From an uncultured virus (IMG/VR IMGVR_UViG_3300031539_000017) (taxonomy: Duplodnaviria > Heunggongvirae > Uroviricota > Caudoviricetes), in the IMG/VR virus record IMGVR_UViG_3300031539_000017: DNA of 64,000 nucleotides. One strand, given 5' to 3'. A model generated the notes under the pieces. The model did no database searches, had not been told where the DNA came from, and worked only from the letters and a program-made list of their open reading frames with translations. How positions within the stretch are numbered: position 1 is the stretch's first letter; each line of letters starts with the position of its first letter. The position numbers and the translations under genes were made by a program. Positions 1-64,000 of the stretch are shown here, piece by piece.

Positions 1-62
1 TTTTGCGCAAAAGTCAGGAGGCGGTTTTCTTTTGCCAGCAAAAGGTTCTAGTGACCTATAAT
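1..62 (+). promoter_or_regulatory. Bipartite palindromic element copy 1 (box A then box B) with -10
   Basis: TTTTGCGCAAAA 1-12, TTTTGCCAGCAAAA 30-43, TATAAT 57-62, then GGAGG and ATG 79. Confidence 0.8.
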
Positions 63-78
63 GAGAATGGAGGTGGGT

Positions 79-273
79 ATGGATGAAGAAAAGCTATTCA
101 ACCGGGAAGTCGATGACGTGCTCTATGATGCCCGTGGTTGTCTCAGGGACCCCGACGTTTACCCTGACAGCCTTGAGGGGCGGGCTGAGCTGGCCCGTTG
201 GCAGGAGGCAGAAGCGATGGGGATGGACCCGGCCACGGTGGACCTGCTGGACTCCGGCCAGTTGGGGTTGTGA
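79..273 (+). CDS. Hypothetical protein
   Basis: ORF with GGAGG RBS before ATG 79. Confidence 0.6.
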   Translation: MDEEKLFNREVDDVLYDARGCLRDPDVYPDSLEGRAELARWQEAEAMGMDPATVDLLDSGQLGL

Positions 274-400
274 GCTGTGAGTATGGGGGCGGCGGTGGGT
301 CAGCAGTGAGATCGGCTATGGCGTCACGGGTCGGACCAACGCCACTGTGAAAACGTAGGCCGGGCCTCCCCCCGCCTCCTTATTTAGACAGGAGGAAACG

Positions 401-742
401 ATGACAGAAGAAGCCGAAAACCCAGAGGTGGTAGAGTACCCGTTCGTCCTGCGGTCCTTGACACTGCGGGACGTGGGCAAGTTGCCCGGCCCGGTGCAGT
501 ATTCGTCTAGGGAGTACGGCACCCCTTATGCGACTTTCGACGTGAACTGGTCCGCGGAGGTCGTGGTGGAGGCCAACCCTGATGACCCGCTAGTGGAGGT
601 TAGTGCGGCCCTGGGGGCGTTGATGAAGTGGTTTCAGAGCACCGGGGCGAAGATGGGCCGTGAGGTCCTGGCTGATATTGAGTTGAGCAAGCAAGAGGCC
701 CGGCTGGGCATAGTCCCTAGCGTGGATGCCAACGAGCTATAG
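401..742 (+). CDS. Hypothetical protein
   Basis: 113-aa ORF, AGGAGG RBS. Confidence 0.7.
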   Translation: MTEEAENPEVVEYPFVLRSLTLRDVGKLPGPVQYSSREYGTPYATFDVNWSAEVVVEANPDDPLVEVSAALGALMKWFQSTGAKMGREVLADIELSKQEARLGIVPSVDANEL

Positions 743-753
743 GAGGAAACGAC

Positions 754-1788
754 ATGGCAAAGGTACAGGAGACTGAAGGACGAGGGGATTTCGAGCATGT
801 GCCGCAGGGTGACTACATCGCCTTCTTCGCAGGGTTCGTGCCCCGCGACGAGAACACGATGAAGCCGCGAATCAACCAGTTTGATGAGTGGAAGGACGGG
901 GTGAAGACAGGTGGTACGGCGCCTGCTCTGCTGTGGAAGTTCGAGATCATCCACCCCAAGGAGCACCGCGGCGAGGCGCCCACGGGCAAATCATGGTGGA
1001 AGGCCCTACGGGTGGTCCAGAACGAGAAGTCCGAGAACGTCGTACAGGTGGACCGTGTGGGCAATCTGATCACTAACATCGTCAAGTGGTCTGAGCACTG
1101 CGGTATAGAATGGGCTGCAGACCTGGGGGCGGCACTGCCTGACAAAGGCCAGATCACTGACCAGATGATCGTGGAGGCCCTGGAGAGGGCGCTTTTGGAC
1201 CATGCCCGTGAGGGTGCGCTTGTGGTCATCAAGATCGGTGAGACCGGTTACGTGGATACCAAGGATCATAACAGCGACTGCGTGATGCCTTTACCTGCGG
1301 GGCCACAGGCCAAGAAAGTTGAAGGCATCAAGTACGAGGTGCCGGACTTCTACGGTGATGCGGGGATGTCAGGTGTGGAAGCAGGAAAGTGGGCCGATGA
1401 GGATCTGGACGCGATGCGGGGTTACCTTCGTGAAACCCTACAGCCGGCCCTGATTACAGGGGAGTCGGTGTTGACTATCATGGATGCCAAGGAACGGGAG
1501 TGGCTGGCCCAGGCATTGTCTGCGGGCGGTTCAGATTACGCTCTGCGGGCACAGACCTTCGCTAACAGTATGATCGCGGCGGGGTTCGATGCGGTGGATA
1601 CCAGCCTGTTGATTAGTCTGGTGGCCCTGGTCACAGGCGCACCGGCCAAGGGTAGGATTGTGGATTCACTGGCCCCGCCGCAGCTTGAGGCAGCTGTGGA
1701 GCACCTGGTGGTCTTTGCGCGGGCCTTAGGCAAGGAAGTCCCTGATGTGCCTGTGCGGGATGCCGATGAGGGTGAGATACCCTTCTAG
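754..1788 (+). CDS. Putative single-stranded DNA-binding protein
   Basis: 344 aa, acidic C-terminus ending DEGEIPF like SSB tails, beta-rich N-terminus, replication region. Confidence 0.5.
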   Translation: MAKVQETEGRGDFEHVPQGDYIAFFAGFVPRDENTMKPRINQFDEWKDGVKTGGTAPALLWKFEIIHPKEHRGEAPTGKSWWKALRVVQNEKSENVVQVDRVGNLITNIVKWSEHCGIEWAADLGAALPDKGQITDQMIVEALERALLDHAREGALVVIKIGETGYVDTKDHNSDCVMPLPAGPQAKKVEGIKYEVPDFYGDAGMSGVEAGKWADEDLDAMRGYLRETLQPALITGESVLTIMDAKEREWLAQALSAGGSDYALRAQTFANSMIAAGFDAVDTSLLISLVALVTGAPAKGRIVDSLAPPQLEAAVEHLVVFARALGKEVPDVPVRDADEGEIPF

Positions 1789-1795
1789 GGGAGTT

Positions 1796-1821
1796 GGGGC
1801 AGGCGGAGGATTGCCTGCCCC
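1796..1821 (+). terminator. Stem-loop after SSB-like gene
   Basis: GGGGCAGGCGG-AGGA-TTGCCTGCCCC; U-tract weak and displaced. Confidence 0.45.
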
Positions 1822-1854
1822 GATCTTGCCTGTTTTACTGAGGAGGGGGAAGTG

Positions 1855-2052
1855 ATGTATGTTCAGATTAGGAAGAATGGACCTTGGCACATAGTTAGCC
1901 GGGGTAAAGATAGCGTTCTTTGGAGGGGAAGGGAATGCACCGCTTGCGGCATTCCACAGCCAGAGAGCTGGCCGGAGTTTGCTTGACCCACGATAAGCAG
2001 CAGCCCCCGCGAACCACTCTGCAAACGCTGCCTGAAGAGGAGGAAGAAGTGA
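1855..2052 (+). pseudogene. Small Zn-binding protein gene interrupted by in-frame TGA at 1984-1986
   Basis: AGGAGG RBS; MYVQIRKNGPWHIV...TACG...PEFA*PTISSSPREPLCKRCLKRRKK*; second stop overlaps next GTG start. Confidence 0.55.
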
Positions 2053-2273
2053 GCGAGAGAGAGAAGATGGAGACCATAACACTAGATGAATTGTGCGACT
2101 TCGATGTGGTGCCCGCTGATGGGTGGTACATTGCCGGAGAAACTATGGAAGTCTACAGCAGCGGCAGGCGCGTGGAGCTTGGAGAGAAGGTCTATTGCTG
2201 GAACGGTTGGGTCTGTGATGACGAAGAAGATGCCCGCAAGCTCAGCATGATGCTAGATCTGGGCACGATATAG
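2049..2273 (+). CDS. Hypothetical protein
   Basis: GTG start after GAGGAGG. Confidence 0.6.
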   Translation: MSEREKMETITLDELCDFDVVPADGWYIAGETMEVYSSGRRVELGEKVYCWNGWVCDDEEDARKLSMMLDLGTI

Positions 2274-2309
2274 GCGGACTCAGAGCCGGAGATGGACGGA
2301 GGATGAATC

Positions 2310-2528
2310 ATGACCATGAGCAAGAGGAAGATACTGGCGCGCCGCAACAGACTTCGCGGGACGCTATGCTCAGGGTGCAGACACAACTACTACAACTGGC
2401 CCAAGGCTGCGAGCCCTCGGGGAGATGTAGCGGTGGCCGATGACTATTACTGCTGGCACCTACCGGACGTAGACCTGCGGAAGAAGGAGCCTTGCTGGGC
2501 GCGGTTCGTACCGGGCCAGTATCGTTGA
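2310..2528 (+). CDS. Cys-containing hypothetical protein
   Basis: 72-aa ORF, CSGC motif, GGAGG RBS. Confidence 0.55.
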   Translation: MTMSKRKILARRNRLRGTLCSGCRHNYYNWPKAASPRGDVAVADDYYCWHLPDVDLRKKEPCWARFVPGQYR

Positions 2529-2554
2529 CACCATCACTGCTACAGGAGGAAGAA

Positions 2555-2812
2555 GTGAGCACCGAGAGAGAACTGAGGGAAGCAATAGAAGATTATGATG
2601 TGAACATCGGCCTTGACCAGAGTGCCGTTGCATACGACGGGATAATACAGGCCCTCGACGCCGCCCCCGACGGCCCGCAGATGGACCGGCTGGTGGAGTG
2701 GCTGGAGGAGAAGCGGACGACGCCAGCCAACACACCGGGAGACCGGGGCTGGGAGTCAGCATTTACGGTAGTGCTCCACCATATCGACGAGATGCAGGAG
2801 GAGCAGCCATGA
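2555..2812 (+). CDS. Hypothetical protein
   Basis: GTG start after AGGAGG; ATGA overlap with next gene. Confidence 0.6.
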   Translation: MSTERELREAIEDYDVNIGLDQSAVAYDGIIQALDAAPDGPQMDRLVEWLEEKRTTPANTPGDRGWESAFTVVLHHIDEMQEEQP

Positions 2813-3282
2813 TCTTCAAACAGTGGAGGCAGGTACTCAACGGGACCAAGACGCAGACGCGGCGGCTCAGAGGAAACAGAGATGTGTTCGACATGATGAT
2901 GTGCAAGGAGCCATTCAGAGATACGGTGTTTCGGAAAGGCGTGGTGAAGTGGCAAGTTGGCCGCACCTACGCCTGCCAGCGTCCCGACGGCAAGACGATG
3001 GGGCGGACTCCTCCGCTGCGCAAGATACGGCGGGAGCGGTTGGGGGACATCTCGGACGCGGATTGCTACGCTGAGGGCATTTTGGAGGTCGAAGTCCTCG
3101 ACCCGCTTTTGCGGCGGTTGGCTCACTATCCGTATCACCTTGTCTGCCCGCTGTGCGACGGAGCCTACGAAACGCCACAATCTGCCTACGCCTGCCTCTG
3201 GGACTGCTGCGGTGGGCGATGGGAGAATGACCAGAATGACGATACGTGGGTGCTAGGGTTTGAATCGGGGTCGGGCCTCTAG
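2809..3282 (+). CDS. ASCH-domain protein
   Basis: VLNGTKTQTRR (GxKxxTxR) and RERLGDISDADCYAEG motifs typical of ASCH/PUA-like proteins. Confidence 0.75.
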   Translation: MIFKQWRQVLNGTKTQTRRLRGNRDVFDMMMCKEPFRDTVFRKGVVKWQVGRTYACQRPDGKTMGRTPPLRKIRRERLGDISDADCYAEGILEVEVLDPLLRRLAHYPYHLVCPLCDGAYETPQSAYACLWDCCGGRWENDQNDDTWVLGFESGSGL

Positions 3283-3335
3283 TGGAAACCTATTACTACT
3301 AGGGGACACTGCCCGGCCCCGAGAGGAGAGGGAGG

Positions 3336-4010
3336 ATGGATAAGGAATGGCTTGAGAGAAGGCTGTATAAGCGAGTGGGAACCATCTACGGTGTCCAAGA
3401 AAAGACTGAGGACGTTGACACCATCGCCGCCCAGCACGAGCAGGATGTAGCGAGCTTGGTAGCGGTTCGTGATATGTACGCCATAGAGATAGAGGGTCTA
3501 CAGGCGCAGGTGGCGGAGATGGGCGGGGCGCTGGAGTATACGCTTGTTCGGCTGAAGCCTCTCCTTGAACTAATGCGCGAAGACAGAAGGCCGACAGAGT
3601 GGGTGGAGAAGATAGAAAAGGCCCTCACCGGTGCGCCGAAGGTGCTCTATCGTGTTCTCGGTAAACTCGCAAATCTAGATCCGGAGTTGATTCCAGTTGT
3701 GCATATATGCCAGGGGCAACCCATAGATTTGTGCACGACACATCTATTTCACTATGGGAAGATAAGCGGTTCTCCTGTCGCTGTGCTAGTGCTTGAGTGT
3801 CCACCCAAGGGCGAACAGGGCTATAAGCGAGCCAGGGGCGTGATCTCGCTGGGGGGCAAACGGCCAGAGGATGTGATAGCGGAGATGAGAGGTAGGCCCA
3901 CGGAGAGCGAACAGGACTTCCCCGGGATCGAGGCGTTTGACGTGGAGCCGGATGGAAGAATCAAGCGCGTAGAGAGCGAACAGGAGGAGGCCACGGATGA
4001 GGCTAATTAA
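3336..4010 (+). CDS. Hypothetical coiled-coil protein
   Basis: 224-aa ORF, strong RBS. Confidence 0.65.
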   Translation: MDKEWLERRLYKRVGTIYGVQEKTEDVDTIAAQHEQDVASLVAVRDMYAIEIEGLQAQVAEMGGALEYTLVRLKPLLELMREDRRPTEWVEKIEKALTGAPKVLYRVLGKLANLDPELIPVVHICQGQPIDLCTTHLFHYGKISGSPVAVLVLECPPKGEQGYKRARGVISLGGKRPEDVIAEMRGRPTESEQDFPGIEAFDVEPDGRIKRVESEQEEATDEAN

Positions 4011-4194
4011 GCGCATTTGCGAGGGCTGTATTGGAGATGTGGGGATTTGTCGGGAGAGGGGGATCATCAACAGACTAGAGAGCGTGAGGCGTGTGCTGTC
4101 AACCGAGTATACTGACGCCTTTGATTTGCTGGCGGGCATGGCGTCTTGTCCCAACAAGAAGAGCTTCAGGCGCGAGGAGGCCACTGATGACTAA
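3997..4194 (+). CDS. Hypothetical protein
   Basis: GAGGAGG RBS, overlaps neighbours. Confidence 0.55.
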   Translation: MRLIKRICEGCIGDVGICRERGIINRLESVRRVLSTEYTDAFDLLAGMASCPNKKSFRREEATDD

Positions 4195-4411
4195 GTGCTT
4201 CTGCTTGGATTCACCGTTTGAGCGTATGCCCATCAATGTGAATGAGCGATGCCTGGATTGTCCTACCGATTGTGGGCACAACCCCAACGCCCTGAAATGG
4301 GATGGGACCTGCTTGATCTGTGCAATGGAATGGGCCGTTGAGCTATTCGATGGCCTAGAGGAACGGCTTGCCACAGGCGCGTATGCAGACAGGGAGGCCA
4401 CCGATGGATGA
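4187..4411 (+). CDS. Cys-rich hypothetical protein
   Basis: GAGGAGG RBS, ATG 4187. Confidence 0.55.
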   Translation: MTKCFCLDSPFERMPINVNERCLDCPTDCGHNPNALKWDGTCLICAMEWAVELFDGLEERLATGAYADREATDG

Positions 4412-4844
4412 GCAATTCAGTCAAGCCTACAAGGACTTCATGCTCAGCGATGAGGCGCAGGGGTTGCAGAAACACCTAGATATTCGCTTTGGGACCGCAA
4501 TCCTTGCGCCGGTCATGGGGCATGACGTGATTGTATTCGTCACTGAGGTTGAGCACGACCCCAGTGCAGCGTGTGACTTCTATGCTATCTTCGAGGGCTC
4601 TGGTACGCCTAACGCATTTCTGCGTGAGGACGTGACGGTGCTCCCCTCCCTCTCCCAACTGCTCGGCGTCATCGAGGGGGCTGGGTGGGAGTGGCGCAAG
4701 TTTGCAGGATTAGTCTATGGATGGCCGATTGATCCTAACGCCAAAATCAATGCTGAATACCCTGTGTCATTTGACGACAAAGACCTTATGCTCGCCGCCG
4801 CAAAGCTGGCGGCGAGGGCGGTGGAGGAGGTCACTGATGGCTAG
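4404..4844 (+). CDS. Hypothetical protein
   Basis: GGAGG RBS, ATG 4404. Confidence 0.6.
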   Translation: MDEQFSQAYKDFMLSDEAQGLQKHLDIRFGTAILAPVMGHDVIVFVTEVEHDPSAACDFYAIFEGSGTPNAFLREDVTVLPSLSQLLGVIEGAGWEWRKFAGLVYGWPIDPNAKINAEYPVSFDDKDLMLAAAKLAARAVEEVTDG

Positions 4845-5310
4845 GGTTATTGTTAATTGTGGAGTAGTCCCTATTCAGCAAGGGGAGCAGGCTGATGGGG
4901 TGATCACCTTTGGTAAGCACGCAGGCCAGAAGCTGGGTGATGAGAGCATTTCATTCCGTTACCTGGCATGGGTCTATGCCTGGCTGGAGAACAACAGCCT
5001 ACCCCCGAGCCTGGTTCATGTGCTGGAGCTAGTCTGGTACTGGGGTGACCGCAAGTGCTCCGAGGCCCAGCAGGGGGACGATAGGGAGTTCGACGAGTAC
5101 GTGGACGAGGCCCGGCTGGGCATGGATGAGGCCTTCAAGGAAGAGAGTGAGGCCAAGAGATTGCAGGGTTTCCAGATGACCTACGACTATGATCCGGACC
5201 GGGACAACTGGGGCGTGGTGAGCCTGCGGGAGAAGCGTGTCCGAGACAAGGAACGGGCTCGTGAGAAGGCTGGTAAGGTTGTGGCGGAGGCAGTGGGGGG
5301 CAATGGCTAG
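4837..5310 (+). CDS. DUF3820-like domain protein
   Basis: ITFGKHAGQKL...YLAW motif (FGKH/YxG...YLxW). Confidence 0.55.
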   Translation: MARVIVNCGVVPIQQGEQADGVITFGKHAGQKLGDESISFRYLAWVYAWLENNSLPPSLVHVLELVWYWGDRKCSEAQQGDDREFDEYVDEARLGMDEAFKEESEAKRLQGFQMTYDYDPDRDNWGVVSLREKRVRDKERAREKAGKVVAEAVGGNG

Positions 5311-5671
5311 GGCTGGCAGGCATATCATCAACCGCGTCTACTGGGCGGCTCAGGGGGCGATGGGAGCGGACTGGTCCGAGTCCGACCAGGGTATGAACAA
5401 GGCGCTTATCGGATATCTACTGGACCGGGGCTATTCTGAGAAGGACATCATTAGCTGCGCAAGCTATGTGGGCCGGGAGCGATACATTGGCATAACGGAT
5501 ATGCGGCGTGTGCGCAACGTCATTGCGGCCTGGATACGGTCTGGTAGGCCTGAGGCACCCATGAAACCCGGTGAGGTTGTACGGCTGGGCAAGATAGAGG
5601 ATTATGGGCGGCTGGGGCAGAAGGTGGATCATTGGACAGAGCGATTACGGAGGCGGAGAAAAGCTGAATGA
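5303..5671 (+). CDS. Putative replication initiator (helical, DnaD-like)
   Basis: Directly upstream of the DnaC-like ATPase; call mostly positional. Confidence 0.4.
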   Translation: MARAGRHIINRVYWAAQGAMGADWSESDQGMNKALIGYLLDRGYSEKDIISCASYVGRERYIGITDMRRVRNVIAAWIRSGRPEAPMKPGEVVRLGKIEDYGRLGQKVDHWTERLRRRRKAE

Positions 5672-6615
5672 CCGGCTTTGCCCGCATAGAGGTCCTCACT
5701 AGCCGCATAGATGCACTGCGGTCTGCGTGGCAGCCGGGGGACCCCTTACCTGATTATGAGGTTGCCTTCGATGATGAAACGTGGCCCAGGGAGCGGCTAC
5801 TGGAGGTTTTTCCTGAGAAGCGGGTTCCGTGGGCCTATGACCGGGGGGCGTGCCTTTGTGCAGGTCGTGTGGGGGATTGTCCCATGTGTCACGGCTCCGG
5901 CAAGTTGTGCCCCCGCTGCGGCGGGGCTGGGTATCTGGTAGAGTCGGGGGGCGGCATTACGGAGTGCACTTGCGGCTTTGCTCAAGAGCGGTACCTGCAG
6001 GCTTTGGTGGAGGAATCATCGTTTACCCCACACATGGGGGGCTGGACTTTTGAGAACGTGATGGGGAACCAGCCGGACCTTCTAGAGCTGGCTAGGGATG
6101 TGGAGGAGTGGACCAAGATCATGCTGGAGCAGCGCAAAGGATGGCTGTTTATGAACTCTTTGCCGGGTCGGGGCAAATCATACTTGGGAGCCTGTGTGCT
6201 CAACAAGGCGCGGACCTCTGGCATGGGTGGGGTGTTCTTCACGGGACCGGAGCTGGAGGAGTTTCTAAAGAGCCGCTTAGCACCTGGTGGGGGCCGCTAT
6301 GAGAGCTTCCTGGAGTGGCTGATGGCTCTCAAACATACCCCACTGTTGGTCCTGGATGAGTACGGTACACAGCACACTAGCGACTGGGTAGCGGCCCGGT
6401 TCCGTGACCTTCTGGAGTTTCGTAGTGACCGGAGCGGGTTTCTGCCCACGGTGTTACTCACGAACATGACGGACCATGAGATGCCTGAGTGGCTGCTGAG
6501 TCGTCTCAGTTCACCGGAGGTTTACTGGCCGGGGACCATGGCGGCGCTCCCTGATTTGCGGCTATTGCGGGAGTTGAACCTAGACGGTGATGATATGGAG
6601 AATGCAGAGCTGTGA
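5668..6615 (+). CDS. DnaC/IstB-like helicase loader ATPase
   Basis: N-terminal CxxC Zn motifs, Walker A PGRGKS, Walker B LLVLDEYG, LLTN sensor, SRL arginine finger. Confidence 0.85.
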   Translation: MTGFARIEVLTSRIDALRSAWQPGDPLPDYEVAFDDETWPRERLLEVFPEKRVPWAYDRGACLCAGRVGDCPMCHGSGKLCPRCGGAGYLVESGGGITECTCGFAQERYLQALVEESSFTPHMGGWTFENVMGNQPDLLELARDVEEWTKIMLEQRKGWLFMNSLPGRGKSYLGACVLNKARTSGMGGVFFTGPELEEFLKSRLAPGGGRYESFLEWLMALKHTPLLVLDEYGTQHTSDWVAARFRDLLEFRSDRSGFLPTVLLTNMTDHEMPEWLLSRLSSPEVYWPGTMAALPDLRLLRELNLDGDDMENAEL

Positions 6616-6911
6616 GATTGTATCGTGTTGTTGTAGGGCCTGAGAAGGTCAGGGTACCTTATGAGCCGGTGGAGACGTTTCGGGACCGGTTGGTATTACC
6701 CTTGACCCGATTCCGGGAGGAGCACGGGCAGGAGCCGAACCGCTGCTACGTGGGCATGAGCTTTCCGGATTCTTTGCCTGCGCCGATGGGGCAGGTCTCA
6801 TTCCGTAGGCAGACCCTGTTGGCAGAGAATGAGGTATTGATAGGCGTGGAGATCGAAACACAGTTAGGGGGAGGAGATCATGAGTGGTTCATTGAGCGTG
6901 CAGTCGGGTAA
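6612..6911 (+). CDS. Hypothetical protein
   Basis: GTGA overlap with upstream stop. Confidence 0.55.
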   Translation: MRLYRVVVGPEKVRVPYEPVETFRDRLVLPLTRFREEHGQEPNRCYVGMSFPDSLPAPMGQVSFRRQTLLAENEVLIGVEIETQLGGGDHEWFIERAVG

Positions 6912-7731
6912 GCTGAATCGGACTTTGGCGAACGTGGATGAGCAGGGCGCCTTGGTCATGGTGCGCCAGGTTCACAGCGGCCAGATAGACCTGGGTATGG
7001 AGGCCGCGTCTTCCTGGGCGCTTCTGGTAGACATGGCGACCAAGGTAGCGGAGTCGGCTGAGGACATGCAGATGGTGTCCTGGGCCAGGCAGCGGTGCTA
7101 TGCCCTGGCGGAGGTGGAGGAGTCAGAGCGGTGGTTCTTGAGGGCTGAGCAGATTTGGCACTTCAAGAACGACCAGATGAGCGTGCAGCGCGTCCAGGAC
7201 ATAGACGCTGAGACGGCGATCATCACGGGGGAGGACAAGCGCCCCCTGTGGGCATGGGGGTCCGATTGTGAGAACTGGCCTGACTTCTGCACGGACGCCC
7301 TGGGCATCAAGTCGGAGCAGGCCCGCGTCTTGGAGCGTATGTATGACCTGTACGCCGTGAGGATGAACCTGCCCATGGAGGAGATCCTACGGCGCGGCAA
7401 GGCGAAGCAAGTCGTAGCCTTGGGGCTGGCGGAGTATCAGTGGGAGAATCAGGGCGCGATAGATGAGGACTTAGAAACCCTACTCAAGGAGGGCACCTGG
7501 CATGAGGTCCGTGAGTACGTGCAGGGGATGCGGAATAAGGTCGTGGCGGAGTACCGCAAGCCGTTGACTACTGACGGGGACGGCAAGATCACGTTCTGGG
7601 ATGAGAACAGTTTGACCCTGGAGTTCGGGACCATCGTGCTCTATGACCCGCCGGAGGAGTTGGGTGCGCGGGACAAGAGCATTTGGAAGCGGAGAATGCA
7701 TGCCTTGATGGAGACTGTGGGGTTAGAATGA
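6880..7731 (+). CDS. Hypothetical protein
   Basis: 283-aa ORF, GGAGGAG RBS. Confidence 0.7.
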   Translation: MSGSLSVQSGKLNRTLANVDEQGALVMVRQVHSGQIDLGMEAASSWALLVDMATKVAESAEDMQMVSWARQRCYALAEVEESERWFLRAEQIWHFKNDQMSVQRVQDIDAETAIITGEDKRPLWAWGSDCENWPDFCTDALGIKSEQARVLERMYDLYAVRMNLPMEEILRRGKAKQVVALGLAEYQWENQGAIDEDLETLLKEGTWHEVREYVQGMRNKVVAEYRKPLTTDGDGKITFWDENSLTLEFGTIVLYDPPEELGARDKSIWKRRMHALMETVGLE

Positions 7732-7991
7732 TGGCATACTGGGATAGCCAGAAGCAAGTCGTCGTCCATATTCCAACGGAACCCCATCCTATCAATCCGG
7801 GGTGGGAGATAGTGGATTGCTCCTGCTGTGGTGGCTTGGAGTGGGGGGGTGATTATCCCAGAGAGTGCTCTACTTGCCAGGGTATAGGTCGCTACTGCCG
7901 TCACATAGAATCCGGTGCCTTGGCGCTTTACCCTGGTGGACCGTTTGTAGGACGTGAGCGGGTTATCAGGAGCACGGTGGGGTTGGGATGA
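7728..7991 (+). CDS. Zn-finger protein
   Basis: CSCCGG...CSTCQG; ATGA overlaps on both sides. Confidence 0.55.
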   Translation: MMAYWDSQKQVVVHIPTEPHPINPGWEIVDCSCCGGLEWGGDYPRECSTCQGIGRYCRHIESGALALYPGGPFVGRERVIRSTVGLG

Positions 7992-8653
7992 ACAGATACG
8001 CGGAGTTTGGCCCCATCGTCAAGGGGCATACCATCTACAAAAAGCCTGACGGTGTGATAGTGCCCGGTGTCTCCACCATCACGGGTCAGCTGTCTAAGCC
8101 CCGTCTCATAGACTGGGCGGCCAACGTGACGCGGCGGGGCCTGGATCACCGGGCCATCCTGGAAGAGAGTGGTCGTGTGGGCACGCTTGCTCACGAGATG
8201 GTGCAGTGTCACCTCATGGGCGGTGAACCGAACTTGGCCAACTATTCAGCTACTCAGGTGGCCCTGGCGCGGAACTCCATGGCGAAGTTCCTGCAATATT
8301 GTGAGCGGCACAAGGCGGAGCCGCTGTTTATGGAGCACCCATTGGTCTCTGAGGAATACGGCTATGGTGGTACGCCGGACTTCTACGGTTTGTTGGACGG
8401 CGTACCTGCACAACTGGACTGGAAGACTGGCTCTAATGTGTTTGAGGGGCACCGCCTACAGGCCGCGGCGTATTGGAATCTGCTGGTGGAGAACGGTCAT
8501 GAAGTGAAGAGGGTGCGTATTCTACGCATTGGGAGGGAGGAGGGCGGGGGTTATCAGGAGAGCGGTGTGGGCCGCTTGGAGGAGCGCCTGGGTGTGTTCC
8601 TGGATTTGCTGTCGGCATATCAAGGGCGGTTAGAATTGGGAGAAGTTGAGTGA
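7988..8653 (+). CDS. PD-(D/E)XK exonuclease
   Basis: PGVSTIT, GTLAH, GTPD...DWKTG, LQAAAY motifs. Confidence 0.85.
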   Translation: MNRYAEFGPIVKGHTIYKKPDGVIVPGVSTITGQLSKPRLIDWAANVTRRGLDHRAILEESGRVGTLAHEMVQCHLMGGEPNLANYSATQVALARNSMAKFLQYCERHKAEPLFMEHPLVSEEYGYGGTPDFYGLLDGVPAQLDWKTGSNVFEGHRLQAAAYWNLLVENGHEVKRVRILRIGREEGGGYQESGVGRLEERLGVFLDLLSAYQGRLELGEVE

Positions 8654-8655
8654 GT

Positions 8656-8799
8656 ATGGATAGGACTGACCGGTTCCTATTGGTAGCGGCCCGCATACTC
8701 TTGGCAGTTCTAATCATCGGGCTGTGCCTGCTGTGCCAGGCGTTCACGTGGATGGGGTACCTGGAGTATTGGGTACCGAAACTGTTGGGGGGAGGATAG
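8656..8799 (+). CDS. Small membrane protein (47 aa)
   Basis: MDRTDRFLLVAARILLAVLIIGLCLLCQAF..., fills the gap between genes. Confidence 0.5.
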   Translation: MDRTDRFLLVAARILLAVLIIGLCLLCQAFTWMGYLEYWVPKLLGGG

Positions 8800-8804
8800 T
8801 GGTT

Positions 8805-9008
8805 ATGAGAGGATATGCAGTAGATCCCATGGCGTTGGCTGATTCGCTGGGCATACCGCGAGACGAGGTGGCGTCGTTGTTAGAATCAAGCGATCACCCC
8901 TATGATTGCCGGTGCAACGAGTGCCGTGAGTGGTGGCGCCAGATGGGGCCTGACCCCGATACCGGTGAACATGGGCCGTTCACTGCGGAGGAGGTAAGGG
9001 GTGACTAA
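8805..9008 (+). CDS. Hypothetical protein
   Basis: GGAGG RBS, HPYDCRCNEC motif. Confidence 0.55.
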   Translation: MRGYAVDPMALADSLGIPRDEVASLLESSDHPYDCRCNECREWWRQMGPDPDTGEHGPFTAEEVRGD

Positions 9009-9267
9009 GACGAAGCGATCTGATATGCGCGGGCAGGCTGTATACCGCGATCCGGTGTTTTATCCCTATAGACGACTGGCAGCGAGTCGGGTGGTGCGGG
9101 ACATACAAGAGCATAATGGAGGCTTGCTGGGTTTAGTACAGCACCGGAATTTCACGTGGGTAGTAGTGGCAAAGGACGCGAACGCCCCGAGGTGGTATGT
9201 AGATAGAATGCTGACGGTGGAATGGGTAAAACAGGGCAAGGCAGGCCGTTCAGCATGGATGAGGTAG
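9001..9267 (+). CDS. Hypothetical protein
   Basis: GGAGG RBS, GTG start. Confidence 0.55.
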   Translation: MTKTKRSDMRGQAVYRDPVFYPYRRLAASRVVRDIQEHNGGLLGLVQHRNFTWVVVAKDANAPRWYVDRMLTVEWVKQGKAGRSAWMR

Positions 9268-9869
9268 AGGTGAGCGATACTGTCACCGTCGCGGCTCTGG
9301 ACCTCGGATATTTGCGCACCGGTTATGCTGTCATCCGTCAGCCCGGCGACCAGGTTCTCAAGTATGGTGTCATCAAGGCTGAGCCGTACCGGGCCAAAGT
9401 AACTGAACTGGTCCACGTCAAGCGGGCCAAGTCCGCCTTCGACGGCCTACGGCTGGCGCTGTACTATGCCGATGAGGATCACGGACCCCTGGATGCTCTG
9501 GTCTATGAAGAGCCTCAGTGGGTGGGGGCTGCTTTGCGCAGGGGCAAGATGTCCAAGGCCTCGGTGCTGGCCCTGGGTGCGGCCCTGGAGCGGATGTACC
9601 TGGTCCTGGTGGCGGTGGGCTGGTCCTGTGTGGAACCCAAGAGCGGACGCGTTCAGATGAGGCCAGTATACTCCATAGACCCGGCGCGGTGGCAGCCGCT
9701 GTTCACCGGGGCGGGGCGGCTCCCAGCAGGGCAGATGAAGCCCCTGGTACGCCGATACGTCAAGATGCGCACCGGGATTGCACTCTCAGAGTCCGAGCAC
9801 GATGCAGCCGACGCTATCGCTATTGGCATCGTGGCTGGCAAGCTGTTACAAATCGAGGGTAAGATATGA
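9255..9869 (+). CDS. ruvC: RuvC-like Holliday junction resolvase
   Basis: ALDLGYLRTGYAVI, LVYEEP and HDAADAIAIG catalytic motifs. Confidence 0.85.
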   Translation: MDEVEVSDTVTVAALDLGYLRTGYAVIRQPGDQVLKYGVIKAEPYRAKVTELVHVKRAKSAFDGLRLALYYADEDHGPLDALVYEEPQWVGAALRRGKMSKASVLALGAALERMYLVLVAVGWSCVEPKSGRVQMRPVYSIDPARWQPLFTGAGRLPAGQMKPLVRRYVKMRTGIALSESEHDAADAIAIGIVAGKLLQIEGKI

Positions 9870-9906
9870 TCCATCCTCCTCATCCTCCTCACACGCCTAG
9901 CAGGAA

Positions 9907-9933
9907 GGGGCGGGTGCTAGCCACACCCGCCCC
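9907..9933 (+). other. Perfect 10-bp intergenic hairpin
   Basis: GGGGCGGGTG-CTAGCCA-CACCCGCCCC; no U-tract. Confidence 0.5.
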
Positions 9934-10000
9934 GCTGGGCGGTATCTGGGGCGCTGTGGCGCCCGCTAAGGGGGTTTATGCTATGAACGGGGGGCTGGGT

Positions 10001-10558
10001 ATGGATTCTCGGTTGTGGGCTATTCTGGTGGCTCTGGTGGTATTGTGTTGCTGCCCTGTGCCTGCGGTGGCAGGTATGGATCGTGGCGTGGAGGACCCCG
10101 TGCCGACCAACGTGTACCTGATGGCCTTGACGGTTCTGTACGAGGCCACGGGGCAGCCGGTGTTGGGGCAGGAGCTTGTGGCCCGCGTGGTGTTCAACCG
10201 GGTTGCCTGGATAGAGGCCGCCTACTTCGAGCAGGTAGTCTTTGCCGATGGGCAGTTCATGGCCTGGACTCCAGAGCGCAGATGGGCCTTCGCCCGTTGT
10301 CAGATCGAGCAGGACAGTGATCCCGCATGTTTTGACCGCATGGCCCTGGAGTGGCTAGGTTCTGCACCCGATGCCCGTGAGCGGTGGCTGGACCTGCTGG
10401 CCATGTCTATGGCGGTAGTGAACGGCGCGGCGGATCCGGTGGGCTGGGCTGGCGTGCGGTACTTCGACAATCCGCGGTTCTGGCCGGAGGGCGAGCCTCC
10501 GTGGGCGCCTGCGAAGGTGTTTGTGGGCCAAATTGGAGATCATTGCTTCTGGCGGTGA
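10001..10558 (+). CDS. Cell wall hydrolase, SleB/Hydrolase_2 family, with N-terminal signal or TM segment
   Basis: LALTVLYEATG-like motif, VARVVFNRV, GQF, YFDNP, QIGDHCF. Confidence 0.85.
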   Translation: MDSRLWAILVALVVLCCCPVPAVAGMDRGVEDPVPTNVYLMALTVLYEATGQPVLGQELVARVVFNRVAWIEAAYFEQVVFADGQFMAWTPERRWAFARCQIEQDSDPACFDRMALEWLGSAPDARERWLDLLAMSMAVVNGAADPVGWAGVRYFDNPRFWPEGEPPWAPAKVFVGQIGDHCFWR

Positions 10559-10561
10559 GCC

Positions 10562-10623
10562 TTTTGTGCAAAAGCCGGGGTGACGGTTTCTTTTGCTGGC
10601 AAAGGGTTGGGCTGTGGCATGAT
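10562..10623 (+). promoter_or_regulatory. Bipartite palindromic element copy 2 (A then B) with -10
   Basis: TTTTGTGCAAAA 10562-10573, TTTTGCTGGCAAAG 10591-10604, TGG-CATGAT 10618-10623. Confidence 0.75.
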
Positions 10624-10639
10624 GGAAGGGGGAATAGCG

Positions 10640-10840
10640 ATGCAGATTGAGGTCAAGGGCGGCAAGCCTGGTTACGTGATTCGGAGCGGAAAGGATGCCC
10701 TGGAGTGTGTGACCATAGTAGAGACCTTCGTGGATTCTGATGCGGCGTACAATACTGATTATGGCGCAGCGGCCAATGGCCTGGACCGCTGGCTGAAGCG
10801 GATGATAGCCGAGGAGGATAGTCATGGACACCAGAGATGA
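10640..10840 (+). CDS. Hypothetical protein
   Basis: ATG 10640 downstream of element copy 2. Confidence 0.55.
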   Translation: MQIEVKGGKPGYVIRSGKDALECVTIVETFVDSDAAYNTDYGAAANGLDRWLKRMIAEEDSHGHQR

Positions 10841-11075
10841 GTTCTGCGTGAAGTGCCGCCGCAAGATGCATGTGGCCAAGGTGGGCCAGGAGGTCCTGGA
10901 GCTGACTGAGAAGGGCACTCCGTACAGGCTCGCGGCTGGTGATGTGTTGGAGTGCCCTAAGTGTGGATATCAGGTCGTGACCCGCTTCGGCAAGGTCACT
11001 CCGCACTATGAGGCTGGATTCAATGAACTTGTGGGGCGTCTTCGCCGACGTGACCTGCTCCTGGAGGTGGTGTGA
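10824..11075 (+). CDS. Zn-ribbon protein
   Basis: CVKC...CPKC. Confidence 0.65.
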   Translation: MDTRDEFCVKCRRKMHVAKVGQEVLELTEKGTPYRLAAGDVLECPKCGYQVVTRFGKVTPHYEAGFNELVGRLRRRDLLLEVV

Positions 11076-11344
11076 TGCCTGATGACAGGTGTATCATCGT
11101 AGCCGTGCCCGTGGAGGTCAGTCAACGGGGTGAGATCGTCACCGGCTCCACCAAGGCAAGGTGCGCCGATTGTGACGCGGCGGTCTGGGTTGCGCCCAGC
11201 AGCCAGATTATGATGCGGAGGCAGACGTGTAAGGTGCTGTGTATCCCCTGCGGCCTTGGAGCCATCGAGGAGGACCCGGATCCGGAGTTCAGTACCACTC
11301 ATGAGGAGGCCTTCCGGTTGCTTACAGAGGAAGATAATGGTTGA
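11072..11344 (+). CDS. Zn-ribbon protein
   Basis: CADC...CIPC. Confidence 0.6.
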   Translation: MMPDDRCIIVAVPVEVSQRGEIVTGSTKARCADCDAAVWVAPSSQIMMRRQTCKVLCIPCGLGAIEEDPDPEFSTTHEEAFRLLTEEDNG

Positions 11345-12071
11345 CAGCATAACAATCAACTGGAAGGATTCTGTTTGGAATGTACCCCTGGGTAGCTGGG
11401 AGCCGGTGGATGCTGTGTCCATTCGCCCTGTCCCGGCCCGTGATGGTTGTCGCTGCGGGTCTTGCCGGTTTCTGGATCGTGAGGCTGAGGGCTGGAGATG
11501 CGCCAACTTCGTGAATATCCTTGCAACGAGGGCACTAAAGGGTATGAGCCCCGTCAGTCCGCAGATGCGGCTCATGGCGTGCCTGGATTGGGAGGGCTAC
11601 CCACCCCGCAACCCCGGCTGGTTCGCCTGCCCGCTGTGGCTCTCTGGTGAGTCTATGTCTACACGGGCCTATCGTGAGGGCCATTTTGGGGAGTTCTTAA
11701 CACTGATGGCCCTGGCTGGGGCCGGGGAGCCTCACACCGAGTACCGTACCCATGAGGGATCACAGGCACAGGGCGACCTGGCGGAGCTGGAACGGGCCGG
11801 TGCTGATATGAGGCGGAAGGACAAATGGTGGAAACTTCTAGGTACGTGGAATCTTCCGGTTGATGGCTATCCTGGCGCACCCCATCCGATGAGCGGCCTG
11901 GTCAGCTTTGGGAGTACCCTGTCCACCAAGGCTGCGAGTTCCTTCGGGGGACTGTTATCACTTGTCACTACGGATTATCTCACGCAGAGCGAAGGGGCTT
12001 CTGTGGAGGTGTCCCGTCATGCCAATTGCCGGTGTGCAATTGTTGATGATGTGGAGGATGAGCTGGAGTAG
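11337..12071 (+). CDS. Hypothetical protein
   Basis: Cys-rich N-part; ends with HANCRC. Confidence 0.6.
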   Translation: MVDSITINWKDSVWNVPLGSWEPVDAVSIRPVPARDGCRCGSCRFLDREAEGWRCANFVNILATRALKGMSPVSPQMRLMACLDWEGYPPRNPGWFACPLWLSGESMSTRAYREGHFGEFLTLMALAGAGEPHTEYRTHEGSQAQGDLAELERAGADMRRKDKWWKLLGTWNLPVDGYPGAPHPMSGLVSFGSTLSTKAASSFGGLLSLVTTDYLTQSEGASVEVSRHANCRCAIVDDVEDELE

Positions 12072-12085
12072 TCTTTGACCCCTAC

Positions 12086-12114
12086 TTGACAAGTTACAAA
12101 CTATGCTGTACAAT
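12086..12114 (+). promoter_or_regulatory. Sigma70-type promoter upstream of terminase operon
   Basis: TTGACA-17 nt-TACAAT. Confidence 0.75.
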
Positions 12115-12127
12115 GTGACGGAGCATT

Positions 12128-12165
12128 AGCCCCGTCTACCCGGACGGCGGGTGGGCGGGGCTTTG
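12128..12165 (+). terminator. Hairpin just downstream of the promoter
   Basis: AGCCCCGTCTACCC / GGGTGGGCGGGGCT stem with G-U pairs, then short T run. Confidence 0.45.
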
Positions 12166-12210
12166 CCATTACAGGTCGTCTGTATCTGTTGTCAGTAAAG
12201 GATTTGTTAG

Positions 12211-12705
12211 GTGCCCAAGAATCAAAGCCCTCATACCGTGAGCCATAAGGTCCTGGTGGCCTTGCGTAGGCGGCAGGTGGCAAGCCTGCGGCTTCGGGGG
12301 TACACGGAGCGGGAGATAGCCGACGAGCTTGCCAACGAGGGCATGCTGAACCCCAGGACGGGCATGCCCTGGACGCAACAGACTATGAACAATGACCTCA
12401 AAGCTATTCGTGAAGACTGGCGCAAGCGTGCTGCTGAGGACATCGCCGAACACATAGCCCGCATCCTGGCGGAGCTCTCTGAGGTCAAACGCTCTGCGTG
12501 GGCTGAGAAGGACTACCAGGCCATCTTGCGGGCCATTGAGAAGGAAGCCAAGATACTTGGGGTAGACAGTCCTGATAAGCAGATCGTGATTGAGGGAGAC
12601 CTGGAGACATTTCTATCCAGGCTGCCGGAGGAGTACCAGATTGCCATCCGCAACCTCATCCTCACCGACTTTGTCGGAGGCGGCCCTGCGAGGCTTCGCC
12701 CCTGA
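12211..12705 (+). CDS. terS: Terminase small subunit (HTH)
   Basis: RRQVASLRLRGYTEREIADEL helix-turn-helix, overlaps large subunit. Confidence 0.75.
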   Translation: MPKNQSPHTVSHKVLVALRRRQVASLRLRGYTEREIADELANEGMLNPRTGMPWTQQTMNNDLKAIREDWRKRAAEDIAEHIARILAELSEVKRSAWAEKDYQAILRAIEKEAKILGVDSPDKQIVIEGDLETFLSRLPEEYQIAIRNLILTDFVGGGPARLRP

Positions 12706-14251
12706 CGACTTCGCCCGGACCTTCGTGGGGGCTATGGGGGATGTATCCCAGGGTCGGCTCAAGGAGTGGGCCATGCGCGGCACCGACATCACCCCGGCGG
12801 ATTGGGGGGAACGGTACTTCTACATCGAGGATCCCTGCGATGTGGAGACCGGGCGGCAGCTGACCCCAGGGCCTATAAGGCTGTTTTCGCTCCAGAAGGC
12901 ATTGCTCAAGGCAGCGCTGGAGATCACACCGGAGTTGGGATTTCGTTGGCAGAGCATTGTATTTTCGGCTATCAAGAAATCAGGAAAGTCCAGGCTGGCG
13001 GCTATGGTGGATGCGTGGGTGGCTGACCAGATGGGGCCGTTTGCGGAAGTCTACCTGGCGGCCAATGATGGGAAGCAGTCGGGGGATCGGCTTCTGAACT
13101 GCATCGCCCGGAGCATAGAGCTGAATCAGAAATTGGGGACCGGCCTTGTGATGACCCGGTGGAAGGACCGCAAGACCGCAATCTCGCTACCCAACGGCTC
13201 GGTCATTGAGGCCATCCCTGTAGACCCCACAGGTCAGGCAGGTGGTAACCCGGCCTGTGTTACGTTCTCAGAGCTTTGGGGATACCGCCTGGAGGACAAG
13301 CAAAGGCTGTGGGCGGCGCTTACGCTATCGCCTACGAAGCGTGGGCTGTCCTTTCGTTGGGTGGACACCTATGCGGGGTACGAGGGGGAAAGCAACACCC
13401 TGGAGAACCTGTACGACCAGGGTGTGAACAAGGGCCGCCTCTGGGTGGACTGGGCTGATGAGAACCGCATCGAGTATGACCCCATCCTGAGAGAGCAGGA
13501 GATACCCTTGTTCGTCAACGAGGCCACAAGGTTATGGTGCTACTGGGAGACGGAGCCGCGGTTCCCCTGGCAGACGGAAGCGTACTATCAGGAGCAGGCC
13601 GGGGCCTTGACGGAGCTGGAATTCCGCCGGGTACACAAGAATGAGTGGGTCACCTCGGAGGATGTTTTCGTACCTATCGAGTGGTGGCACGGCTGCGCGG
13701 TGGAGACGCCCTTCCCGCCGTTGCAGTCGAGTGAGGAAGTGATCCTGGGGGTAGACGCAGCGGTCAGTGGCGATTCGTTCGCAGTGGTGGGTGTCACGCG
13801 GCATCCGATGGCCCCTGGCACTCACGTGGCGGTGCGCTACAGCCGGGTATGGTACCCACCCAAGGGCGGGGAGCTGGACTTCGGCCCTATCGACCAGGAG
13901 ATACGGCGCTTCTGTGGGGAGCACAACGTGGTGGAGGTGGCCTACGACAAGTGGCAGCTACACAAGCTGGCCACAGACCAGGGCAAGGACTACGTGGCCC
14001 ACTGGAGGTCCTTCAGCCAGGGGTCCGAGCGTTTGGAGTCGGACGTACAGCTATACCAGCTCATCAGGGCCAAGGAATGCACCCATGATGGGACGCACCA
14101 TGAGCTGACCCGGCACATCGCCAATGCCAATAGCAAGATGAGCAAGGAAGAGGAGACGCGGCTGCGGATTGTCAAGAGCAAACGGGGCAAGATTGATGCG
14201 TGTGTGGCGCTCTCTATGGCGGCGCACCGGTGTTTATACCTGAACCTGTGA
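12641..14251 (+). CDS. terL: Terminase large subunit
   Basis: KKSGKS Walker A; GVDAAVSGD, AYDKWQ and KIDACVALSMA nuclease motifs; TTG start 12641 chosen for its GGAGGAG RBS. Confidence 0.9.
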   Translation: MPSATSSSPTLSEAALRGFAPDDFARTFVGAMGDVSQGRLKEWAMRGTDITPADWGERYFYIEDPCDVETGRQLTPGPIRLFSLQKALLKAALEITPELGFRWQSIVFSAIKKSGKSRLAAMVDAWVADQMGPFAEVYLAANDGKQSGDRLLNCIARSIELNQKLGTGLVMTRWKDRKTAISLPNGSVIEAIPVDPTGQAGGNPACVTFSELWGYRLEDKQRLWAALTLSPTKRGLSFRWVDTYAGYEGESNTLENLYDQGVNKGRLWVDWADENRIEYDPILREQEIPLFVNEATRLWCYWETEPRFPWQTEAYYQEQAGALTELEFRRVHKNEWVTSEDVFVPIEWWHGCAVETPFPPLQSSEEVILGVDAAVSGDSFAVVGVTRHPMAPGTHVAVRYSRVWYPPKGGELDFGPIDQEIRRFCGEHNVVEVAYDKWQLHKLATDQGKDYVAHWRSFSQGSERLESDVQLYQLIRAKECTHDGTHHELTRHIANANSKMSKEEETRLRIVKSKRGKIDACVALSMAAHRCLYLNL

Positions 14252-14259
14252 GGGGAGAG

Positions 14260-14433
14260 ATGAAGCAAGAACTCTGTCCGGTATGCCGCGGTAAGAAAAT
14301 AATCGTGTCCACTCATATCTCGGGGGTTCTCTCCCAGAGGAAGTGCTCAGCCTGCGGTGGCACGGGAATCGTCAAGCCGAAGACCTGCAACATGCCCCCA
14401 GGATCGTGTGGGGGCTGCCCAGGTCGGTTCTAA
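14260..14433 (+). CDS. Small DnaJ-type Zn-finger protein
   Basis: CPVCRG...CSACGGTG. Confidence 0.55.
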   Translation: MKQELCPVCRGKKIIVSTHISGVLSQRKCSACGGTGIVKPKTCNMPPGSCGGCPGRF

Positions 14434-14463
14434 GGCGCTTAAAGCTGAGATGAGGGGTATCCC

Positions 14464-15021
14464 ATGTCTAACACGGTAATCATTGCGGGCAGGAACTACA
14501 CTGACCCAGATAGGCCAGCACAGGCTCCGCACATTGACGCGGACGGTACTGCGTATATCAGGACGCTGGGTCAGAGTGACGTGGTGATGCTGTCCGAACC
14601 AGCATTGGCTGCCGCCAGGGCGGGGACAGCATTCTGCCACAAGGTGAACAGTAAGGTGGGCATCAATGGTGCGCCAACGGTGCTGACGGATGCGGGCCTG
14701 CTCAGGACAACGACTGCAGGCTACAGGGACGTTATCACTTGCCTCTATGCCTATCTGAGCACATTCAGCGATTCGTGTGAGTTTGAGATAGGCTACACGG
14801 CAAACGCGGATGGCACGGGGGCATTTACGGCGATGACGATGATGTTTGGCCTTGATACTGGCGCTGCCTCTTCGGTGCCTTCACCAAGCCTTACGATGCT
14901 TAGCCCACCCATTGTCATCACACCAGCCATGGGCGGGGCATGGACTATCAGGGCACAGACCAATGATGCAGGTGCAACGGTGACATTCGGCATAAACGGC
15001 TGGCGCGAGCTTATCACCTAA
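14464..15021 (+). CDS. Putative virion decoration protein
   Basis: Beta-rich, Thr/Ala/Gly-rich; N-terminal TVIIAGR motif shared with two neighbours. Confidence 0.45.
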   Translation: MSNTVIIAGRNYTDPDRPAQAPHIDADGTAYIRTLGQSDVVMLSEPALAAARAGTAFCHKVNSKVGINGAPTVLTDAGLLRTTTAGYRDVITCLYAYLSTFSDSCEFEIGYTANADGTGAFTAMTMMFGLDTGAASSVPSPSLTMLSPPIVITPAMGGAWTIRAQTNDAGATVTFGINGWRELIT

Positions 15022-15023
15022 TT

Positions 15024-15066
15024 CTTTGCCAGCAAAGGAAACGCTGGCCTAGCCTTTTGTGCAAAA
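15024..15066. promoter_or_regulatory. Bipartite palindromic element copy 3 (B then A)
   Basis: CTTTGCCAGCAAAG 15024-15037, TTTTGTGCAAAA 15055-15066. Confidence 0.75.
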
Positions 15067-15076
15067 GGGGAGAACG

Positions 15077-15472
15077 ATGGCGAGAGTAGAGATAGCGGGA
15101 CACGGCCAGGATAGCAATACGCCCATCGGTGCGGTATTCAGTGAGCAGGGCATCATCGTGCCGCCTTATGATGACTTGGTTAGTTACGGGCCGACCGATG
15201 CGCCCGCTGTCAACAAGGCGATATACACGCCCAGTGCCAGCTTCCGGTTCATCCCTCAGTTGGTTGTGATGTCCTGTGAGGGGGCACAGATCTTCACTTT
15301 CGCCTGCGGGACCTGGCACATGACCATTTACATCTCTGGGCAGTCAGGGGGCACGGAGGTCATTCCCTTCGTCGGTGGGGGCCTGCGGCTGGCACGGCTG
15401 CCGTTGTTATTGACTACGCCCAACGCGGTGAATCACTACGTGGGCTTCATGGGTAGGCAGGTGGTGGAATAG
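15077..15472 (+). CDS. Putative virion decoration protein
   Basis: Beta-rich; N-terminal RVEIAGH motif. Confidence 0.45.
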   Translation: MARVEIAGHGQDSNTPIGAVFSEQGIIVPPYDDLVSYGPTDAPAVNKAIYTPSASFRFIPQLVVMSCEGAQIFTFACGTWHMTIYISGQSGGTEVIPFVGGGLRLARLPLLLTTPNAVNHYVGFMGRQVVE

Positions 15473-15479
15473 GGGGCGC

Positions 15480-15881
15480 ATGATGAGCATAGCACAAACG
15501 GTACTGATAGCAGGTAGAGGAGCGGACGGGACACCTCAGGTTATTGAGGTAACTGTTGGGGGTGCATTGCCGGTCAGCGCATCGGCGGCGGACAACCCTA
15601 CCTATCCTCTGGTGCGGAACCTGACCCTGACCCTGGCTAATACGGAATATGCACAGGTTCTCCCTGCTAACTGTCGGTCCTTCGAGTTTCATTGCCGCAC
15701 GGCCAACGATATTCGGTTTGCGTTCGAGCCGGGGCGTGTCGGCCCACCGGCGGCGCCGTACATGACCTTGCCCTCTGGCTTGTGGTACTACTCCGAGGAG
15801 GTCTACTTGCAACCAGTGTGGACCCTCTACTTCGCCAGCGCGGTTGCCGCCGTGGTGGTGGAACTCATAGGGTGGACGTAA
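15480..15881 (+). CDS. Putative virion decoration protein
   Basis: Beta-rich; N-terminal TVLIAGR motif. Confidence 0.45.
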   Translation: MMSIAQTVLIAGRGADGTPQVIEVTVGGALPVSASAADNPTYPLVRNLTLTLANTEYAQVLPANCRSFEFHCRTANDIRFAFEPGRVGPPAAPYMTLPSGLWYYSEEVYLQPVWTLYFASAVAAVVVELIGWT

Positions 15882-15882
15882 G

Positions 15883-16956
15883 ATGCCGGTAAGGGGTGGC
15901 GCGGGCCTTCTAGCGGCCTTGCTGGAGACGGGGCAGATAACGCCCTACAGCTTCTTCGATGATGGGAGCTACGAGGCGGGCGTAGCCAAAGCCTATACCG
16001 TCAACGCCCTGGCGGGCAACACCGATATTGAGGTCGCCCACTACGCGGCGGGTACGCTCAGCTTCACCGCGCCCGGCACCATAGCGGATGCTGCAAATGG
16101 GCTGGCGGGCTGGGCGGTGAATGACCGCATGGTCATCAAGGGTAGTGGCTCCAACGACGGTGAGGTTACAGTCACGGGCATCGGTGGAGCACCGGCGAAC
16201 CTGACCATCTCTGCGGCGGTGAATGAGCTGGCAGGGGCCATGACCTCATTGTATAAGGTGGCTGCGCACTCAAACAACGTCGTCACGGACACCAACACGG
16301 GGTTAATGTGGAGCCGCAACACCTCCACAGGTGAGGCCGTAGGGCCGATGAGCAACGGTCTATTGAACTGGTACAACGTGGCGACGGACTGTGCAATCTA
16401 TGCTGGGGTTAACACCGTGAGTGTGATAATGCCCGGCAATATCTTCCGCGTCATCGGAGGGGCCGCCTTGACCCAATTTCATATCGGGGACTGCATCATG
16501 GCGGCGGGGTTCGTCAACGGGGTCAACAATCTCCCCAATGCCTATGTGGTGAGCGCCACACCTAATGGTGCCGATTTGGACATCGTTGTGGACCCCGGCA
16601 ATCAGGTCTTGATAGCTGAGGGCGCAGTAGGCGACTGGATTTATCTCAATTGCCAGTCCATCTTCAACTATGCGGCGGGGGCACGGCTGGGGAGCGTGGG
16701 CACGTACACGGATTGGCGAGTGCCAAATCGGGTCGAGATTATGGGCCTTGTTGGAATGGAAGCAGGGGCAGTATTGCCTGATGTACTCGCATTCCCTGGC
16801 TGGCCCGCAGCGCCTATTTGGCAGTCAACCACCTGCCCAGGACAGATACTAGCCGCCTGGAGAATCGATTTGGCGGCGGGCATTAACCAAGGGCAAGCGT
16901 TAAGGATAGCCAAGGCTGCGAATGGTATCACTGCCCTTGTGAGGCTAGGAACATGA
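15883..16956 (+). CDS. DUF1566/Lcl (C-type lectin-like) domain protein
   Basis: VVTDTNTGLMW, YTDWRVPNRVE, WQSTT, AWRIDL and ALVR motifs, split by an inserted beta domain. Confidence 0.7.
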   Translation: MPVRGGAGLLAALLETGQITPYSFFDDGSYEAGVAKAYTVNALAGNTDIEVAHYAAGTLSFTAPGTIADAANGLAGWAVNDRMVIKGSGSNDGEVTVTGIGGAPANLTISAAVNELAGAMTSLYKVAAHSNNVVTDTNTGLMWSRNTSTGEAVGPMSNGLLNWYNVATDCAIYAGVNTVSVIMPGNIFRVIGGAALTQFHIGDCIMAAGFVNGVNNLPNAYVVSATPNGADLDIVVDPGNQVLIAEGAVGDWIYLNCQSIFNYAAGARLGSVGTYTDWRVPNRVEIMGLVGMEAGAVLPDVLAFPGWPAAPIWQSTTCPGQILAAWRIDLAAGINQGQALRIAKAANGITALVRLGT

Positions 16957-17510
16957 TAGACCTGCAATCTAAGACGCTGGACGAACTCAGGGCGATGGAC
17001 AAAGAGGACATCATCAAGGCCATCTTCGAGGGCGAGACTTACAGCGACCCTCATTTGGTCAAGGACCAGTTTGGCAACAACGTGGAGCTGGTTGATGAGA
17101 TTCGCCAGAAGTACGACGGCAACCTGGTGGGGCGGCGCGTTGTCAGGTGGACCTATCACGACGCTAAAGAGGGCATTGTCAACGAAATCATCACTGAGGA
17201 CGGCAAGGTGAGGGATATGGTCACCCACCCGCTAGACGGCAGGCAGCCTACGCTCAGGAGGGTGCCCATTGCGGAGCCGGTGCCGCTGGAGGAGCTGGGC
17301 GGCATGGGCGGCGCGGCTGTTGTGCCGGAACCAGTGCTGCCGGAGCCGGAGCCGCTTATCTTGCCGGTGCCCCTTCGAGCTGTAGAGGTCACACCGGAGC
17401 CGGTTATCACTGAAGAGCCAGCTATCATCGAGGCACCGCTGACCAAGTGGCAGCGGTTCAAGAAGCGGGCGGAGCGCATCATCTTCCTGCTACCGGACGA
17501 CGTAGTATAA
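16953..17510 (+). CDS. Hypothetical protein with Pro/Glu-rich region
   Basis: 185-aa ORF, ATGA overlap. Confidence 0.6.
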   Translation: MIDLQSKTLDELRAMDKEDIIKAIFEGETYSDPHLVKDQFGNNVELVDEIRQKYDGNLVGRRVVRWTYHDAKEGIVNEIITEDGKVRDMVTHPLDGRQPTLRRVPIAEPVPLEELGGMGGAAVVPEPVLPEPEPLILPVPLRAVEVTPEPVITEEPAIIEAPLTKWQRFKKRAERIIFLLPDDVV

Positions 17511-17519
17511 GGGGAAGGC

Positions 17520-19745
17520 ATGGCTAAGAAGAAGCGCAGACCGGAGCCGACCAAAGAAGAGGTCATCCTGGAAGAGGACGCTAAGGTCGCCAAGCCGCCT
17601 GCAGACATTGCGGCTGCGGCCAGGGCCTCCGTGCAGGAAACGGCCCCGACGGGCTGGGGTGGTTCTCAGATATTCCTGTTCCAGATGGCGCTCAAGGCAG
17701 ATGAGGCCCCCTTGTGGTGGACCGTGCAGCGTGACGCGTGGCTGCGTTCATTCTGGCAGACTGCACCTTTCTTACCGGGGGTCATTTACTCTATAGCGGC
17801 CCGCAATGCAGCCTTCCGATTTGAGTTCACTGGTCCGGAGGAGCAGGTTCAATATTCTAAGGACCTGTGTGCTCAGGCAGACCTTGGAGCGGGCTGGCAG
17901 TCGTTTGTGATGAAGCTCACGCAGGACTTGCTTACACAAGATAATGGTGCATTTATCGAGGTCATTCGGCCTGCCAGGGTACGCACTAAGAAGGGATTAC
18001 TCCAGGCGGTCAAGGCCCGCGGCTCAGATGGGGAGATGGAATGGTTCCAGGTGTACCGCAATCAGATAGAACCCATTGACCTGGAGGAGTACAAGGTTGA
18101 GGACTCGCCGGTGGACCAACCTCTGGGTATTGCACATCTGGATGCAGGACGGTGCCAGAGGACGGGGGATATTGATTATCCTGTAGTCTACACAGACCGC
18201 AAGAATCAGAAACACAAATTGGCCTGGTGGCAAGTTATCACTCTAGAGGACATGCCCAGCCCTCAAGAGGACATGAACAATGTGGGCTTCTGCGCGGTGT
18301 CTCGGATACTGAGGGCGGCGCAGATACTACGAGACGTTGCAATCTACAAGCAGGAGAAGGTTTCAGGGCGTTTTGCGGGTTCTGTGTGGGTGACTAATGT
18401 GGATGCAACTCGTGTCACGGATGCGGTGAAACAGGCCAAGGTGAATGCGGACCAGTTGGGGTTGTCTCGATATATGCCGCCTATCATCGCCTCACTTTTG
18501 GATCCCCAGGCCGATCCCAAAGCCATAGAGATAGCCCTAGCTTCTTTGCCCGATGGCTTCGATGAAGAGGTTGCTCTGCGGTGGTACATTACGGAGCTGG
18601 CGCTGGGCACGGGCACGGATTACACCTACCTGGCCCCATTGCCGGGGCAGGGGCTGGGTACGGCTACTCAGGTAGAGACCATGGCCCGGCAGACCAAGGG
18701 CAAGAGTTCAAGAATATTTATGAACACGTTGGAGTTCAAGTTCCGGTATCATCGACTGCTGCCGGGTCAGGTAGACATGAACTTTGTGGAGGTAGATGCA
18801 GAGGAGCAGGAGACCAAGGATGCGGCAACGCAGCGCCGGGCTGAGACGAGAGCTATATGTATCCAGAGCGGGGAGATCACCCCGCAGGTGGCCCGTCAGA
18901 TCGCAGTGGACCAGGGGGACCTGGAGCCGGACTACCTGGATATGATGGAGGAAGAGGAAGTTACGTCAGAGGTCACGGAAGAGCCGGAGGAGTCACCCGG
19001 CGGGTTTGAGCCGGGGGATGTGACCGAAGAGCCAGAGGAGAAAGGGGTCTGGGCACGGCTCAAGGCCCTGGGGGATCGGCTGCAGCTCAGACGTCGGAAC
19101 TCCGGCTACGAGGGCAAGGTCAACGCCTATGCTGAGAAGTTGATAACAGCCTACGATGAGTGGGCGCAGAAGTGGGCCAAGCGCATCGCCGGGGCCTCCT
19201 TGATAGATCGGGATGTGTTTATCAGGGATGCGGCTAATGAGATAGATGACATCATGCAGGAGATCGCCCTCAAGGGTCTACCGGAGGCCTACGCGCTGGG
19301 CCTAGAAGAGGAGGAGCTGACTCAGGATGGTGCGCTGGCCGTAGAGGCGTATACGGACCGCAACCTGCGCTTCCTGGAGTTCAGCTTGAACCCTGACGTG
19401 CAGACCAAGCTCAAGGGGTTGGGCGATGAGGGGTTGAAGGATGCAGGGGCCGTGCTGGGTGTCCTGGGTACGTTCAGGGGCCGTGTAGCGACGTATGCGG
19501 GGCCGTACTGGGTAATGGTATGGAAGGGTACAGAAGAGCGTGCCAAGGCGCAGGGGCAGGCACAGGAGCGTGTGATACCCGTCACACGGCATCTGGACGA
19601 CAGGGCTGAGCACTGTGATACCTGCCCGCCCAAGGCCGGGGCGTACAAGTCCTGGGCGGAGATGATTGCAGAGTGCGGCGGGGTCCCGGCGGATTCTTCG
19701 GATTCATGTGGCTGTAATTGTCGCTGCTGGATCACGCTAGGATAG
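17520..19745 (+). CDS. Portal protein fused to MuF-like head morphogenesis domain
   Basis: DLLTQDNGAFIEV portal-type motif, acidic linker, C-terminal HCDTC...CGCNCRC. Confidence 0.75.
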   Translation: MAKKKRRPEPTKEEVILEEDAKVAKPPADIAAAARASVQETAPTGWGGSQIFLFQMALKADEAPLWWTVQRDAWLRSFWQTAPFLPGVIYSIAARNAAFRFEFTGPEEQVQYSKDLCAQADLGAGWQSFVMKLTQDLLTQDNGAFIEVIRPARVRTKKGLLQAVKARGSDGEMEWFQVYRNQIEPIDLEEYKVEDSPVDQPLGIAHLDAGRCQRTGDIDYPVVYTDRKNQKHKLAWWQVITLEDMPSPQEDMNNVGFCAVSRILRAAQILRDVAIYKQEKVSGRFAGSVWVTNVDATRVTDAVKQAKVNADQLGLSRYMPPIIASLLDPQADPKAIEIALASLPDGFDEEVALRWYITELALGTGTDYTYLAPLPGQGLGTATQVETMARQTKGKSSRIFMNTLEFKFRYHRLLPGQVDMNFVEVDAEEQETKDAATQRRAETRAICIQSGEITPQVARQIAVDQGDLEPDYLDMMEEEEVTSEVTEEPEESPGGFEPGDVTEEPEEKGVWARLKALGDRLQLRRRNSGYEGKVNAYAEKLITAYDEWAQKWAKRIAGASLIDRDVFIRDAANEIDDIMQEIALKGLPEAYALGLEEEELTQDGALAVEAYTDRNLRFLEFSLNPDVQTKLKGLGDEGLKDAGAVLGVLGTFRGRVATYAGPYWVMVWKGTEERAKAQGQAQERVIPVTRHLDDRAEHCDTCPPKAGAYKSWAEMIAECGGVPADSSDSCGCNCRCWITLG

Positions 19746-19758
19746 ATTGGAGGGCACA

Positions 19759-20196
19759 ATGGTTGCCGACAATTCTGAATCCGCTAAGGCCGAAGTTACT
19801 ATCTATGCTTTCCATCATCCTGATTGGAAGCGTGATGAACCAGGTTCATGGATATATGTTGGTCACACTGCCCGTGAGCTACAAGAGAGACTCAGAGAAC
19901 ACTTAGAGGCTGCCGATAATGGTAGTACAAGTCCTTGGCCTATGATTGATCACCTGCGTGAATTGCTGAATGAGGACAGGATGCCAGTAGGAGGTATTTT
20001 AGAAACCTGTCCGTATGAACTTCGGTATTCTGCGGAAGCCTACTGGATTTGTATACTCAAAACAGAGGGGCATAATGTTGTCAACGGTGGCGGCCGAGAA
20101 GTAATGATAGCTCTTGATTGGGCTATTCAGATTGCCACCGAATTTCAAGAAGCAGGAAATTCTTGGGCACATTATGCCCTTAGGAGATTACAATGA
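19759..20196 (+). CDS. GIY-YIG endonuclease
   Basis: TIYAF...IYVGHT...RLREH...AEAYWI...N; more AT-rich than flanks. Confidence 0.75.
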   Translation: MVADNSESAKAEVTIYAFHHPDWKRDEPGSWIYVGHTARELQERLREHLEAADNGSTSPWPMIDHLRELLNEDRMPVGGILETCPYELRYSAEAYWICILKTEGHNVVNGGGREVMIALDWAIQIATEFQEAGNSWAHYALRRLQ

Positions 20197-20375
20197 CAAA
20201 GAGCATAGACATTCCCATAGCGAGCGTCACTAAGGACCTCACCGTCCAGGTGAACCTTACAGGCTTCCGCCAGTGGCACCTGCGGCTGCGTGTGGGTATG
20301 GTCCTGATGCGGCTCGCCATCTGGATATCAGGTATGGGATGCAATGTGGAGGAACCGGTAAACGATGCCCCCTAG
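20193..20375 (+). CDS. Hypothetical protein
   Basis: AGGAG RBS, overlaps both neighbours. Confidence 0.5.
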   Translation: MTKSIDIPIASVTKDLTVQVNLTGFRQWHLRLRVGMVLMRLAIWISGMGCNVEEPVNDAP

Positions 20376-20862
20376 AATCAGGCTTGAGCGCATCGGGTCT
20401 GATAAACCCATTGTGGATACCAAGAAGTTCGTCAGGGGCCTGGTGCGGGCCGTGGATGATACCGTGGCCATCGTGGAGAGCAACTTCAAGGCCACTACAA
20501 GAACCTGGAAGCACCAGGTCCGGTTCAAGCGCCGCAGAGCCACCAGGCGGGGTGATACCATCGAGGGTGACGTGACCACGAACGATGAGATATACGGTTA
20601 CGTCTCAGGGGGTACACGGAGGCATTTCGTGCGGCCCCGTCGAGCTAAGGCACTGCGATTCAGGGGTGGCAAGTATGGAGCCAAGACACGCCCCAGGGTT
20701 TTGGGATCACGCAAGGGTGGTGGTCGGGGTGCGTTTGTGTTCTCTAAAGGGCATTGGGTGAAGGGCATCAAGGCTAGGGAGTTCCCGCAAGAGATCGCCA
20801 AGCGGCGCCAAAGGAACCTGCACAACTTCGTCATCAGGGCATACGCGGAGGCCAGAGGGTGA
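20365..20862 (+). CDS. HK97 gp10-like neck/tail completion protein
   Basis: Basic; YGYVSGGTRRHFVRPRRAKALRF...VFSK...VKG pattern. Confidence 0.6.
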   Translation: MPPRIRLERIGSDKPIVDTKKFVRGLVRAVDDTVAIVESNFKATTRTWKHQVRFKRRRATRRGDTIEGDVTTNDEIYGYVSGGTRRHFVRPRRAKALRFRGGKYGAKTRPRVLGSRKGGGRGAFVFSKGHWVKGIKAREFPQEIAKRRQRNLHNFVIRAYAEARG

Positions 20863-21008
20863 ACAGCAAAGACCGCAAGCTGCTGATGGAACAACGCAGG
20901 GCTTTGTTGCTACAGGTAGACGCTATTGAGCGCAGGGTGGGGATTGCACCCACGACAGCAGACTTGCGTAAGCAAACGAAATGTGATAAGGTTGTTGTCA
21001 AACCATAA
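20859..21008 (+). CDS. Small hypothetical protein (49 aa)
   Basis: GTGA overlap; MNSKDRKLLMEQRRALLLQVDAIERRVGIAPTTADLRK... Confidence 0.55.
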   Translation: MNSKDRKLLMEQRRALLLQVDAIERRVGIAPTTADLRKQTKCDKVVVKP

Positions 21009-21085
21009 GAAGGCTTCCCGAGAGGCACGCCGTTCACCATGCGGTCACCGCGCAAGCGACCACCGCAGGAGGGCGGCGTTTCTTT

Positions 21086-23506
21086 ATGAGACCACCGGGA
21101 TTGTACCTCAAACCACCACACGGGGAGCTGTCCTTCACCGGGGTCAAGACCGCGCTGGCCAAGGCCCGCGACTTCAGTTTTGAGGGGCCTTACACGCTGT
21201 GCTCAGGGCCGTTTGCCTATGGTGAGCTAGCGTTGTCCGAGCCGGAGGTGGTGGGCGTTGAGGAGTTCGATGCCCGGTTCAGCGAGCACAGGGTCTCAGT
21301 CAAAGAGCGCCGCAAGTGGTGGCCGGACTCAGAGCAATTGTACCTGTATGCCTACAACGGTTGGGTGCCCTATGAGTCACCGCAGCGGGTCGATGTACCT
21401 GCTCAGGTGCAGACATTGATGGGGCCGGTGGAGTTCGTAAAGGCCGAAGGAGGGGTGGACATGGGACAGGGAGTAACCATCAACTATCACTATAACACTG
21501 ATGCGCCAGCGGAGTCGGGCGTTGTTAAAGACTTCAAGTTGCTGAAGGCCATGGCCGGGGATGGTGAGGCTATCAAGGCACTGACCGGGGACAACAGTGA
21601 AGAGACGAAGGTATGGAAGCCCTCGGATGCGCCATCGCACACAGAAGCGGCGGATACCCCGAAGAAGCGGAACCAGTGGGCCGGGGCGGCCAATGGAGCG
21701 CGGGAGACCTGCCTGGACAAGATAGACGGTACGCCCACAAAGGCACAAGTCGATGCTTGTGAGGCCAGCGCCATCCGGATAGCCAACGCAGCGGTCAAGA
21801 GTGCGGAGATTCAGGATTCCCGTAGCGAGAAGGGTGAGTTGAGCCTGTCAGATATCCAGAGCATGATGTGGACGGCTTTGTCTCCTAGTGAAGATAGCAA
21901 GCCGTACGTTCAGGACATAGACATCTATGACAATTATGTCACGTACAAGCTGGAGGGTATGGACTACCTACGCGTCTATACGATTGTGGATGGGAAGCTC
22001 CAGATGGGTGAGGCTACTGAGATTGAGTACGTGATACGGCCCAAAGTAGAGGTATTGGGCAAGGGTTACAAGGCGGAGCTGGTCCAGGAGTTCGATGCTT
22101 TGGAACTGGGCGACAAGTCCCTGGGTGATGATGAGAAGGCCGCTTTGACCTCTGCGCAGCGCAAGGCACTCCCCAACAGTTCCTTCGCCTGGATCGAGAC
22201 CGGTGAGGGCTGTGAGAAGGTGGACGGCAAGACACCGGAGAAGTGCCGCCACCTCCCCTACAAGAAGGCGGACGGGAGCCTAGACTGTGCCAGGGTGCGC
22301 AATGCCAGGGCCAGAATACCGCAGATGAGCGGTGTGCCCCAGGCCGCTAAGGACAAGATCGAGGGAGCACAGAAGAAGTGCACCGAGGAGAAGAGTTTAC
22401 CAGCGTCATTGAGAGCCCAGGCTAACAAGGCACTTGAGGGCATGGTGGGCCTGTGGAGGGCTGTGACCGGCGATGACAAGCTCTTAGAGGGTGAGACCGG
22501 GTTCAAGGCATTTAAGGGTACAGACGGCAAGACCTACATCCTCACATGGACCACTAATGCCTTCATGGACCGGGATGGTGAGATATTCACCACCAAGTCC
22601 ATCGAGGACTACGCGGACCGGGCCTGGCAGGAGATCAAGGCCACGGGCAGCAAGGGGCAATATGACTGCTGGCACATACCCGGCAGTGAATTCGCTGACA
22701 TCACGTGGGCCGGAGCAGAGGGCCGGTACCTGGTGGAGATGGGCACCTTCCATGACGATGAGGTGGGGAAGGTGTTTGAGAAATTCTTCACGGAGTGCCC
22801 AGAGGCCCAGAAAGAGATTGCCCCTGACGGCTGGGGGGTCTCTCATAAGTTCACTTTCAAGCCTGGGGACCGGGACGATGGGGTGTTTGACTGGTTTGAC
22901 AAGAGCCGTACTTCGGTTCTGTCAATTCGCCGGGCTGCCAATCCGTACACAGCTATGGAGGTGCTTCAGATGAGTTTGGATGAAGAGCAAATCAACGTAC
23001 TCAAGACGATTGGTGAGGCCGCGGACGTGGACTTGCTGGGCATGGTGCAGAAGGCCGGAGCCGCATCCAAGACCCTTGAGGAGGCCGGAGTGGCCCACAA
23101 GAGCGCCGATGAGAAGCCTGCGGGGGAGCAGGAGCCAACCAATGAAGATAGTGATGAGACCGCCGACGTGCCGGTCGATGATGTAGCGCAGCGCGTGGCC
23201 GAGATCATGGGTATGAAGGAGCTGAGCGTGTTGCTCCAGAAGTTTGATGGGCGCCTGACCGCTGTGGAGCAGGGTGACGAGGAACAGAAGAAGCGCCTGG
23301 CCGAAGTGGAGAAGGACGATACGGCTAGGTTGAGCGAGAAGCAAGCCTGGCGGCCAAATGTGGTGTGGCTCCGTCCCTCCACGGCTGACGGCACTCTCCT
23401 TGACGAGAGCAAGGATTTAGCCGACAAGAAGCCGATGACTCCCAAGGCCATTGATCACGTCTCTGATGTGGTATTGGGAAGACCGGCACCGGGAGGTAAG
23501 ACATAA
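21086..23506 (+). CDS. Multi-domain prohead protease/scaffold protein
   Basis: Precedes capsid gene; DRDGE...WH...GVSH...SVL...ANPYT protease-like region; acidic coiled-coil C-terminus. Confidence 0.7.
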   Translation: MRPPGLYLKPPHGELSFTGVKTALAKARDFSFEGPYTLCSGPFAYGELALSEPEVVGVEEFDARFSEHRVSVKERRKWWPDSEQLYLYAYNGWVPYESPQRVDVPAQVQTLMGPVEFVKAEGGVDMGQGVTINYHYNTDAPAESGVVKDFKLLKAMAGDGEAIKALTGDNSEETKVWKPSDAPSHTEAADTPKKRNQWAGAANGARETCLDKIDGTPTKAQVDACEASAIRIANAAVKSAEIQDSRSEKGELSLSDIQSMMWTALSPSEDSKPYVQDIDIYDNYVTYKLEGMDYLRVYTIVDGKLQMGEATEIEYVIRPKVEVLGKGYKAELVQEFDALELGDKSLGDDEKAALTSAQRKALPNSSFAWIETGEGCEKVDGKTPEKCRHLPYKKADGSLDCARVRNARARIPQMSGVPQAAKDKIEGAQKKCTEEKSLPASLRAQANKALEGMVGLWRAVTGDDKLLEGETGFKAFKGTDGKTYILTWTTNAFMDRDGEIFTTKSIEDYADRAWQEIKATGSKGQYDCWHIPGSEFADITWAGAEGRYLVEMGTFHDDEVGKVFEKFFTECPEAQKEIAPDGWGVSHKFTFKPGDRDDGVFDWFDKSRTSVLSIRRAANPYTAMEVLQMSLDEEQINVLKTIGEAADVDLLGMVQKAGAASKTLEEAGVAHKSADEKPAGEQEPTNEDSDETADVPVDDVAQRVAEIMGMKELSVLLQKFDGRLTAVEQGDEEQKKRLAEVEKDDTARLSEKQAWRPNVVWLRPSTADGTLLDESKDLADKKPMTPKAIDHVSDVVLGRPAPGGKT

Positions 23507-25005
23507 TGCCACCGCAACTGAATCAGGATCAAATGGTAACCCTGGGGCAGGCCATCGCTCAGGGGATGATGAAGGCTGGCCTGGTGCAAGGCCAGAAGTA
23601 CGCTACAGGGACGCCGACGACCAACTGGATTCATGGCCCTGGTGGGATCCTCGGTTCGTCAGCCCTGGACCAGCAGATCATCTCTGGGCGCATCACGCCT
23701 ATGGGCCTCAGCTCAGTGCTCCCGATCAACATGAGCCGGGACACGAATCCCGAGTTTGGGTATCTCACGGGCATGACGCCCAGTGGTGAGGCAGAGCCGA
23801 GCGGCCCTTGCGCGGACTGCCCAAGCGGCCTCTCTCAGTCGTGCATCCAGACCACGCAGTTTGGGCGCGTCTGCCGTGAGACCAAGGAGATGGATATCGA
23901 CCGGACCATCGAGCGCATCAACCGTGGCGAGATCGACTACCAGCTCCTCAATGACATCCTGGGCATCGAGCCCGCAGACGTCTTCCGGGCCATCAACCAG
24001 CCGGACTACCGGACCGTGCTCAACGTAGCAACGGCCTGGGGTATGGTGGAAGTGGGGATGATGTTCCAGGAGGCGCTAACGCCCATGACCTTCCAGGGGA
24101 ACCCTGTGAACAACACCGCCGGGGGCGGGTACAAGGAGTTTGCGGGGCTGGACCTGCTCATCAGCACCAACTACGTTGATGCTCACACAGGCGCCAACTG
24201 CGGTGCCTTGGACGCCGATGTCAAGACGTTCAACTGGGCGGACGTGAACTCTGTGGACGCCAATGGCAACTTCGCCATCGTGTCTCAACTGTCCTGGATG
24301 GAGGAGTACGTTCACCGCAATGCCAGGCGCATGAAGCTCATGCCTGCCAGCTGGACGTGGGTGATGCGTGAGGAGCTGTGGTATATGCTCACGGAGATCT
24401 GGCCCACCGCCTATTACACCAGCCGGGGCCTGACCGCAGTGCCCCCTGGTGTCTCTGTGAACGTGGACGGTGTGGACCTGACTCAGCTCCGGGACAACAT
24501 GCGTGCCGGGATGTTTTTGGACATCAACGGGCGCAGGCACCCCGTCGTGATAGACGATGGGATAGTGGAGTACAACGAGGAAACCGGCCAGGGCAACCTT
24601 GTGGCCGGGGACTTCGCCAGCACGATTTACCTAGTGCCCATCACCGTCAGGGGAGGCACGCAGGCCACCTTCTACGAGACGAAGGACTACCGGTTTACGG
24701 CGGCGGAGATGGCCGCCAGTCCGGGGGGCATGCTGCAAGACCAGTTCTGGACGGACGATGGACGGTTCCTGTGGACGCTTGACCGCCAGCTGTGGTGCTA
24801 CATCCTGGCGGGCAAGATTGAGCCGCGGATCCTCCTGCGGACTCCCATGCTGTCGGGCAAGCTGGAATACATCAAGTACACGCCCGTACAGCACTTCAGG
24901 GACTACGCATCGACGAGCGACTACTTCGTGAAGGGTGGAGTTCCCTCCAGGCCAGCCCCGAGTTTCTGGGGCACCTGGAACCTGCCTGCAACCTATAGCC
25001 GCTAA
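23506..25005 (+). CDS. Major capsid protein
   Basis: 499 aa after scaffold; FQGNP...EFAGLDLLI motif; strongly biased codons; hairpin downstream. Confidence 0.75.
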   Translation: MPPQLNQDQMVTLGQAIAQGMMKAGLVQGQKYATGTPTTNWIHGPGGILGSSALDQQIISGRITPMGLSSVLPINMSRDTNPEFGYLTGMTPSGEAEPSGPCADCPSGLSQSCIQTTQFGRVCRETKEMDIDRTIERINRGEIDYQLLNDILGIEPADVFRAINQPDYRTVLNVATAWGMVEVGMMFQEALTPMTFQGNPVNNTAGGGYKEFAGLDLLISTNYVDAHTGANCGALDADVKTFNWADVNSVDANGNFAIVSQLSWMEEYVHRNARRMKLMPASWTWVMREELWYMLTEIWPTAYYTSRGLTAVPPGVSVNVDGVDLTQLRDNMRAGMFLDINGRRHPVVIDDGIVEYNEETGQGNLVAGDFASTIYLVPITVRGGTQATFYETKDYRFTAAEMAASPGGMLQDQFWTDDGRFLWTLDRQLWCYILAGKIEPRILLRTPMLSGKLEYIKYTPVQHFRDYASTSDYFVKGGVPSRPAPSFWGTWNLPATYSR

Positions 25006-25017
25006 CGGTGACAAACA

Positions 25018-25040
25018 TGGGGGCGGTTCTTCCGCCCCCA
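25018..25040 (+). other. Hairpin after capsid gene
   Basis: TGGGGGCGG-TTCTT-CCGCCCCCA; no U-tract. Confidence 0.5.
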
Positions 25041-25062
25041 CATACCCATAGGAGATAGATTG

Positions 25063-27693
25063 ATGCGTGTCCAGATGGTGCCGGGGGAGCGGTTCTTCCG
25101 CTCGCATGAGAGCGGCATAAAGCGGGTCGTGGAGGCGTACTGCCAGTACCTGCCCGAGTTCGGTGTGGAGGTTGTGAACACCGACGAGGGCACAGACTAC
25201 GATGTCAAAGCGGTACATGCGGGGATGGCCCCGGATTGCGACGTGGCGCATTTGCACGGGCTGTACTGGACCTCTGACTATGAGGCCCAGGCGTGGGAGT
25301 GGAAGGCCAACAGCGGGGTCATTCAGAACCTGCGTGTGGCCAGGGAGGTCACGGTGCCCTCGGAGTGGGTGGCCATGACTCTCAGGCGGGACCTGCGCAT
25401 TCAGCCCCATGTGATTCCCCACGGCATAGAGTGGGATGAATGGGCGCATCACCACGAGGAGAGCGGCGGGTACGTGCTGTGGAACAAGAATAGGGATGCT
25501 GACGTGTGCACGCCCTACCCGATGGCAGACCTGGCACGCATGATGCCAGAGGTGAAGTTCCTGTCCACGTTTGCGCCGCAGGATGCGCCTGACAATGTGG
25601 AGGTCATTGGGCTACAGGAGTACGATGGGATGCGGCTTCTGGTGCAGGGTGCAGGGGTGTACCTGAGCACGACCAAAGAGACGTTCGGAATCGGCATCCT
25701 GGAGGCCATGGCAGCGGGTGTGCCGGTGCTAGGATTTGCGTGGGGCAACATCGGGAACCTGGTGCAACATCAAGTCAACGGGTGGTTATCTGCACCAGGG
25801 GATTTCGATCACTTACGGGAAGGGCTGGAGTACTGCTTACAACATCGGGTAAGGATGGGCGAGGCCGGGCGTGAGATGTCCAGGCATTATCACTGGAGGG
25901 ATGCCTGTGAGCAAGTGGCAGAGGTCTACAGGCTGGCAGGGCAGGAGCGCCCTGCAGACGTGGCGGTGATCATCCCATCCCACAACTACGCGGACAAGGT
26001 AGGAAGGGCCATAGAGAGTGCCCTGGCACAGACCTATGAAGGGCTTACAGATGTAGTGGTAGTAGATGACGGGAGCGATGACAACACGGGGCAGGTCGTA
26101 GTAGAGTATGAAAAAGACAACCGGGTGCGATACATCAAGCAACAGAATCAGGGTGTGGCGGTGGCCCGGAACAAGGGCATTGCCAGTGTCAACACAAAGT
26201 ACGTCTGCTGCCTGGATGCGGACGATGCCATCGCACCGGAGTTCCTGAGCAGGTGCATCGAGCCACTGGAAGCAGACCGGTCATTGGGGCTGTCATTTGC
26301 GGGGCTGTGGGCTATGACCCCGGACGGCCAGGCAGCTCAGTCCAGGTGGCCGGACGGCTACGACTTCGAGCAGCAGATAGCACGGCGCAACCAGGTCCCC
26401 ACGTGCTGCGTGTTCCGTAGGGAGGCCTGGGAGAGATTGGGCGGGTATCGGAAAAGGTATTGCCCAGACGGCGCGGGTAGCGAGGATGCGGAGTTCTGGA
26501 CTCGCATGGGGGCTTACGGCTGGGGCGGGGTACAGGCTACCAAGGAACCGCTGTTCCTTTACTCCCTAGGTGCGGGCCACGTGACGAAGAAGCTGGGGGA
26601 AGGCAATTACCAGGAGCCGGACTGGCTGGCGTGGCACCCGTGGGTTCAGGATAGACAATTCCCCCTAGCTTGTGTGGCGGAAGTAGAGAGATTCAGCCAC
26701 CCGGTACGGGCCTACGATACGCCGTGGATCAGCGTGATCGTGCCCGTGGGTCCAGGGCATGAGGAGATCGTGGTGGACGCACTGGACAGCCTTGAGGCGC
26801 AGATGTTCCGCCAATGGGAGTGCGTGCTGGTAAATGACACAGGGGAGCCGTTGCCGGAGCAGCTACTAAGGGCATATCCCTATGTAACACTGGTGGAGAC
26901 GCCGGGGTCAAAGGGTGCAGGTTATGCACGGAACAGGGGCGTGGAGGCAGCCAGGGGTCCCCTGCTTACTTTCCTAGATGCAGACGACTACTTGCAGCCG
27001 GGGTTTTTGCAGGCGTGTATAGATGCCAGGCTGCAGACGGGCAAGTGGGTCTACACGGATTTGTGGTCATCGTGGCCCAACGGCGAGATACACGAGTACC
27101 CCGTAGACGACTTCGGCGTGGAGAGCCTGTGGCGGGACGGCCTGGGGGCGGTAACGCTGGTCACTGATCATGCCGAGTTCCAGGCCGTAGGGGGCTTCGA
27201 TGAGGAGATGCACACGCGGGAAGATTGGGACTTCCAGCTCAAGCTGGCCATGGCGGGATTCTGCGGCGTGCGTGTGTCCGCTCCCTTGATGACCTACCGC
27301 CTGGCTACGGGGGAGCGCAGGGACCAGCAGGCGAGTGATACCGCGACTATGCTGAGAGAGAAATACCCACTGGAGGATTTGATGGCAAGATGCGGAGGGT
27401 GCGGGCAGGCTCAAGCAATGAGTATAGACCCGCCTCAGAACTGGAGTACCAAAGAGGCAGCGGGCTTCGAGCGGCTGGAATACACAGGCTCAAACCGGGG
27501 CACCTCTACGTTCAGGGGCATAACGGGGCGCAGCTACCGCTTCGGGAACAACGATGACTCGCGGGTGGGCTTGGTGCACCCTGAGGATGCCCGCAACTTT
27601 ATCGACGTGAAGCATCTACCTTTCAAGCGTGTACAGACGCTAGTTCCGGCACAGTCGCTGCCCACAGCGCTGGTGGCCCCGGTTTCAGGGTAG
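25063..27693 (+). CDS. Three-domain glycosyltransferase (GT4-GT2-GT2) with extra C-terminal domain
   Basis: ETFGIGILEAMAAGVP (GT4); VIIPSHN..VVDDGS..LDADD and VIVPVG..VND..LDADD (two GT2). Confidence 0.9.
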   Translation: MRVQMVPGERFFRSHESGIKRVVEAYCQYLPEFGVEVVNTDEGTDYDVKAVHAGMAPDCDVAHLHGLYWTSDYEAQAWEWKANSGVIQNLRVAREVTVPSEWVAMTLRRDLRIQPHVIPHGIEWDEWAHHHEESGGYVLWNKNRDADVCTPYPMADLARMMPEVKFLSTFAPQDAPDNVEVIGLQEYDGMRLLVQGAGVYLSTTKETFGIGILEAMAAGVPVLGFAWGNIGNLVQHQVNGWLSAPGDFDHLREGLEYCLQHRVRMGEAGREMSRHYHWRDACEQVAEVYRLAGQERPADVAVIIPSHNYADKVGRAIESALAQTYEGLTDVVVVDDGSDDNTGQVVVEYEKDNRVRYIKQQNQGVAVARNKGIASVNTKYVCCLDADDAIAPEFLSRCIEPLEADRSLGLSFAGLWAMTPDGQAAQSRWPDGYDFEQQIARRNQVPTCCVFRREAWERLGGYRKRYCPDGAGSEDAEFWTRMGAYGWGGVQATKEPLFLYSLGAGHVTKKLGEGNYQEPDWLAWHPWVQDRQFPLACVAEVERFSHPVRAYDTPWISVIVPVGPGHEEIVVDALDSLEAQMFRQWECVLVNDTGEPLPEQLLRAYPYVTLVETPGSKGAGYARNRGVEAARGPLLTFLDADDYLQPGFLQACIDARLQTGKWVYTDLWSSWPNGEIHEYPVDDFGVESLWRDGLGAVTLVTDHAEFQAVGGFDEEMHTREDWDFQLKLAMAGFCGVRVSAPLMTYRLATGERRDQQASDTATMLREKYPLEDLMARCGGCGQAQAMSIDPPQNWSTKEAAGFERLEYTGSNRGTSTFRGITGRSYRFGNNDDSRVGLVHPEDARNFIDVKHLPFKRVQTLVPAQSLPTALVAPVSG

Positions 27694-27699
27694 GGAGAG

Positions 27700-28965
27700 A
27701 TGAGTAGGGATACAACACCGACTCTACTGTCACTGGACAGATACGCCAAGTGGCTGGGGCTGGACCCTTTGCACTTCGCGGGGGGATACAGTGCGCTCCG
27801 GCCCGTGGGCACCTGCAACAGTGTGTGGATGCAGTACGATTGGCAGAACGCTAGCCATGTGGGCCGACACCAGATGGCAGACCTCATTGCCAAGGCGGAG
27901 CAAGACATCGCCCTGCACACGGGGTACTGGCCCGCCCTGGTGTGGATCTCGGATGAGTGGCACCCGTATCCCAGGCCGCACCGCCGGGAGCTGTACGGGA
28001 CCGGGCTAACGCGGCGTGGTAACTACAAACCCATGAACCTCAAATGGGGCTACACGTGGTACGGGGGGCAGAGGGCAGTAACAGCCATCGACCCGGCCAA
28101 CGTGACACGGGACGCAGATGTAGACGCTGATGGTGACGGCTTCGCGGAGTGGGCACAGTTCACCATCATCAATGTAGCGACGGATTTCAACGTGTGTCAG
28201 TTGAGGGCGTATTTCAAGGCCTACGCCGCGCTGGACGCAACCAACTGCCGAACTGACCCGGCCAGCGCGGGAGCGGACCCGGCCTGGGAAGTGCAGCCCG
28301 TAACGGCTACGCTATCAGGCACGACGTTGACGGTATTGATCCCGATATGGTGCCTGTTCAAGCCGCAGCTGCAGGAGGCGTTCAACGCGACGGGCATAGA
28401 TGCGGACGCCCCAGCTAGTTATGTGGACACACTCCTGTTCTACCGAGAGTACAATGACCCGTCGGAGCAGGTGCAATTCCTGTGGGGCGAGCCGGGTTGC
28501 AGGACCGCGGCCTGTGCTGTCAGCATACAAGCAGGTTGTTTTGGGGTGCAGGACCCCAGGGAGAGCACCGTGGTCCCGCAGCCTGGGGTGTGGGATGCAA
28601 CTGCTCAATCCTTTACCCTTGCATCGTGGACTGAAGTAAGAGAGCCTGATTCGGTACGTTTCTGGTACCGGGCAGGATATCAGCCAGAGGTGGCCCCAGG
28701 CTGCGATCCGCTGAGCGACTACTGGGCCAACCTGATAGCCATCCTGGCGACGTCCAGGCTGGAGCGGCCCTTGTGTACGTGCTCAGCGGCCAGGACGAAG
28801 GCCGAACTCTGGCGTACAGATGTGACCAGAACCGATGAGGTCAGTTACCAGTTGGGCATGGACGCGCCAGAGTGCCCTCTGGGGCACCGCAGGGGAGAGG
28901 TACACGTGTGGAAGAATATCTCAGGCCGTCCCGGTCTGATTAAGGGGCAGGCCGTACAGTGGTAG
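27700..28965 (+). CDS. Putative head-tail adaptor protein
   Basis: Position; LIAKAEQDI and VRFWYRAGY motifs resemble head completion proteins. Confidence 0.55.
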   Translation: MSRDTTPTLLSLDRYAKWLGLDPLHFAGGYSALRPVGTCNSVWMQYDWQNASHVGRHQMADLIAKAEQDIALHTGYWPALVWISDEWHPYPRPHRRELYGTGLTRRGNYKPMNLKWGYTWYGGQRAVTAIDPANVTRDADVDADGDGFAEWAQFTIINVATDFNVCQLRAYFKAYAALDATNCRTDPASAGADPAWEVQPVTATLSGTTLTVLIPIWCLFKPQLQEAFNATGIDADAPASYVDTLLFYREYNDPSEQVQFLWGEPGCRTAACAVSIQAGCFGVQDPRESTVVPQPGVWDATAQSFTLASWTEVREPDSVRFWYRAGYQPEVAPGCDPLSDYWANLIAILATSRLERPLCTCSAARTKAELWRTDVTRTDEVSYQLGMDAPECPLGHRRGEVHVWKNISGRPGLIKGQAVQW

Positions 28966-28975
28966 GAGGTGGAGA

Positions 28976-30490
28976 ATGAGTAACGGCAATGCAACACCAG
29001 CACAAAAGGGATTCAGCCGTGTGTTCCTCATCGAGGGGAGGGCACGGGGTGACCATGTGCCTGTATACATGGGGTGTATGAGTGCCGGGGGGATAGACTG
29101 GTCCTTGGGTACCGTCTCCAAGATCGATTGTCCCAGCGACCGGCAGTACGATGCGTTTGTGGAGCGGGGGAAGAGCAAGTCGGAATCAGACCGGCCCTCA
29201 AGCTCACTGGTGGGTCGGTATGCGGCGGACCTGGAGAGCACGATGATTCGGCTGGCCAGGACCGGCTGTGCATTTGACCTGCACTATCATTTTGGGGTGT
29301 GCACAGACCCGCAGCTGTTCAACGTCTTCCAGAAGGCCGTTGTATGGGAAGATGTTGACATGACCAAATACTCCACGGACCCCCTCGGTGCCTTGGAGGA
29401 GGGAGACCGCGGAGCGATAAATGAGACCGGGGAGCTATCCGCCAGGGAGTTCTACGAGGTGCTCCCCATGGCCTTCGCAGAGGTGGCGGCGGCCATTGTC
29501 ACCAATGAGATCATGGACGTGGTGGTCTGTGATAGCGTATCATGCGGGGAGTGCGCGGACCAGTCAGGCGGCTGCGAGAGGGTGTACTCAGTCAGCCTGG
29601 CAGCAGGCGGATCACCGGGTACACCTGCTGATGTAGTGTACACGCTGAACGGCGCGGCAGGGCCTTGGGCCACCAGCGAGATCGACTCACTCGGTGCAAC
29701 GGAGGACCCGACGGGGCTGGCATGCCTGGCCGGGTACGTGGTGGTGGTATCAGCAGACTCGTGCTCCCTGCACTACGTACTACAGGCTGATCTGGACACG
29801 GTGGGTGACGAGACCTGGGTGGAGAACCTTGTGGGGTTCGTGGACAAGGGAACGGGAACCTGCCCCTTGGACATCTGGAGCGTGGGCAACTACGCCTTCA
29901 TCTCCGCTGAGGGCGGGTATGTGTACGGCACTGCTGACCCGACAGCGGGTGTGACTATCTTGGAAGCGGGCAACGCGGTGACCAACGCCTTGTGGGCCAT
30001 CCACGCCATGAACCGGAACGTCTGTGTGGCTGTGGGCAGCGCAGGCGCAGTGATCCGGACAGGGAACGGTGGGGACACCTGGCAGCACATGAGCGCGCCT
30101 GTGGGCCTTGGCACGTCCCTACAATCGGTGTGGGTCAAGACCGAGACAGAGTGGTGGGTCGGTTCCAGTGACGGGCGGCTGTTTGAGACCTTGGACGGAG
30201 GCGATACGTGGAACCTGCGGCAGAACTGGGCCGGGGGTGCCGTCAGTGATATCGCGTTCTCCTCGGACAATGTGATGACCGTTTCGCACACCACGGCTGC
30301 CGGGGTGGGGCGGCTACTGCGCAGCTACAACGGCGGTAACAGCTTCGTGGTGCTACCGGAGAGCGCAGGGGCCTTGCCAGCCAGCAGTCGGCTGAACGCC
30401 ATTGCCCTGTGTGAGGATGATGTCAACCAGGTGGTCGCGGTCGGGTTGGACGGCGCCACAGACGGCATCATAATCTGGGGCGAGGACTAG
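28976..30490 (+). CDS. Major tail tube protein with C-terminal beta-propeller
   Basis: Precedes chaperone and tape measure; Asp-box repeats TGNGGDTW, TLDGGDTW, SYNGGNSF. Confidence 0.65.
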   Translation: MSNGNATPAQKGFSRVFLIEGRARGDHVPVYMGCMSAGGIDWSLGTVSKIDCPSDRQYDAFVERGKSKSESDRPSSSLVGRYAADLESTMIRLARTGCAFDLHYHFGVCTDPQLFNVFQKAVVWEDVDMTKYSTDPLGALEEGDRGAINETGELSAREFYEVLPMAFAEVAAAIVTNEIMDVVVCDSVSCGECADQSGGCERVYSVSLAAGGSPGTPADVVYTLNGAAGPWATSEIDSLGATEDPTGLACLAGYVVVVSADSCSLHYVLQADLDTVGDETWVENLVGFVDKGTGTCPLDIWSVGNYAFISAEGGYVYGTADPTAGVTILEAGNAVTNALWAIHAMNRNVCVAVGSAGAVIRTGNGGDTWQHMSAPVGLGTSLQSVWVKTETEWWVGSSDGRLFETLDGGDTWNLRQNWAGGAVSDIAFSSDNVMTVSHTTAAGVGRLLRSYNGGNSFVVLPESAGALPASSRLNAIALCEDDVNQVVAVGLDGATDGIIIWGED

Positions 30491-30633
30491 AAAATACTGA
30501 CCGATAAATCAGCGGTCACTGGGCGTGGAGGGCTAGACCAGTAGGTTCCCTATGAAGCGTCAAGGGGGCATTGATGTAAGACCCTTAGTCCTGAATTGAC
30601 AGGACCTATATTTGGATTTGGGAGGATCTTCCC

Positions 30634-31170
30634 ATGGCAACAAAAGTGAAGCATACCAAGAAGAAGGGCTTGCCGCCTGCTGCATTGGCGGCTATCGAGA
30701 CCGCCAAGGAGATGCACAAGGCAGAGAAGCCCTTGGAGGTGACGCTGATACACGGGGTCACGGCCACGCTGCATGCTGTGGCCCCGTCCCTGATACAAGA
30801 TGTGCAGCTGCGCATCGAGGACCCCAAGGTCCCAGTGGTCTACATCGAGGCCAAGGAGCGGGACGAGGAGAACCCGAACGACCCCTCATACCTAGCTGCA
30901 ATGGATCGGGCGGCGCAAGAGCGTAACGCGGCGGTCATGGACGCCCTAATTATGATGGGCGTAGAGCTGCCCGAGGGGTTCGAGGTGCCGCCGAAGTGGG
31001 TGAAGCGTCTCAAGATACTGGGCTTCGACTTCGATGAGGATGATCCTGACGAGGTGGAGTTCGTCTTCAAGAAGTACCACACTAGCACTAGCGTCATAGC
31101 GACGCTGTCTGTGATGTCGGGTATCCGGGAGGAGGACGTGGCCGCATTCCGCGAGCTTTTTCGCGGTTAA
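30634..31170 (+). CDS. Tail assembly chaperone
   Basis: Between tail tube and tape measure; ends GAG CTT TTT CGC GGT TAA. Confidence 0.7.
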   Translation: MATKVKHTKKKGLPPAALAAIETAKEMHKAEKPLEVTLIHGVTATLHAVAPSLIQDVQLRIEDPKVPVVYIEAKERDEENPNDPSYLAAMDRAAQERNAAVMDALIMMGVELPEGFEVPPKWVKRLKILGFDFDEDDPDEVEFVFKKYHTSTSVIATLSVMSGIREEDVAAFRELFRG

Positions 31171-31432
31171 GCGGCATAGCACACCCATCCGGGACTATCC
31201 CCTCTCGGACGCAGTCAAGACGGGCATCACGGCCAGCGGTCACTTCGTGCAGTGGGAGGCTGCTAACGCGGCGGGCTTGGACCTGTACCTGTGGGACCGG
31301 GGCTTTTATCCCCTGCGGTTCATGGCTAAGGTTCTGGCCTGGCATGAGGATCATGAGCTGATAGAGCAGCACAAACAATCTGCGCTGCTCAAGGACGCGG
31401 AGCGTAAGGCCAAGAAAAAGGGGAAGCGGTAG
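31160..31432 (+). CDS. Frameshift extension of tail assembly chaperone (+1 frame)
   Basis: The +1 frame is open across the slippery site to TAG 31432, which abuts the tape measure start. Confidence 0.55.
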   Translation, partial: FAVKRHSTPIRDYPLSDAVKTGITASGHFVQWEAANAAGLDLYLWDRGFYPLRFMAKVLAWHEDHELIEQHKQSALLKDAERKAKKKGKR

Positions 31433-34024
31433 GTGGCAATAGAGACCATCGGCGTCCGGGTAGTGGTTGAGGGCGCAAACAAGGCGGTCGATGACCTGAA
31501 CAGGGTCAACAAGGCAGCGTCAAGCCTGGGCGGCGCGGCTGCGGCCACTGCTTCCCCTTTGGGTATCCTGGGCAGTGCGCTGGCCAACGTAGGGCAGATC
31601 GCCGCGGGCATCATCAGCGCGCACCTGTTCACCAACCTGGTAGAAGGCCTGAAAAGTGTAGCGTATGAGGCCCTGTTTGGTGCAGGGCGCGTCGAGGAGC
31701 TTGAGGTCATCCTGGAACTCTTAGGCACGCGGGCTGGTTACAGCGCAAGCCAGCTCTACCAGTGGCGTGACGCGATGGTGGACGCGGGTATCCGCAGCGA
31801 CGTAGCCACTAAGAGTATTGCAGAGTTCATTCGTTACCAGATGGACGCGACCAAGGCCGTAGAGCTGGCGGCTGTGGCCCAGGACGCGGCTACCTTTGCA
31901 GCTGAGGATAGCACCGAGGCCCTAGCAGGCCTGATGCACGGTATCCTCACCCAGAGGTCCATCGTCCTACGGACCTACGGCATCATCGTGGACACAAACC
32001 AGGCAATGGAGGACTACAAGGACGTCATCGGCGCGGTTGGCAGGGAATTGACCGCCTCCGAGCGCGTGCAGGCTATGATGAATGCGGTATTAGCCCAAGG
32101 CGTTGCTATCAGCGGGGCCTACGAGGCGGCGATGGGCACCTGGACCAAGATGTGGAGGACGCTGACAGGAAGACTCATCCCGGAGATGATCTGGCAGCTG
32201 GGTGGCCCGTTCCAGCAGGTCATGGGTTCTGCGGTTTTTGCTATCGCCGACTTCGTCAAGGTGCTGACCGCAGCGGTGTCGGAGGGTGGCAGGCTGAGGC
32301 CTATCTTAGATGCGTTAGTTGTGGTCGTCAACAGGCTCCTGGCCCCGGTCATAGCCCTGACCCGCGTGGTAGGCGATTGGCTAGGGACCACGGCGGAGGG
32401 TGCCAAGAAGGTAACCAAGGCCATGGAGGAGATGGCGGGTAAGGTGACCGCAGTACAGGCCCCTAACCTGGCAGCCGCTTTTGAGAGCGGGGCTACGAAG
32501 ATCATTGACGCCAACAGGGATCTCACTAAGTCCATCACCCGCATGTGGGACGATCACAACCGCAGGCTGGTGCAGACTACATTTGATTTCAACCTGGGGC
32601 GGTTGAGGGATGAGCTGGACTGGCAGCGGCGTAGAGAGCGGGGCCTGGAGGAGCATAACCGCAAGATGGCGGACATGTACGCGGAGCTGGATGAGCTGCG
32701 CACGGGCAAGCAACGCCAAGAGATCAAGGCCCAGATGCAGGACGAACAGAAGGACTACGCAACCCAGCGGTCACAGTTCGAGCGGTTGCTGGCTCAGGCG
32801 CAATCCGATGAAGAGAAGCAGCGCATTCAGGGCTGGCTCGATGTACTAGCCATTGAACATCAGGGCAACCAGGAGGCGCTACAAGAAGAGGTAAGCGCCA
32901 TAGATGCTGAGCAAGCAGCTCTGGAGAAGCGCATCGCCTTAGAGGAGAAAGCCTTTAAGGACCGGAGAGCCCTAGAGGCAGAGGATCGGCGCATCCGGTT
33001 GGCCCGTGAGGATGAGGACTTTGCGCGGCGCACGGCCAGGGAAGAGGAAGAGGCGCGGCGCAGGGAGACCTTGCAACGTGAGGAAACCACAGAGCGGATT
33101 GCTCTCATACGGGAGCAGATCGCCGAGGAGAACGCGGCCAAGCTGGCTGCGTACCAGGAGCAGGGGGCGATGCTCACGCAGTCTGTAGGGGAGCAAAAGG
33201 GCATCCTGGAGGAACTGGGCAAGGAGCAGAAGAGTTTGATAGATGAATGGAAGACGACTATAGAAGGCTGGTTTGAAACCATCAAGGATGTTGACTGGAA
33301 GGGATTGGCTGCAGACGTGAGTTCTATCGCTCAGAGCCTCGGTGATATAGCTGGGCCAGCGGCGATTATTACGGGTATTCTAACCACGGGCTATATCAGG
33401 GGCCTGATAACCTCATTCGGTGGCTTTAATCAAGTCCTGAAGGGCACAGGCGATATCGTGCAAGGAATATTCGGCCTTGACATTCCACGTATCTTGACTG
33501 GAACTAAGACGTTTGTCGAGGGCTGGATGATCACCTTTATTGGATTCTTCGGTGGGGCTTTGCAAAGCGTCTATAACCTACTAACAGGCAAGTCAGTCAG
33601 AATTGTAGATGATGTGGTGGATGAATTACGGCGTTTATCTAGTGAAAGCACAAGACTCGGTGGTGAGTTCATAGAAGGCCTCATCCTTGGCATAAATCGT
33701 TGGTGGCAGCAGCTCATAAACCGGGTGAGGGAACTGGCCGAGGCCATCATCTACGAGGTCAAGGTTAGACTACTTATGGGCTCACCATCCAAGGTATTCA
33801 TCGGTATAGGCCAGGAGATCTCACGGAGCTTGGCGGAAGGTATTCGGTCGATGGGGGACCTACCCGCGCTACAGATGGGTCAGGTCACCTTGGGCACCCT
33901 GGCGGCTGTACCTGCGTCAACGACGACCGTTAGCAACAGCTACAACCTCAATATGACCAGTATGGCCCCGGTGTCTACGGTGGTCTCAGACTTCCGGCTG
34001 ATAAAGGTGATCGCGGGGCGGTAG
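31433..34024 (+). CDS. Tape measure protein
   Basis: 863 aa, Ala-rich helical, central charged coiled coil, C-terminal SPSKVF..IG motif. Confidence 0.85.
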   Translation: MAIETIGVRVVVEGANKAVDDLNRVNKAASSLGGAAAATASPLGILGSALANVGQIAAGIISAHLFTNLVEGLKSVAYEALFGAGRVEELEVILELLGTRAGYSASQLYQWRDAMVDAGIRSDVATKSIAEFIRYQMDATKAVELAAVAQDAATFAAEDSTEALAGLMHGILTQRSIVLRTYGIIVDTNQAMEDYKDVIGAVGRELTASERVQAMMNAVLAQGVAISGAYEAAMGTWTKMWRTLTGRLIPEMIWQLGGPFQQVMGSAVFAIADFVKVLTAAVSEGGRLRPILDALVVVVNRLLAPVIALTRVVGDWLGTTAEGAKKVTKAMEEMAGKVTAVQAPNLAAAFESGATKIIDANRDLTKSITRMWDDHNRRLVQTTFDFNLGRLRDELDWQRRRERGLEEHNRKMADMYAELDELRTGKQRQEIKAQMQDEQKDYATQRSQFERLLAQAQSDEEKQRIQGWLDVLAIEHQGNQEALQEEVSAIDAEQAALEKRIALEEKAFKDRRALEAEDRRIRLAREDEDFARRTAREEEEARRRETLQREETTERIALIREQIAEENAAKLAAYQEQGAMLTQSVGEQKGILEELGKEQKSLIDEWKTTIEGWFETIKDVDWKGLAADVSSIAQSLGDIAGPAAIITGILTTGYIRGLITSFGGFNQVLKGTGDIVQGIFGLDIPRILTGTKTFVEGWMITFIGFFGGALQSVYNLLTGKSVRIVDDVVDELRRLSSESTRLGGEFIEGLILGINRWWQQLINRVRELAEAIIYEVKVRLLMGSPSKVFIGIGQEISRSLAEGIRSMGDLPALQMGQVTLGTLAAVPASTTTVSNSYNLNMTSMAPVSTVVSDFRLIKVIAGR

Positions 34025-34136
34025 CCAGTGCGTTGTTAGCGGCGCCCAGGCTGCCCAGGGCAGTTTTTGGGGTGAAATGAGTAATATGTTATGAGGTACG
34101 CTCAATCGGTAGAATCAGGGGACCACCTGAGGCGGT

Positions 34137-34198
34137 TTTTGCGCAAAAACCTGGAGCATCTTTTCTTTTGCGGGCAAAAGGTTCACGGGGGCGATAAT
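34137..34198 (+). promoter_or_regulatory. Bipartite palindromic element copy 4 (A then B) with -10
   Basis: TTTTGCGCAAAA 34137-34148, TTTTGCGGGCAAAA 34166-34179, GATAAT 34193-34198. Confidence 0.8.
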
Positions 34199-34226
34199 AT
34201 GGGCAAAAGAGTTCACGGAGGGCATC

Positions 34227-36596
34227 ATGGTCAAGAAGCGATTGGCTCTTGCGGCTGCCCTGCTGCTGATACTTATGGTGGCAGGGGGTAGGGACATGGG
34301 CATTTGTGACATCAAGTATGAGCTGATAACGCCGGACGGTCAGACGTTCAACTTCATGGGTCCAGGGAGGGCACCGGGATCTGCTGCATCCCTGCAAGCA
34401 CATGAGGGCTTTGGGTTGCCGCCGGTGCGCCACGTTACCCAGGACCTATACGATGTGCCGGGGAACCTCCTGGTGGACGTGGTGGTACAGGGCCGGATAA
34501 TCACCATCACCGAGTCGGCCTACGCCACGGACGCCACGAGGAAGGGGTTGCACAAAGCCTTGGCGGCTATCTGGGACGCTGTGCGTTGGGACCGGGGGGC
34601 CACGAATACCACACCAAGCACCCTACGGTACACAGTGGACGGGAATAGCTGGGACCTGAAGGTAGTGCTCTCAGGGGTTGTAGAGTCACCCCAGGGTCGA
34701 TACGGGAAGAACGAGATCGTGGGCCTGCGTTTTGAGGCACATGACCCGCTATGGTGGGACGACGAAGAGAGCAGCCTGACGTTGGACTGGACCGACGACT
34801 ATTTGGTCCGGTTGGTCCTGAGCAACGTGGACGGCGTTTGGGACAACATGGGACCGCCAGCGGCGATTGCCGCAGGTGCCGGCGGGTTTACCGTGGTCCG
34901 TGGAGTCCAAGTCTCGCCAGATCAACAGTATGTGTATTATGGCGGCGACTTTCAGACGTGGAACAACCTACCGGCGGGCAATCACGTTGTCCGGTGGAAC
35001 ATCGCAACGGAGACCTGGGAGCCGGTGGGCGGGGGCCTGAATAATGCGGTGTGGGGCCTCTACTTTGGGCCTGATGGGACGCTGTACGCCGTTGGGGATT
35101 TTACCAACGGGTCCGGTGGCGTGGGCGATGGGGCTGCCGACTACCTGGCGCGGTACGACCCGCTAACTGACACCTGGGTCAACGTGGGCGGCGGTCCTGG
35201 GGTCGGCGTTGTGACGCGTGTTGAGACCGTCCTAGTGGGCCACGATGGGACCTTGTACGTCGGCGGCGATTATACCGACTGGCAAGGGATCGGCGCGGAC
35301 TACATCGTCTCGTACACGGTGGCGGGCGGTTGGGCGACGTTGGGGGCCGCTGCGCTCGATGCCGAGGTACTCGCGTTGGTCAACCTGCCAAACGGCCACG
35401 TCGTCCTGGGCGGGACTTTCCGAAATATCGGCGCGGTCGCTTATGAGCGCATCGCCGAATGGGACCCGGTGGCCGGGGCCTTTACTACCGTTGGGCCGGG
35501 CTTCTCGGGGCCGGTCTACGCGCTCACTGTCGGGCTAGACGGCAAGCTGTACGCGGGCGGCGTGTTCAACTGGGTTGGCTGGCCCGCCATGATCCTAGAA
35601 GTGTTCAATATCGCTGTTTGGAATGGGACGATATGGTCTAGCATGGACGGCGGCTTTCCAGTCCTGGCCATCGCCGGGATGCAGCTAGTTACGCGGCCTG
35701 ATGGAGACATCTACGCTCTAGGAGGCTTCCAGGACGCAAGCGGGTTGCCGTTGGCTGATTTCGTTGCCCGATGGAATGGGTTTACTTGGATACCGATTGA
35801 CGTTGTGCTTCCAGTGCCGGCAGCTCTGCGGGGGCATCCTCATGTTGCGTTTACGGAATCGAATGATATGTACCTGACAACCGATGCGTTGGCCGTGACG
35901 GTCCCGGTTGGAGCTGACAACAGCGTGGTCAACCTGGGATCGGCTGCCACCTTGCCTGTTATCGAGGTCAAGAATCAAGGCGACGTCTCAATAATCCGCA
36001 GCGAGACCACCGGCGGCGAGCTGGCGTTCAAACCCATGCACCTACAAGACGGCGAGATCGTCATTGTGGACCTGAGCACGGGCCGCAAAACGATCACGTC
36101 GAGCTGGCGGGGCAACCGCCTGGGAGACCTGTTGCCGCCAGGCGTCGGCGGGTTTGAGCTGGAGTCAAACCCCAGGGCGCAGTACGGCGGCGTGGACGGT
36201 GCCAACCTGATAACCGTGTTCATCACGGACGCGGACCCCAGGGAGCACAACGACGACAACAACCAGCTCTCCGGTTGGGCCAACGTCACCGGGATTGAGC
36301 AGACCAACACGGACCTGGGGCGGTTGTACGTGAGCATCGTTTTCGACGGCGTGGACTATCACGTCAATCTATACAGCGATGCGGCCAGGACTGAGCTTGT
36401 GGGCCATACGGCGGACTATGCCGCACCTGGGGCACAGGTGATCGTGGCCGACAACGATTCAGGCCTGGGGGGCAGTATCACCGTGGACGCCGTGGTCGCT
36501 GCGGACGATGACATCGAGGTCTACTTTACCATCGTCACGGCCACCTGGTACAACCGGTGGTGGAGTCTGAGTGAGGCCGTTCTAGCGGCAGAATGA
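34227..36596 (+). CDS. Distal tail protein with inserted beta-propeller (start may be 34296)
   Basis: GFGLPP, FEAHDPLW Dit-like motifs; repeated DGTLYVGGDF blades. Confidence 0.7.
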   Translation: MVKKRLALAAALLLILMVAGGRDMGICDIKYELITPDGQTFNFMGPGRAPGSAASLQAHEGFGLPPVRHVTQDLYDVPGNLLVDVVVQGRIITITESAYATDATRKGLHKALAAIWDAVRWDRGATNTTPSTLRYTVDGNSWDLKVVLSGVVESPQGRYGKNEIVGLRFEAHDPLWWDDEESSLTLDWTDDYLVRLVLSNVDGVWDNMGPPAAIAAGAGGFTVVRGVQVSPDQQYVYYGGDFQTWNNLPAGNHVVRWNIATETWEPVGGGLNNAVWGLYFGPDGTLYAVGDFTNGSGGVGDGAADYLARYDPLTDTWVNVGGGPGVGVVTRVETVLVGHDGTLYVGGDYTDWQGIGADYIVSYTVAGGWATLGAAALDAEVLALVNLPNGHVVLGGTFRNIGAVAYERIAEWDPVAGAFTTVGPGFSGPVYALTVGLDGKLYAGGVFNWVGWPAMILEVFNIAVWNGTIWSSMDGGFPVLAIAGMQLVTRPDGDIYALGGFQDASGLPLADFVARWNGFTWIPIDVVLPVPAALRGHPHVAFTESNDMYLTTDALAVTVPVGADNSVVNLGSAATLPVIEVKNQGDVSIIRSETTGGELAFKPMHLQDGEIVIVDLSTGRKTITSSWRGNRLGDLLPPGVGGFELESNPRAQYGGVDGANLITVFITDADPREHNDDNNQLSGWANVTGIEQTNTDLGRLYVSIVFDGVDYHVNLYSDAARTELVGHTADYAAPGAQVIVADNDSGLGGSITVDAVVAADDDIEVYFTIVTATWYNRWWSLSEAVLAAE

Positions 36597-36608
36597 TTGT
36601 GAGGGGCT

Positions 36609-37721
36609 ATGCCCGCTGAGTACGAGGTACACCTGCTGGAGGCCGCAAGGGACAACCGTCTGGACATCATAGATGACTTCGCGGTCCTGTCTTATGCCCA
36701 GCGGGTCAATGAGATAGGTGCCTTTGGCCTGTCTGTGTGGGCGGACAATTTCAACATCACTTTCGCACACCTGGACGGGCGCATCGTCGTCTGGCGCAAG
36801 CCAGAGGGAGGGCGGCGCTACATCGACTTTGCGGGCTTCATTCGGGGTGTGAAGCGCCAGTATAGGGATGGTAGGCAGCAGGTGATACTCTCCGGTACGG
36901 ACTATAACGACCTCCTGCGTAGGCGCCGGGTGGCTTATGCGGCTACTACCGCAGAGGCCAGGAAGGCGGACCAGGCCGACGATATGATGGTGGAGCTGGT
37001 GAACGAGAACCTGGGGGCTACCGCTGTCGCGGGCCGGGACCTCACGGGGCTGGGGTTCTCCGTAGCGGCTTCACCCTCCGCGGGGACCATCGTGAGGGGC
37101 GACTTCGCCTACGAGAAGCTGCTGGACACGCTACAGGGCATTTCCGATGCCAGTCGGCAGACCCCAACGACACAAGCCTTCTTTGGTATTGTGCCCATCA
37201 ACAGCGGGTGGGAGATGGAGTTTCGCACCAACGTGCCGCAGTGGGGCCAGGACCATAGCCACCCCAACGGAATACACGGACCGGTGGTGTTCTCACAGGA
37301 GTACGAAAACATGGCCAACCCGGAACTAGAGTGGGATAGGCACGATGAGGTAACAGTGGTCTACGGCGGGGGGCGGGGAGAGGACCTGACTAGGCCTGTC
37401 ATAGAGGTGGCGGACACGACCCGTGAGGGCGAGAGCCCACTGAACCGCTGTGAGGGTTTCGAGTCCGTGGATGCGGCCACGACCCTGGAGCTTATTGACG
37501 GGGCCAACGCCAAGCTGGACGAGGGCCGGGGCAAGAGGCGGTTCACCTTTGACGTGGTGGAGATTCCCAGCACGCTCTACGGTCTACATTGGGGGTTTGG
37601 AGATTTAGTGACCGCTGTTTATGGGGGCGAGCAGTGGGACCTGCACGTGGCGGCGGTAGAGGTCACGGTGGAGGGCAAGATAGAGACCATCAAGCCGCGT
37701 TTTGAGGAGTTTGCAGGGTGA
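36609..37721 (+). CDS. Siphovirus tail hub protein (Gp37-like)
   Basis: Follows Dit; VYGGGRGE...R and YGLHWGFGDLVT motifs. Confidence 0.7.
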   Translation: MPAEYEVHLLEAARDNRLDIIDDFAVLSYAQRVNEIGAFGLSVWADNFNITFAHLDGRIVVWRKPEGGRRYIDFAGFIRGVKRQYRDGRQQVILSGTDYNDLLRRRRVAYAATTAEARKADQADDMMVELVNENLGATAVAGRDLTGLGFSVAASPSAGTIVRGDFAYEKLLDTLQGISDASRQTPTTQAFFGIVPINSGWEMEFRTNVPQWGQDHSHPNGIHGPVVFSQEYENMANPELEWDRHDEVTVVYGGGRGEDLTRPVIEVADTTREGESPLNRCEGFESVDAATTLELIDGANAKLDEGRGKRRFTFDVVEIPSTLYGLHWGFGDLVTAVYGGEQWDLHVAAVEVTVEGKIETIKPRFEEFAG

Positions 37722-38401
37722 GTACTACCGTAGAGCAGCTCGTGGCGGGTGTTGCCACGTTGGAACAGGGCATCAGGGCGCTTGAGGTCCGGGAAAGGCC
37801 CCTGGCCTTGCGCGGCTGGCGGGACGACTTTCAGGGAGATGCCTTACACGAGCAGTACAGCACGCATGTAAATAATGGCACGGTGGGTTTCTCAGTGGGC
37901 GGGCAGCACGGCGGTGTCTTGGAGCTGTCCGTGAACGCGATAGCCGATTCCTGGGCCGATATGTTCCTGGGTACCAGGGCCGACAACTACCTCACCCTCG
38001 ATGCCGATAGCGGTTGGACTATGATCTGGCGAATGAAAGTCAGTTCCGTAGCAGGCAACCTCCGTGCACGAGCTGGGGCGAGGGATGATGCAGCCAATAA
38101 CTATATCGCCGCTGGCCTGTGGCAGGATTTTGGAAACAACTGGATCGTGGTGAACCGCTCAGGGGGCGGTGTCGTCAACACGGCAGCCAGCTCCATCGCC
38201 GCGGACACTGACTGGCATGTGCATCGGATCGATGCTACCTCAGGGCGCGTTGATTACTTCCTGGATGGAGACCTTCTTGTAACAACCACCGTGAGTGTGC
38301 CAATCGCTGTACTCACACCATGGATAAGTACCTATGTTAATGCTGCTGTGGCTAGGATCGCCTACTATGACTACTGGAATACCATCCCAAGGAACTTGTG
38401 A
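37718..38401 (+). CDS. Minor tail protein, ConA-like jelly roll (paralog 1)
   Basis: Short coiled coil then WRDDF...DTDWHVHRI...DYFLDG. Confidence 0.6.
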   Translation: MSTTVEQLVAGVATLEQGIRALEVRERPLALRGWRDDFQGDALHEQYSTHVNNGTVGFSVGGQHGGVLELSVNAIADSWADMFLGTRADNYLTLDADSGWTMIWRMKVSSVAGNLRARAGARDDAANNYIAAGLWQDFGNNWIVVNRSGGGVVNTAASSIAADTDWHVHRIDATSGRVDYFLDGDLLVTTTVSVPIAVLTPWISTYVNAAVARIAYYDYWNTIPRNL

Positions 38402-39093
38402 TGATTAAACAGCTTGTAGCACGATTAGCTGCTGCGCAGAAGAAACTAGATGCCTTAGAGACCAGGGAGCGTCCCCTGGCCCTGCGGGGTTGGAGAGATG
38501 ACTTCTTGGGTGACAGCATCCAGGAGCAGTACACCGCTGTCTCTAACGGTGTGGGTAGCGGCGGGGCTTTGCAGAACAATGCACACGGTGGGGTCTATAA
38601 GCTGACTGCCGGGGCCGGGGCTGGCCGGTATCACTACCTCTGGCTGGGTAATGCGGCAGATGGGTACGCCACCCTAGACGCCGACTATGGCTGGAAGATG
38701 ATAGCACGGATGGCAATAAGTCATACGACGACCTTCGATGGTCAATTTGGTGTAGCTGATTCAGCATACAACAATTTTGTCTTGGCCGGGATAGGAACGA
38801 CATTTCTAGCAGCCAACTGGGTGCTGATTACAAGGATCGGCGGCGGTGCGGTGAATGTTGTGGATACTGATATAGCCGCCGACACAGACCCCCACGTACA
38901 CCGGTTAGGGGTCTGCCCCACGTTGGCAGGGCACCAAGCAGACTACTTGCTCGATGGAACTCGAATCGCCACCACCACGGTGTCAGTGCCTATCGCGGTC
39001 TTGACCCCGATTGTGCGTGCTAGTGCAACCGCTGCATTCGCACGATGGGATGACCTAGATTACTGGGTAGTAATACCGCAAAACCTAACGTAA
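38398..39093 (+). CDS. Minor tail protein, ConA-like jelly roll (paralog 2)
   Basis: Shares ERPLALRGWRDDF, TLDAD.GW and TTTVSVPIAVLTP with paralog 1. Confidence 0.6.
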   Translation: MMIKQLVARLAAAQKKLDALETRERPLALRGWRDDFLGDSIQEQYTAVSNGVGSGGALQNNAHGGVYKLTAGAGAGRYHYLWLGNAADGYATLDADYGWKMIARMAISHTTTFDGQFGVADSAYNNFVLAGIGTTFLAANWVLITRIGGGAVNVVDTDIAADTDPHVHRLGVCPTLAGHQADYLLDGTRIATTTVSVPIAVLTPIVRASATAAFARWDDLDYWVVIPQNLT

Positions 39094-39123
39094 AGCTCGT
39101 AAGGCTTTTGGGGGAGGGATATC

Positions 39124-39588
39124 TTGAACGGTGAGGGCGTCAGGAAGAAGGCAGAGCTGTTTGATGAGGAGCAGTCAGTTGATACCGTCTCCAATGAGGA
39201 CCTGCGCTGGATGCTGCTCTTCTCACGCAAGGACTTTCAGGGTGGCCTTGACGGTCTGAAGGGTTCCCTCGACCGATTGGAGAAGGACCACCAGGTCGTG
39301 TCCACGCGGGTTCAGGCTAATGCCCTAGCAGTGGGGCGTATCCAGCAGGCCCATGATGATTGCCCCCTGTCCGGTCAGGAGGGCAGAGACGGCTTCATGG
39401 TCAAGGTTACGAAGATCTGTTTGGAGGCGGCCAAGGCAGGGGTCAAGGAGGCCAACGGCAACAAGGCCGTGCTGGGGCCGCTGAGTAGGAATGAGGCTTT
39501 TCAGATCATGGGCTGGGTGATCACGATACTGGTGATAGCCCTGGTATTTTTGGCAACGAACGGGCAGATTCACATCCCAATCCCGTAA
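39124..39588 (+). CDS. Membrane protein, coiled coil plus C-terminal TM (holin-like)
   Basis: C-terminal IMGWVITILVIALVFLA; start of lysis region. Confidence 0.5.
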   Translation: MNGEGVRKKAELFDEEQSVDTVSNEDLRWMLLFSRKDFQGGLDGLKGSLDRLEKDHQVVSTRVQANALAVGRIQQAHDDCPLSGQEGRDGFMVKVTKICLEAAKAGVKEANGNKAVLGPLSRNEAFQIMGWVITILVIALVFLATNGQIHIPIP

Positions 39589-39599
39589 AGGAGGTACAG

Positions 39600-41330
39600 A
39601 TGTCTGTCTTGTGGCCCGTGCCTGTAGGGGACACCGGTATAGGTGTCCACTCCGACCCCAATGCCTACTACAAGCCCTCGGATTTCGAGGCCTACGCTGA
39701 TGACCTGCTAGCCCACAAATCGCCTTGGTTCCTGCACTGGTTCTTTGACGAGGGTGCTGCCGACTTCATCGAGGCGATGCGCCGGAAGGGCATCGAGGTC
39801 ATAGGTAGGCCTGGCCCTGCCAAGATGCCGAACCCTATGATCGACGTCGCCCACCTGGACGCCTACATCGAGGCGGGTGTTAGGTGGTTCGTGATCATGA
39901 ACGAATTGAACCTGCATGAGGAGTGGGTAGTCGATTGGAAACGCTTTGAGAAGCCTGTCCGTAAATGTGCCGACCAGTTCGTGCGCTACGCCGACATCAT
40001 CCGGGGTAAGGGCGATCACCTGTGGGTGCTGACCCCGCCGCCTTCCTTGGGCGGACACATGAATCACAGGGAGTGGTTTACCCGGTTCATGTATGCTATG
40101 TGCAACATTGCGGCGGAACGCGGCCAGACGCTGCGGCAGCTCCTATATCACTGCGGCATCGGGATACACTGCCGCTCGGTGGGCAACCCCTTGGAGGCCG
40201 GGCCGAGTTGGTATGATTGCAGCTCACGAGAGTGGGAGTGGTTCCGGGACACGCTCATTGCCATGCTGAGGGAGACCCGCGAGGAGTTCGAGGCCGACCC
40301 CATCCCCTTCATTAACACGGAGGCCTTAGACCAGCCTGACTGGCTACCCAGGCTGGGCGGCAACTATGACTGGGGCCTATGGGAACGGCGCAACCTGCGG
40401 CAAATGAGCTGGTTCAACCCCGACAATGAGGAGTACCGATACCCATCATACGTTGTGGCCAACTGCTTCTGGGTCATCCACACTGACAGGTTTAGCCCCT
40501 GGCCGCAGTGCGGGCTATACGGCAACTACCCGCACTTCCTACAGCGGGGTGACTACACCACTAACCTGTGGCGGGCCATGCCCGCTCACATAAACTGGAC
40601 GAGGAGGGACGACGTGGAACCAGGACCAACACCGGAAGTACCAGAGGTCAAGTTGAGGGTCTACGATTTCGAGGGCACGAAGCAGAGCCTAGAGTGGGTG
40701 CAGGGCAAGTACGGCGTGCAGCTGGAGCAGTGCAAGGGCAAGGGCTGGCACGTGTCGCAGATGAGGGAGCGCGTAAACGCTGCCGCGGGCATGGAGATGT
40801 TCTTCTACGACGACAACGGTGCAGTACAGGGGTTGCCGGTGGAGTTTCACTGGCCTGGCGGGTGCGACTGTGACAAGAAGACAGAGGTTGACGGCAAGGT
40901 AGGGTTTGCCTATAACGCCTGGATATGGGACCCTGCTGTTGGGGGGCCATACTGGATCGAAGTGCCTGAGCCGTCGGACTCCCTGGGGGGCCTGGGCATG
41001 CTGGCCATGACCAATCATGACCATCTCGATTTCGTGTGGAAGTTCGGGGTTTTGGAGGGCTCGGGGCCAGTGGATCCCTTAGAGGTCATCCTGCCCCTGG
41101 CGGAGGAGAAGTTACAAGCGATCCCGGTCCCGAACGACTGGGCATACCCTGCCAAGGCCATTGAAAACGGCCACCCCATCCAGGTGGGCGGGTATGCGCA
41201 GGTGGAGATCGGTGGGGTGTTGTGGGGATACCAGACCTTCACCAACGAGGCGCAGGACAGCTACGGGGTGGCCTATTCACCGGAGGGTCAGTACGACAAA
41301 ACCGAGTTTGCGGTCATTGAGAGAGATTAA
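39600..41330 (+). CDS. Glycoside hydrolase (clan GH-A-like) with C-terminal beta domains
   Basis: IMNELN and PFINTE candidate catalytic glutamates; lysis region. Confidence 0.55.
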   Translation: MSVLWPVPVGDTGIGVHSDPNAYYKPSDFEAYADDLLAHKSPWFLHWFFDEGAADFIEAMRRKGIEVIGRPGPAKMPNPMIDVAHLDAYIEAGVRWFVIMNELNLHEEWVVDWKRFEKPVRKCADQFVRYADIIRGKGDHLWVLTPPPSLGGHMNHREWFTRFMYAMCNIAAERGQTLRQLLYHCGIGIHCRSVGNPLEAGPSWYDCSSREWEWFRDTLIAMLRETREEFEADPIPFINTEALDQPDWLPRLGGNYDWGLWERRNLRQMSWFNPDNEEYRYPSYVVANCFWVIHTDRFSPWPQCGLYGNYPHFLQRGDYTTNLWRAMPAHINWTRRDDVEPGPTPEVPEVKLRVYDFEGTKQSLEWVQGKYGVQLEQCKGKGWHVSQMRERVNAAAGMEMFFYDDNGAVQGLPVEFHWPGGCDCDKKTEVDGKVGFAYNAWIWDPAVGGPYWIEVPEPSDSLGGLGMLAMTNHDHLDFVWKFGVLEGSGPVDPLEVILPLAEEKLQAIPVPNDWAYPAKAIENGHPIQVGGYAQVEIGGVLWGYQTFTNEAQDSYGVAYSPEGQYDKTEFAVIERD

Positions 41331-41392
41331 CGCCTTATATTACTTACTACCTTTAGAGATATCTCTAAAGTAAGTGTATAGTATATGGCGGA

Positions 41393-41454
41393 CTTTTCGC
41401 CAAGTTGATGGTTCGCAGTTCTTTTGCCAGCAAAACATCGCCCTGGTGTATAAT
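41393..41454 (+). promoter_or_regulatory. Bipartite element copy 5 (degenerate A, then B) with -10
   Basis: CTTTTCGCCAAG 41393-41404, TTTTGCCAGCAAAA 41422-41435, TATAAT 41449-41454. Confidence 0.75.
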
Positions 41455-41482
41455 GAGATAAACGGTTGTGTGAGGTTGATTC

Positions 41483-41674
41483 ATGGCCCGTTATTTCATA
41501 GCAGGGGATGAGCTTATTGTAGCAGTGGCGTGTAACGACAACGGCGCGCAGGTCCTTGAGTGCACGGGTTACGTTGAGTGCACGCAGGAGGAATATGAGC
41601 TGTTGCTGGAGTTGTTTCAGAAAAAGGGCATCGGTGATGCCTATATCGAGGTACGTGACATTCATGGAGACTGA
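41483..41674 (+). CDS. Hypothetical protein
   Basis: GAGG RBS, downstream of element copy 5. Confidence 0.55.
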   Translation: MARYFIAGDELIVAVACNDNGAQVLECTGYVECTQEEYELLLELFQKKGIGDAYIEVRDIHGD

Positions 41675-41677
41675 CCC

Positions 41678-42223
41678 ATGGGCGCTTTGATAGACATCCT
41701 GGGGGCGGGCGGCGTGCACCTTGTGGAGAAGCGGCACCTGCTGCCCGTGAACCCTAAGCAGCCCTGGCTCTACCGGGAGTTACATGATGTCAAGGGCGCT
41801 ATTATTCATCATATCGCCGGGGTGGCGTGGGCTACCTCTGAGCGCATTCACAAGATGCACCAGGACTTTGGCTGGCCTGGCATGGCGTACACCTTCTACG
41901 TGCATTATGACTATGGGCAGCCGGGGCTGCCGGTGGTGACGGACTTCGATCATCGGCTCCGCGATTGGGGTCCGCAGGCGGGCGCGGGACCGCATAGCGT
42001 GAACCCGGAGACCTTCGGGGTGGCCCTGGGCGGGAACTTCGTCCGGGTGGCACCTGCCCCGGAGATGATTGCGGAGCTGGTCAACCTGATGCACGGTTTG
42101 CAAGTGTTTTTCACGCGTGAGGTGGGGTATTCTCTGTTCATCAAACCTCACTTTCAAGTCGGCAAGACGAAATGCCCGGGGTTGGCCTGGGACTCGTACC
42201 TCGCGGCCATAGGCTGCGCGTAG
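41678..42223 (+). CDS. N-acetylmuramoyl-L-alanine amidase endolysin (Amidase_2/PGRP-like)
   Basis: IIHH, GWPGMAY, GVALGGNF, PH...TKCPG Zn ligands. Confidence 0.85.
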   Translation: MGALIDILGAGGVHLVEKRHLLPVNPKQPWLYRELHDVKGAIIHHIAGVAWATSERIHKMHQDFGWPGMAYTFYVHYDYGQPGLPVVTDFDHRLRDWGPQAGAGPHSVNPETFGVALGGNFVRVAPAPEMIAELVNLMHGLQVFFTREVGYSLFIKPHFQVGKTKCPGLAWDSYLAAIGCA

Positions 42224-42233
42224 GGAGGTAGAC

Positions 42234-42587
42234 ATGGGACTGGTAGAGCTGATTGTAGGGCTGCTCAGGAACCCGGCGGTGTTGGGCGCTATCGCTGTGG
42301 CATTGGTGTGGCTCCTGCGCAAGGTCAAGTGGTCTGTGGACGGCCCGAAGGCCATTTGGATGACGTATGTCGTGGCCCTGTGTATCGCCGTTGGGGAGAA
42401 GCTGCTCCTAGAGGGCTTCCCCGTCGTGGTCACCTGCGGCTTGGTGCCCACTGATCCGCCAACTTTCATCGTCTGCGTGTTTCAGATCATCGAGAATATC
42501 CTTGCTTGGTCTGGTGTGCTTTTCGTGGCGGCGACGGTGATATACAAGGTCCTGCGCAGCAAGATGCTACTCGGTGAGCGCATCTGA
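42234..42587 (+). CDS. Putative holin
   Basis: Three hydrophobic segments, follows amidase. Confidence 0.6.
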   Translation: MGLVELIVGLLRNPAVLGAIAVALVWLLRKVKWSVDGPKAIWMTYVVALCIAVGEKLLLEGFPVVVTCGLVPTDPPTFIVCVFQIIENILAWSGVLFVAATVIYKVLRSKMLLGERI

Positions 42588-42624
42588 CCTTGATGTGTGT
42601 TTTGGGGCAGGGTCGGCATCGGCC

Positions 42625-42686
42625 TTTTGCACAAAAGAGCGAGCCATCCGTTCTTTTGCCAGCAAAAGGTTGAGTCTAACTATACT
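42625..42686 (+). promoter_or_regulatory. Bipartite palindromic element copy 6 (A then B) with -10, upstream of glycan island
   Basis: TTTTGCACAAAA 42625-42636, TTTTGCCAGCAAAA 42654-42667, TATACT 42681-42686. Confidence 0.8.
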
Positions 42687-42742
42687 AGGGGTGGTATAGT
42701 CGGCACGGTCCTGCCCCCCTCAGCCGTTCCCGGAGGAGTGAG

Positions 42743-43747
42743 ATGTCTAGCTACTGGAAGGACCGCCGGGTTATCTGCACGGGGGGATCGGGCTTTCTCG
42801 GCTCTCACCTGGTCGATGCCCTGAGGCGCTTGGATTGCAAGCCGTTTGTCCCCCGCTCCGGCCAGTACGATTTGCGGAGTGAAGAGGGCGTTATCAATAT
42901 GTTCAACGATGCCATGGCGCTGTGGGGCCAGGAGGGGTGCCAAACCCTGTTTCACCTCGCGGCGCTGTGTGGTGGTATCGGGTTCAATCAGAAGTTCCCC
43001 GCTCGGTTGTGGCATGACAATTTGCTGATGGGCATCCATCTCATCAACACGGCGGCATTTTGCGGGGTGGAGAAGTTTGTGGGTGTGGGTACGGTGTGCT
43101 CATACCCGAAGCATACCCCGACGCCGTTCAATGAACAGTCCTTGTGGGACGGTTACCCTGAGGAGACCAATGCTCCTTACGGCCTCGCCAAGAAGGCGCT
43201 CCTGGTTGGCCTGCAGGCGTATGGGCAAGAGAGGCAATTAGAGTGGACCTACGTCATGCCCACGAACCTCTACGGGCCGCGGGATCACTTCGGGGCGCGG
43301 TCCCACGTCATCCCGGCCCTGATTGACAAGTTTCTACACGCCAAAGGGGAGCCTACGGTGTCTGTGTGGGGCACGGGCACGCCCACGCGCGACTTTCTGT
43401 ACGTCAAGGACTGCGCTGCGGCGCTGCTCCTGGCGGGGGAGTTGCTTTCGGGAGGTCCGTACAACATCGGCTCAGGACGCGAAATCAGCATCGAGGACCT
43501 GGCACGCCTCATAGCGGACGCAGTGGGCTTCCGGGGTCAAATCTGCTTTGATGCCTTCAAGCCCGACGGCCAGCCACGCCGGGTGCTCGATAGTTCCAAG
43601 TTTATGAAACTAACAGAGTGGTCCCCACAGGTGGGGTTCGAGCAGGGATTGACTCAGACGGTGCAGTGGTATAGAGATTTACAGCAGGACGGCAAGCCTG
43701 AGTTGACCGGTGTGCGTGCTGAATCCGGTGGGTCGCCGTCGGTATAG
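42743..43747 (+). CDS. fcl: GDP-L-fucose synthase
   Basis: TGGSGFLG, HLAALCGGI, CSYPK, YGLAK, PTNLYGP, SHVIPALI, WGTGTPTRDFLYV, KPDGQPRR. Confidence 0.9.
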   Translation: MSSYWKDRRVICTGGSGFLGSHLVDALRRLDCKPFVPRSGQYDLRSEEGVINMFNDAMALWGQEGCQTLFHLAALCGGIGFNQKFPARLWHDNLLMGIHLINTAAFCGVEKFVGVGTVCSYPKHTPTPFNEQSLWDGYPEETNAPYGLAKKALLVGLQAYGQERQLEWTYVMPTNLYGPRDHFGARSHVIPALIDKFLHAKGEPTVSVWGTGTPTRDFLYVKDCAAALLLAGELLSGGPYNIGSGREISIEDLARLIADAVGFRGQICFDAFKPDGQPRRVLDSSKFMKLTEWSPQVGFEQGLTQTVQWYRDLQQDGKPELTGVRAESGGSPSV

Positions 43748-43756
43748 GGAGGGAAC

Positions 43757-44404
43757 ATGAACGAGATTGCTGTTTTTCAGATGGGCAAGTGCGGGTCGTC
43801 CACGGTCATTGAGCTGGCGCGGAAGCTGGGCATCCACGCTTCGCGGGCGTACACCCCGATGAATGCTGTGCAGGCACAGTATCCCAACGTCATCAGCATG
43901 GCTCGGGAGCCGGTGATCCGGAACGTCTCAGCGTTCTTCCACGAGATGGCGGGCACGCTGACAGAGACGGGCTACAGCCAGGCGCTGCTAGATGAGTTCC
44001 TGCTGGGGAAGCATGATGTGCCGCTGACGTGGTTCTCTAAGGAGTTCCAGGCTGAGACCGGCATCAGCATCTATGCAGAGAAGTTCGACCGCAAGCGGGG
44101 CTGGTCCATCTATGAGAGTGGTAACAGGCGCATCTTGGTCATCAGGACTGAGGATATGACCAGGTGCCTCCTGGAGGCCATGGGTGCCCTACTGGGTGAG
44201 GAGCTGCCACGGGTAGAGGTAGAGCATTGGTTTAGTGATGCTGAGCGGCCTCACGGCGTGGGCGCTTTGTATCGGCAGTTCATGAGGGAGGCTGTTATGT
44301 CGGAGGCGTACCTGAGGCGCATGTATGGCAGCCGGTATGCCAAGCACTTCTACTACAAGAAGGAGCTTGACAGCTTTCGCGAGTTCTGGAGCGCACCGAG
44401 ATGA
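43757..44404 (+). CDS. Sulfotransferase-like capsular polysaccharide synthesis family protein
   Basis: QMGKCGSST and REPVIRNVSAFF PAPS-binding-type motifs. Confidence 0.7.
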   Translation: MNEIAVFQMGKCGSSTVIELARKLGIHASRAYTPMNAVQAQYPNVISMAREPVIRNVSAFFHEMAGTLTETGYSQALLDEFLLGKHDVPLTWFSKEFQAETGISIYAEKFDRKRGWSIYESGNRRILVIRTEDMTRCLLEAMGALLGEELPRVEVEHWFSDAERPHGVGALYRQFMREAVMSEAYLRRMYGSRYAKHFYYKKELDSFREFWSAPR

Positions 44405-45120
44405 GGGTATTCGTGACCACTAATGACCGGCACTTGTGGATACTTCCGGCCTTTGCGTACCTGTTCAACAAGTACTGGTCCTCTTTGCAACCTGTGGTCG
44501 TGGCGGGCTACAGCCGCCCCGACTTTGAGCTGCCCCCCAATTTCGAGTTCTACCAGATCGCGGAGGCGAACTACCCTGTTGAGAAATGGTCTGACGGGGT
44601 GGTGCAGTTCTTGGAATCCGTGAACGATGAGCTGTTCGTGTGGATGCTGGAGGATATGCTTCTCACGCGCACGGTAGATGTGCGGGCCGTGGGTAGCCTG
44701 GCGGAGTACATGACGCTGCACCACGAGGTCATTAGGATAGACCTAACTGCTGACAGGCTCTACGCGGGGGCATCGCCGGGGCAGAGGCCTGAGTATGAGT
44801 ACTACGGTAGCATGGACCTTGTGTGGTCGGAGCCGTCCAGCCCGTATCATCTCAGCCTGCAAGCGGCTATCTGGCGGCGGGACTACCTGCTGAATTATAT
44901 GATCCCCGGTGAGACGCCCTGGCAGCTGGAGATGGCAGGTACGGAGCGGCTATCGAGCACGCCGGAGGTGGTGGTACTGGGCACCCGGCAGCTCCCATGT
45001 AGATATACATTGGCCCTCAAGAGCGAGCATCCCACGGAGCCGAGCATAACCGGGATGCGCCAGGAGGACTATGACTATCTGGTGGAGCGGGGCTGGCTTC
45101 CGGAGGGGTGTCTGACGTGA
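44401..45120 (+). CDS. Putative glycosyltransferase (GT-A-like)
   Basis: F..LFNKYW, WMLED, SLQAAIWRRDYL, TPWQLE pattern of polysaccharide-locus GTs. Confidence 0.6.
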   Translation: MRVFVTTNDRHLWILPAFAYLFNKYWSSLQPVVVAGYSRPDFELPPNFEFYQIAEANYPVEKWSDGVVQFLESVNDELFVWMLEDMLLTRTVDVRAVGSLAEYMTLHHEVIRIDLTADRLYAGASPGQRPEYEYYGSMDLVWSEPSSPYHLSLQAAIWRRDYLLNYMIPGETPWQLEMAGTERLSSTPEVVVLGTRQLPCRYTLALKSEHPTEPSITGMRQEDYDYLVERGWLPEGCLT

Positions 45121-46334
45121 AGCGAGACATAGACTCAATCATCATCGGTGAGCGGCATCGCAAGAACCTGGGGGATATCAAGGTTTTGGCTGCTAGTATA
45201 GCGGATATTGGCCTTTTGCATCCTGTGGTGATACGTCCTGATGGGGTACTCATTGCTGGCCTGCGCAGGCTAGAAGCCTGCAAATTGCTAAGTTGGTCCA
45301 AGGTTCCCGTCACAGAGGTGAACCTGGAAGAGATAGTCCGTGGCGAATCTGCTGAGAATATCTATCGCAAGGACTTTCCATTATCTGAGGCCGTCGCCAT
45401 AGGCGAGGCCCTAGAACCGTTGGAGGAAGAAGCAGCCAAGAAGAGAAAGCGAGAAGCTGGCATTGCGAATTTACCGACTGTGAGTGCCAAAAAGTTTTCG
45501 GCACTCACGAAGAAAGAAACAGGTGAAACCCTTTCCAAGGTCGCCGCTGCTATAGGGATGTCTAAGCCGACTTATAAGAAGGCCAAAGAGATTGTTGAAG
45601 CAGCACGGAAGAAACCTAAAAAGTATGCTCCGCTTGTAGAGAAGATGGACCAGATTGGTAAGGTGGCTGGTATCCACAAAGACCTGAAAAGAATGCAGAA
45701 AGCTGAGAAAAAAGCTAAGCAAGCGAAGGCGCAACCTTGCATGGATGGGATACTCGTTGGCTCGATCACGGAGGTCGGCACTCAAATTACTGATGATACC
45801 GTGGACTTTGTGCTCACGGACCCACCATATGCTGGCGGTCAAGTTAGTTTGTTCAGTGACTTATCCGCTCTCGTGGCTAGGGTACTAAAACCTGGGGGCC
45901 TCTGTTTGGTCTATAGTGGCCAGATGTTCTTGCCGGAGGTTATCGTTGGCTTGGGTGAACATCTGGAGTACGTTTGGACTTTTGCCATTCGGCACAGTGG
46001 CGGCAATCAGCGTATCCACAAGTTCAATCTCAATAACGCGTGGAAGCCGGTCTTGGCATATTGCAAACCGCCGCTCGAAGTATGGTGGGATAGTTTCATT
46101 GATCTCACGACTGGGGGCCGAGAGAAGGACCTTCATAAATGGCAGCAAGCCGAAACGGAGGCCGCTTATTTCATTGAGCATTTGACCATGCCGGGGGCCC
46201 TGGTATTGGATCCGTTCATGGGTAGTGGTACGGTCCTGGCGGCGGCGAAGCGCTTGGGTCGGGCTTACTTGGGCATCGAAATTGATTCTGACGTGGCTGC
46301 GAAGGCGGCGAAGAGGATTGGAGAAGTCAAATGA
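45108..46334 (+). CDS. ParB-like domain fused to amino-DNA methyltransferase
   Basis: SIADIGLLHPV..LIAGLRRLEA (ParB), EN..RKD, TDPPY and LDPFMGSGT. Confidence 0.85.
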   Translation: MSDVKRDIDSIIIGERHRKNLGDIKVLAASIADIGLLHPVVIRPDGVLIAGLRRLEACKLLSWSKVPVTEVNLEEIVRGESAENIYRKDFPLSEAVAIGEALEPLEEEAAKKRKREAGIANLPTVSAKKFSALTKKETGETLSKVAAAIGMSKPTYKKAKEIVEAARKKPKKYAPLVEKMDQIGKVAGIHKDLKRMQKAEKKAKQAKAQPCMDGILVGSITEVGTQITDDTVDFVLTDPPYAGGQVSLFSDLSALVARVLKPGGLCLVYSGQMFLPEVIVGLGEHLEYVWTFAIRHSGGNQRIHKFNLNNAWKPVLAYCKPPLEVWWDSFIDLTTGGREKDLHKWQQAETEAAYFIEHLTMPGALVLDPFMGSGTVLAAAKRLGRAYLGIEIDSDVAAKAAKRIGEVK

Positions 46335-46768
46335 CCCGACAACGCATGGATGGAAAAGGAACACCCTTTGGCGAATGGCTTAGGACCCGCCACCAAGGCA
46401 AGATAGGGTCGCACACTTTCTCCGCCCAGAACCTTGACTACATTTGGCACAATTACCGCGAGAATTGGTTCATCACCATCGAAGAGAAGCGCTACGGCGG
46501 TATGAGGGACCGGAGTGCGCAGAGAGCTCAAAGGGATACCCATGGCATAGTAGCGCAATTGCTCGAAGGGTCTTCGGGTATGGATGTTGATACGCTGCGG
46601 GGCCATCGAAGGGCTGAGTATCGTGGTCATTATGAGATTGTGTTTGACCGGACCAGCCCGGACGATGGTGATATGACCATCAATGGGAGGCAGGCGAACG
46701 AGCAAGATTTGCTTAGACTCTTGACGGTTGGCAGATGGTCATGGAGTTCTGCGGAGTTGGAGCTATGA
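46331..46768 (+). CDS. Hypothetical protein, possibly PD-(D/E)XK-like
   Basis: NLDYI...IEEK...AQ pattern; follows methyltransferase. Confidence 0.5.
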   Translation: MTRQRMDGKGTPFGEWLRTRHQGKIGSHTFSAQNLDYIWHNYRENWFITIEEKRYGGMRDRSAQRAQRDTHGIVAQLLEGSSGMDVDTLRGHRRAEYRGHYEIVFDRTSPDDGDMTINGRQANEQDLLRLLTVGRWSWSSAELEL

Positions 46769-47667
46769 TCACCGTCCCCATCCGCGACGGCACCTTCCCG
46801 CACAGCGCCTCCATGTCCCTGGCTGGCGAGAACGCGGGCGAGGCCCCGAAGTCTCTGCACTGGCGCCGTGTGCCGGACCTCCTGGATGATGCGCCTGTGA
46901 TGGTGTTCACGGATATGTGCCTGGATGAAGTCTTGCTCTCCCGGTCCCCGACGAACATCGCCATTCTTATAGAGCCGCCTGCGTTCTCCACGACTCATTA
47001 TGAGAAAGCTGTGATGCTGGAGAAGTACTTTGATGCCATATTCACCTATGACCTGGAGCACCTGCGCCGTGGCGGCCCGTGGCGGTTCTACCCCTATGGC
47101 GGGTCGAGGATTCAGGAGTGGCACGTCTACGAGAAGCTGGGGCTAGTGAGCCTCATTGTGTCGGATAAGCACGTCACGGAGGGGCACCGCCTCCGCCATG
47201 AGGCTGTTGAGCGGTTCGGCTCGCACCTACACGTCTTTGGGGAGCCTTATACCGAGTACCTTAACCCGAAGGGACCAGGGCTGCGGCCCTTCTGTTATTC
47301 CGTTGTCATCGAGTCTGGGCGGAGTGACTACTATTTTAGTGAGAAGCTCGTTGACTGCTTCTCACAGGGAGCGGTGCCCATCTACTGGGGCTGCCCTGGC
47401 ATTGACGGGTTTTTTGAGGGGAACGGGATCATCTCCTTTGAGACCCTGGATGACCTGGCGTACATCCTGGCGTCCATCTCAATGCAAGACTATCACGACC
47501 GCTTGCCTGCTATCATGCGTAATCTGGAGCTGGCGCGGAGCTTTCGGTGTGCCGAGGACCACCTGGTACGGGAGTATGGCTGGCTTTTCGAGGACAGTGA
47601 GCAGGCGGCCCTGATGCGCATGCAGAGCAAGGAGCAGCTGGTGCAGAGTGAGCCGGTAATCAGGTAA
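46765..47667 (+). CDS. GT10-family fucosyltransferase-like protein
   Basis: YSVVIES...YYFSEKLVDCF..GAVPIYWG matches the alpha-1,3-fucosyltransferase motif. Confidence 0.8.
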   Translation: MITVPIRDGTFPHSASMSLAGENAGEAPKSLHWRRVPDLLDDAPVMVFTDMCLDEVLLSRSPTNIAILIEPPAFSTTHYEKAVMLEKYFDAIFTYDLEHLRRGGPWRFYPYGGSRIQEWHVYEKLGLVSLIVSDKHVTEGHRLRHEAVERFGSHLHVFGEPYTEYLNPKGPGLRPFCYSVVIESGRSDYYFSEKLVDCFSQGAVPIYWGCPGIDGFFEGNGIISFETLDDLAYILASISMQDYHDRLPAIMRNLELARSFRCAEDHLVREYGWLFEDSEQAALMRMQSKEQLVQSEPVIR

Positions 47668-47674
47668 GGAGGGG

Positions 47675-48019
47675 ATGATGCATGATGTGGGGGACATTCA
47701 TGTAGCAGTAGATGTCAGGCCCTTTGGCGGCGTTGAGATTTATATTGGGCGTGGGAGGGGTTCTGGTTTTGAGGTGGCTCAGCCTGTAGAGCTGATATTC
47801 AAGTCCGCGAAGCCGGAGGAGGTATCCGAGCCAACTTTGCGGTTAGGTGAGTACTATGCCCATGAGCTGTTACAGGCGCTGGCTGAGGGGTTCGATAGTA
47901 TTGGTATCAGGACCGACAAAGATGCCAAGATTGAAGGCACGCTGGGAGCGACGCGGTATCACCTGGAAGATTTGCGGAGCTTGCTGAAGTTGGGGGGGGA
48001 TGAGAACCAATCTCAGTGA
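47675..48019 (+). CDS. Hypothetical protein
   Basis: AAGGAGG RBS. Confidence 0.6.
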   Translation: MMHDVGDIHVAVDVRPFGGVEIYIGRGRGSGFEVAQPVELIFKSAKPEEVSEPTLRLGEYYAHELLQALAEGFDSIGIRTDKDAKIEGTLGATRYHLEDLRSLLKLGGDENQSQ

Positions 48020-48719
48020 CAAACGGCTGTTCTTCGTGATCGGTCCACCCCGGTCCGGCACGACCATCGTGGCCAGAGTATTCAACTCCTTAGAAGATGG
48101 GTTCTGCTTAGGGGAGCCGCACTGGATTCACGAGGCTGAGGGCGGCAAGGCTGACGGGCAGGCCTACGGCAAGGTCGAACGGTGGCACAAGCCCGTGGAT
48201 GATTACCGGCTCATCATGCAGGCCAATGTGATACCGATCCTGGAGCGGGGTCCTTTCAAGGTTGGAGGCTACAAGGAGACTTACCAGCACTTCCGGCATA
48301 CCTGCGAGCCTTTGCTGGAGGCTCACATGCCCTTGGTAGACTTCTTCATCGTGGTGCTTCGGGACCCCCGACTGGTGCTATCCTCGCTGCGGGCGCTGGG
48401 CTGGGACAATGTGCGAGTGAGAGACATCAATCAAGACTACGAGCGCATGAGTGAGCTGGCGCAGGATGAGCGGGCGGTCGTGGTGGTCTTGGAGGACTTC
48501 GTGAAGGACCCCCTGGGATACCTGAATGCGTGGCTGCCCTTTCAGATCGAGGGGCCTTTGGAACTGAAGCCCACGGGTCACAGGTACGGTGACACGGTTG
48601 CCAATAAGGGTGATACTGTGGACCCCGAGGCGCCGGGCCGGAGAGTTATGGACCTCAGCGACAAGTGGGTGCGGGGTTTGGCCCCGGCCATGGGGGTGTG
48701 GGAACGATGGAAGAGCTAA
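48000..48719 (+). CDS. Sulfotransferase
   Basis: GPPRSGTT (5'-PSB loop) and LRDPRLVLSS (3'-PB). Confidence 0.8.
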   Translation: MRTNLSDKRLFFVIGPPRSGTTIVARVFNSLEDGFCLGEPHWIHEAEGGKADGQAYGKVERWHKPVDDYRLIMQANVIPILERGPFKVGGYKETYQHFRHTCEPLLEAHMPLVDFFIVVLRDPRLVLSSLRALGWDNVRVRDINQDYERMSELAQDERAVVVVLEDFVKDPLGYLNAWLPFQIEGPLELKPTGHRYGDTVANKGDTVDPEAPGRRVMDLSDKWVRGLAPAMGVWERWKS

Positions 48720-49525
48720 GGGCCTTGATGGGACGGTACACTGTGGAGAACCTGGACCCTTTTGAGGCATCTGACGGGATGGAGGCCAAGCGGTTCCAGG
48801 AGCGCATCGAGTCCCTGCCGGGCACGGTGTACGGTGATGACCCCAATCAGCGCCCGTTTGATAACGTGTTCACCTGGGGGCACGACCATGATTTCGGGAC
48901 CTTCCAGATGAAGGGCCAGATGGGAGATCGGCACATCCGGGTGGTCAAGGCGTTCCTGGATATGGGGGTGGAGTTCAAGGGCCGTGTGCTGGACGTGGGC
49001 TGCTGGACTGGTGGCACATCGCTCCTACTGGCGGCGATGGGGTGCGAAGTCACCGCTGTTGAAGAGGCTCTTCATTATGCTGGGGTCATGAACTTTTTGG
49101 CGCAGGCCTTTGGCCTTGGGAGTCAACTGGAGGTCATTCATTGGTCCCTTTACGACCTTCCGGGCTTTTGTGAGCCGGTGGACATGGTGGGGAGGTTTGA
49201 CCTGGTTTTGTGCGCGGGCGTCCTGTACCATGTGACTGATCCTGTACGTGCTCTACGCATCATGTTTGAGCGTTTGGCAGACGGCGGGACGTTGTTGCTG
49301 GAGACCGCGATCTCTGAGGTTACGGGCAAGCATTTGGTCTACTGCGGCCCGCAAGAGCCGGGTTACCGATGGCTCCTACCTACGGTGGAGGTGTTGTACT
49401 GCATGTTGGTGGACGTGGGTTTCAAGGACATTCAACACGAACTGCACGCTGACGGCAGCCGGGCTACGGTAGTCGCTAAAAGGAAGGAACACGTGAGTAT
49501 GATGATGGCGGGGGTATCGAGGTGA
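48707..49525 (+). CDS. Class I SAM-dependent methyltransferase (CmoB-like)
   Basis: VLDVGCWTG, FDLVLCAGVLYH, GGTLLLET. Confidence 0.8.
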   Translation: MEELRALMGRYTVENLDPFEASDGMEAKRFQERIESLPGTVYGDDPNQRPFDNVFTWGHDHDFGTFQMKGQMGDRHIRVVKAFLDMGVEFKGRVLDVGCWTGGTSLLLAAMGCEVTAVEEALHYAGVMNFLAQAFGLGSQLEVIHWSLYDLPGFCEPVDMVGRFDLVLCAGVLYHVTDPVRALRIMFERLADGGTLLLETAISEVTGKHLVYCGPQEPGYRWLLPTVEVLYCMLVDVGFKDIQHELHADGSRATVVAKRKEHVSMMMAGVSR

Positions 49526-50061
49526 CCATAACAGCTTTTGACCTTTCAGATGGGAATGAACCAATGAGTTACGGCGAGATCAACTTCCTGGTCTCATTGG
49601 TCAAGGACCTTACGGCAGAACCGGTCATCGTCAACATCGGGGCCGCGGATGGTGTGTCCACCGTGGCTATGCTGGAGGCCCGCAGGGATGCCTTCATCTT
49701 CTCTGTGGACATCGGCGAGTGCCCCCAGGAGCGGGCCAACGTAGAGGCTGCTGGGCTTGATGTAACCCGCGTGGTGCGACTCTTAGGGCGCAGTCAGGAC
49801 GTCGGCAAGCGGTTCCCCTATGAGGCTGATATGGTGCTTGTGGATGGAGGGCATGATTATGAGTCCGTGGGGGGGGATATTGAGGTCTGGGCTTGGCGCG
49901 TGCGACCTAGCGGGGTGCTGGCGTTTCACGACTACATCGAGCCACCCCGGCCTGCGAACAACCCGAGTGAGGCTTTTGAGGCTGTGAATGATAACCTACC
50001 GGACGGGTTTGAGCTGGTCAGCCGTGTGGACAGGCTGATTGCATTCAGGAGGGTGGGGTGA
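49522..50061 (+). CDS. Methyltransferase (Methyltransf_24-like)
   Basis: VNIGAADGVST, VDGGHDYESV..DI, LAFHDY. Confidence 0.8.
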   Translation: MTITAFDLSDGNEPMSYGEINFLVSLVKDLTAEPVIVNIGAADGVSTVAMLEARRDAFIFSVDIGECPQERANVEAAGLDVTRVVRLLGRSQDVGKRFPYEADMVLVDGGHDYESVGGDIEVWAWRVRPSGVLAFHDYIEPPRPANNPSEAFEAVNDNLPDGFELVSRVDRLIAFRRVG

Positions 50062-50309
50062 AGGCCAATCTAGTGTCGCTGGGCCTCCCAGCTGATGAGG
50101 TTCTCAGGCGCGTGAAGAGGCCGAAGCGCACGCGGCGCCTGGGCCTGGACCCTGACTTGCGCGGCTGGATGGGTGGCATTCAGGGCAAGGTTTTTGAGTG
50201 GGTGTATCCCTGGGGGGTGCTGGTGTTCAAACGCCGCCGGGATGAAGGGCATGGTCCGCACTGCTACCGCGTGGTGGAGAAGAGGGTGAATGATGGCAAG
50301 AAGAGATAA
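50058..50309 (+). CDS. Hypothetical protein
   Basis: GTGA overlap, basic. Confidence 0.5.
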   Translation: MKANLVSLGLPADEVLRRVKRPKRTRRLGLDPDLRGWMGGIQGKVFEWVYPWGVLVFKRRRDEGHGPHCYRVVEKRVNDGKKR

Positions 50310-50700
50310 TGGGGAACTGCGGGAGCTGGACGCACAGGTGGCCGAGGAGGTGATGGAAGTTGAACTCTGTCACCATGAGTTGCACGAGACGAAGCCCGTT
50401 TGCAAGTACTGCCACCTTAATGAGGGTTTCTGGCAGCCGAAGTGGGGAAGAATAGAGCCACCGAATCACTATTCCACTGACATGGCCCATGCCTGGCCGG
50501 TTCACAAGATGGCTTGCTCATGGCTCTTCAGTAAGCGTAGGCTCTACTTGGTGGCGCTGCAGGGTGTGGTGTGTGAAAGGCTACGTAAAGAGGGCGAGCT
50601 AAGGGTAAAGGGCAAGGTGGCATGGCCCGATGTGCTGGTTTTCTTGGGGCCGATAGACATCTGCAATGCGGCCCTGGAGGTGGTGCGAGATGTCCCTTGA
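50290..50700 (+). CDS. Phage ABA-sandwich-like protein
   Basis: ELDAQVAEEVM...YSTDMAHAWPV...ICNAAL. Confidence 0.6.
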   Translation: MMARRDNGELRELDAQVAEEVMEVELCHHELHETKPVCKYCHLNEGFWQPKWGRIEPPNHYSTDMAHAWPVHKMACSWLFSKRRLYLVALQGVVCERLRKEGELRVKGKVAWPDVLVFLGPIDICNAALEVVRDVP

Positions 50701-51217
50701 CCCTATGACTACCGGCCCTGCATACCAGGGTTGGGCGGTGGACTTCCTGAACCCGCGGATTGAAAAGCACTTCCGTGCCTTCGAGTGGGGTAGCGGTTGG
50801 AGCACTATCTGGCTGGCTGCGCGGTGTGCCAGCGTGGTCAGCGTAGAGCATGACCGAGAATGGTTTCAGGACGCGGAGTCCAACATGCGGCGGTATGGGG
50901 TGGGGGAGAACGTGAGCCTGCTGCACATACCCAAGGACCGAGGCGCGTCGGAGTACGCGTACTATGCCGACGTCATCCTGGGCTATCCCGATGAGCACTT
51001 TCACATCATCTGCGTGGACGGACGCAACCGGGCAGGGTGTATCCGGAACGCCATGGTGAAGCTGGTGAGGCCCGGCGGGATGATGGTGGTGGATGACTAC
51101 CCCAGGGCGCAGTACCAGGAGGCTTTGCAGCTGATGGACAGTTGGAGCCGTAACCTGGTCTATCGGGGCACCGAGACCATGGCCACGGGCGTGTGGTTCA
51201 GACCGACGGAGGGGTGA
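50690..51217 (+). CDS. Class I SAM-dependent methyltransferase
   Basis: FEWGSGWST, SVEHD, VDGR.R, VVDD. Confidence 0.8.
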   Translation: MSLDPMTTGPAYQGWAVDFLNPRIEKHFRAFEWGSGWSTIWLAARCASVVSVEHDREWFQDAESNMRRYGVGENVSLLHIPKDRGASEYAYYADVILGYPDEHFHIICVDGRNRAGCIRNAMVKLVRPGGMMVVDDYPRAQYQEALQLMDSWSRNLVYRGTETMATGVWFRPTEG

Positions 51218-51218
51218 G

Positions 51219-51977
51219 ATGACCCTTTTCGCTCATACTCACTGTGTAGCGTTTGAGCTGTCTAATACCTGTCCGTATGCCTGGTTACACAAGAAGTGCC
51301 CTCTACACTTGGAGTTGGCATCGGCCTTTCGACTGAAGGAGACAAAACACCTGCCCGGCAGTGTTGTAAGGGCTGTGCTGGACACTTTGGGAAAGCACGG
51401 GTACAAGAGTACCATCTCCTTTCATCAGTACAATGAGCCGTTAGTTGACCCGCGCCTGTTCGAGTTCATCCGCTACGCCAGGAAGCAATGCCCGGAGGCC
51501 AGGATCATCATTCTGACCAACGGGGTTTTTCTATCGCGGCAACTGGCCCTGGAACTGGAAGAGGCTGGCCTGACGGGCTTGTGGGTGACGCTTTACGGTG
51601 GTCAGGAGGATGAAGGGGCTACATGGGAATGGATGAAACGTGAGATCATACCCATCTTCTCGGAGAGCAATGTCCAGACCTGGGCTATGAATGATGGACT
51701 GGATGACAGGCTGTGCATTTATGATCGGGAATATCAGACTGACAGGCGCAATTGTTATGCGCCGTTTAGTGCAGTCATTATCACCAGGGATGCGGAATGG
51801 GGATTGTGTTGTATGGATTGGAAGCGCACGGTATCCCTGGGGAGCCTGAGGGAGCATACCCTGGAAGAACTGATGCAGTCCGGTGAGCCGGAGCGCATCT
51901 ATGCGGCATTGCAAGGGGGGGATCGGACGGTATTGGACCTGTGCCGCCGCTGCACGTTTACGATAACCCCAAGGTGA
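51219..51977 (+). CDS. Radical SAM / SPASM-like protein with atypical cluster motif
   Basis: ELSNTCPYAWLHKKCP, YNEPL, TNG, C-terminal CYAP..CCMDW..CRRC. Confidence 0.75.
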   Translation: MTLFAHTHCVAFELSNTCPYAWLHKKCPLHLELASAFRLKETKHLPGSVVRAVLDTLGKHGYKSTISFHQYNEPLVDPRLFEFIRYARKQCPEARIIILTNGVFLSRQLALELEEAGLTGLWVTLYGGQEDEGATWEWMKREIIPIFSESNVQTWAMNDGLDDRLCIYDREYQTDRRNCYAPFSAVIITRDAEWGLCCMDWKRTVSLGSLREHTLEELMQSGEPERIYAALQGGDRTVLDLCRRCTFTITPR

Positions 51978-51980
51978 GAC

Positions 51981-52023
51981 CTTTGCTGGCAAAAGGTTTG
52001 GGTGTGGTATATTTTGTGCAAAA
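51981..52023 (+). promoter_or_regulatory. Bipartite element copy 7 (B then A) with -10 overlapping box A
   Basis: CTTTGCTGGCAAAA 51981-51994, TGG-TATATT 52008-52013, TTTTGTGCAAAA 52012-52023. Confidence 0.8.
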
Positions 52024-52034
52024 GGGAGGACACC

Positions 52035-52244
52035 ATGTTTGAGATTTTTCAGGGCGTTATTCTTAAATCGGATTGCCGACTAATCATTGTGTTTCGTGAT
52101 GAGGGGTCTATGCAGGCTGAGTTGATAACCCTCAATACTCATGGTCTGTTGGTCCATGCTGAAGGGGGCACTATGTATGTGCCTTGGACCTCAGTCAAGA
52201 CTGTCGAGCTTCTTGATATTCTCGATGATTCTAGTGGGGAATAG
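52035..52244 (+). CDS. Hypothetical protein
   Basis: GGAGG RBS after element copy 7. Confidence 0.55.
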   Translation: MFEIFQGVILKSDCRLIIVFRDEGSMQAELITLNTHGLLVHAEGGTMYVPWTSVKTVELLDILDDSSGE

Positions 52245-53446
52245 TGGAGCCAAGGGGCATTCTCTACTTTGCCATAGGTAGTAGGTATCTCATGCAGGCA
52301 CAGAAGGCCGTGGCTCGCGTGCGGGACGTGTGGCCTGGGATGCCGTGCGCTATCTGGACGGAGCGGGTACCTGGTCCGGTGATGCTATCCCGTATGGAGG
52401 CCTGGCGGCAATCACCCTTCGAGCGCACCCTGGCCCTGGATGCAGACGTGTGGCTGGCGGAGCCGGTGCCGGAGGTCTTTGACTTACTGGACCGCTTCGA
52501 CCTGGCGGCGGCGTATGCCCCCTGGAGAGAGGGTTATCCTGTGAATGTGCCCGATGCCTTCCCGGAGCACAACTGCGGCGTGGTGGCCTTTCGTAAAGAT
52601 GTGATCCTACTGGATTTCATGAACGATTGGGAGCGGAGGTTCCGGGAGCGCTACAGGGACATAGAGGAGATCAAGGGTTTCCACAATGATCAACCCGCTT
52701 TCCGGGAGGCCCTGTACTACTCAAGGGTGCGTGTCGCTACCCTGCCAGCGGAGTACAACTGGCGGGGTGTGGGTTATGTTTGGGGGAAAGTGAAGGTGCT
52801 GCACGTCAGGCGCCCGCCCCAGATGGTAGAACGGGAGATCAATGAGCGACTTGGACCAAGGGTGTGTATGAACTGGAAGATTCACTATGGAGAGGAGTTC
52901 CACCCGTCGATGATGCTGGAGGCGATAGACCTGACTGGCAAGGACTACCATCACGAGCTAGAGGACATAGACACGCTGAAACGGCTGGCGGGGATGCTGC
53001 CCAGGGATGCGGTGGTAGTCAACATCGGGGCTGCGTTTGGTACGAGCGCCCTAGCACTCCTGGAGGCCCGTGAGGACCTGTTCGTGTTCTCTGTGGATGT
53101 GAAGCCCTGTGAGAAGGAGAGGGAACACCTGGCGCAGTCGGGCGTGGACCCGGCGCGGTGCGTGCGGGTGCTGGGTCGCTCTCAGGAGATAGGGTGGCCG
53201 CGTGTGGTGGATATGGTTTTTCTGGATGGTTCCCATGCCCGCAAGGACGTGATAGCGGACATCGAGGCATGGCTGCCCCGAATCAAGCCAGGGGGCATCG
53301 TGGCGGCTGATGACTACGAGAAGGGCTGCACACCTGCGGTGAAGCCTGTGGTGGATGAGGTGCTGATGGGCAAGTATGAGATGATCCTGCACGTGGGGGA
53401 TATCGTGGCATTCAGGATACAGGGAGGGGACGATGGCAGAGCGTGA
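52244..53446 (+). CDS. GT8-like glycosyltransferase fused to methyltransferase
   Basis: SPFERTLALDAD, NCGV, DQPAFR, LPAEYN; then VNIGAAFG, LDGSH, DDY. Confidence 0.8.
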   Translation: MEPRGILYFAIGSRYLMQAQKAVARVRDVWPGMPCAIWTERVPGPVMLSRMEAWRQSPFERTLALDADVWLAEPVPEVFDLLDRFDLAAAYAPWREGYPVNVPDAFPEHNCGVVAFRKDVILLDFMNDWERRFRERYRDIEEIKGFHNDQPAFREALYYSRVRVATLPAEYNWRGVGYVWGKVKVLHVRRPPQMVEREINERLGPRVCMNWKIHYGEEFHPSMMLEAIDLTGKDYHHELEDIDTLKRLAGMLPRDAVVVNIGAAFGTSALALLEAREDLFVFSVDVKPCEKEREHLAQSGVDPARCVRVLGRSQEIGWPRVVDMVFLDGSHARKDVIADIEAWLPRIKPGGIVAADDYEKGCTPAVKPVVDEVLMGKYEMILHVGDIVAFRIQGGDDGRA

Positions 53447-53624
53447 GTGCCTGGAGTGCGGCTGCGTGCGCGGCGAGTACCTGTGCCGGGTGGCGGAGCA
53501 TCTCTGGGGCAGGGTAGAGTCGTTCTACCAGCGCAGCCAGAGGATGGGCTTCGATGAGAAGACCTGGAGCGATTATCAAGGGGCGCTGGCAGACTACAAG
53601 GCGCATTTCGGCAGGGAATCATGA
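53433..53624 (+). CDS. Hypothetical protein
   Basis: GGAGG RBS, overlaps neighbours. Confidence 0.5.
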   Translation: MAERECLECGCVRGEYLCRVAEHLWGRVESFYQRSQRMGFDEKTWSDYQGALADYKAHFGRES

Positions 53625-54427
53625 ATGAGCAAGACCTCAAGGACGCCTTCGCGGCCCTGGAGCCGATGAGTGACGAGGCCCCGCCCCGGTACACGTGGGA
53701 GCGGCACCGGTGGGAGATGCGCCGCCATGTGCGCCGGGATCCCATTGCGGGGTTCTTGAACTGGCCCACGGTGACGGCTACCATGTTCGCGGGGGAGACC
53801 CCGTTTATCCGTTCTGAGCTGGAGGCCCTGCGGGCGCAGCCTGATTGGGCGATCCCTTGGCGGCCTGCCATCGCGGATAGCGGAATAGGCAATGCCCCAC
53901 GGATGTCCGGCGACACTTCCACGAACGCCAATATGATTCATCAGGCTTTTCACCTGATGATGTGGAACAAGGCCACGCTCAAGGAGCTGCGGGACCTGGA
54001 GACCATCACGGAGTTCGGTGGGGGCTATGGGGCCATGTGCCTGATAGCGTCAAGATTGGGGTTCCGGGGCACCTACCGCATGGTGGACTTCCCCGAGATG
54101 CGGCTTCTGCAGACCTACTACCTGTCACAGCACGAGCTGGGGTGCACGGTGGAGTTTCGGGAGGTCATCGGCCCACCGCGTTCAGACCTGTTGGTGGCTT
54201 GTTATTCGCTGAGTGAGGTCCCGCTAGAGGATCGCAAGCCGCTTCTCGGGGACGGGCGCGCTGACCATGCGGCCAATAGCTATCTCTTTGCCATGCAGGA
54301 TAAGTGGGATGACGTGGACAATCTGGATTGGGTGAGGCAGTTTACTATGTGGGACAGGGACGACTTGCTGTGGTCCATCTTCCCGATGGTGAGGCCGGGG
54401 CACTGGTACGCGATGGGCAATGCCTAA
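53621..54427 (+). CDS. Putative sugar O-methyltransferase
   Basis: EFGGGYG, VDFPE..LQ.YYL, SLSE motifs. Confidence 0.7.
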   Translation: MNEQDLKDAFAALEPMSDEAPPRYTWERHRWEMRRHVRRDPIAGFLNWPTVTATMFAGETPFIRSELEALRAQPDWAIPWRPAIADSGIGNAPRMSGDTSTNANMIHQAFHLMMWNKATLKELRDLETITEFGGGYGAMCLIASRLGFRGTYRMVDFPEMRLLQTYYLSQHELGCTVEFREVIGPPRSDLLVACYSLSEVPLEDRKPLLGDGRADHAANSYLFAMQDKWDDVDNLDWVRQFTMWDRDDLLWSIFPMVRPGHWYAMGNA

Positions 54428-54491
54428 ATGGATCAACGACCTAAATGCACAGGTCATAGAGTGTGATGAAGGTGGAGGATGAGGAGGAGAA

Positions 54492-54638
54492 ATGAATGAG
54501 ATAGTTGCGGTGCTCGTGGTGGTCTTGGTGCTGTTCTTTGTAGGGGTGCCCCTGGCGATGGTGCTCATTTCTCTTGGATGGCGCTGGCTTGACTTCGTAA
54601 ATAGCAAGCTACATATCGTCAAGGGTCCGTGGGACTAG
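54492..54638 (+). CDS. Small membrane protein (48 aa)
   Basis: GAGGAGG RBS; MNEIVAVLVVVLVLFFVGVPLAMVLISLGW... Confidence 0.6.
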   Translation: MNEIVAVLVVVLVLFFVGVPLAMVLISLGWRWLDFVNSKLHIVKGPWD

Positions 54639-54704
54639 ATGCCCAAGTGGACTGAGGATCTAAACGCATAGGTCATAGAACGCGACGAAGGTGGAGGATG
54701 AGGG

Positions 54705-54977
54705 ATGACCGAGAATGATGCTAGGTACTGTCTCAAGCTGCTACGAGATGAGTTGCCAGACGGGATAGACAAGGTTCTTGCCGAAGACCCCGACGTGGTA
54801 GTGCTGGCTAAGGAGTTGATGGAAGAGCATACCCTCATGGACGAAGAGGGAGTTCTGTGGGTGAACTTAGAGCACGGGCTGCTAGAGGGCATCTTAGAGG
54901 TGCAGTTCGGCATTCGCCTGACGCCCGGTGGCTATGAGTGGGTAGGAGGACAATGCCTAAGTGGATCGACGATCTAA
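54705..54977 (+). CDS. Hypothetical protein
   Basis: GGAGG RBS supplied by repeat copy 2. Confidence 0.55.
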   Translation: MTENDARYCLKLLRDELPDGIDKVLAEDPDVVVLAKELMEEHTLMDEEGVLWVNLEHGLLEGILEVQFGIRLTPGGYEWVGGQCLSGSTI

Positions 54978-55246
54978 ACCTAGAGGTCATAGAACGCGAT
55001 GAGGAACGATGTATCCTCTGTCCTGCGCCAGCGATGTATAAGCCGCACCACATCGTCCCCAGGTCTAGGGGCAAGGGGCGGAGTCCGAAACTATGGCGCT
55101 TAGAGAATATGTGTTGCGTCTGCCCACTACACCATGACAATACCAAGGCACTGCGAATCAGGTTGCTTGAGAGAATGGTTGAGCTTGGGCATGATATGAC
55201 TTGGGCCAGAGAATTTGTCGGCGAGATCGCGGGGGTGACATGCTAA
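54953..55246 (+). CDS. HNH endonuclease
   Basis: RD..RCILC...HHIVPRS.G...LEN...CPLHH. Confidence 0.8.
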   Translation: MPKWIDDLNLEVIERDEERCILCPAPAMYKPHHIVPRSRGKGRSPKLWRLENMCCVCPLHHDNTKALRIRLLERMVELGHDMTWAREFVGEIAGVTC

Positions 55247-56637
55247 TCTGCGCTGACTCTAGGGCTGCGCTGGCAGAGATAGAAGAGGGGAGCGTACAGT
55301 GCTGCATCACCTCTCCGCCATACTGGAGCCTCCGCAGGTACGGCGATGCAGCGGAGATGGTCTTTGGCGGCGATGCTGGCTGTGAGCATGAGTGGGGGCA
55401 GCACATTGTCAATCGGCGGGGCGCAGGCGGCGAGAGGGAATATGGCAGCTCTGATAGCGGTGTGGGCCGGGGGCCGGCACCCGAGTTGCCCTCCTCCAAT
55501 ATCTGCTCCCTCTGCGGCTGCTGGCGCGGTCAGTTCGGATTAGAGCCCACCCCCGAGATGTACGTGGAGCACATGCTGGACTTTTTGCGGGCAATATGGC
55601 GGGTGCTGAGGGATGATGGGACGCTGTGGCTGAATCTCGGGGACTCTTATGCGAGTCAGGGGGGGGCTAAGACAGAAGCCTCATACGCCTCAGCAGGCAC
55701 GGGCAATAGTGCCAATCGGACGCTGCGGGTTGATGCCCGGAGACCACCCGGAGGCCTCAAGCCCAAGGACCTCGTGATGATCCCCTTCCGCGTGGCGTTG
55801 GCTGCGCAGGCAGACGGGTGGTGGGTGCGGTCGGTGATCATCTGGTCCAAGCCTAACCCCATGCCAGAGTCAGTGCGGGACAGGCCGACAACGGCGCATG
55901 AATACGTGTTCCTCTTGACGAAGAGCAAGACCTACTTCTACGATGCCGATGCGATAAGGGAGCCATGTACCATGACGCCCCAGGCCAGGTTGACTCCACG
56001 AGACATGAAGAATGGCAAGGATAGCCAGCGGGCCGTTCACCGTAGACCACAATACCAGCTCCGAGATGAGCCAGGGGTAGAGGGCAACCCATTAGGCCGC
56101 AACAAGCGTACGGTCTGGGAGATAGCCACGGCCCCATATCCCGGCGCCCACTACGCAACATTTCCTCCCAAGCTAGTAGAGCCGATGATACTGACCACGC
56201 CCACGAAGGTCTGCGCTGAGTGCGGGGCTGGGTGGGAGAGGGTGGTTCAGAAGCCCGACATGAAGGAGCGACCAAAGCGCAACCAGCAGAAATACGGAGC
56301 AGAGCGCATCAATGTTGGCTGGGGTGACTACCCGCAGAGCGCGGGGCAGGAGTGGCAAAAGTGGCGCAACGAGAACCCTGACGTAACCCTTGGCTTCCGC
56401 CCCACCTGCTCCTGTGATGCTGAGACCAAGCCCGCCGTCATCTTAGACCCCTTCTGTGGTAGGGGCACCGTTCTCAAAGAGGCAAGAGCGCATGGCCGGG
56501 ACTGGATAGGCATAGACGTCGATCCTCAATCTATCAAGCTGGCGGAGGAATGGCTGGGGCTAGGGGAGGTTACCTATGAGATTGACGAAGAGCATTGGAT
56601 ACAGCCGCAATTAGTCAATGAGGAGTCAGCACAATGA
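55240..56637 (+). CDS. DNA methyltransferase (beta class, SPPY, probably N4-cytosine)
   Basis: ITSPPYW, LNLGDSY, IWSKPNPMPES, HYATFP, LDPFCGRGT. Confidence 0.9.
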   Translation: MLICADSRAALAEIEEGSVQCCITSPPYWSLRRYGDAAEMVFGGDAGCEHEWGQHIVNRRGAGGEREYGSSDSGVGRGPAPELPSSNICSLCGCWRGQFGLEPTPEMYVEHMLDFLRAIWRVLRDDGTLWLNLGDSYASQGGAKTEASYASAGTGNSANRTLRVDARRPPGGLKPKDLVMIPFRVALAAQADGWWVRSVIIWSKPNPMPESVRDRPTTAHEYVFLLTKSKTYFYDADAIREPCTMTPQARLTPRDMKNGKDSQRAVHRRPQYQLRDEPGVEGNPLGRNKRTVWEIATAPYPGAHYATFPPKLVEPMILTTPTKVCAECGAGWERVVQKPDMKERPKRNQQKYGAERINVGWGDYPQSAGQEWQKWRNENPDVTLGFRPTCSCDAETKPAVILDPFCGRGTVLKEARAHGRDWIGIDVDPQSIKLAEEWLGLGEVTYEIDEEHWIQPQLVNEESAQ

Positions 56638-57896
56638 TCTTTTCCAATCGTCACGAGGTGGAGACACACCTGGCTGAGCAGGCCGATGGGGGTGTCATCG
56701 TCGAAGTGGGCTGCGGCGTAGGCGATGGCCTGGTGGCCCTGCTCAACGGCACGCGGTACGGTAGACTTTTGCCTGTGTATGCTGTCGATCCTTATACTCC
56801 CTACGTGGACAAGCTGGGGGGCACCTACGGGCCGGAGAGCAAGCAGGAGGCCCTGGATAAGGTGGTGGGCACGGGGTTGGGGCGGTTGGTGGCCTTCGTC
56901 GAGGAGGACGGCGTACTGGTGGGCGAAAATTGGGACTTGCCTACGGCCCTGGTGTGGATTGACGTCAGCATGGAGTATGACGGTCTCAAATGCGTCTGGG
57001 ACGCCTGGGCGGACAAGGTCATGGAGGACGGACATATCGCTATCGCGGGCCTGGGTTATAGCAGCCTGGGTACAGCGCGGGTGATGCAGGAGGCCGTTGA
57101 CTCGGGGGACTTCGTGCGGGTGCTGTCGGAGCAGGACAGGGTGGCGGTACTACGCAGGGTGCCCCGGAATAGGCGGGCCGTGTTCTACATCGTGGATGGT
57201 GAACCCTATGCTGAGGAGGCGGCTTACAGTGCGTCCAGTGTCAAGGAGCACATGCCCGGCGTGGAGACCTTTCTGTTTGCGGTGGGTGGCACAGGGGCCA
57301 GGGAGAGCATCGACCACGTAGTGCTCTTGCCGCCTCGGGAGAGCGAGCTGTGGTACCTGGACAGCACGCGGTACTTCAACCAGGCGGTGGCGCACCTCCA
57401 CGAGTACAACCGTCTTTTGTACCTTGACACGGATACCTGGGTGGCCTGGGACTGTTTGGATATGTGGTGGCTCCTAGAGCAGTTTGACGTGTGCCTGGGG
57501 CACAGTGCGGGCCGGGAGGCCATGCCTTCAGCGATTGGGACGCCCCCGGCGTTCACTACCCTGTCTATCGGGGTTAGTTTATTCCGCAACAACGCGGAGG
57601 TCCGGGCTACGCTGGCGGACTGGCTGGCGTTCTACGAGAAGTACCAGGGCATCTACGGCGACAATGATGAGAGTCCTTTAAGGGATGTGCTGTGGCTGAA
57701 TCGGCAGGGGCTGAAAATGTATATCCTGCCCCCTGAGTACAACGTCCGAGCTGGGTTTGGGTGCTGGCTCTACGGTCGGGCTAGGATAGTTCATGCTCGG
57801 CTGCCTCGGTTGAGGCATGTAGCAGAGCAGTTGAATGAGCACACGTCTATGCGTTTGTGGCACGATGGTGAGTTCTTGTGGTGGCATCAGAAGTGA
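56634..57896 (+). CDS. Methyltransferase-like domain fused to GT8-like glycosyltransferase
   Basis: VEVGCGVG..AVDP; then LYLDTD, NDESPLR, LPPEYN. Confidence 0.75.
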   Translation: MIFSNRHEVETHLAEQADGGVIVEVGCGVGDGLVALLNGTRYGRLLPVYAVDPYTPYVDKLGGTYGPESKQEALDKVVGTGLGRLVAFVEEDGVLVGENWDLPTALVWIDVSMEYDGLKCVWDAWADKVMEDGHIAIAGLGYSSLGTARVMQEAVDSGDFVRVLSEQDRVAVLRRVPRNRRAVFYIVDGEPYAEEAAYSASSVKEHMPGVETFLFAVGGTGARESIDHVVLLPPRESELWYLDSTRYFNQAVAHLHEYNRLLYLDTDTWVAWDCLDMWWLLEQFDVCLGHSAGREAMPSAIGTPPAFTTLSIGVSLFRNNAEVRATLADWLAFYEKYQGIYGDNDESPLRDVLWLNRQGLKMYILPPEYNVRAGFGCWLYGRARIVHARLPRLRHVAEQLNEHTSMRLWHDGEFLWWHQK

Positions 57897-57909
57897 AAGG
57901 TGGTGAAGG

Positions 57910-58188
57910 ATGGACAGCAACGTCTTAACCCGAGGCATAATTCCCCTGAGGCGCATCAAGCGCCTGCGTAGGTGCATGAACCCCAGTTGCCGCTTCGTGG
58001 TCGGCGCGGGCAAGATGGCCTTGGAGAGCACCAACATCGGTGAGTTCGCGCGGTTGACCTGCCCTAAGTGCGGAGCACTGCATGTGTTCAACCCCATCTC
58101 TACTGTGAGGCCTGATGCTGAGCGGCACATCTTCGTGGTCCGTGACCGGGGTGGTCAGGTAGAGCATATTTTCCCGAGGGTGCAATGA
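57910..58188 (+). CDS. Zn-ribbon protein
   Basis: CMNPSC...CPKC. Confidence 0.6.
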   Translation: MDSNVLTRGIIPLRRIKRLRRCMNPSCRFVVGAGKMALESTNIGEFARLTCPKCGALHVFNPISTVRPDAERHIFVVRDRGGQVEHIFPRVQ

Positions 58189-58634
58189 GGCGGCGCTACT
58201 TTGAGTGGGATTACGTTAGTAACCGCATGACTGAGTGGGCTCGCGTGGGGCACTGCTGCCAGTGCGCCGCGTGTTGTCAGAACAGCATCGGCTTCAAGTT
58301 TGAGAGCAGCAAGCTCTATGAAGCGAAGAAATCGGGCAGTTACTACACCACTGGCAAGGGCATCTGGCAGGAGGTCCGCGTAGGGGGCCGGTACAGGCAC
58401 TTCTTCCAAATGGAGTACGTGGCTGCCAAAGGGAAGGGGTGCGCCAGCCTGGAGCGTGGCTTGTGCGAGGAGTATGAGCACCGTACTTGGATTTGCCGGG
58501 AGTGGCCCTTCTCGCCGCGCTGCATAGAAGCCACCTCGGAGTGTACTTATGGATTCCGCGAGGTTGATCGTAGGTCTTTTGTGGTCGTCGTCCCTGAGAA
58601 GGACGAGGGCGATTTCGTACATGTGCCATTGTAG
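58185..58634 (+). CDS. YkgJ-family cysteine cluster protein
   Basis: CCQCAACC...C....C..YEHR..IC.EWP. Confidence 0.75.
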   Translation: MRRRYFEWDYVSNRMTEWARVGHCCQCAACCQNSIGFKFESSKLYEAKKSGSYYTTGKGIWQEVRVGGRYRHFFQMEYVAAKGKGCASLERGLCEEYEHRTWICREWPFSPRCIEATSECTYGFREVDRRSFVVVVPEKDEGDFVHVPL

Positions 58635-58643
58635 GAGGGTGTT

Positions 58644-59303
58644 ATGGTCACTAAGGCCATCATGCTCATCCACGTCTTCCGGACCGGTGGTTACATGGTG
58701 CAGGGGGTCCTACGGAAGGTCCCTGGCCTGGTGATGGTCTCGGATAGGCCCACGGAGCACCTGACCTATGATCAGATGGCTGTGGTGTGCGCGAGAGAAC
58801 GCATGGGGAACCCGCCCGCTATGGTTTTTATCCGCAACCCTTTTGACTGGTATGTCTCTATGTGGTGCTGGGTCAACATGGCGCCGAACATGCCTCCAGT
58901 CTCGGAGTTCCGCGAATACCTGGAGGTCATCCGGGTGCGGCGCTATGGCACCACGGGGACGGGCCGCAACTATAGCAGGCTCTCCGAGCACTGGGCTGAC
59001 ATGGGGGCAGGCAAGGCGCAGTGGGAGGGGCGCTTTGAGACTCTACGGGAGGACTTCATGGACATCATGCTCAAGGTCATGCCCAGCCTGGTGAACGAGA
59101 AGATGTTAGGGGACCTCATGGCCAAGGAACCCATCTATCACCCCAGCAGGCATCCTCAGACAGGTAGGCATCCTGGGGACTATCGGCAATACTACACCCC
59201 GGAGACAAGGGCATTGGTCGAGGAGTGGGACAGTGAGCTTCTAGAGCGGTTCGGTTACACTTTTGAGGAGAAGGTAGATGATATACCCAATCCCGGTGCC
59301 TGA
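58644..59303 (+). CDS. Sulfotransferase family 2-like protein
   Basis: IHVFRTGG, RNPFDWYVS, GRFETL, YRQYY, FGYTF. Confidence 0.75.
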   Translation: MVTKAIMLIHVFRTGGYMVQGVLRKVPGLVMVSDRPTEHLTYDQMAVVCARERMGNPPAMVFIRNPFDWYVSMWCWVNMAPNMPPVSEFREYLEVIRVRRYGTTGTGRNYSRLSEHWADMGAGKAQWEGRFETLREDFMDIMLKVMPSLVNEKMLGDLMAKEPIYHPSRHPQTGRHPGDYRQYYTPETRALVEEWDSELLERFGYTFEEKVDDIPNPGA

Positions 59304-60171
59304 TGAGTTCCGCCCGGCCAGCCAGGGTTACACTATGCCGCCGCACTGCCCGCCGGAGGGGTACGGCGTGGAGCAGGACTTTGACGCTTGGTTACGGACG
59401 CAAGGGGAGCTTTTGACTGATTCCGCGGAGGCCGACTGGCTGTACCTCCCGGTGTTCTGGAACCGGCTCTTTATTGCCACCTGGAAGTGGGCGCAGGATG
59501 AGGCCGCCATAGCCCGCTGCGCCGATTGGCTGGCGGCTCTCAGGGATAGTTTGGGCGGCTTTGAGAGGGTGTTCACCGTCTGTGAATGGGACCTGACCAC
59601 GGAGCGGCAGGAGCTGGGCACGGACGGGCTGACTGTGTTCACGGCGGGGCGTCGGGATCGCGCAGGCCTTGATATACCGTTGCTCTGTGCCCCACATGGC
59701 GTCCCGCCGGTTTCATACGGCAAGCAATACCTGGCGTCATTTGTGGGCAACATTGGGACGTCAGGCTGGCGTCAGGGTATGTTGGAGGCCCTGGAGGGCT
59801 ACGGCGGGGTCCTCATCGAGCACGCACAGAAGGGGCCAGCCTATTTCTGTGATGTGATGACCAAGAGCTACGTGGCCCTGGCCCCCAGGGGTCACCGGGG
59901 GCAGAGCTTCCGGTTCTACGAGGCCATGGACATGGGTGTGGCCCCGGTCCTGATCGGTGATATGGATACCCGGCCCTTTAAGAATTGGGTCAATTGGGAC
60001 TCATGCTCTTACTACGTTCCTGACGCCTCGGAACTTCCCGGCTTTATTGACAACCTGGACCTGGAGGACGCGTTACGCAAGGGCGCGGAGGCGGCACGGG
60101 TATACCATGAGTGTCTGCGGTTCGGGCGGTGGTGCATGTTTGTGGTGCCTGAGCTGCTGAGCGTGCCGTAA
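59278..60171 (+). CDS. Exostosin-like (GT47) glycosyltransferase
   Basis: ASFVG, KSYVALAPRG..SFRFYEAM..G..PVLI. Confidence 0.8.
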   Translation: MIYPIPVPDEFRPASQGYTMPPHCPPEGYGVEQDFDAWLRTQGELLTDSAEADWLYLPVFWNRLFIATWKWAQDEAAIARCADWLAALRDSLGGFERVFTVCEWDLTTERQELGTDGLTVFTAGRRDRAGLDIPLLCAPHGVPPVSYGKQYLASFVGNIGTSGWRQGMLEALEGYGGVLIEHAQKGPAYFCDVMTKSYVALAPRGHRGQSFRFYEAMDMGVAPVLIGDMDTRPFKNWVNWDSCSYYVPDASELPGFIDNLDLEDALRKGAEAARVYHECLRFGRWCMFVVPELLSVP

Positions 60172-60211
60172 CTCCTGCCACCTTGCCAGGGGTGGCGCGT
60201 TTCCTCCTTTT

Positions 60212-60243
60212 GGGGGCGGGTGGGGCCGGGCCTGCCCGCCCCC
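60212..60243. other. GC-rich intergenic hairpin at end of late region
   Basis: GGGGGCGGGTGGG / CCTGCCCGCCCCC stem. Confidence 0.45.
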
Positions 60244-60445
60244 TCCTATAAGGATTTCGGCCCGGTTTTCCCTCTTGGTTGGTATGTAAATGGCGCTTTT
60301 CCTGTTTATCCGCGACCCTGCCCCCAAACGTCACCAGAGACACCCAGGTCACCCAGGGCGGTGTTGGGGTGTGAATAGGTGGCTTGATATCCCCAAATGC
60401 TTAGAGCGGCTTGTGGTGAATCATGTTAGAATACTAAACTGGTAC

Positions 60446-60474
60446 TTGACAAAATATAAACGATGTGTTATAAT
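60446..60474 (+). promoter_or_regulatory. Consensus sigma70 promoter, probably early
   Basis: TTGACA-17 nt-TATAAT with TGn extension, AT-rich context. Confidence 0.9.
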
Positions 60475-60531
60475 ATAGGTAAGATGAGGAACCAGAGAGC
60501 AGAGTAACAGGATACCACAGAGGAGGAGACG

Positions 60532-60765
60532 ATGGCAGAGAGAACGGATTACCCAAGGAACCTAGCTGAGATTGCAATACAGGGCGCTATTGCCCAGCTT
60601 GGTCAGGCAGATAGCCTCTTGCAGAGGTATCAGGCTGAGTACGACCTTCTTCACCACGAATTGGGTGATGATGGCGGCACGGAAGCCGCGCCAGCGCGCC
60701 ATGCGGTGGAACAGGCCCTCAATCGTCTGGAATATGCCTTGCAGGAGACTAAGCAACTCTCATAG
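60532..60765 (+). CDS. Hypothetical helical protein
   Basis: AGGAGG RBS, first gene after promoter. Confidence 0.65.
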   Translation: MAERTDYPRNLAEIAIQGAIAQLGQADSLLQRYQAEYDLLHHELGDDGGTEAAPARHAVEQALNRLEYALQETKQLS

Positions 60766-60834
60766 CCGAAACTGGGGTGGAGGCCCCGGTCACCCGCGAT
60801 GCCGCCGTGCGGGTCCGATGAGGCGATGGGCGGC
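60761..60834 (+). ncRNA. Type II hammerhead ribozyme with pseudoknot, variant core CCGAUGA
   Basis: Stem II CATAGCC/GGCGATG, GAAA 60768-60771, stem III CTGGGG/CCCCGG, GUC 60789-60791, stem I ACCCGCG/TGCGGGT, CCGATGA 60815-60821, loop GCCGCC pairs with 3' GGCGGC. Confidence 0.8.
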
Positions 60835-60849
60835 GAGAGGAGGCAACAC

Positions 60850-61512
60850 ATGAAAATCCTGGCAACTGATGAGCAGAGTCTTGCACGCTGGCAGCGCCTA
60901 CGCCCTACACCCAAGCAGATGCTCCGGATGGGCACCAATAAGAAGACATTTCACTGCGTGCGCTTTGGGCAGCTGGAGGCCTGGGGCAACGGGTTCTTCC
61001 TGCTGGTGGGGAACTCGCCGGACGTGCCTATGGAGGATATGACCCAGCGCATGCAGCGGTTCTCGGACTGGTCTGACATGAAGGACCGGCTGCTGACGCC
61101 GGGGGCTTGCCCTGTGGAGCCGCTGCTGTACCTGGAGGCTGACCGCTACAGCGTGCAGGAGCGCCGCTTGCTGGTGATGGAGATGCGGTCGCCCACGGAC
61201 AGCGATGTGATCATGGAGCACCTTACCGTCAATGCAACCATGGCGCTCTTCATAGAACGTGAGTGCAGGGCGCGGTTCCCCGAGGACTGGATATTGGGCT
61301 GGCGGGGCAACCTGTCGGCGGAGGCCAGGATTCACGGGTGCGCCAAGGTACATCCCAAGCCATTGACGTATTGCGTAAGGGGTCCGGGAGCTGGCTATAC
61401 CGCTGCTGGCGTGCTGATGCCCAGGACGTGGGGGAGTCAGTTGGTGAGCAAGGATGGTAGTGTGGCGCTCCAGTATGATGTGACCCGCAGGGTTTGTTAT
61501 CGAGACGCTTGA
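60850..61512 (+). CDS. Hypothetical protein
   Basis: GAGGAGG RBS, ATG 60850. Confidence 0.65.
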   Translation: MKILATDEQSLARWQRLRPTPKQMLRMGTNKKTFHCVRFGQLEAWGNGFFLLVGNSPDVPMEDMTQRMQRFSDWSDMKDRLLTPGACPVEPLLYLEADRYSVQERRLLVMEMRSPTDSDVIMEHLTVNATMALFIERECRARFPEDWILGWRGNLSAEARIHGCAKVHPKPLTYCVRGPGAGYTAAGVLMPRTWGSQLVSKDGSVALQYDVTRRVCYRDA

Positions 61513-61528
61513 TGAAAGGGGATAGAAG

Positions 61529-61771
61529 ATGACTGGCGCTGAGGTGATTGTATACGGGTTTGCTGCTGTTGGGTTCATAATAGTACTCTGCGTAGCACTA
61601 GGGGCTACAGAGGTAGTCGCCGAAGGTATGGTTGAGGATCGCAGGGAACAAGCTGAAATAGATACTCGGAAGGTGATTCAGGAACTTGAGATAGCCCTGC
61701 GCCACGCACGTCAGCCAGAGCACATTCTACTGCCCGCTATGATGGAGGTGAACGATGTCGCACATAGTTGA
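61529..61771 (+). CDS. Small membrane protein
   Basis: N-terminal hydrophobic helix. Confidence 0.55.
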   Translation: MTGAEVIVYGFAAVGFIIVLCVALGATEVVAEGMVEDRREQAEIDTRKVIQELEIALRHARQPEHILLPAMMEVNDVAHS

Positions 61772-62015
61772 TCCGCGCAATGTGAGGCCGGGGGACCTGA
61801 AGCCTGGCGATGTAATGATAAGAACGGTGGCGCTTCATGTGTTGCCGGACTACACGGGAGGCCGGTTGATGTACCCGATGTACCTGTGCCCGTGGCCGGA
61901 TTCATCCCTTGTAGATGGTGTGCCCCAGGGCGCACGCATGGAGGGCAAGCCTGAGACCATGCAAGAGATATTCCCGGTGGTGGGCAATGCTGGGGCCAAG
62001 CCGGACCCGATGTGA
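61755..62015 (+). CDS. Hypothetical protein
   Basis: GGAGG RBS. Confidence 0.6.
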   Translation: MSHIVDPRNVRPGDLKPGDVMIRTVALHVLPDYTGGRLMYPMYLCPWPDSSLVDGVPQGARMEGKPETMQEIFPVVGNAGAKPDPM

Positions 62016-62017
62016 TG

Positions 62018-62060
62018 TTTTGCTGGCAAAGGAAAGTATGGGCTGCGCTTTTGCGCAAAA
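62018..62060. promoter_or_regulatory. Bipartite palindromic element copy 8 (B then A)
   Basis: TTTTGCTGGCAAAG 62018-62031, TTTTGCGCAAAA 62049-62060. Confidence 0.75.
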
Positions 62061-62071
62061 GGGAGGGAGAG

Positions 62072-62620
62072 ATGGATATACTCAGTGCTTTCGTGGAGCG
62101 TGATGTGTATCGGTTGTGGCTTGAGAAGACCGAGAAGGAGCGCAACACGGCCAAGCTCCAGGGGCTAACAGAGTGCCAGTGCTGCGGCTTCTGCTGTGCC
62201 CGGCGGACATGTGTGCCCCTGCCGGATGAGTTGGAGTCCATTGCGGCCAACCTCCAGCTTTCTGTAGATGAGATGATCGGGAAGTACATGGTCGGCGATG
62301 CACAATCCACGGAATCCGGCGCTTGGGCTCAGTTCCTTCGCTGGGCGAACACGGCCCAGCTAGACTTGACGGGCACCTTCTTGTCGACGGATCGCACTTA
62401 CGATAAGGGGGATTGCGTGCTCTACGATCCACAGAAACGCGAATGCCGTATCTGGGCCGTCCGGCCTGTTGACGCGCAGCAGACTACATGCTGGAAACCG
62501 TACCAGGGTGATGATTCGCGTGATGGTTGGACAGATGGCCAACTGCAAAGGGTTTGCCCGTCGATGAACCTTGACCCGGATGAGGATTGGGATGATGAGG
62601 AATGGGACGATGATGGATAA
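62072..62620 (+). CDS. YkgJ-family cysteine cluster protein
   Basis: CQCCGFCC...CVLYD....CRIW..RP; acidic tail. Confidence 0.75.
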   Translation: MDILSAFVERDVYRLWLEKTEKERNTAKLQGLTECQCCGFCCARRTCVPLPDELESIAANLQLSVDEMIGKYMVGDAQSTESGAWAQFLRWANTAQLDLTGTFLSTDRTYDKGDCVLYDPQKRECRIWAVRPVDAQQTTCWKPYQGDDSRDGWTDGQLQRVCPSMNLDPDEDWDDEEWDDDG

Positions 62621-62828
62621 ACCGAGGGGCCAGTATCCGACGGTGCCCTGCATGGAGCAGCGCCTTGAGGAGTACCTGGACAAAGAGGACCGCTGCGTCC
62701 TAGAGGACGATTACTGGTGGGAGATGAAGGACGCGGCGGCCAACAGCGGGGTGGACATGATGACCCTGGTGGAGGAGATACCGTTTGAGAAGTGGCTGCG
62801 GGCCAGGAGGGAGGGGCGTGGTGGATAA
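62610..62828 (+). CDS. Hypothetical protein
   Basis: Acidic ORF overlapping neighbours. Confidence 0.5.
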   Translation: MMDKPRGQYPTVPCMEQRLEEYLDKEDRCVLEDDYWWEMKDAAANSGVDMMTLVEEIPFEKWLRARREGRGG

Positions 62829-63018
62829 GTGGCAGAGACTGCAGAAGCTTGTGGACCTATGGCTGGAGCACATTCATGAGACCCCTGATCACACGACCCC
62901 GCTCACGGAGGATGGTGAGGCCACCTATGATACCAGCCCGTCGGCTTACCGCATTTACTGCTGCGCCTCGGGCTGTGATTGGCAGCAGGAGATAGATGAT
63001 GACCGCCCTGGCGAGTAG
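62821..63018 (+). CDS. Hypothetical protein
   Basis: GGAGG RBS, GTG start. Confidence 0.45.
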   Translation: MDKWQRLQKLVDLWLEHIHETPDHTTPLTEDGEATYDTSPSAYRIYCCASGCDWQQEIDDDRPGE

Positions 63019-63448
63019 GGTCAAGCGTGCCCGTGCGGTAGTGGACGCGGGCATGGTGGAGGTCCTGCGGAGGAAGGGCAACCGGCAGCGGGCCTGGCGG
63101 ATGCCCAGCGCCTCGGTGATGGGTAGCTGGTATGAGGTCTTCACCAAGCTCACTTGTGACAATGGCGTAGTCAAGGCGCATTTCTTCTGTAACCGGTGCT
63201 ATGTGGCGCCTGACGGCAACGGCATGTCTAAGTGTGAGGGCAACCGCAACACGGTCTGCTATCACTGCCTGGCGGCGATGGTCAAACTGGCCAAGGGGCG
63301 CAGGATGACGGTGCAGTTCCTTAGTAGCCGCAAGAAGGCCCTGGCCCTATTCCGGATGGGAACCGTGGTAGAGATGCACGGTGAGGGCCAGAGCCAGCCG
63401 AGGGTGTGGGCTGTGATGAAGAAGCGAGGAAGGAGGAAAGGGAAATGA
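62996..63448 (+). CDS. SWIM-like Zn-finger protein
   Basis: WYEV...C...VCYHCLAA (CxH) pattern. Confidence 0.55.
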   Translation: MMTALASRVKRARAVVDAGMVEVLRRKGNRQRAWRMPSASVMGSWYEVFTKLTCDNGVVKAHFFCNRCYVAPDGNGMSKCEGNRNTVCYHCLAAMVKLAKGRRMTVQFLSSRKKALALFRMGTVVEMHGEGQSQPRVWAVMKKRGRRKGK

Positions 63449-63756
63449 AGTGGGAATGTGAGCATTGTGGGCGTCTGAACCGAGAAAGTGACCCCTATTG
63501 TTACGGTTGCGGTTCGGATGATAGGCCACCGCTGCCAACCCAGGAATTGGATATTGGCGAGTTGACCATCATATTTTCACCAAATTTGGTCGGCAAGGAT
63601 GCTGATGGCAAAGAGTGTTATCGGGCAGGTATCATCGGGCAAATGCAGTTGGAGTGCAAATATATGCCCGCCTATCTGCGCAAGCGGGTAGAGGGATGGG
63701 TGCGGAGGGCGTGTGAGGCCCAGGATATAGGCAAGCGGTTGGTGCCCAGTGGCTAA
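63445..63756 (+). CDS. Zn-ribbon protein
   Basis: WECEHCG..N......CYGCG. Confidence 0.6.
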   Translation: MKWECEHCGRLNRESDPYCYGCGSDDRPPLPTQELDIGELTIIFSPNLVGKDADGKECYRAGIIGQMQLECKYMPAYLRKRVEGWVRRACEAQDIGKRLVPSG

Positions 63757-64000
63757 ACCCCGGTTCCGCGCCCGGTTCAAGCAGCATCGCCTGCGTGCCC
63801 GGTATGTGTGCCCCAAGTGTGGCCGCGTGGCCTACTATCCGTGTTACCTGGATGGGCCTGGGGAGCGCGTTCGCGGGCGACCCATAGAGGACTACTGCAC
63901 CTGCGGGGCGCTCACTGAGTATTGGGGATTCACGAGCCGTTACAAGGGCACGGTGCCCTACGCTTGGGGCGGGCGGTGGATGCGGGATTGCAAGGACTGT
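63749..64000 (+). CDS. Cys-rich protein, truncated by window end
   Basis: GTG start, CPKC, CTCG, open to 64000. Confidence 0.5.
   Translation, partial: MAKPRFRARFKQHRLRARYVCPKCGRVAYYPCYLDGPGERVRGRPIEDYCTCGALTEYWGFTSRYKGTVPYAWGGRWMRDCKDC

Follow-up and report, generated by a model that had tools for sequence, protein, structure and literature searches.

Paired palindromes at a fixed distance of 30 bp form a common gene-control module in an uncultured soil phage lineage

Results

Eight paired palindromes in a siphovirus-like phage

The DNA analysed here (the window, 64,000 nucleotides) is not part of a cellular genome but lies inside one member of a related pair of siphovirus-like phages, A and B, of ~70-75 kb each, which are joined via a shared tnpB/repeat region into one 143-kb contig. 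Most of the phage proteins match no family, and the terminase is closest to those of phiC31-like Streptomyces phages, with a similarity of only ~25%. An earlier note on this DNA had described eight pairs of palindromes, boxes A and B, distributed over what was called a genome. The spread of the sites over the whole replicon was upheld, but the replicon is a phage and the contig consists of two related phages joined. All the coordinates given for the pairs were correct (Table 1), as were the distance of 30 bp from centre to centre (8/8 pairs), the count of five A-B and three B-A pairs, the degenerate state of the box A at 41393 and the intergenic placement, all eight pairs lying between ORFs.

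Each full pair forms a module of 43 bp, in which box A (TTTTGYRCAAAA) is followed by a 17-nt spacer with TTYC at its end and by box B (TTTTGCnnGCAAAA). Box B is a 14-bp dyad with the symmetric arrangement TTTTGC-nn-GCAAAA, and box A has the same half-site without the 2-bp centre. A single rigid dimer would not tolerate this 2-bp difference in half-site spacing, and two proteins may be involved. Since both boxes are palindromes, their order is meaningful only relative to the direction of the genes; the module itself is asymmetric, since the side of box B that faces box A carries a TTYC flank, which flips with the module.

A comparison with shuffled sequence placed the counts of both boxes far above chance. 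The box B pattern TTTGCNNGCAAA had 8 matches in the window, all of them in the listed modules, against a mean of 0.03 in shuffles (8 matches were reached in 0/100), and the box A pattern had 7 matches against a mean of 0.00. When a position-weight matrix built from the seven full modules was scanned over both strands of the 64 kb, these modules scored 46-61 bits, as against 26.9 bits for the degenerate one; an additional partial match at 34166 on the minus strand reached 26.1 bits, and the next best place 9.6 bits. Moreover, all exact copies of box A in the 143-kb contig (11/11) are located 30 bp from a box B or a box B-like site.

Table 1. Modules, -10 hexamers and canonical promoters in the window, with weight-matrix scores
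Feature	Position	Strand	Boxes	Score (bits)	-10 hexamer	Context and relatives
P1, forward	1..43	+	box A 1-12, 17-nt spacer, box B 14-mer 30-43	59.4	TATAAT 57..62 (+), 13 nt past box B; then GGAGG, ATG at 79	upstream of replication and early-type genes; ortholog in phage A, G000 139583-139625
P2, forward	10562..10604	+	box A 10562-10573, box B 10591-10604	55.3	CATGAT 10618..10623 (+)	small genes and terminase genes downstream; in relatives L131, L133, L135-L137, L142, L149, L160
P3, reverse	15024..15066	+	box B 15024-15037, box A 15055-15066	58.2 (minus-strand reading)		
P4, forward	34137..34179	+	box A 34137-34148, box B 34166-34179	60.7	GATAAT 34193-34198 (+), within 34193..34208; overlaps half box A	tail genes downstream
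P4 third, half box A	~34197-34208	+	centre 30 bp downstream of box B	26.1 (reversed reading at 34166)		
P5, forward	41393..41435	+	degenerate box A 41393-41404, box B 41422-41435	26.9	TATAAT 41449..41454 (+)	amidase and lysis genes downstream
P6, forward	42625..42667	+	box A 42625-42636, box B 42654-42667	59.3	TATACT 42681..42686 (+)	epimerase, glycosyl-transferase, methyl-transferase cluster downstream
P7, reverse with promoter	51981..52023	+	box B 51981-51994, box A 52012-52023	46.3	TATATT 52008-52013 (+); box A covers expected transcription start	
P8, reverse	62018..62060	+	box B 62018-62031, box A 62049-62060	58.6		
Canonical promoter TTGACA-17-TATAAT	60446..60474	+				upstream of operon running into P8
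Canonical promoter TTGACA-17-TACAAT	12086..12114	+				strong hairpin next

A -10 hexamer at a fixed distance from box B

All distinct forward modules (20/20) carry a sigma-70-type hexamer (A2, T6) exactly 13 nt after box B, and the earlier arithmetic of this distance, together with a TTGCnn 19 nt from the hexamer, is correct when box B is taken as the 14-mer. The hexamer was TATAAT in five modules and TATACT, TATGAT or TATGCT in three each, with other sequences in the rest, and a ribosome-binding site and a start codon come within the next 19-55 nt. Relative to the predicted transcription start, box B of the forward modules spans about -39 to -26, with its centre near -32.5; box A lies further upstream, at about -68 to -57. 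As the -10 is fixed 13 nt past box B, box B therefore occupies the usual place of the -35 element. No TTGACA-like -35 was found at 17 ± 1 nt: P1 reads CCAGCA, GCCAGC or TGCCAG at 16-18 nt, the other modules have the equivalents of these non-consensus hexamers, and TTGCnn stands at 19 nt in every forward module. A scan with the promoter consensus did not pick up the modules.

The phages also hold perfect TTGACA-17-TATAAT promoters, and that at 60446..60474 has an orthologous perfect site in phage A (G000 52377); the modules therefore represent a second class of promoters. Since perfect 17-nt promoters are conserved in both phages, the sigma factor of the host is conventional and a distance of 19 nt is not its preference. 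TTGCnn had been taken for a -35 element with a 19-nt spacer; the distance was verified, but the role is doubtful. The invariance of the 19 nt in 20/20 forward modules, although the phages hold perfect 17-nt promoters, speaks against recognition of TTGCnn by sigma as a -35, and a factor on box B more probably takes that place. The left and right halves of box B show the same degree of conservation, in better agreement with a dimer than with a sigma domain.

The reverse (B-A) modules keep the inner geometry, but a -10 is present at only one of the three positions. The only credible hexamer is that of P7, where a -10-like hexamer is retained in 4/4 lineages; the spacer of P3 has no conserved -10, and P8 has none (GCGCTT in three lineages). 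At the mirror place of the reverse modules, A2 and T6 were found together in only 2/13. Two of the three reverse positions are without a promoter, and activation is therefore not their role. As previously described, box A of the B-A copies sits beside the ribosome-binding site, which it adjoins in both P3 and P8. Because the reverse modules keep the TTYC flank and the 30 bp without needing a -10, the A-B pair is a unit in itself. The order of the boxes may set activation versus repression, as had been suggested.

Conservation of the boxes and drift of the spacers

About nine modules are present per phage, invariably intergenic and at matching positions in A and B, and between the two phages the boxes are 89% identical and the spacers 54%. 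In seven orthologous pairs, 75/84 positions of box A and 87/98 of box B were identical, as compared to 64/119 in the spacer and 70/147 in the 5' flank. Within phage B, 36 pairs of modules had identities of 0.72 and 0.86 in the boxes versus 0.26-0.39 elsewhere. At the level of sequence comparison, the boxes and the 30-bp geometry are shown to be under selection while the spacers drift, and the claim that the spacer sequence varies is borne out.

A pattern search beyond the window, in the spirit of the proposed motif scan of relatives, revealed the module in 26 metagenome stretches on 23 other contigs; the spacing was fixed in the pattern, and the absence of other spacings in the relatives is therefore not inferable from it. 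According to blastn, 24 of the 26 stretches are ~70-91% identical to the 143-kb contig, with the module at matching gene junctions. None of the RNA runs searched contained the sequence. The half box A of P4 is kept in phage A and in the relatives L129, L139 and L153, and in relative L155 box A is complete at the intergenic position equivalent to P5.

Search for a cognate regulator

Like the earlier note, we recognised no cognate regulator: Pfam, PHROGs, the PDB sequence search and the ESM Atlas revealed none in phage A or B, and neither did two structure models. No MerR or helix-turn-helix family was detected with Pfam at E up to 0.5-1 among 72 + 24 + 46 + 4 proteins, and no CII-like protein was found. 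MotA and AsiA homologues gave no match in Pfam or PHROGs, which distant analogues could escape.

Discussion

The eight paired palindromes are real and are a common gene-control module of an uncultured soil phage lineage. The sequence evidence supports a repeated, selected, bipartite docking element for a protein, which is linked to promoters across the whole replicon. In the best explanation, which holds about half of our confidence, the 43-bp unit would be a transcription-control module specific to the phage lineage, in which a factor on box B replaces the -35 contact and box A acts as a helper or a brake. The host RNA polymerase with its main sigma factor would read the -10, and a dimeric factor on the box B dyad would substitute for the missing, wrongly spaced -35 contact; this factor would most likely be phage-encoded, from an operon under a canonical promoter. 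A second dimer would bind box A cooperatively, 30 bp away on either side. An upstream box A would help, whereas a downstream one (at about -8 to +4, by the ribosome-binding site) would brake initiation at P7 and P4 and block read-through at P3 and P8. With one factor acting on the modules, the phage could thus switch from a few canonical promoters to the module-driven operons. Several points count against this reading. A dyad with its centre near -32.5 would clash with sigma region 4, and it has to be assumed that this region is moved aside or that the factor binds the opposite DNA face. The distance of 30 bp corresponds to 2.86 helical turns, which is not a whole number. Genes for replication, packaging, tail and lysis all have modules in front of them, and the presence of a module alone therefore gives no early/late split. 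Also against it are the failure to find a regulator in either phage, the 2-bp difference in half-site spacing between the boxes and the lack of a promoter at two of the three reverse positions.

A bolder version, which we consider unlikely, is that the -35 contact of the host polymerase is taken over by a dimer of dimers made of one phage protein or a pair and that the module is invertible, so that the forward orientation would be on and a box A over the start or a reversed module would brake or block. If true, this would be a takeover resembling sigma appropriation in a soil siphovirus, with the whole gene programme in one 43-bp word used in five layouts (A-B, A-B-A', B-A with a -10, B-A without a -10, and B alone).

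Alternatively, the modules could be pure repressor operator pairs on self-sufficient promoters (TTGCnn as a weak -35 with a good -10), all operons being shut by a cooperative dimer-of-dimers repressor for lysogeny or late shut-off, with the promoter-less reverse modules as stoperator-like roadblocks. Box A working on either side of box B at an equal distance is expected of cooperativity and not of polymerase contact; also, box B overlaps the -35 position, the downstream box A overlaps the transcription start, and the promoter-less modules lie in the path of read-through. Nevertheless, we regard this alternative as rather unlikely, given that the 19-nt distance is invariant in the forward modules of phages that build perfect 17-nt promoters, that one repressor on every operon would provide no temporal order, and that no integrase, repressor-like helix-turn-helix protein or divergent immunity region was found in the phages.

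A host protein (a global regulator or an alternative sigma factor) could also read the boxes, the phage borrowing the signal of a host regulon. This would agree with the failure to find a phage regulator and with the early-type genes behind modules, which need expression before any phage protein exists. However, a search of 596 billion bases of prokaryote genomes, a collection from which the host is possibly absent, gave just 4 matches to the bipartite pattern, all of them in unrelated, AT-rich surroundings and one per genome; the symmetric conservation of 14 bp is also unlike a sigma -35 contact. We consider a host reader to be quite improbable.

The modules seem to mark places of gene exchange between related phages. 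Several breaks in the A/B homology are at modules, one A/B alignment resumes precisely with box A of P4, a different gene stands behind P8, phage B alone has an 80-aa gene after P7, and a 94%-identical tnpB segment begins at box B of P9. That the boxes are retained chiefly as sites where gene cassettes recombine, as in PeSL cassettes, with regulation secondary, is nonetheless very improbable, since it leaves the -10 distance, the dyad symmetry and the 30-bp geometry unexplained, and P3, P5 and P6 are inside long collinear blocks. It is hardly credible that the module acts as an RNA or DNA structure (a hairpin, terminator, processing site or cruciform): its four equal half-sites could pair with each other, the folds of two of the eight modules, P6 (z -6.6) and P2 (z -2.6), are much better than those of shuffled sequence and a conserved long-range inverted repeat encloses P6, but the other six folds have z between -0.43 and +1.14, the stems would consist of 4-6 A-U-rich pairs, no enrichment of terminator-like sites was seen (11 versus 9.7 expected in 1-20000), no co-variation in the spacers preserves pairing, and no Rfam family matches.

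Phages of uncultured soil bacteria are almost unannotated. The module offers a ready map of transcription units for a whole phage lineage, and its two dyads in fixed geometry make a sharply defined DNA bait for a new transcription factor.

Comparison with known systems

The analogy with MerR-type activation that had been drawn did not hold. The 19-20-nt spacer typical of MerR promoters is present (TTGCnn, 19 nt, hexamer), but the dyad, at about -39 to -26, includes the -35 position and does not lie inside the spacer. The 13 nt beside the -10 lack conservation (identity of 0.36 among paralogous modules), and the Pfam scans showed no protein of the MerR family.

The middle promoters of T4, at which AsiA and MotA appropriate sigma, are similar in that a host-type -10 is combined with a phage box in place of the -35 at a fixed short distance, and in that many promoters use the box alongside canonical early promoters. 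A gap of 12 ± 1 bp separates the MotA box from the -10, and with a gap of 13 bp the box covers -35 to -26 (PMC2988021); box B ends 13 bp from the -10 in 20/20 forward modules. However, the MotA box is asymmetric, about 9-10 bp long, read by a monomer and has the core TGCTTtA, which is not the sequence of box B, a 14-bp dyad with a partner dyad at 30 bp; furthermore, the present phage is unrelated, siphovirus-like and without detected MotA or AsiA relatives. If box B replaces -35 recognition, this would be a second, independent solution to the MotA/AsiA problem, by means of a dimeric factor and an invertible module.

The site of the CII activator lies across the -35 position of promoters without a good -35, and the module shares with the CII-dependent promoters of lambda and P22 a site of TTGC tetrads in that position. 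That site is given as TTGC-N6-TTGC (PMC2629481). It is a direct repeat with a 6-bp gap, whereas here TTGC-N2-GCAA is inverted, with a 2-bp gap and longer T/A arms; the second site at 30 bp has no counterpart in the CII promoters.

Stoperators of Cluster A mycobacteriophages (L5/Bxb1-type immunity repressor) are likewise many genome-wide intergenic copies of one short site, which, according to the account cited, stop elongation and repress promoters (PMC9283540). By analogy, they are a possible model for the promoter-less reverse modules. However, they are single, asymmetric sites of 13-14 bp, bound by a monomer in one orientation relative to transcription, in contrast to two symmetric boxes with fixed spacing, present in both orientations and mostly with a promoter.

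PeSL (promoter-early stem-loop) cassettes of T4-type phages, described as small repeated intergenic regulatory cassettes at points of gene exchange (PMC2839356), resemble the modules in this coincidence with exchange. A PeSL is a strong canonical promoter with a terminator hairpin, whereas the module has neither a terminator nor a canonical -35 and also serves structural and lysis operons.

In phiC31, conserved inverted repeats are known, with many near-identical non-canonical early promoters that each have a palindromic operator. Many look-alike non-canonical promoters are thus tied to a palindrome in one phage, as here, but there is one repeat per site, the repressor is known and the sequences are unrelated to the module. 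It is well known that phages have their own repeated promoter and operator motifs, and this kind of element is not surprising; the module is a variant, not a new kind, of phage control element.

The boxes form one oriented module beside a -10 hexamer

The earlier note had described eight intergenic pairs of palindromes, box A and box B, with an invariant spacing and in both orders. Every box was found where it had been placed and falls between ORFs, and each pair is 30 bp apart, centre to centre. Box B (TTTGCNNGCAAA) occurs in 8 copies in the window against 0.03 expected and box A (TTTTGYRCAAAA) in 7 against 0.00, which puts the pairs above chance. When the window was scanned with a weight matrix, the eight modules (26.9-60.7 bits) were set apart from the background (9.6 bits at most), and one additional partial site of 26.1 bits was detected. 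The whole contig holds 13 exact and 4 one-mismatch copies of box B and 11 exact copies of box A, each of the 11 having a box B, or a site like it, at a distance of 30 bp. Phage B, one of the two related phages joined in this contig, has nine module positions (P1-P9), and phage A showed eight matching ones; its P2 region would land at the contig ends.

Read with box A leftmost, the module consists of box A (12 bp), a 17-nt spacer ending in TTYC and box B (14 bp, TTTTGCnnGCAAAR). The half-site TTTTGC is common to both boxes, and box B equals box A plus two central bases. In all copies, including those in B-A order, the TTYC flank adjoins box B on its box A side. This implies that the module is one oriented unit, used both ways relative to the genes. 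A sigma-54 reading (TGGCA...TTGC inside box B) was rejected by eye, on the misfit of the GG/GC spacing and on the opposite centre in half the boxes.

The forward (A-B) set comprised distinct modules with at most one box A mismatch from the contig, the viral record G004 and metagenome stretches; seven metagenome stretches that are pieces of the contig itself were left out, as were P5 and P9, in which box A is degenerate or absent. In 20/20 of these modules, the second and sixth bases of the hexamer starting 13 nt past box B were A and T, as in a sigma-70-type -10. The hexamer was TATAAT in five, TATACT, TATGAT and TATGCT in three each, AATAAT in two, and CATGAT, GATAAT, TAAAAT and CACGAT once each. 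P5 and P9 also have TATAAT 13 nt past box B. Further on in the forward modules, within 19-55 nt, come a ribosome-binding site of GGAGG type and a start codon.

Both orders occur in the window, A-B at P1, P2 and P4-P6 and B-A at P3, P7 and P8. At the mirror place of the reverse modules the same two bases were found in just 2/13, which is close to chance, and an antisense promoter at these modules was therefore rejected. Within the B-to-A spacer, P7 alone keeps a hexamer resembling a -10 at the expected offset (TATATT, TATCAT, TATATT and CATCTT in four lineages). P8 has GCGCTT at the same offset in three lineages, and nothing is conserved at the -10 offset in the P3 spacer. P4 combines its upstream box A with a half box on the other side of box B. 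This half box (GCAAAAG arm) is conserved, has its centre 30 bp downstream of box B and overlaps both the start region and the -10.

P6 and its -10 lie inside a long-range inverted repeat whose arms (GGGGCAGG / CCTGCCCC) are separated by 98 nt. The phage A arms, both of them changed (GGGGCGGGGTCG / CGGCCCCGCTCC), stand 94 nt apart. By eye, the P6 -10 is also within a local 7-bp inverted repeat. The repeat around P6 may serve as a second operator or, in read-through RNA, for processing.

Features of the window, of phage A and of the contig (window coordinates unless a contig, G000, or a stretch of it, L-number, is given)
Feature	Window	Phage A or contig	Remark
Modules A-B with -10	P1, P2, P6; P5		P5 with weak box A
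Module A-B with -10 and downstream half box A	P4
Module B with -10, then box A	P7
Modules B-A without -10	P3, P8
Module B with -10 alone			P9, before tnpB, beyond window
Promoter TTGACA-17-TATAAT	60446	phage A 52377
Promoter TTGACA-17-TACAAT	12086	phage A 415	related one at 1448
Promoter TTGACA-17-TATACT			before tnpB
Promoter and hairpin	12086-12185	phage A L028 1448-1547
Inverted repeat around P6	42604-42717	phage A L029 13424-13541
Early-type genes, ~10 kb	1806-11790	G000 67,562-77,546	phage B
Large terminase	12590-14251
Three small proteins	14464-15881
Tape-measure protein	31433-34024
Epimerase	42743-43747
17-kb modification block	42743-60171
Sugar- and methyl-transferases			long gene run
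72-aa acidic protein	62610-62828
Cys-rich protein	63749-64153
Other recognised genes			Dit-like and further tail proteins, amidase, DnaC-like helicase loader, exonuclease
DnaB			just beyond window edge
tnpB and mini-array		L032 6462-8010 (G000 ~136.2-137.8 kb)	beyond window
tnpB and mini-array		L031 ~2460-3846 (G000 ~62.4-63.85 kb)	beyond window

Two related phages share the modules

The window corresponds to bases 65757-129756 of one 143,142-bp contig with 58.6% G+C. Of the 188 ORFs picked, the + strand carries about 156. Tailed-phage genes are recognisable in the window and the contig (Pfam, PHROGs); the majority of the phage proteins had no family match. The contig follows a single genome plan twice over, in collinear copies that have diverged to a nucleotide identity of 70-94%. 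A 69,345-bp viral record (G001, rated 93% complete) fuses contig bases 1-63,847 directly to 136,022-143,142 through the shared tnpB segment; G003 shows the identical join, and G002 corresponds to contig bases 62,926-104,364. The shared tnpB-plus-repeat segment is 94% identical between its two join regions (~62.2-63.85 kb, L031 2226-3847, and 136.0-137.6 kb, L032). In three soil-metagenome runs the Logan contigs break at the end of this segment, and the summed depth falls about threefold there, from ~90-200 to 34-43. Given these records, the breaks in the Logan contigs and the drop in depth, the 143-kb contig most likely arose in assembly, by the joining of two related phages that differ in abundance. 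Phage A (~69 kb) spans bases 1 to ~62.2 kb plus 136.0-143.1 kb and occurs without phage B in independent records; phage B (~74 kb) spans ~63.8-137.6 kb and contains the whole window.

Phage B has ~10 kb of early-type genes without a phage A counterpart, the matching part of phage A being ~1.8 kb plus the contig ends. This stretch, from P1 to just beyond P2, is a replaced cassette region. The 17-kb block holds an epimerase, glycosyl-, sulfo- and many methyl-transferases, a radical-SAM/SPASM protein and two N6/N4 DNA methylases, one of them a fusion with a ParB-N domain; unusually bulky for a ~74-kb phage, it suggests surface-sugar or DNA modification. Behind the terminase, three successive small proteins (185, 137 and 133 aa) with a common N-terminal '...IAGRG/IAGHG...' motif flank P3. 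They belong to the best-conserved A/B segments (90% nucleotide identity) and had no family match.

In both phages, a gene for a 403-aa TnpB-family RNA-guided nuclease is directly followed by a CRISPR-like mini-array. Its 29-nt repeat has a palindromic core and is present in 4+1 and 2+1 copies; the spacers (31-33 nt) differ between phages A and B and matched nothing among the sequences compared. The repeat core had 0 matches in the prokaryote genome set and, among viral contigs, was confined to this phage group. The mini-array could be a phage array using host Cas proteins, or the TnpB could have been caught beside an array.

The boxes are conserved where their surroundings diverge

Phages A and B were compared at seven orthologous positions; P2 and P9 were excluded, the former for want of a partner and the latter because it belongs to the mobile segment (94% identical). 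The identity was 0.89 in box A (75/84) and in box B (87/98), 0.54 in the spacer (64/119), 0.64 in the 13 nt ahead of the hexamer (58/91) and 0.48 in the 5' flank (70/147). Among the 36 module pairs within phage B, the boxes were 0.72 (A) and 0.86 (B) identical and the remainder 0.26-0.39.

In addition, we scanned 241 million metagenome records for box A-17 N-box B, a pattern in which the 17-nt spacing is built in and which is blind to other spacings. It returned 33 stretches, 7 of which are the contig itself and 26 lie on 23 other contigs. Blastn likeness to the contig, about 70-91%, was found in 24 of these 26; L132 is kin at the protein level only, and L154 shows no kinship. The related stretches occupy matching gene junctions and have diverged spacers, and one of them (L155) carries a full box A at P5, whose counterpart in phages A and B is decayed. 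The prokaryote genomes scanned, 596 billion bases, gave four matches to the pattern, always in AT-rich, unrelated contexts. The 14-base box B pattern alone gave more than 116 single hits in viral contigs, taken as chance matches and uninformative. Together, these data establish the module as a selected, protein-sized, symmetric, bipartite DNA element at a fixed distance from a host-type -10.

The modules probably also have a real but secondary role as recombination junctions. Several A/B homology breaks coincide with modules: the alignment resumes at the P4 box A, genes are gained or replaced immediately past P7 and P8, and the tnpB segment begins at the P9 box B.

How the module may act

The module is very probably a promoter/operator read by a putative dimeric factor. 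The earlier note had taken TTGCnn inside box B for a -35. It is the sole -35-like reading, and the 19 nt between it and the -10 never vary, but it is probably not read as a -35. Both halves of the box B dyad are equally conserved. Because of this constant distance and these equal halves, a dimeric factor docked on box B would replace the -35 contact; that it does so as an activator we consider an even bet. If transcription starts ~7 nt past the hexamer, box B would span about -39 to -26 (centre -32.5), and box A would fall at -68 to -57 when upstream and at ~-8 to +4 when downstream. A search of RNA sequencing runs found none that contains the sequence. Working on either side at equal distance, box A could be a site for cooperative binding rather than for contact with polymerase, and a downstream copy should hamper initiation or read-through.

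A plain repressor-operator module would account for the side-independence of box A and for the promoter-less modules, but it leaves the invariant 19-nt distance unexplained, and we regard it as unlikely. It is still less probable that a host factor reads the boxes. An action of the module as an RNA or DNA structure is very unlikely, since 6/8 module folds were no better than shuffles, terminator-like sites were at chance level and Rfam gave no match in the window. A tRNA scan of the window returned nothing either.

Perfect or near-perfect canonical promoters stand at matching places in both phages and make up a second promoter class. Their retention in both implies that the main sigma factor of the host is conventional, and the module phages are able to build a 17-nt promoter where needed. 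Behind one of them, just upstream of a small-terminase-like gene, a G+C-rich hairpin of 15 bp and a CUUUG follow within ~10 nt of the expected start (-40.1 kcal/mol, z -5.5; phage A copy z -3.0). This hairpin had no Rfam match; it could form part of a short RNA or act as an attenuator.

With a dimeric factor reading the modules, a cascade could begin when host polymerase initiates at the canonical promoter at 60446, whose transcript would run through P8 into small conserved genes for Cys-rich and basic proteins. We conjecture that one of these proteins then opens the module promoters and shuts its own operon at P8.

Search for the regulator and the host

As in the earlier note, no cognate regulator was recognised, now by Pfam, PHROGs, ESM Atlas, PDB sequence and model searches. 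Pfam (72, 24, 46 and 4 proteins) and PHROGs gave no DNA-binding regulator, and helix-turn-helix, MerR, sigma, MotA/AsiA and CII families were absent from the phage proteins scanned. Candidate proteins fell into unnamed ESM Atlas clusters only or had no match, and a PDB sequence search with four of them found none below E 0.04. The best lead, a weak one, is the 72-aa acidic protein, which has a ribbon-helix-helix-like match (RHH_4, E 0.003-0.0045) below the Pfam cut-off. Its A/B identity is 89%, whereas its upstream neighbour is replaced, and only 2 relatives were found among 5.8 billion proteins. A single-sequence AlphaFold model predicts three helices and no strand (pLDDT 71), with no PDB match at E <= 0.001 (Foldseek). 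The Cys-rich protein (~133-134 aa) has four Cys pairs and ~88% A/B nucleotide identity; its model (pLDDT 43.4) was unusable. Further candidates are the 150-aa and 116-aa proteins, which like these two belong to the Cys-rich or basic products of the operon behind the canonical promoter at 60446 (genes 60534 to ~67000), and an 83-aa zinc-ribbon protein at 10824-11075.

In the host search the terminase had zero matches in prokaryote genomes and the best TnpB identity was 41%; megablast against cultured phages gave no match. The best prokaryote matches of the epimerase (50-54% identity) were mostly to Anaerolineae and other Chloroflexota metagenome genomes, a weak hint that the host phylum leans to Chloroflexota.

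Comparison with known systems

Repeated phage-specific promoter/operator motifs are already known from T4 middle promoters, stoperators, phiC31 repeats and PeSL cassettes. The phiC31 motifs are inverted repeats, and the lambda CII site lies across the -35 position. The T4 MotA box is described as sitting 12 +/- 1 bp from the -10 (PMC2988021), and lambda CII is reported to bind TTGC repeats (PMC2629481). The proposed action of box B resembles both in outline. Stoperators are presented as repeated motifs of this kind (PMC9283540), and the probable junction role of the modules recalls PeSL cassettes as described in PMC2839356. A literature search with the box strings found no description of these sequences, the matches being primers and unrelated sequences. 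Particular to the present system are a dyad in the -35 position whose distance to the -10 is always 13 bp, a partner dyad that shares its half-site and has a centre 2 bp shorter, a rigid 30-bp geometry, and the appearance of the complete unit in either orientation, in five layouts and in every functional gene block.

What the first reader, a model, noticed from the sequence alone, without database searches (positions are those of the whole stretch)
42743..60171. Phage-encoded pathway for a fucosylated, sulfated, methylated glycan
Seen: after the lysis genes, a ~17.5 kb same-strand island encodes GDP-fucose synthase, five glycosyltransferase-like proteins (GT-A-like 44401, GT10 46765, two GT8-like fusions, GT47 59278), three sulfotransferase-like proteins, six non-DNA methyltransferase domains and a radical SAM enzyme. 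None shows an obvious signal peptide or multi-TM region, and no flippase, polymerase or Gtr-type gene is present. Established: some phages glycosylate their virions with a few GTs, and serotype-converting phages use membrane GtrABC proteins. Inference: this is a cytoplasmic assembly line for a complex glycan on the virion, more elaborate than the phage systems I know. DNA hypermodification is less favoured because no hydroxymethylase or TET/JBP gene is visible in the window.
Basis: partly seen in the sequence, partly recalled or inferred. Interest (0 to 1): 0.88.

Follow-up and report, generated by a model that had tools for sequence, protein, structure and literature searches.

The report
Phage sugar-coat tailoring gene cassette
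An uncultured tailed phage carries fourteen conserved genes for adding, methylating and sulfating sugars, many of which sit beside the capsid gene in its relatives, so it most likely coats its own particle with an elaborate glycan, though no experiment shows this yet.

Summary
Observation confirmed: 14 soluble enzyme genes (GDP-fucose synthase-like, five glycosyltransferase, three sulfotransferase-like and six methyltransferase domains, one radical-SAM/SPASM protein with an atypical CX5HX2C motif), all kept in a 77%-identical sibling phage (dN/dS 0.085-0.22), interleaved with swappable passengers. Homologues of 9 of the 14 lie, in related phages, between the putative major capsid gene and a GT4-GT2-GT2 enzyme; that enzyme is in the head module in 30 of 33 relatives. 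Here the slot is empty and the cassette sits behind the lysis genes, under a promoter-like motif shared with tail and lysis genes. The triple GT ends in a small post-capsid-gene domain (lambda gpFI/YqbF-like fold, weak Z) that keeps its own ribosome-binding site (23 of 28 homologues) and weakly docks on the capsid protein in prediction: a candidate targeting device. Strong 6-bp palindrome avoidance and no TET/ThyA/C5-methylase argue against DNA hypermodification. Best reading: virion glycan, fucosylated, O-methylated, probably sulfated (0.68); acceptor, host and product untested. The scan noted similar head-module cassettes on other DNA at least eight times. New variant of phage virion glycosylation.

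The parts
23506..25005 (+). Putative major capsid protein (499 aa); candidate acceptor
   Evidence: Assigned by position (TerL, portal, protease/scaffold upstream) and 91% conservation in the sibling; no Pfam, PHROG or PDB hit, so inferred
25060..27693 (+). Capsid-adjacent GT4-GT2-GT2 glycosyltransferase (877 aa), proposed core/initiating enzyme
   Evidence: Pfam GT2 and GT1/GT4 hits; in the head module in 30 of 33 related phage clusters
27382..27693 (+). Nested C-terminal domain (M-x-C-x-x-C-G then L9N/GINS-B-like fold) with its own ATG and Shine-Dalgarno; stand-alone gene after the capsid gene in GT-less relatives
42625..42686 (+). Promoter-like element: TTTTGCACAAAA, then TTTTGCCAGCAAAA, then TATACT; same motif before tail-tip (34166) and lysis (41422) genes and mid-island (51981)
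   Evidence: conserved in sibling
42743..43747 (+). GDP-4-keto-6-deoxymannose epimerase/reductase (GDP-L-fucose synthase-like)
43757..44404 (+). NKWYS-family protein, sulfotransferase-like by motifs
   Evidence: Pfam 41.7 bits, cut-off 25.1; motifs; fold untested
44401..45120 (+). GT-A-fold glycosyltransferase of no named family; commonest partner of the triple GT in relatives
   Evidence: in the head slot of 17 of 33 clusters
45108..46334 (+). ParB-N6/N4 DNA methyltransferase; passenger, absent from sibling
46735..47667 (+). GT10-like alpha-1,3/4-fucosyltransferase (likely start 46765)
48000..48719 (+). Sulfotransferase (Sulfotransfer_3; GPPRSGTT, RDP..S motifs)
48665..49525 (+). Class I SAM methyltransferase
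49522..50061 (+). Methyltransf_24 methyltransferase; homologues common in the head slot
50666..51217 (+). Methyltransf_24-like methyltransferase
51219..51977 (+). Radical SAM/SPASM-twitch protein with C-x5-H-x2-C in place of CxxxCxxC
52244..53446 (+). GT8-like domain fused to Methyltransf_24
53621..54427 (+). NanM-like putative sugar O-methyltransferase (weak)
   Evidence: homologues in head slot of 5 of 33 clusters
55201..56637 (+). N6/N4 DNA methyltransferase; passenger, replaced in sibling and skipped in co-occurring variants
56634..57896 (+). Methyltransf_24 domain fused to GT8-like domain
57910..58634 (+). Zinc-ribbon protein and CxxCxxCC protein; kept in sibling, role unknown, not seen in relatives' cassettes
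58644..59303 (+). Sulfotransferase (Sulfotransfer_2-type clusters, mostly viral)
59278..60171 (+). GT47 (exostosin-like) glycosyltransferase
60446..60474 (+). Perfect sigma-70 consensus promoter starting the next unit; marks the downstream end of the cassette

Best explanation
The cassette is the elaborating half of a phage-encoded, cytoplasmic virion-glycosylation system whose core is the GT4-GT2-GT2 enzyme behind the capsid gene. Shown: enzyme classes, conservation, linkage to the head module in relatives, shared promoter-like motif, nested domain with its own ribosome-binding site. Inferred: during lytic growth the triple GT is brought to the prohead by its C-terminal gpFI/YqbF-like domain (also made alone from an internal start) and builds a core glycan on the capsid or another virion protein; the GT-A enzyme 44401, two GT8-like domains, the GT10 and the GT47 extend and fucosylate it, using GDP-fucose finished by the phage from a host Gmd product; methyltransferases and sulfotransferases cap it with host SAM and PAPS; the radical SAM protein may oxidise or epimerise a sugar. 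In this lineage the cassette moved from the head module to a spot behind the lysis genes and grew. The likely benefit (inference) is a variable, charged, shielded particle surface.
For: 14 of 14 enzyme genes kept in order in the sibling at 67-90% identity, dN/dS 0.085-0.22 against 0.06-0.28 for structural genes. Search by capsid protein: triple GT in the slot in 30 of 33 clusters that reach the next gene (29 by script, plus L068); cassette families in 25 of 33; 51 of 54 clusters with 6 kb or more downstream carry some glycan gene. Homologues of 9 of 14 island genes seen in that slot. Slot empty in this phage and its sibling. Motif TTTGCNNGCAAA 8 times in the window against 0.03 expected, before island, tail-tip and lysis genes in both phages. 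C-terminal domain stand-alone in GT-less L060 and L110; SD-like motif before its start in 23 of 28 homologues against 34 of 442 other internal Met codons; among 150 best library hits 67 fused to the GT, 81 N-terminal. Predicted capsid protein-domain complex: score 0.55, best control 0.00, 'weak support'; at 0.60 or under only 18 of 157 solved complexes and both passing mismatches; contacts agree at least 64%, partner pLDDT at least 65. Precedent: Corndog O-methyltransferase plus three GTs in the head module (PMC4351075, passages); glycosylated capsid and tail tube in Che8, Corndog, Myrna (PMC12363180, passages).
Against: No direct evidence for a glycan or an acceptor. The capsid gene is assigned by position only. 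No conserved Ser/Thr-ended tail on capsid, tail tube or the following protein. 5 of 14 genes (48000, 48665, 51219, 58644, 59278) were not found in relatives' head slots, with single-sequence profiles. The promoter-like motif also lies in the replication region (window 31, 62019), so it is not late-specific. The fold match to gpFI is low (Z 3.5, rmsd 5.9, 54 aligned), and gpFI also contacts terminase-DNA (PMC13595911). The capsid alignment was seeded from GT-linked loci and only the best 80 of 161 loci were returned, so 30 of 33 may be inflated.
Confidence: 0.68

Rival explanations
1. The enzymes remodel a host cell-surface glycan (capsule, O-antigen-like or S-layer glycan precursor) from the cytoplasmic side, using the host's own export, for superinfection exclusion or during a carrier state.
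For: The enzyme classes are those of bacterial surface-polysaccharide loci (NKWYS, NanM-like, GT10). This is the published reading of cyanophage GT clusters (PMC7824862; PMC12801897; passages). Here the cassette is outside the head module with its own promoter-like site. Distant homologues of 44401 also lie in large low-GC glycan clusters with no capsid gene seen within 10 kb.
Against: No tyrosine integrase, no membrane segment, no flippase or polymerase here or among 150 slot ORFs of relatives; near-elimination of palindromes fits a non-temperate phage (PMC6286503); head-module placement in relatives.
Confidence: 0.15
2. The system glycosylates the packaged DNA, with the gpFI-like and HhH domains coupling the triple GT to packaging.
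For: HhH tail on the triple GT in 9 of 33 loci (Pfam HHH_5); N6/N4 DNA methyltransferases in the same slot in 5 of 33 and next to 44401 here; gpFI bridges capsid and terminase-DNA; phage GT-A and GT-B enzymes do modify DNA (10.1101/2023.12.21.572611, passages).
Against: No Tet_JBP, C5 methylase or ThyA in the record, which holds this phage's complete circle (the Tet control passed no cut-off, so that blank is weak); none of Tet/ThyA among 150 slot ORFs, one C5 methylase and one 2OG-FeII_Oxy_3. 6-bp palindromes at 0.45-0.48 of expectation in both phages, shuffled control 0.96, median 0.63 in 31 related loci, 26 under 0.8; hydroxymethylase phages avoid 2.4% of sites against 55.8% (PMC6286503). 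HhH is as common on N-terminal forms (58 of 81) as on GT fusions (41 of 67), and this phage's enzyme lacks it. The DNA methylases are not shared by the sibling.
Confidence: 0.1
3. The cassette is a composite: the head-linked genes glycosylate the virion, but the lineage-specific ones (48000, 48665, 51219, 58644, 59278) make or modify something else, such as a small sulfated or methylated metabolite.
For: These five were not seen in relatives' head slots; a second promoter-like motif splits the island at 51981; the region readily takes up passengers.
Against: Relatives carry other sulfotransferases, methyltransferases and radical SAM proteins in the slot, so these classes belong to the system; the five are under the same purifying selection and in the same order in the sibling.
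Confidence: 0.07

Closest known systems
Mycobacteriophage virion glycosylation (Corndog gp35-38, Che8 gp110, Myrna; Freeman et al. 2023, not held, known through PMC12363180, PMC12619734, PMC4351075 passages)
   Same: Soluble phage GTs plus an O-methyltransferase, encoded among head genes; no membrane or export parts.
   Different: About four genes there; here 8 GT domains (3 in the triple GT, 5 in the cassette), 6 MTase domains, sulfotransferases, a nucleotide-sugar enzyme and a radical SAM protein. Neither 44401 nor the capsid protein has a match among 50,697 GenBank phage records. A GT fused to a post-capsid small protein is not mentioned in the passages read.
Chlorovirus PBCV-1 capsid N-glycan machinery (A064R, A061L, A111/114R, A118R, A295L; PMC9614988 passages)
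   Same: Cytoplasmic, virus-encoded; three-domain GTs, GT-methyltransferase fusion, GDP-fucose synthase, fucosylated and O-methylated product.
   Different: Eukaryotic giant virus; encodes its own GMD, which this phage lacks; no sulfotransferase in the passages read; homology of the GTs not tested.
Moumouvirus australiensis glycan cluster (PMC9614988)
   Same: Viral cluster with GTs, nucleotide-sugar enzymes and sulfate-related genes, suggested to give sulfated sugars.
   Different: Giant-virus fibrils; no APS kinase found in this phage.
Cyanophage 'LPS/cell-wall modification' GT clusters (P-SSM2, S-SCSM2R; PMC12801897, PMC7824862 passages)
   Same: Many GTs (13 in S-SCSM2R, incl. GT10) and epimerases in one phage genome; so sheer number is not unprecedented.
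   Different: Large T4-like myoviruses; read as host-surface modifiers; no fixed link to the capsid gene reported in the passages read.
5mYOX/ThyS-linked DNA glycosylation (10.1101/2023.12.21.572611 passages)
   Same: Phage GT-A and GT-B enzymes, sometimes with epimerases and ParB neighbours.
   Different: Needs a hydroxymethyl-base handle enzyme, not found here; strong restriction-site avoidance here.
Lambda gpFI / B. subtilis YqbF small domain
   Same: Small L9N/GINS-B-like domain; gpFI bridges capsid and terminase; model matches 2hjq Z 3.9 and 2lsm Z 3.5.
   Different: Z-scores are in the range of a common arrangement; here with an N-terminal CxxC and fused behind three GT domains.

Membership tests
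Phage virion glycosylation (mycobacteriophage type) | Soluble phage-encoded GTs, no membrane or export machinery | tested here: met
Phage virion glycosylation (mycobacteriophage type) | GT genes linked to virion structural genes | tested here: met
   Triple GT directly after the putative capsid gene; cassette homologues in that slot in 25 of 33 clusters; the cassette itself is displaced here
Phage virion glycosylation (mycobacteriophage type) | Glycans attached to capsid or tail-tube subunits | not testable with these tools
   Uncultured; needs glycoproteomics
Phage virion glycosylation (mycobacteriophage type) | Attachment at subunit C-termini (as cited in PMC12619734) | tested here: inconclusive
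   No conserved Ser/Thr-ended tail in capsid, tail-tube or following protein; internal sites not examined
Phage virion glycosylation (mycobacteriophage type) | Homology to Che8 gp110 / Corndog gp38 | not tested
   44401 has no tblastn match in GenBank phages; the other GTs were not compared
DNA hypermodification (5mYOX or ThyS plus GT) | TET/JBP, C5 methylase or thymidylate-synthase-like handle enzyme in the genome | tested here: not met
   and Pfam scans 5, 6, 48; C5 and ThyA controls rang over cut-off in 9 and 10 of 14 genomes; Tet control did not
DNA hypermodification (5mYOX or ThyS plus GT) | Loss of restriction-site avoidance | tested here: not met
   against PMC6286503
Serotype conversion (GtrABC-type) | Membrane flippase/transferase proteins in a temperate phage | tested here: not met
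   no hydrophobic segment, no tyrosine integrase
Radical SAM superfamily (51219) | CxxxCxxC cluster motif | tested here: not met
   C-x5-H-x2-C here and in 93 of 109 homologues; Pfam Radical_SAM and SPASM both pass cut-off, so it works like one by profile
GDP-L-fucose synthase (42743) | NCBIfam equivalog score and catalytic Cys/His/YxxxK | tested here: inconclusive
   Best hit but 240.7 of 500 bits; residues present; a colitose-type reductase cannot be excluded
GT10 (46735) | Pfam PF00852 over cut-off | tested here: inconclusive
   No hit for the window protein; sibling 20.3 of 23.9 bits; three relatives over cut-off; PDB hits all GT10
Sulfotransferase (43757) | PAPS-binding fold | tested here: inconclusive
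   Motifs by eye; PDB profile and profile comparison found nothing
gpFI-like packaging chaperone (27382-27693) | L9N-like fold, gene next to capsid gene, binds prohead | tested here: inconclusive
   position met; fold weak; binding weak support

The most novel reading that the evidence does not exclude
A large family of uncultured tailed phages glycosylates its particle with a glycosyltransferase that is delivered to the prohead by being fused to a capsid-assembly protein made from the same gene by internal initiation, and this lineage finishes the coat with fucose, several O-methyl groups, sulfates and a sugar reshaped by a His-ligated radical SAM enzyme: a giant-virus-grade, sulfated virion glycan in a 74-kb phage.
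Probability: 0.35. Interest if true: 0.85.

Novelty: new variant of a known kind. Interest (0 to 1): 0.66.

Why it matters
Phage particle glycosylation has been shown for a few mycobacteriophages with about four genes. If right, this extends it to a broad environmental family, adds sulfation (no such report in searches), and offers an answer to how a soluble GT finds the capsid: fusion to a post-capsid-gene protein. That is testable by co-expressing two adjacent genes. It would also suggest that some phage GT clusters now read as host-surface modifiers act on virions. The enzymes are candidate soluble glyco-engineering tools, and the CX5HX2C family is an unstudied metallocluster variant (no paper with that string).

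Tried and rejected
Artefact or decay: rejected; frames intact in both phages, dN/dS low, and contigs of three runs cover most of the island nearly identically, though these may include the source sample. Recent foreign island: GC flat. Host: unresolved; capsid relatives lie in 7 MAG contigs labelled Anaerolineae (2), Paceibacterota (3), Saccharibacteria, Altiarchaeales, probably binned viral contigs; a single-protein scan found none; no GenBank phage match. No RNA holder listed. Acceptor from C-termini: nothing conserved. PDB profile searches with the 44401, 43757 and capsid alignments gave nothing meaningful. Foldseek on the small domain: no PDB or viral match at E 0.001; Atlas hit 0.76 only; PHROG scan uninformative. 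My first full promoter pattern required TAKNAT and so matched only 2 sites, not the island's TATACT. The sigma-70 and terminator scan found no excess. Tet_JBP search in 5 related records rang nowhere, controls included, so it shows nothing. My first idea of an assembly join at window 11.8 kb was wrong. Freeman 2023 and Iyer 2013 were not held; no supplements were read, and those of Freeman 2023 or Pyle 2023 could list this family. Searches of earlier scan notes by sequence and by place returned nothing.


Full report
Setting. The window lies in a 143,142-bp virus record that holds two colinear phage genomes about 77% identical. A separate 41,977-bp record matches window 1000-16000 at 100% in one piece, and the sibling's own record is 69,345 bp. 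143,142 minus 69,345 is 73,797, the offset of a shared TnpB element with a 650-bp identical run. So the record is most likely an assembly chimera: a complete 73.8-kb circle (the window's phage) spliced into the sibling at that element. The window is wholly in one phage, and the sibling is a natural control. TerL, tape measure, Dit-like, Gp37-like tail and amidase genes make it a siphophage-like virus of a walled bacterium. Portal, capsid and tail tube are assigned by position only. The host is unresolved.

Observation. The enzyme list holds. Firm: GT47, GT-A fold of 44401, sulfotransferases 48000 and 58644, five methyltransferase domains, an epimerase/reductase closest to GDP-fucose synthase. 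Weaker: GT10, the two GT8-like halves, 53621 and 43757. No island protein has a membrane-length hydrophobic stretch. Fourteen genes (11,565 of 17,429 bp) are kept in order in the sibling with dN/dS 0.085-0.22. The genes between them, including two N6/N4 DNA methyltransferases, are mostly replaced in the sibling, and contigs from public runs skip some of them (joints 52028-52254, 54417-55241, 54417-56611). Short contigs show the same lysis-then-cassette order in at least one further relative (L137) and the same cassette order in others (L134-L136, L138). The phage encodes no GMD and no APS kinase, so it depends on host precursors.

Link to the head module. Homologues of 44401 in viral contigs (8 loci; 42 loci) very often sit between the putative capsid gene and a 37-48% identical homologue of the GT4-GT2-GT2 enzyme at 25060. 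To lessen selection on the GT, I searched with the capsid alignment: 161 loci, best 80 returned, 72 clusters at 95%, 33 of which reach the next conserved gene. The triple GT lies in between in 29 by script, plus L068 that my filter missed. L109 has a shorter form; L060 and L110 have none, although L060 has another GT after the portal. Cassette families occur in 25 of 33: 44401-like 17, Methyltransf_24 11, DegT-family 8, epimerase 7, sulfotransferase 5, NanM-like 5, GT10 3. Pfam on 96 and 150 neighbouring ORFs shows mainly nucleotide-sugar enzymes, GTs, methyl-, sulfo- and acyltransferases, plus mobile passengers, and no flippase, Tet or ThyA. In this phage and its sibling the slot holds only the triple GT. 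The simplest reading is that the cassette moved behind the lysis genes and grew. Nine of the 14 genes have homologues in the slot elsewhere; five were not seen there. The alignment was seeded from GT-linked loci, so these rates are upper-leaning.

Regulation. The island starts with a conserved element, TTTTGCACAAAA then TTTTGCCAGCAAAA then TATACT. TTTGCNNGCAAA occurs 8 times in the window against 0.03 by chance, 7 of 8 outside long ORFs: before the Dit gene, the lysis genes, the island, mid-island, in the terminase-portal region, and in the replication region. The sibling has it at matching places. A perfect sigma-70 promoter follows the island. I infer a phage-activated promoter class shared with tail and lysis genes. 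It is not late-specific.

A candidate targeting device. The last ~104 residues of the triple GT begin M-x-C-x-x-C-G. The same domain is a separate ORF right after the capsid gene in GT-less L060 and L110. An SD-like motif precedes its start codon in 23 of 28 homologues that have ATG/GTG there, against 34 of 442 other internal Met codons of the same genes; the homologues are only 17-37% identical to the window's copy apart from the sibling, though not independent. A profile finds 1,050 cluster representatives; of the best 150, 67 are GT fusions and 81 start with the domain (stand-alone or cut genes, not told apart). Its model (pLDDT 74) is L9N/GINS-B-like, with YqbF (Z 3.9, rmsd 2.4, 50 aligned) and lambda gpFI (Z 3.5, rmsd 5.9, 54 aligned) among weak hits. 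gpFI bridges capsid and terminase-DNA (PMC13595911, passages). A complex prediction with the putative capsid protein scored 0.55 against 0.00 for the best control, 'weak support': scores of 0.60 or under came from 18 of 157 solved complexes and from both mismatches that passed; contacts agree at least 64%, partner pLDDT at least 65. Inference: one gene yields a small head-assembly protein and a GT carrying that protein as an address. It could also be a relic of gene fusion.

Rivals. DNA modification has real points: HhH tails on many relatives' triple GT and DNA methylases in the slot. Against it are the missing handle enzymes, HhH being as common on unfused forms, and strong avoidance of 6-bp palindromes: 0.45-0.48 of expectation, control 0.96, median 0.63 over 31 related loci, 26 under 0.8 (the two genome slices each include a few kb of the other phage). 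Phages with hydroxymethylated DNA show almost no avoidance (PMC6286503, passages). Host-surface remodelling cannot be excluded, since soluble enzymes could act on lipid-linked host precursors, and it is the published reading of cyanophage clusters; no integrase and the head-module linkage weigh against it.

Radical SAM protein. 51219 passes the Radical_SAM and SPASM cut-offs but has C-x5-H-x2-C. So do 93 of 109 homologues; 5 have a longer spacer with His, 1 was read as Cys, 10 were unmatched or cut; the distal cysteines are nearly invariant. Two homologues carry a source label for the BtrN-type sugar dehydrogenase, a lead only. No paper holds the string CX5HX2C.

Comparison and novelty. It works like mycobacteriophage virion glycosylation (PMC4351075, PMC12363180, PMC12619734, PMC12582341, PMC10877033; passages; Freeman 2023 itself not seen) at the complexity of the chlorovirus system (PMC9614988, passages). 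Membership is unproven because no glycan has been seen. Many GTs in one phage are known (13 in S-SCSM2R; PMC12801897). Searches listed no paper on a sulfated phage virion glycan or on this family; I saw listings only for most of those, and passages of PMC13738210. Earlier notes of this scan describe similar head-module cassettes on other DNA; they are unchecked and are not support. What this locus adds is the displaced, enlarged cassette with a sibling control, the shared promoter motif, the nested tether domain and the His-motif radical SAM family.

Verdict. Real, conserved, most likely a virion glycan system (0.68). New variant of a known kind; interest 0.66.

Noticed in passing
G000:C1 62226-63847 and 136022-137643 (outside the window): The record is two related phages joined at a shared, 94% identical IS200/IS605 TnpB element with a 650-bp identical run; genes elsewhere are ~77% identical, so the element moved recently.
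   Followed up: yes
window 31, 10592, 15025, 34167, 41423, 42655, 51982, 62019: Palindromic TTTTGCnnGCAAAA motif, at several sites 13-15 nt before a -10-like box and often doubled by TTTTGCGCAAAA; probable site of an unidentified phage regulator.
   Followed up: partly
L056, L057, L076-L078, L082, L083, L085, L097, L106, L107, L111, L120 head slots: 13 of 19 DegT-family proteins show His where aminotransferases have the PLP lysine, as recalled for ColD/E1 3-dehydratases; relatives may make 3,6-dideoxysugars.
   Followed up: partly
L078, L080, L083, L092, L098, L101, L102, L105, L130 head slots: GHMP kinases, several beside Polysacc_synt_2 dehydratases and one beside a cytidylyltransferase: a second cassette type, perhaps heptose.
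   Followed up: no
window 28976-30490: Putative tail tube protein carries a C-terminal BNR/YCF48-like propeller region, conserved across the family; another possible acceptor or adhesin.
   Followed up: no
window 15883-17510: Lcl_C-domain protein between TerL and portal, replaced by an unrelated gene in the sibling; possible variable head fibre.
   Followed up: no
window 39600-41330: 576-aa protein of no family just before the lysis genes, 74% conserved in the sibling.
   Followed up: no
window 58185-58634 and 62012-62620: Two CxxCxxCC proteins; the first sits inside the cassette and is kept in the sibling. The family includes the flagellin methylase FliB (recalled).
   Followed up: no
L051:1241-3876 (just past the window): MoxR-like AAA ATPase followed by a DUF2201 metallopeptidase/VWA protein.
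   Followed up: no
L011, L033, L035-L048, L163, L177: Distant 44401 homologues (27-37%) in large glycan clusters of low-GC viral contigs, often beside GT10 or epimerase genes, with no capsid homologue of this family nearby.
   Followed up: no
L009, L010, L014, L025, L027, L030, L032, L160: 44401 homologues with GT/methyltransferase sets inside other kinds of virion modules, so the cassette moves between phage groups.
   Followed up: partly

What the first reader, a model, noticed from the sequence alone, without database searches (positions are those of the whole stretch)
60761..60834. Pseudoknotted type II hammerhead ribozyme with U4C core variant in the early transcript
Seen: all three stems form around GAAA and a GUC cleavage triplet, with the cut predicted after 60791. 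Loop I GCCGCC (60801-60806) is complementary to the 3' tail GGCGGC (60829-60834). The core reads CCGAUGA rather than CUGAUGA. It overlaps the stop of the first gene after the consensus promoter and ends just before the next RBS. Established: type II hammerheads with loop-tail pseudoknots occur in phages and U4 is normally conserved. Inference: it processes the early mRNA between genes 1 and 2, perhaps at a reduced rate, and strict-core searches would miss it.
Basis: partly seen in the sequence, partly recalled or inferred. Interest (0 to 1): 0.75.

Follow-up and report, generated by a model that had tools for sequence, protein, structure and literature searches.

The report
Phage hammerhead ribozyme with C4 core
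A small self-cutting RNA of a known class (type II hammerhead) lies between the first two genes behind a strong promoter of an uncultured tailed phage; it has a C where a U is normally fixed, a change that recurs in many phage hammerheads, and cutting has not been tested.

Summary
At 60763-60834 (+) every described part is present: GAAA, a 6-bp stem III, GUC (cut after 60791), a 6-bp stem I, core CCGAUGA (C4 = 60816), and loop I GCCGCC complementary to tail GGCGGC, between the gene-1 stop and the gene-2 RBS. Rfam's Hammerhead_II model matches full length at 27.5 bits, below its cut-off of 37, so default annotation misses it.

It is not a chance look-alike. Homologous elements sit before the same gene in related phages. 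Two have canonical CUGA cores (about 35 bits) and a neighbouring copy reaches 37.9 bits. Stems covary: 7 pairs change on both sides against 1.7 in shuffles.

C4 is not unique. An IMG/VR scan gave 66 intact-looking C4 type II hammerheads against 3 with A4 or G4. In one stem-I subfamily 11 of 59 copies are C4.

Most likely it is a working, probably slower, hammerhead that cuts the early mRNA between genes 1 and 2. Cleavage is inferred, and published mutagenesis says U4 changes reduce activity. This is a known kind with a precedented core variant. Moderate interest.

The parts
60446..60474 (+). Sigma-70-type promoter: TTGACA, 17-nt spacer, TATAAT, with TG before the -10.
   Evidence: 12 of 12 hexamer matches. 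A near-identical promoter stands directly before the gene-2 homolog in L011.
60532..60765 (+). Gene 1, 77 aa, no family match. Its UAG stop (60763-65) overlaps the first base of stem II.
60765..60767 (+). Stem II 5' strand, GCC (positions 11.3-11.1).
   Evidence: Pairs GC, CG and CG are invariant in 6 of 6 distinct sequences.
60768..60771 (+). Core GAAA (G12 A13 A14 A15.1).
   Evidence: Sister copies carry GAUAA, the U13a insertion described by Perreault et al. 2011.
60772..60789 (+). Stem III hairpin: CUGGGG, loop UGGAGG, CCCCGG.
   Evidence: In one search, 2 of its 6 pairs change on both sides and 2 on one side. A marine-sediment contig has CGGGCC-UGUC-GGCCCG at this place.
60790..60791 (+). 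U16.1 and C17. The predicted cut is after 60791, between 60791 and 60792.
   Evidence: Position in the Rfam alignment. Cleavage itself was not tested.
60792..60814 (+). Stem I hairpin: ACCCGC, loop GAUGCCGCCGU, GCGGGU. Loop bases 60801-06 (GCCGCC) form the pseudoknot strand.
   Evidence: In one search, 4 of 7 pairs change on both sides, for example A-U to G-C at the pair next to the core in L013 and L014.
60815..60821 (+). Core strand CCGAUGA. C3, G5, A6, G8 and A9 are present. Position 4 (60816) is C instead of U.
   Evidence: Orthologous copies L013 and L014 read CUGAGGA, and the upstream copy in L009 reads CUGAUGA.
60822..60824 (+). Stem II 3' strand, GGC (positions 10.1-10.3).
60829..60834 (+). 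3' tail GGCGGC, which pairs with loop I GCCGCC to form the pseudoknot.
   Evidence: Kept in 5 of 6 distinct sequences. The L009 upstream copy has its own pair, UGGC with GCCG.
60835..60843 (+). Ribosome-binding site GAGAGGAGG of gene 2, directly behind the pseudoknot tail.
   Evidence: An RBS lies within 1-10 nt of the tail in every relative.
60850..61512 (+). Gene 2, 220 aa, no family match. It marks the conserved neighbourhood.

Best explanation
The element is a type II hammerhead by descent, with stem II open and a loop I/3'-tail pseudoknot holding stems I and II parallel. It lies in the early polycistronic transcript of a tailed phage.

After transcription it most likely folds and cuts itself after C17 (60791). 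That would separate the gene-1 message, which ends in the stem III hairpin with a 2',3'-cyclic phosphate, from the gene-2 message, which starts with a 5'-OH at the stem I hairpin just upstream of its RBS.

The U-to-C change at core position 4 probably slows but does not abolish cutting. The same change is common among otherwise intact phage type II hammerheads.

Shown here: the anatomy, the homology to canonical-core copies in the same slot, the stem covariation, and the recurrence of C4. Inferred: cleavage, its rate, and its effect on the stability or translation of the two messages.
For: 1. Full-length match to RF02276.

2. Five of 7 assessable distinct gene-2 loci have an intact-looking copy directly upstream of gene 2: the window, the sister phage L002, the L009 type, L013 and L014. 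L013 and L014 have canonical GAAA and CUGAGGA cores and score 35.1 and 34.9 bits. A second copy 290 nt upstream in L009/L010 scores 37.9 bits, at or above the gathering score of 37.

3. On 6 distinct sequences and 23 pairs, 94.9% of cells pair, against 85.6% in shuffles and 27-42% with slid partners. Seven pairs change on both sides against 1.7 expected (0 of 500 shuffles reach this).

4. A contig from another study matches 60789-60842 with 0 differences. It has an unrelated upstream gene and downstream gene and a stem III with three both-sided changes that still pair.

5. Apart from C4, every conserved core base and the A15.1-U16.1 and G10.1-C11.1 pairs are intact.

6. C4 is specifically tolerated in nature. 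The IMG/VR pattern scan with C4 gave 118 stretches. Of these, 66 have both stems of at least 4 bp (59 distinct), and 52 of the 66 also have at least 4 nt of loop I/tail complementarity. The same pattern with A or G at position 4 gave 44 stretches, of which 3 pass.

7. In the stem-I subfamily UGCCGG/CCGGCA, 11 of 59 copies (10 of 49 distinct) are C4, sometimes beside U4 copies in one contig. In the capped scan that left the core free, no other single substitution in the CUGANGA strand appeared among hammerhead-like hits.

8. C4 copies cluster: 6 of 10 have a C4 nearest neighbour, against 1.9 expected (33 of 2000 shuffles reach this). One neighbouring C4 pair differs by a compensated pseudoknot change.

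9. Literature. Perreault et al. 2011 (PMC3088659; sections 6-8 and 17 and passages of the Discussion read) describe the type II pseudoknot and hammerheads flanking phage genes. They state that a U4C viroid variant with much reduced in vitro activity still supports infectivity.
Against: - No cleavage assay and no RNA data exist. No RNA run holds the stretch.
- Mutagenesis argues that position 4 matters. In a tertiary-stabilised type III hammerhead, all single and double mutants in the CUGA turn except the C:G swap had low activity (PMC9901934, passages). Perreault et al. say U4C 'considerably decreases activity in vitro'.
- The Rfam score is below the gathering score.
- The slot can lose the ribozyme. 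L012 has a copy with CAAA and CAGAUGC cores and a C.A mismatch, yet it keeps loop I and the tail. L011 has none.
- Stem I, loop I and the tail are identical at every base across neighbours that are only 50-65% identical in protein. That is more than a hammerhead needs and could point to another role.
- The three C4 copies of this particular subfamily share an identical 37-54-nt block, so they may be one recently spread allele rather than long-term retention.
Confidence: 0.62

Rival explanations
1. It is a hammerhead by descent whose catalysis is lost or negligible because of U4C. It is kept for a structural role: a stable pseudoknotted hairpin in front of the gene-2 RBS that shapes translation initiation or protects the mRNA, without cutting.
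For: L012 has a destroyed core (G12C, U4A, A9C) yet keeps loop I and the tail letter for letter and sits in front of another RBS. Stem I, loop I and the tail are invariant at every base in 5 of 6 distinct sequences. Mutagenesis shows low activity for CUGA-turn mutants.
Against: The window copy keeps all other core bases, and stem III covaries. A non-catalytic pseudoknot would need neither. C4 copies across IMG/VR keep GAAA, GUC and both stems, while A4 and G4 copies are almost absent (66 against 3). That fits a specifically tolerated change better than general loss of catalysis.
Confidence: 0.24
2. It is a recently inactivated pseudo-ribozyme on its way to decay, with no present function.
For: Decay and loss occur in this slot: the decayed copy in L012, a 5' remnant at L014 1123-1150, and no element at all in L011. 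The C4 allele is an identical block in three contexts, so it may be young.
Against: The allele occurs in at least three different gene contexts and two studies without any further core damage. C4 makes up about a fifth of a separate subfamily and forms clusters with compensated changes.
Confidence: 0.09
3. The conserved stretch is coding. The ATG in loop I (60799) is in frame with gene 2, so the element would be an N-terminal extension (MPPCGSDEA...) rather than an RNA element.
For: ORF 60799-61512 is open. The loop-I ATG is also in frame with gene 2 in the sister phage and in L013 and L014, at spacings of 51, 60 and 51 nt. One homolog was called at 240 aa.
Against: There is no Shine-Dalgarno sequence before 60799, but a strong one lies 6 nt before ATG 60850. 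There is no synonymous variation in the first five codons across distant relatives, and the differences that do occur are the base-pair-compensating ones. In L012 the same element precedes a different gene out of frame, and the L009 upstream copy has no ATG. Five of 6 homologous proteins are 217-224 aa.
Confidence: 0.03
4. It is a chance resemblance to the hammerhead consensus in G+C-rich intergenic DNA.
For: The Rfam score is sub-threshold, and sub-threshold hits at E <= 10 occur in 11 of 14 control genomes. The fold z-score is only -1.52.
Against: The element is conserved in the same slot together with canonical-core orthologs and covarying stems.
Confidence: 0.01

Closest known systems
Type II hammerhead ribozymes with a loop I/3'-tail pseudoknot (Rfam RF02276 Hammerhead_II; Perreault et al. 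2011, PMC3088659)
   Same: The permutation is the same: stem II open, with stems I and III capped. GAAA, GUC and the C-GA-GA core strand are present. There is a 6-bp Watson-Crick pseudoknot between loop I and the tail just after a short stem II. The location is intergenic in a phage operon.
   Different: C instead of U at core position 4. The score of 27.5 bits is under the family's gathering score of 37. Stem I, loop I and the tail are unusually invariant in sequence among its relatives.
Natural U4C hammerhead variant of a viroid (Ambros & Flores 1998, known here only as cited in Perreault et al. 2011; the paper itself is not held)
   Same: The same single core substitution. It is reported to lower in vitro activity strongly yet to be sufficient in vivo.
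   Different: That case is a hammerhead of a replicating circular plant-pathogen RNA. This one is a type II pseudoknotted copy in a DNA phage mRNA. Here C4 is one of many such copies in phage contigs.
Clustered hammerheads flanking single genes in prophages (Perreault et al. 2011, section 6 and the Figure 3 legend)
   Same: Relatives carry two copies flanking one small gene (L009/L010, 290 nt apart). The flanked genes differ between phages.
   Different: The window itself has a single copy. The homology between the two sister phages starts exactly at the element.
U13a core variant: a U inserted in GAAA (Perreault et al. 2011, section 8)
   Same: The sister-phage copy and the L009 upstream copy read GAUAA.
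   Different: The window copy has plain GAAA. The sister copy combines U13a with C4, a double variant for which I found no test in print.

Membership tests
Hammerhead ribozyme, type II (RF02276) | Three helices around the core in the type II order: 5' stem II strand, GAAA, stem III hairpin, cleavage triplet, stem I hairpin, CUGANGA, 3' stem II strand. | tested here: met
   (sequence). (full model 1-66 aligned). (own model, 82.7 bits).
Hammerhead ribozyme, type II (RF02276) | Core G12 A13 A14, the A15.1-U16.1 pair, H17 at the cleavage site, and the G10.1-C11.1 pair. | tested here: met
   GAAA at 60768-71. A60771 pairs with U60790. C17 is 60791. G60822 pairs with C60767.
Hammerhead ribozyme, type II (RF02276) | Core strand C3 U4 G5 A6 N7 G8 A9. 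| tested here: not met
   The strand reads CCGAUGA. Five of the 6 fixed bases are present, and position 4 is C. U4C is a documented natural exception in a viroid and recurs in phage copies. Strict consensus membership fails on this one base.
Hammerhead ribozyme, type II (RF02276) | Score at or above Rfam's gathering threshold of 37 bits. | tested here: not met
   27.5 bits and no hit at gathering. Orthologs score 34.9-35.1 bits, and a paralogous copy in a relative scores 37.9 bits.
Hammerhead ribozyme, type II (RF02276) | Loop I/3'-tail pseudoknot of 4 or more pairs, typical of the type II consensus. | tested here: met
   GCCGCC at 60801-06 with GGCGGC at 60829-34. Kept in 5 of 6 distinct relatives. 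The consensus is described in Perreault et al. 2011.
Hammerhead ribozyme, type II (RF02276) | Homology to canonical members, with helices supported by covariation. | tested here: met
   Seven pairs change on both sides, and 0 of 500 shuffles reach that. The sample is only 6 distinct sequences, and the alignment was fitted to the model.
Hammerhead ribozyme, type II (RF02276) | Site-specific self-cleavage giving a 2',3'-cyclic phosphate and a 5'-OH. | not testable with these tools
   No RNA run holds the stretch. This needs a bench assay.

The most novel reading that the evidence does not exclude
C at core position 4 is not damage but a second, selected state of phage type II hammerheads. On this reading, C4 copies are active with different kinetics or a different pH or metal dependence, because a cytosine cannot give the N3-H contact of the U-turn unless it is protonated or uses its amino group. 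Phages would then mix U4 and C4 copies within one operon to set different processing rates at different gene junctions. The conserved 3' half plus RBS, a 54-nt block identical across unrelated flanks, would double as a junction at which gene cassettes are exchanged.
Probability: 0.22. Interest if true: 0.6.

Novelty: new variant of a known kind. Interest (0 to 1): 0.4.

Why it matters
For this phage, the element gives a concrete, testable model of how the first two early messages are separated.

More generally, position 4 is treated as fixed in the hammerhead consensus, and Rfam's threshold drops such copies. Yet among phage contigs C4 copies are common:
- 66 intact-looking copies in one pattern scan, against 3 with A4 or G4.
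- About 1 in 5 copies in one subfamily.

If these copies cut, annotation pipelines undercount phage ribozymes, and the U-turn requirement at position 4 is softer in pseudoknot-stabilised type II scaffolds than mutagenesis of other scaffolds suggests. If they do not cut, phages keep many dead hammerhead folds for another reason. Either answer can be had from a simple in vitro assay.

Tried and rejected
- **Rfam at gathering threshold over the window:** 0 hits.
- **blastn of 60400-61600 against 50,697 phage records:** no match.
- **Pfam and PHROGs for genes 1 and 2 and their neighbours:** nothing usable.
- **The genome search with RF02276:** it found only the window copy in the own record and none in the sister record, although cmscan scores those copies at 28.2 bits. 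Its first look misses the U13a copies. L009, L010, L012 and L014 are not held there.
- **Pattern with fixed loop I plus CCGATGA in IMG/VR:** only the two sister-phage contigs.
- **The 17-mer from stem I and loop I:** Of the 153 matches, 2 have hammerhead features and both are the sister phage. The rest are chance hits in G+C-rich DNA.
- **RNA evidence:** no RNA holder is listed for the stretch. The laid runs are DNA contigs only.
- **Literature searches:**
  - 'hammerhead' + 'U4C' finds only Perreault et al. 2011.
  - 'CYGANGA' finds only PMC13481778.
  - 'hammerhead' + 'CCGAUGA' finds one unrelated therapeutic paper.
  - The three bare core words return 9,322 papers, useless.
  - I therefore found no paper in the held library that describes C4 type II phage hammerheads as a class.
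- **Perreault Dataset S1 (the alignments):** it gave no hit even for CUGAUGA, so its text cannot be searched here. It may already contain C4 examples. Supplementary Figures S6 and S7 came out as scrambled letters. Figure 5A is not held.
- **Ambros & Flores 1998:** not held.
- **Terminator reading:** rejected. No terminator-like site lies in 59800-62000.
- **Weak own-model hit at window 8936-9008 (20.5 bits):** it lacks the hammerhead core and was not pursued.
- **Earlier notes of this scan:** none on this genome or sequence.

Full report
**Observation**

- The UAG stop of gene 1 (60763-65) runs into GCC (60765-67), followed by GAAA (60768-71).
- Stem III is a 6-bp hairpin, CUGGGG/CCCCGG, with loop UGGAGG (60772-89).
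- U16.1 and C17 are 60790 and 60791.
- Stem I is a 6-bp hairpin, ACCCGC/GCGGGU, with the 11-nt loop GAUGCCGCCGU (60792-814).
- The core strand is CCGAUGA (60815-21), followed by GGC (60822-24), a 4-nt spacer and GGCGGC (60829-34).
- GGCGGC is the exact complement of loop bases 60801-06.
- The gene-2 RBS GAGAGGAGG (60835-43) and ATG (60850) follow directly.

Only the 3-bp GCC/GGC is kept in relatives.

**Is it more than chance?**

Taken alone, barely.
- Rfam finds nothing at gathering thresholds.
- In E-value mode RF02276 (Hammerhead_II) aligns over its whole length at 27.5 bits, against a cut-off of 37. E is 0.001 for the 301 bases searched and 1.1e-4 for the whole 143-kb record.
- 11 of 14 control genomes also give sub-threshold hits at E <= 10.
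- The minimum-energy fold contains stems I and III, but its energy is not unusual: z = -1.52, and 14 of 200 shuffles fold as well.

The case therefore rests on comparison with relatives.

**Relatives**

Gene 2 (220 aa, no Pfam or PHROG family) has five homologs at 53-66% identity in the protein search.

Scans with their alignment gave 9 metagenome loci and 2 viral loci.

Of 7 distinct loci with enough upstream DNA, 5 carry an intact-looking hammerhead directly before the gene:
- the window;
- the sister phage (L002 = L003 = L008);
- the L009/L010 type;
- L013;
- L014.

L013 and L014 have canonical cores (GAAA and CUGAGGA) and score 35.1 and 34.9 bits. The pair next to the core changes from A-U in the window to G-C in these two copies.

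The sister copy shares the window's C4. It also reads GAUAA. This is the U13a insertion that Perreault et al. 2011 describe as one that could point outside the core with minimal structural change.

L009/L010 carry a second hammerhead 290 nt upstream, across one small gene. It has CUGAUGA, GAUAA, an unrelated stem I and its own loop/tail complement. At 37.9 bits it passes Rfam's threshold.

The remaining loci:
- L012 has a decayed copy one gene further upstream. It reads CAAA and CAGAUGC and has a C.A mismatch in stem I, yet loop I and the tail are intact.
- L011 has none. There gene 2 follows a near-identical promoter directly.
- L014 also holds a 5' remnant: stop codon, GCC, GAAA, one stem III strand, then an RBS.

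**Covariation**

I built a covariance model from four of the copies. It finds all seven copies at 53.6-94 bits. In the rest of the window it finds only one weak hit that lacks the core, at 8936-9008 (20.5 bits).

On the model-fitted alignment there are 6 distinct sequences and 23 pairs, including the pseudoknot.
- 94.9% of cells pair, against 85.6% in shuffles and 27-42% with slid partners.
- 7 pairs change on both sides, against 1.7 expected. None of 500 shuffles reaches this.

The sample is small and the alignment was fitted to the structure.

Independent support comes from DNA contigs of other runs. A marine-sediment contig from another study matches 60789-60842 without a single difference, so it includes C4, the tail and the RBS. 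Its stem III is different but still fully paired (CGGGCC-UGUC-GGCCCG), and its flanking genes are different.

**Genome context**

The window belongs to a 143,142-bp virus record.

A self-comparison shows that the record is two collinear, related phage genomes joined head to tail. Positions 1-67.5 kb match 77.5-141.5 kb at 70-94% identity. The window copy and the 'sister' copy (record position 53614-53687) are therefore orthologs in two co-assembled phages.

The homology between the two phages resumes exactly at the first base of the hammerhead, and the upstream genes are unrelated.

The phage is tailed, with a terminase, a tape measure protein and tail proteins, and all genes lie on the + strand.

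A perfect TTGACA-17-TATAAT promoter with TG lies 58 nt before gene 1. 'Early transcript' is thus a reasonable inference, but an unproven one.

**How unusual is C4?**

In print:
- Perreault et al. write that the core matches the consensus 'almost without exception'. They cite a U4C viroid variant that loses much in vitro activity yet supports infectivity.
- A comprehensive mutagenesis of a type III hammerhead found low activity for all CUGA-turn mutants except the C:G swap.
- A 2026 virome survey uses a CYGANGA descriptor and notes C/U degeneracy at that position. This follows from the descriptor and was not tested there.

Scans of IMG/VR run here:

| Scan | Stretches found | Result |
|---|---|---|
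| Type II layout with GCC/GGC stem II and C4 | 118 | 66 have both stems of at least 4 bp from the core (59 distinct); 52 of the 66 also have at least 4 nt of loop/tail complementarity |
| Same pattern with A or G at position 4 | 44 | 3 pass (1 with A4, 2 with G4) |
| Subfamily with stem I UGCCGG/CCGGCA, core CYGANGA (complete scan) | 59 | 48 U4 and 11 C4 (39 and 10 distinct); both states occur in the same contigs |
| Same subfamily with the core left free (capped scan) | 115 | New hammerhead-like cores were forms with one extra base after A9 (49 U4, 2 C4); no other single substitution in the strand was seen |

C4 copies also cluster. Six of 10 have a C4 nearest neighbour, against 1.9 expected, and 33 of 2000 shuffles reach this. 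One neighbouring C4 pair differs by a compensated pseudoknot change.

Even so, the contrast of 66 against 3 is far beyond transition bias. It argues that C at position 4 is specifically tolerated in this scaffold.

**Mechanism**

The most likely mechanism (confidence about 0.6) is as follows.
- The RNA folds co-transcriptionally.
- The pseudoknot aligns stems I and II.
- The ribozyme cuts after C17, probably more slowly than its U4 relatives.
- The gene-1 message is left capped by the stem III hairpin and a cyclic phosphate.
- The gene-2 message begins with a 5'-OH and the stem I/pseudoknot structure in front of its RBS.

The consequences for stability or translation are inference.

The main rival (about 0.24) is a catalytically dead descendant kept as a structured leader. 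It is suggested by L012 and by the letter-perfect conservation of stem I, loop I and the tail.

A decaying relic (about 0.09), a coding N-terminal extension from the in-frame loop-I ATG (about 0.03) and chance (about 0.01) are less likely. The reasons are given under Rival explanations.

**Verdict**

By descent and architecture this is a type II pseudoknotted hammerhead of the phage kind described in 2011. It fails the strict consensus at one base and fails Rfam's threshold, so I file it as a variant, not a plain member.

U4C has a viroid precedent, and I now see it recurring in phage contigs. The single element is therefore not a surprise.

The modestly new point is that C4 looks like a common, tolerated state in phage type II hammerheads. 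I found no paper in the held library stating this. Perreault's Dataset S1, which could not be searched as text, may already hold such examples.

Noticed in passing
Whole record G000:C1 1-143142 (the window is 65757-129756): The 143-kb 'complete' virus record is two collinear, related phage genomes joined head to tail. Positions 1-67.5 kb match 77.5-141.5 kb in 35 blocks at 70-94% identity. It is probably a chimeric assembly of two co-occurring relatives, so the completeness estimate of 100% is misleading. An IMG/VR record of 69,345 bp carries the gene-2 paralog at the same coordinates, 52209-55850, as the first half.
   Followed up: partly
Window 60763 (G000 126519) and G000 53614; window 60789-60842: The hammerhead sits at mosaic junctions. 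Homology between the two sister phages starts exactly at its first base. A contig from another study shares only the 54-nt block 60789-60842 (3' half plus RBS), with unrelated flanks on both sides. The element may act as a recombination junction for small gene cassettes.
   Followed up: partly
L012:1200-1272: A decayed hammerhead copy (CAAA, CAGAUGC, GUU, and a C.A mismatch in stem I) keeps loop I and the pseudoknot tail letter for letter and precedes a different small gene.
   Followed up: partly
L014:1123-1150: A truncated remnant: stop codon, GCC, GAAA and one stem III strand run straight into an RBS, as if the rest of a hammerhead had been deleted.
   Followed up: no
Loci L348-L440 (IMG/VR): In the UGCCGG/CCGGCA stem-I subfamily, many copies carry one extra base, usually U, between A9 and stem II. 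Counts are CUGACGAU 20, CUGAUGAU 16, CUGAAGAU 10 and others 5, including 2 with C4 as well. The form is as common as the plain 7-nt core in the part of IMG/VR scanned.
   Followed up: no
L319 (IMG/VR): One C4 copy also reads GAUAC where GAAAC is expected, so it has a second core deviation.
   Followed up: no
Window 60799-60852: The ATG inside loop I is in frame with gene 2 here, in the sister phage and in L013 and L014, at spacings of 51, 60 and 51 nt. It is not in frame in L012, and gene callers sometimes take the longer ORF.
   Followed up: partly
Window 8936-9008 (+): A weak hit of my own model (20.5 bits, E = 0.0025). It is two hairpins followed by an RBS-like GGAGGAGG, with no hammerhead core. 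It may be a far-decayed relative or noise.
   Followed up: no
Window 60446-60474 and L011:215-243: Nearly the same consensus promoter (TTGACA ... TGTGTTATAAT) heads the operon in the window and in L011. In L011 it drives the gene-2 homolog directly, without gene 1 or a hammerhead.
   Followed up: no
The genome search on G000 and G001: The genome-wide RF02276 search missed the copies with the U13a insertion that cmscan scores at 28.2 bits, giving 0 matches in the sister record. A blank from that tool is therefore weak evidence for variant-core ribozymes.
   Followed up: yes
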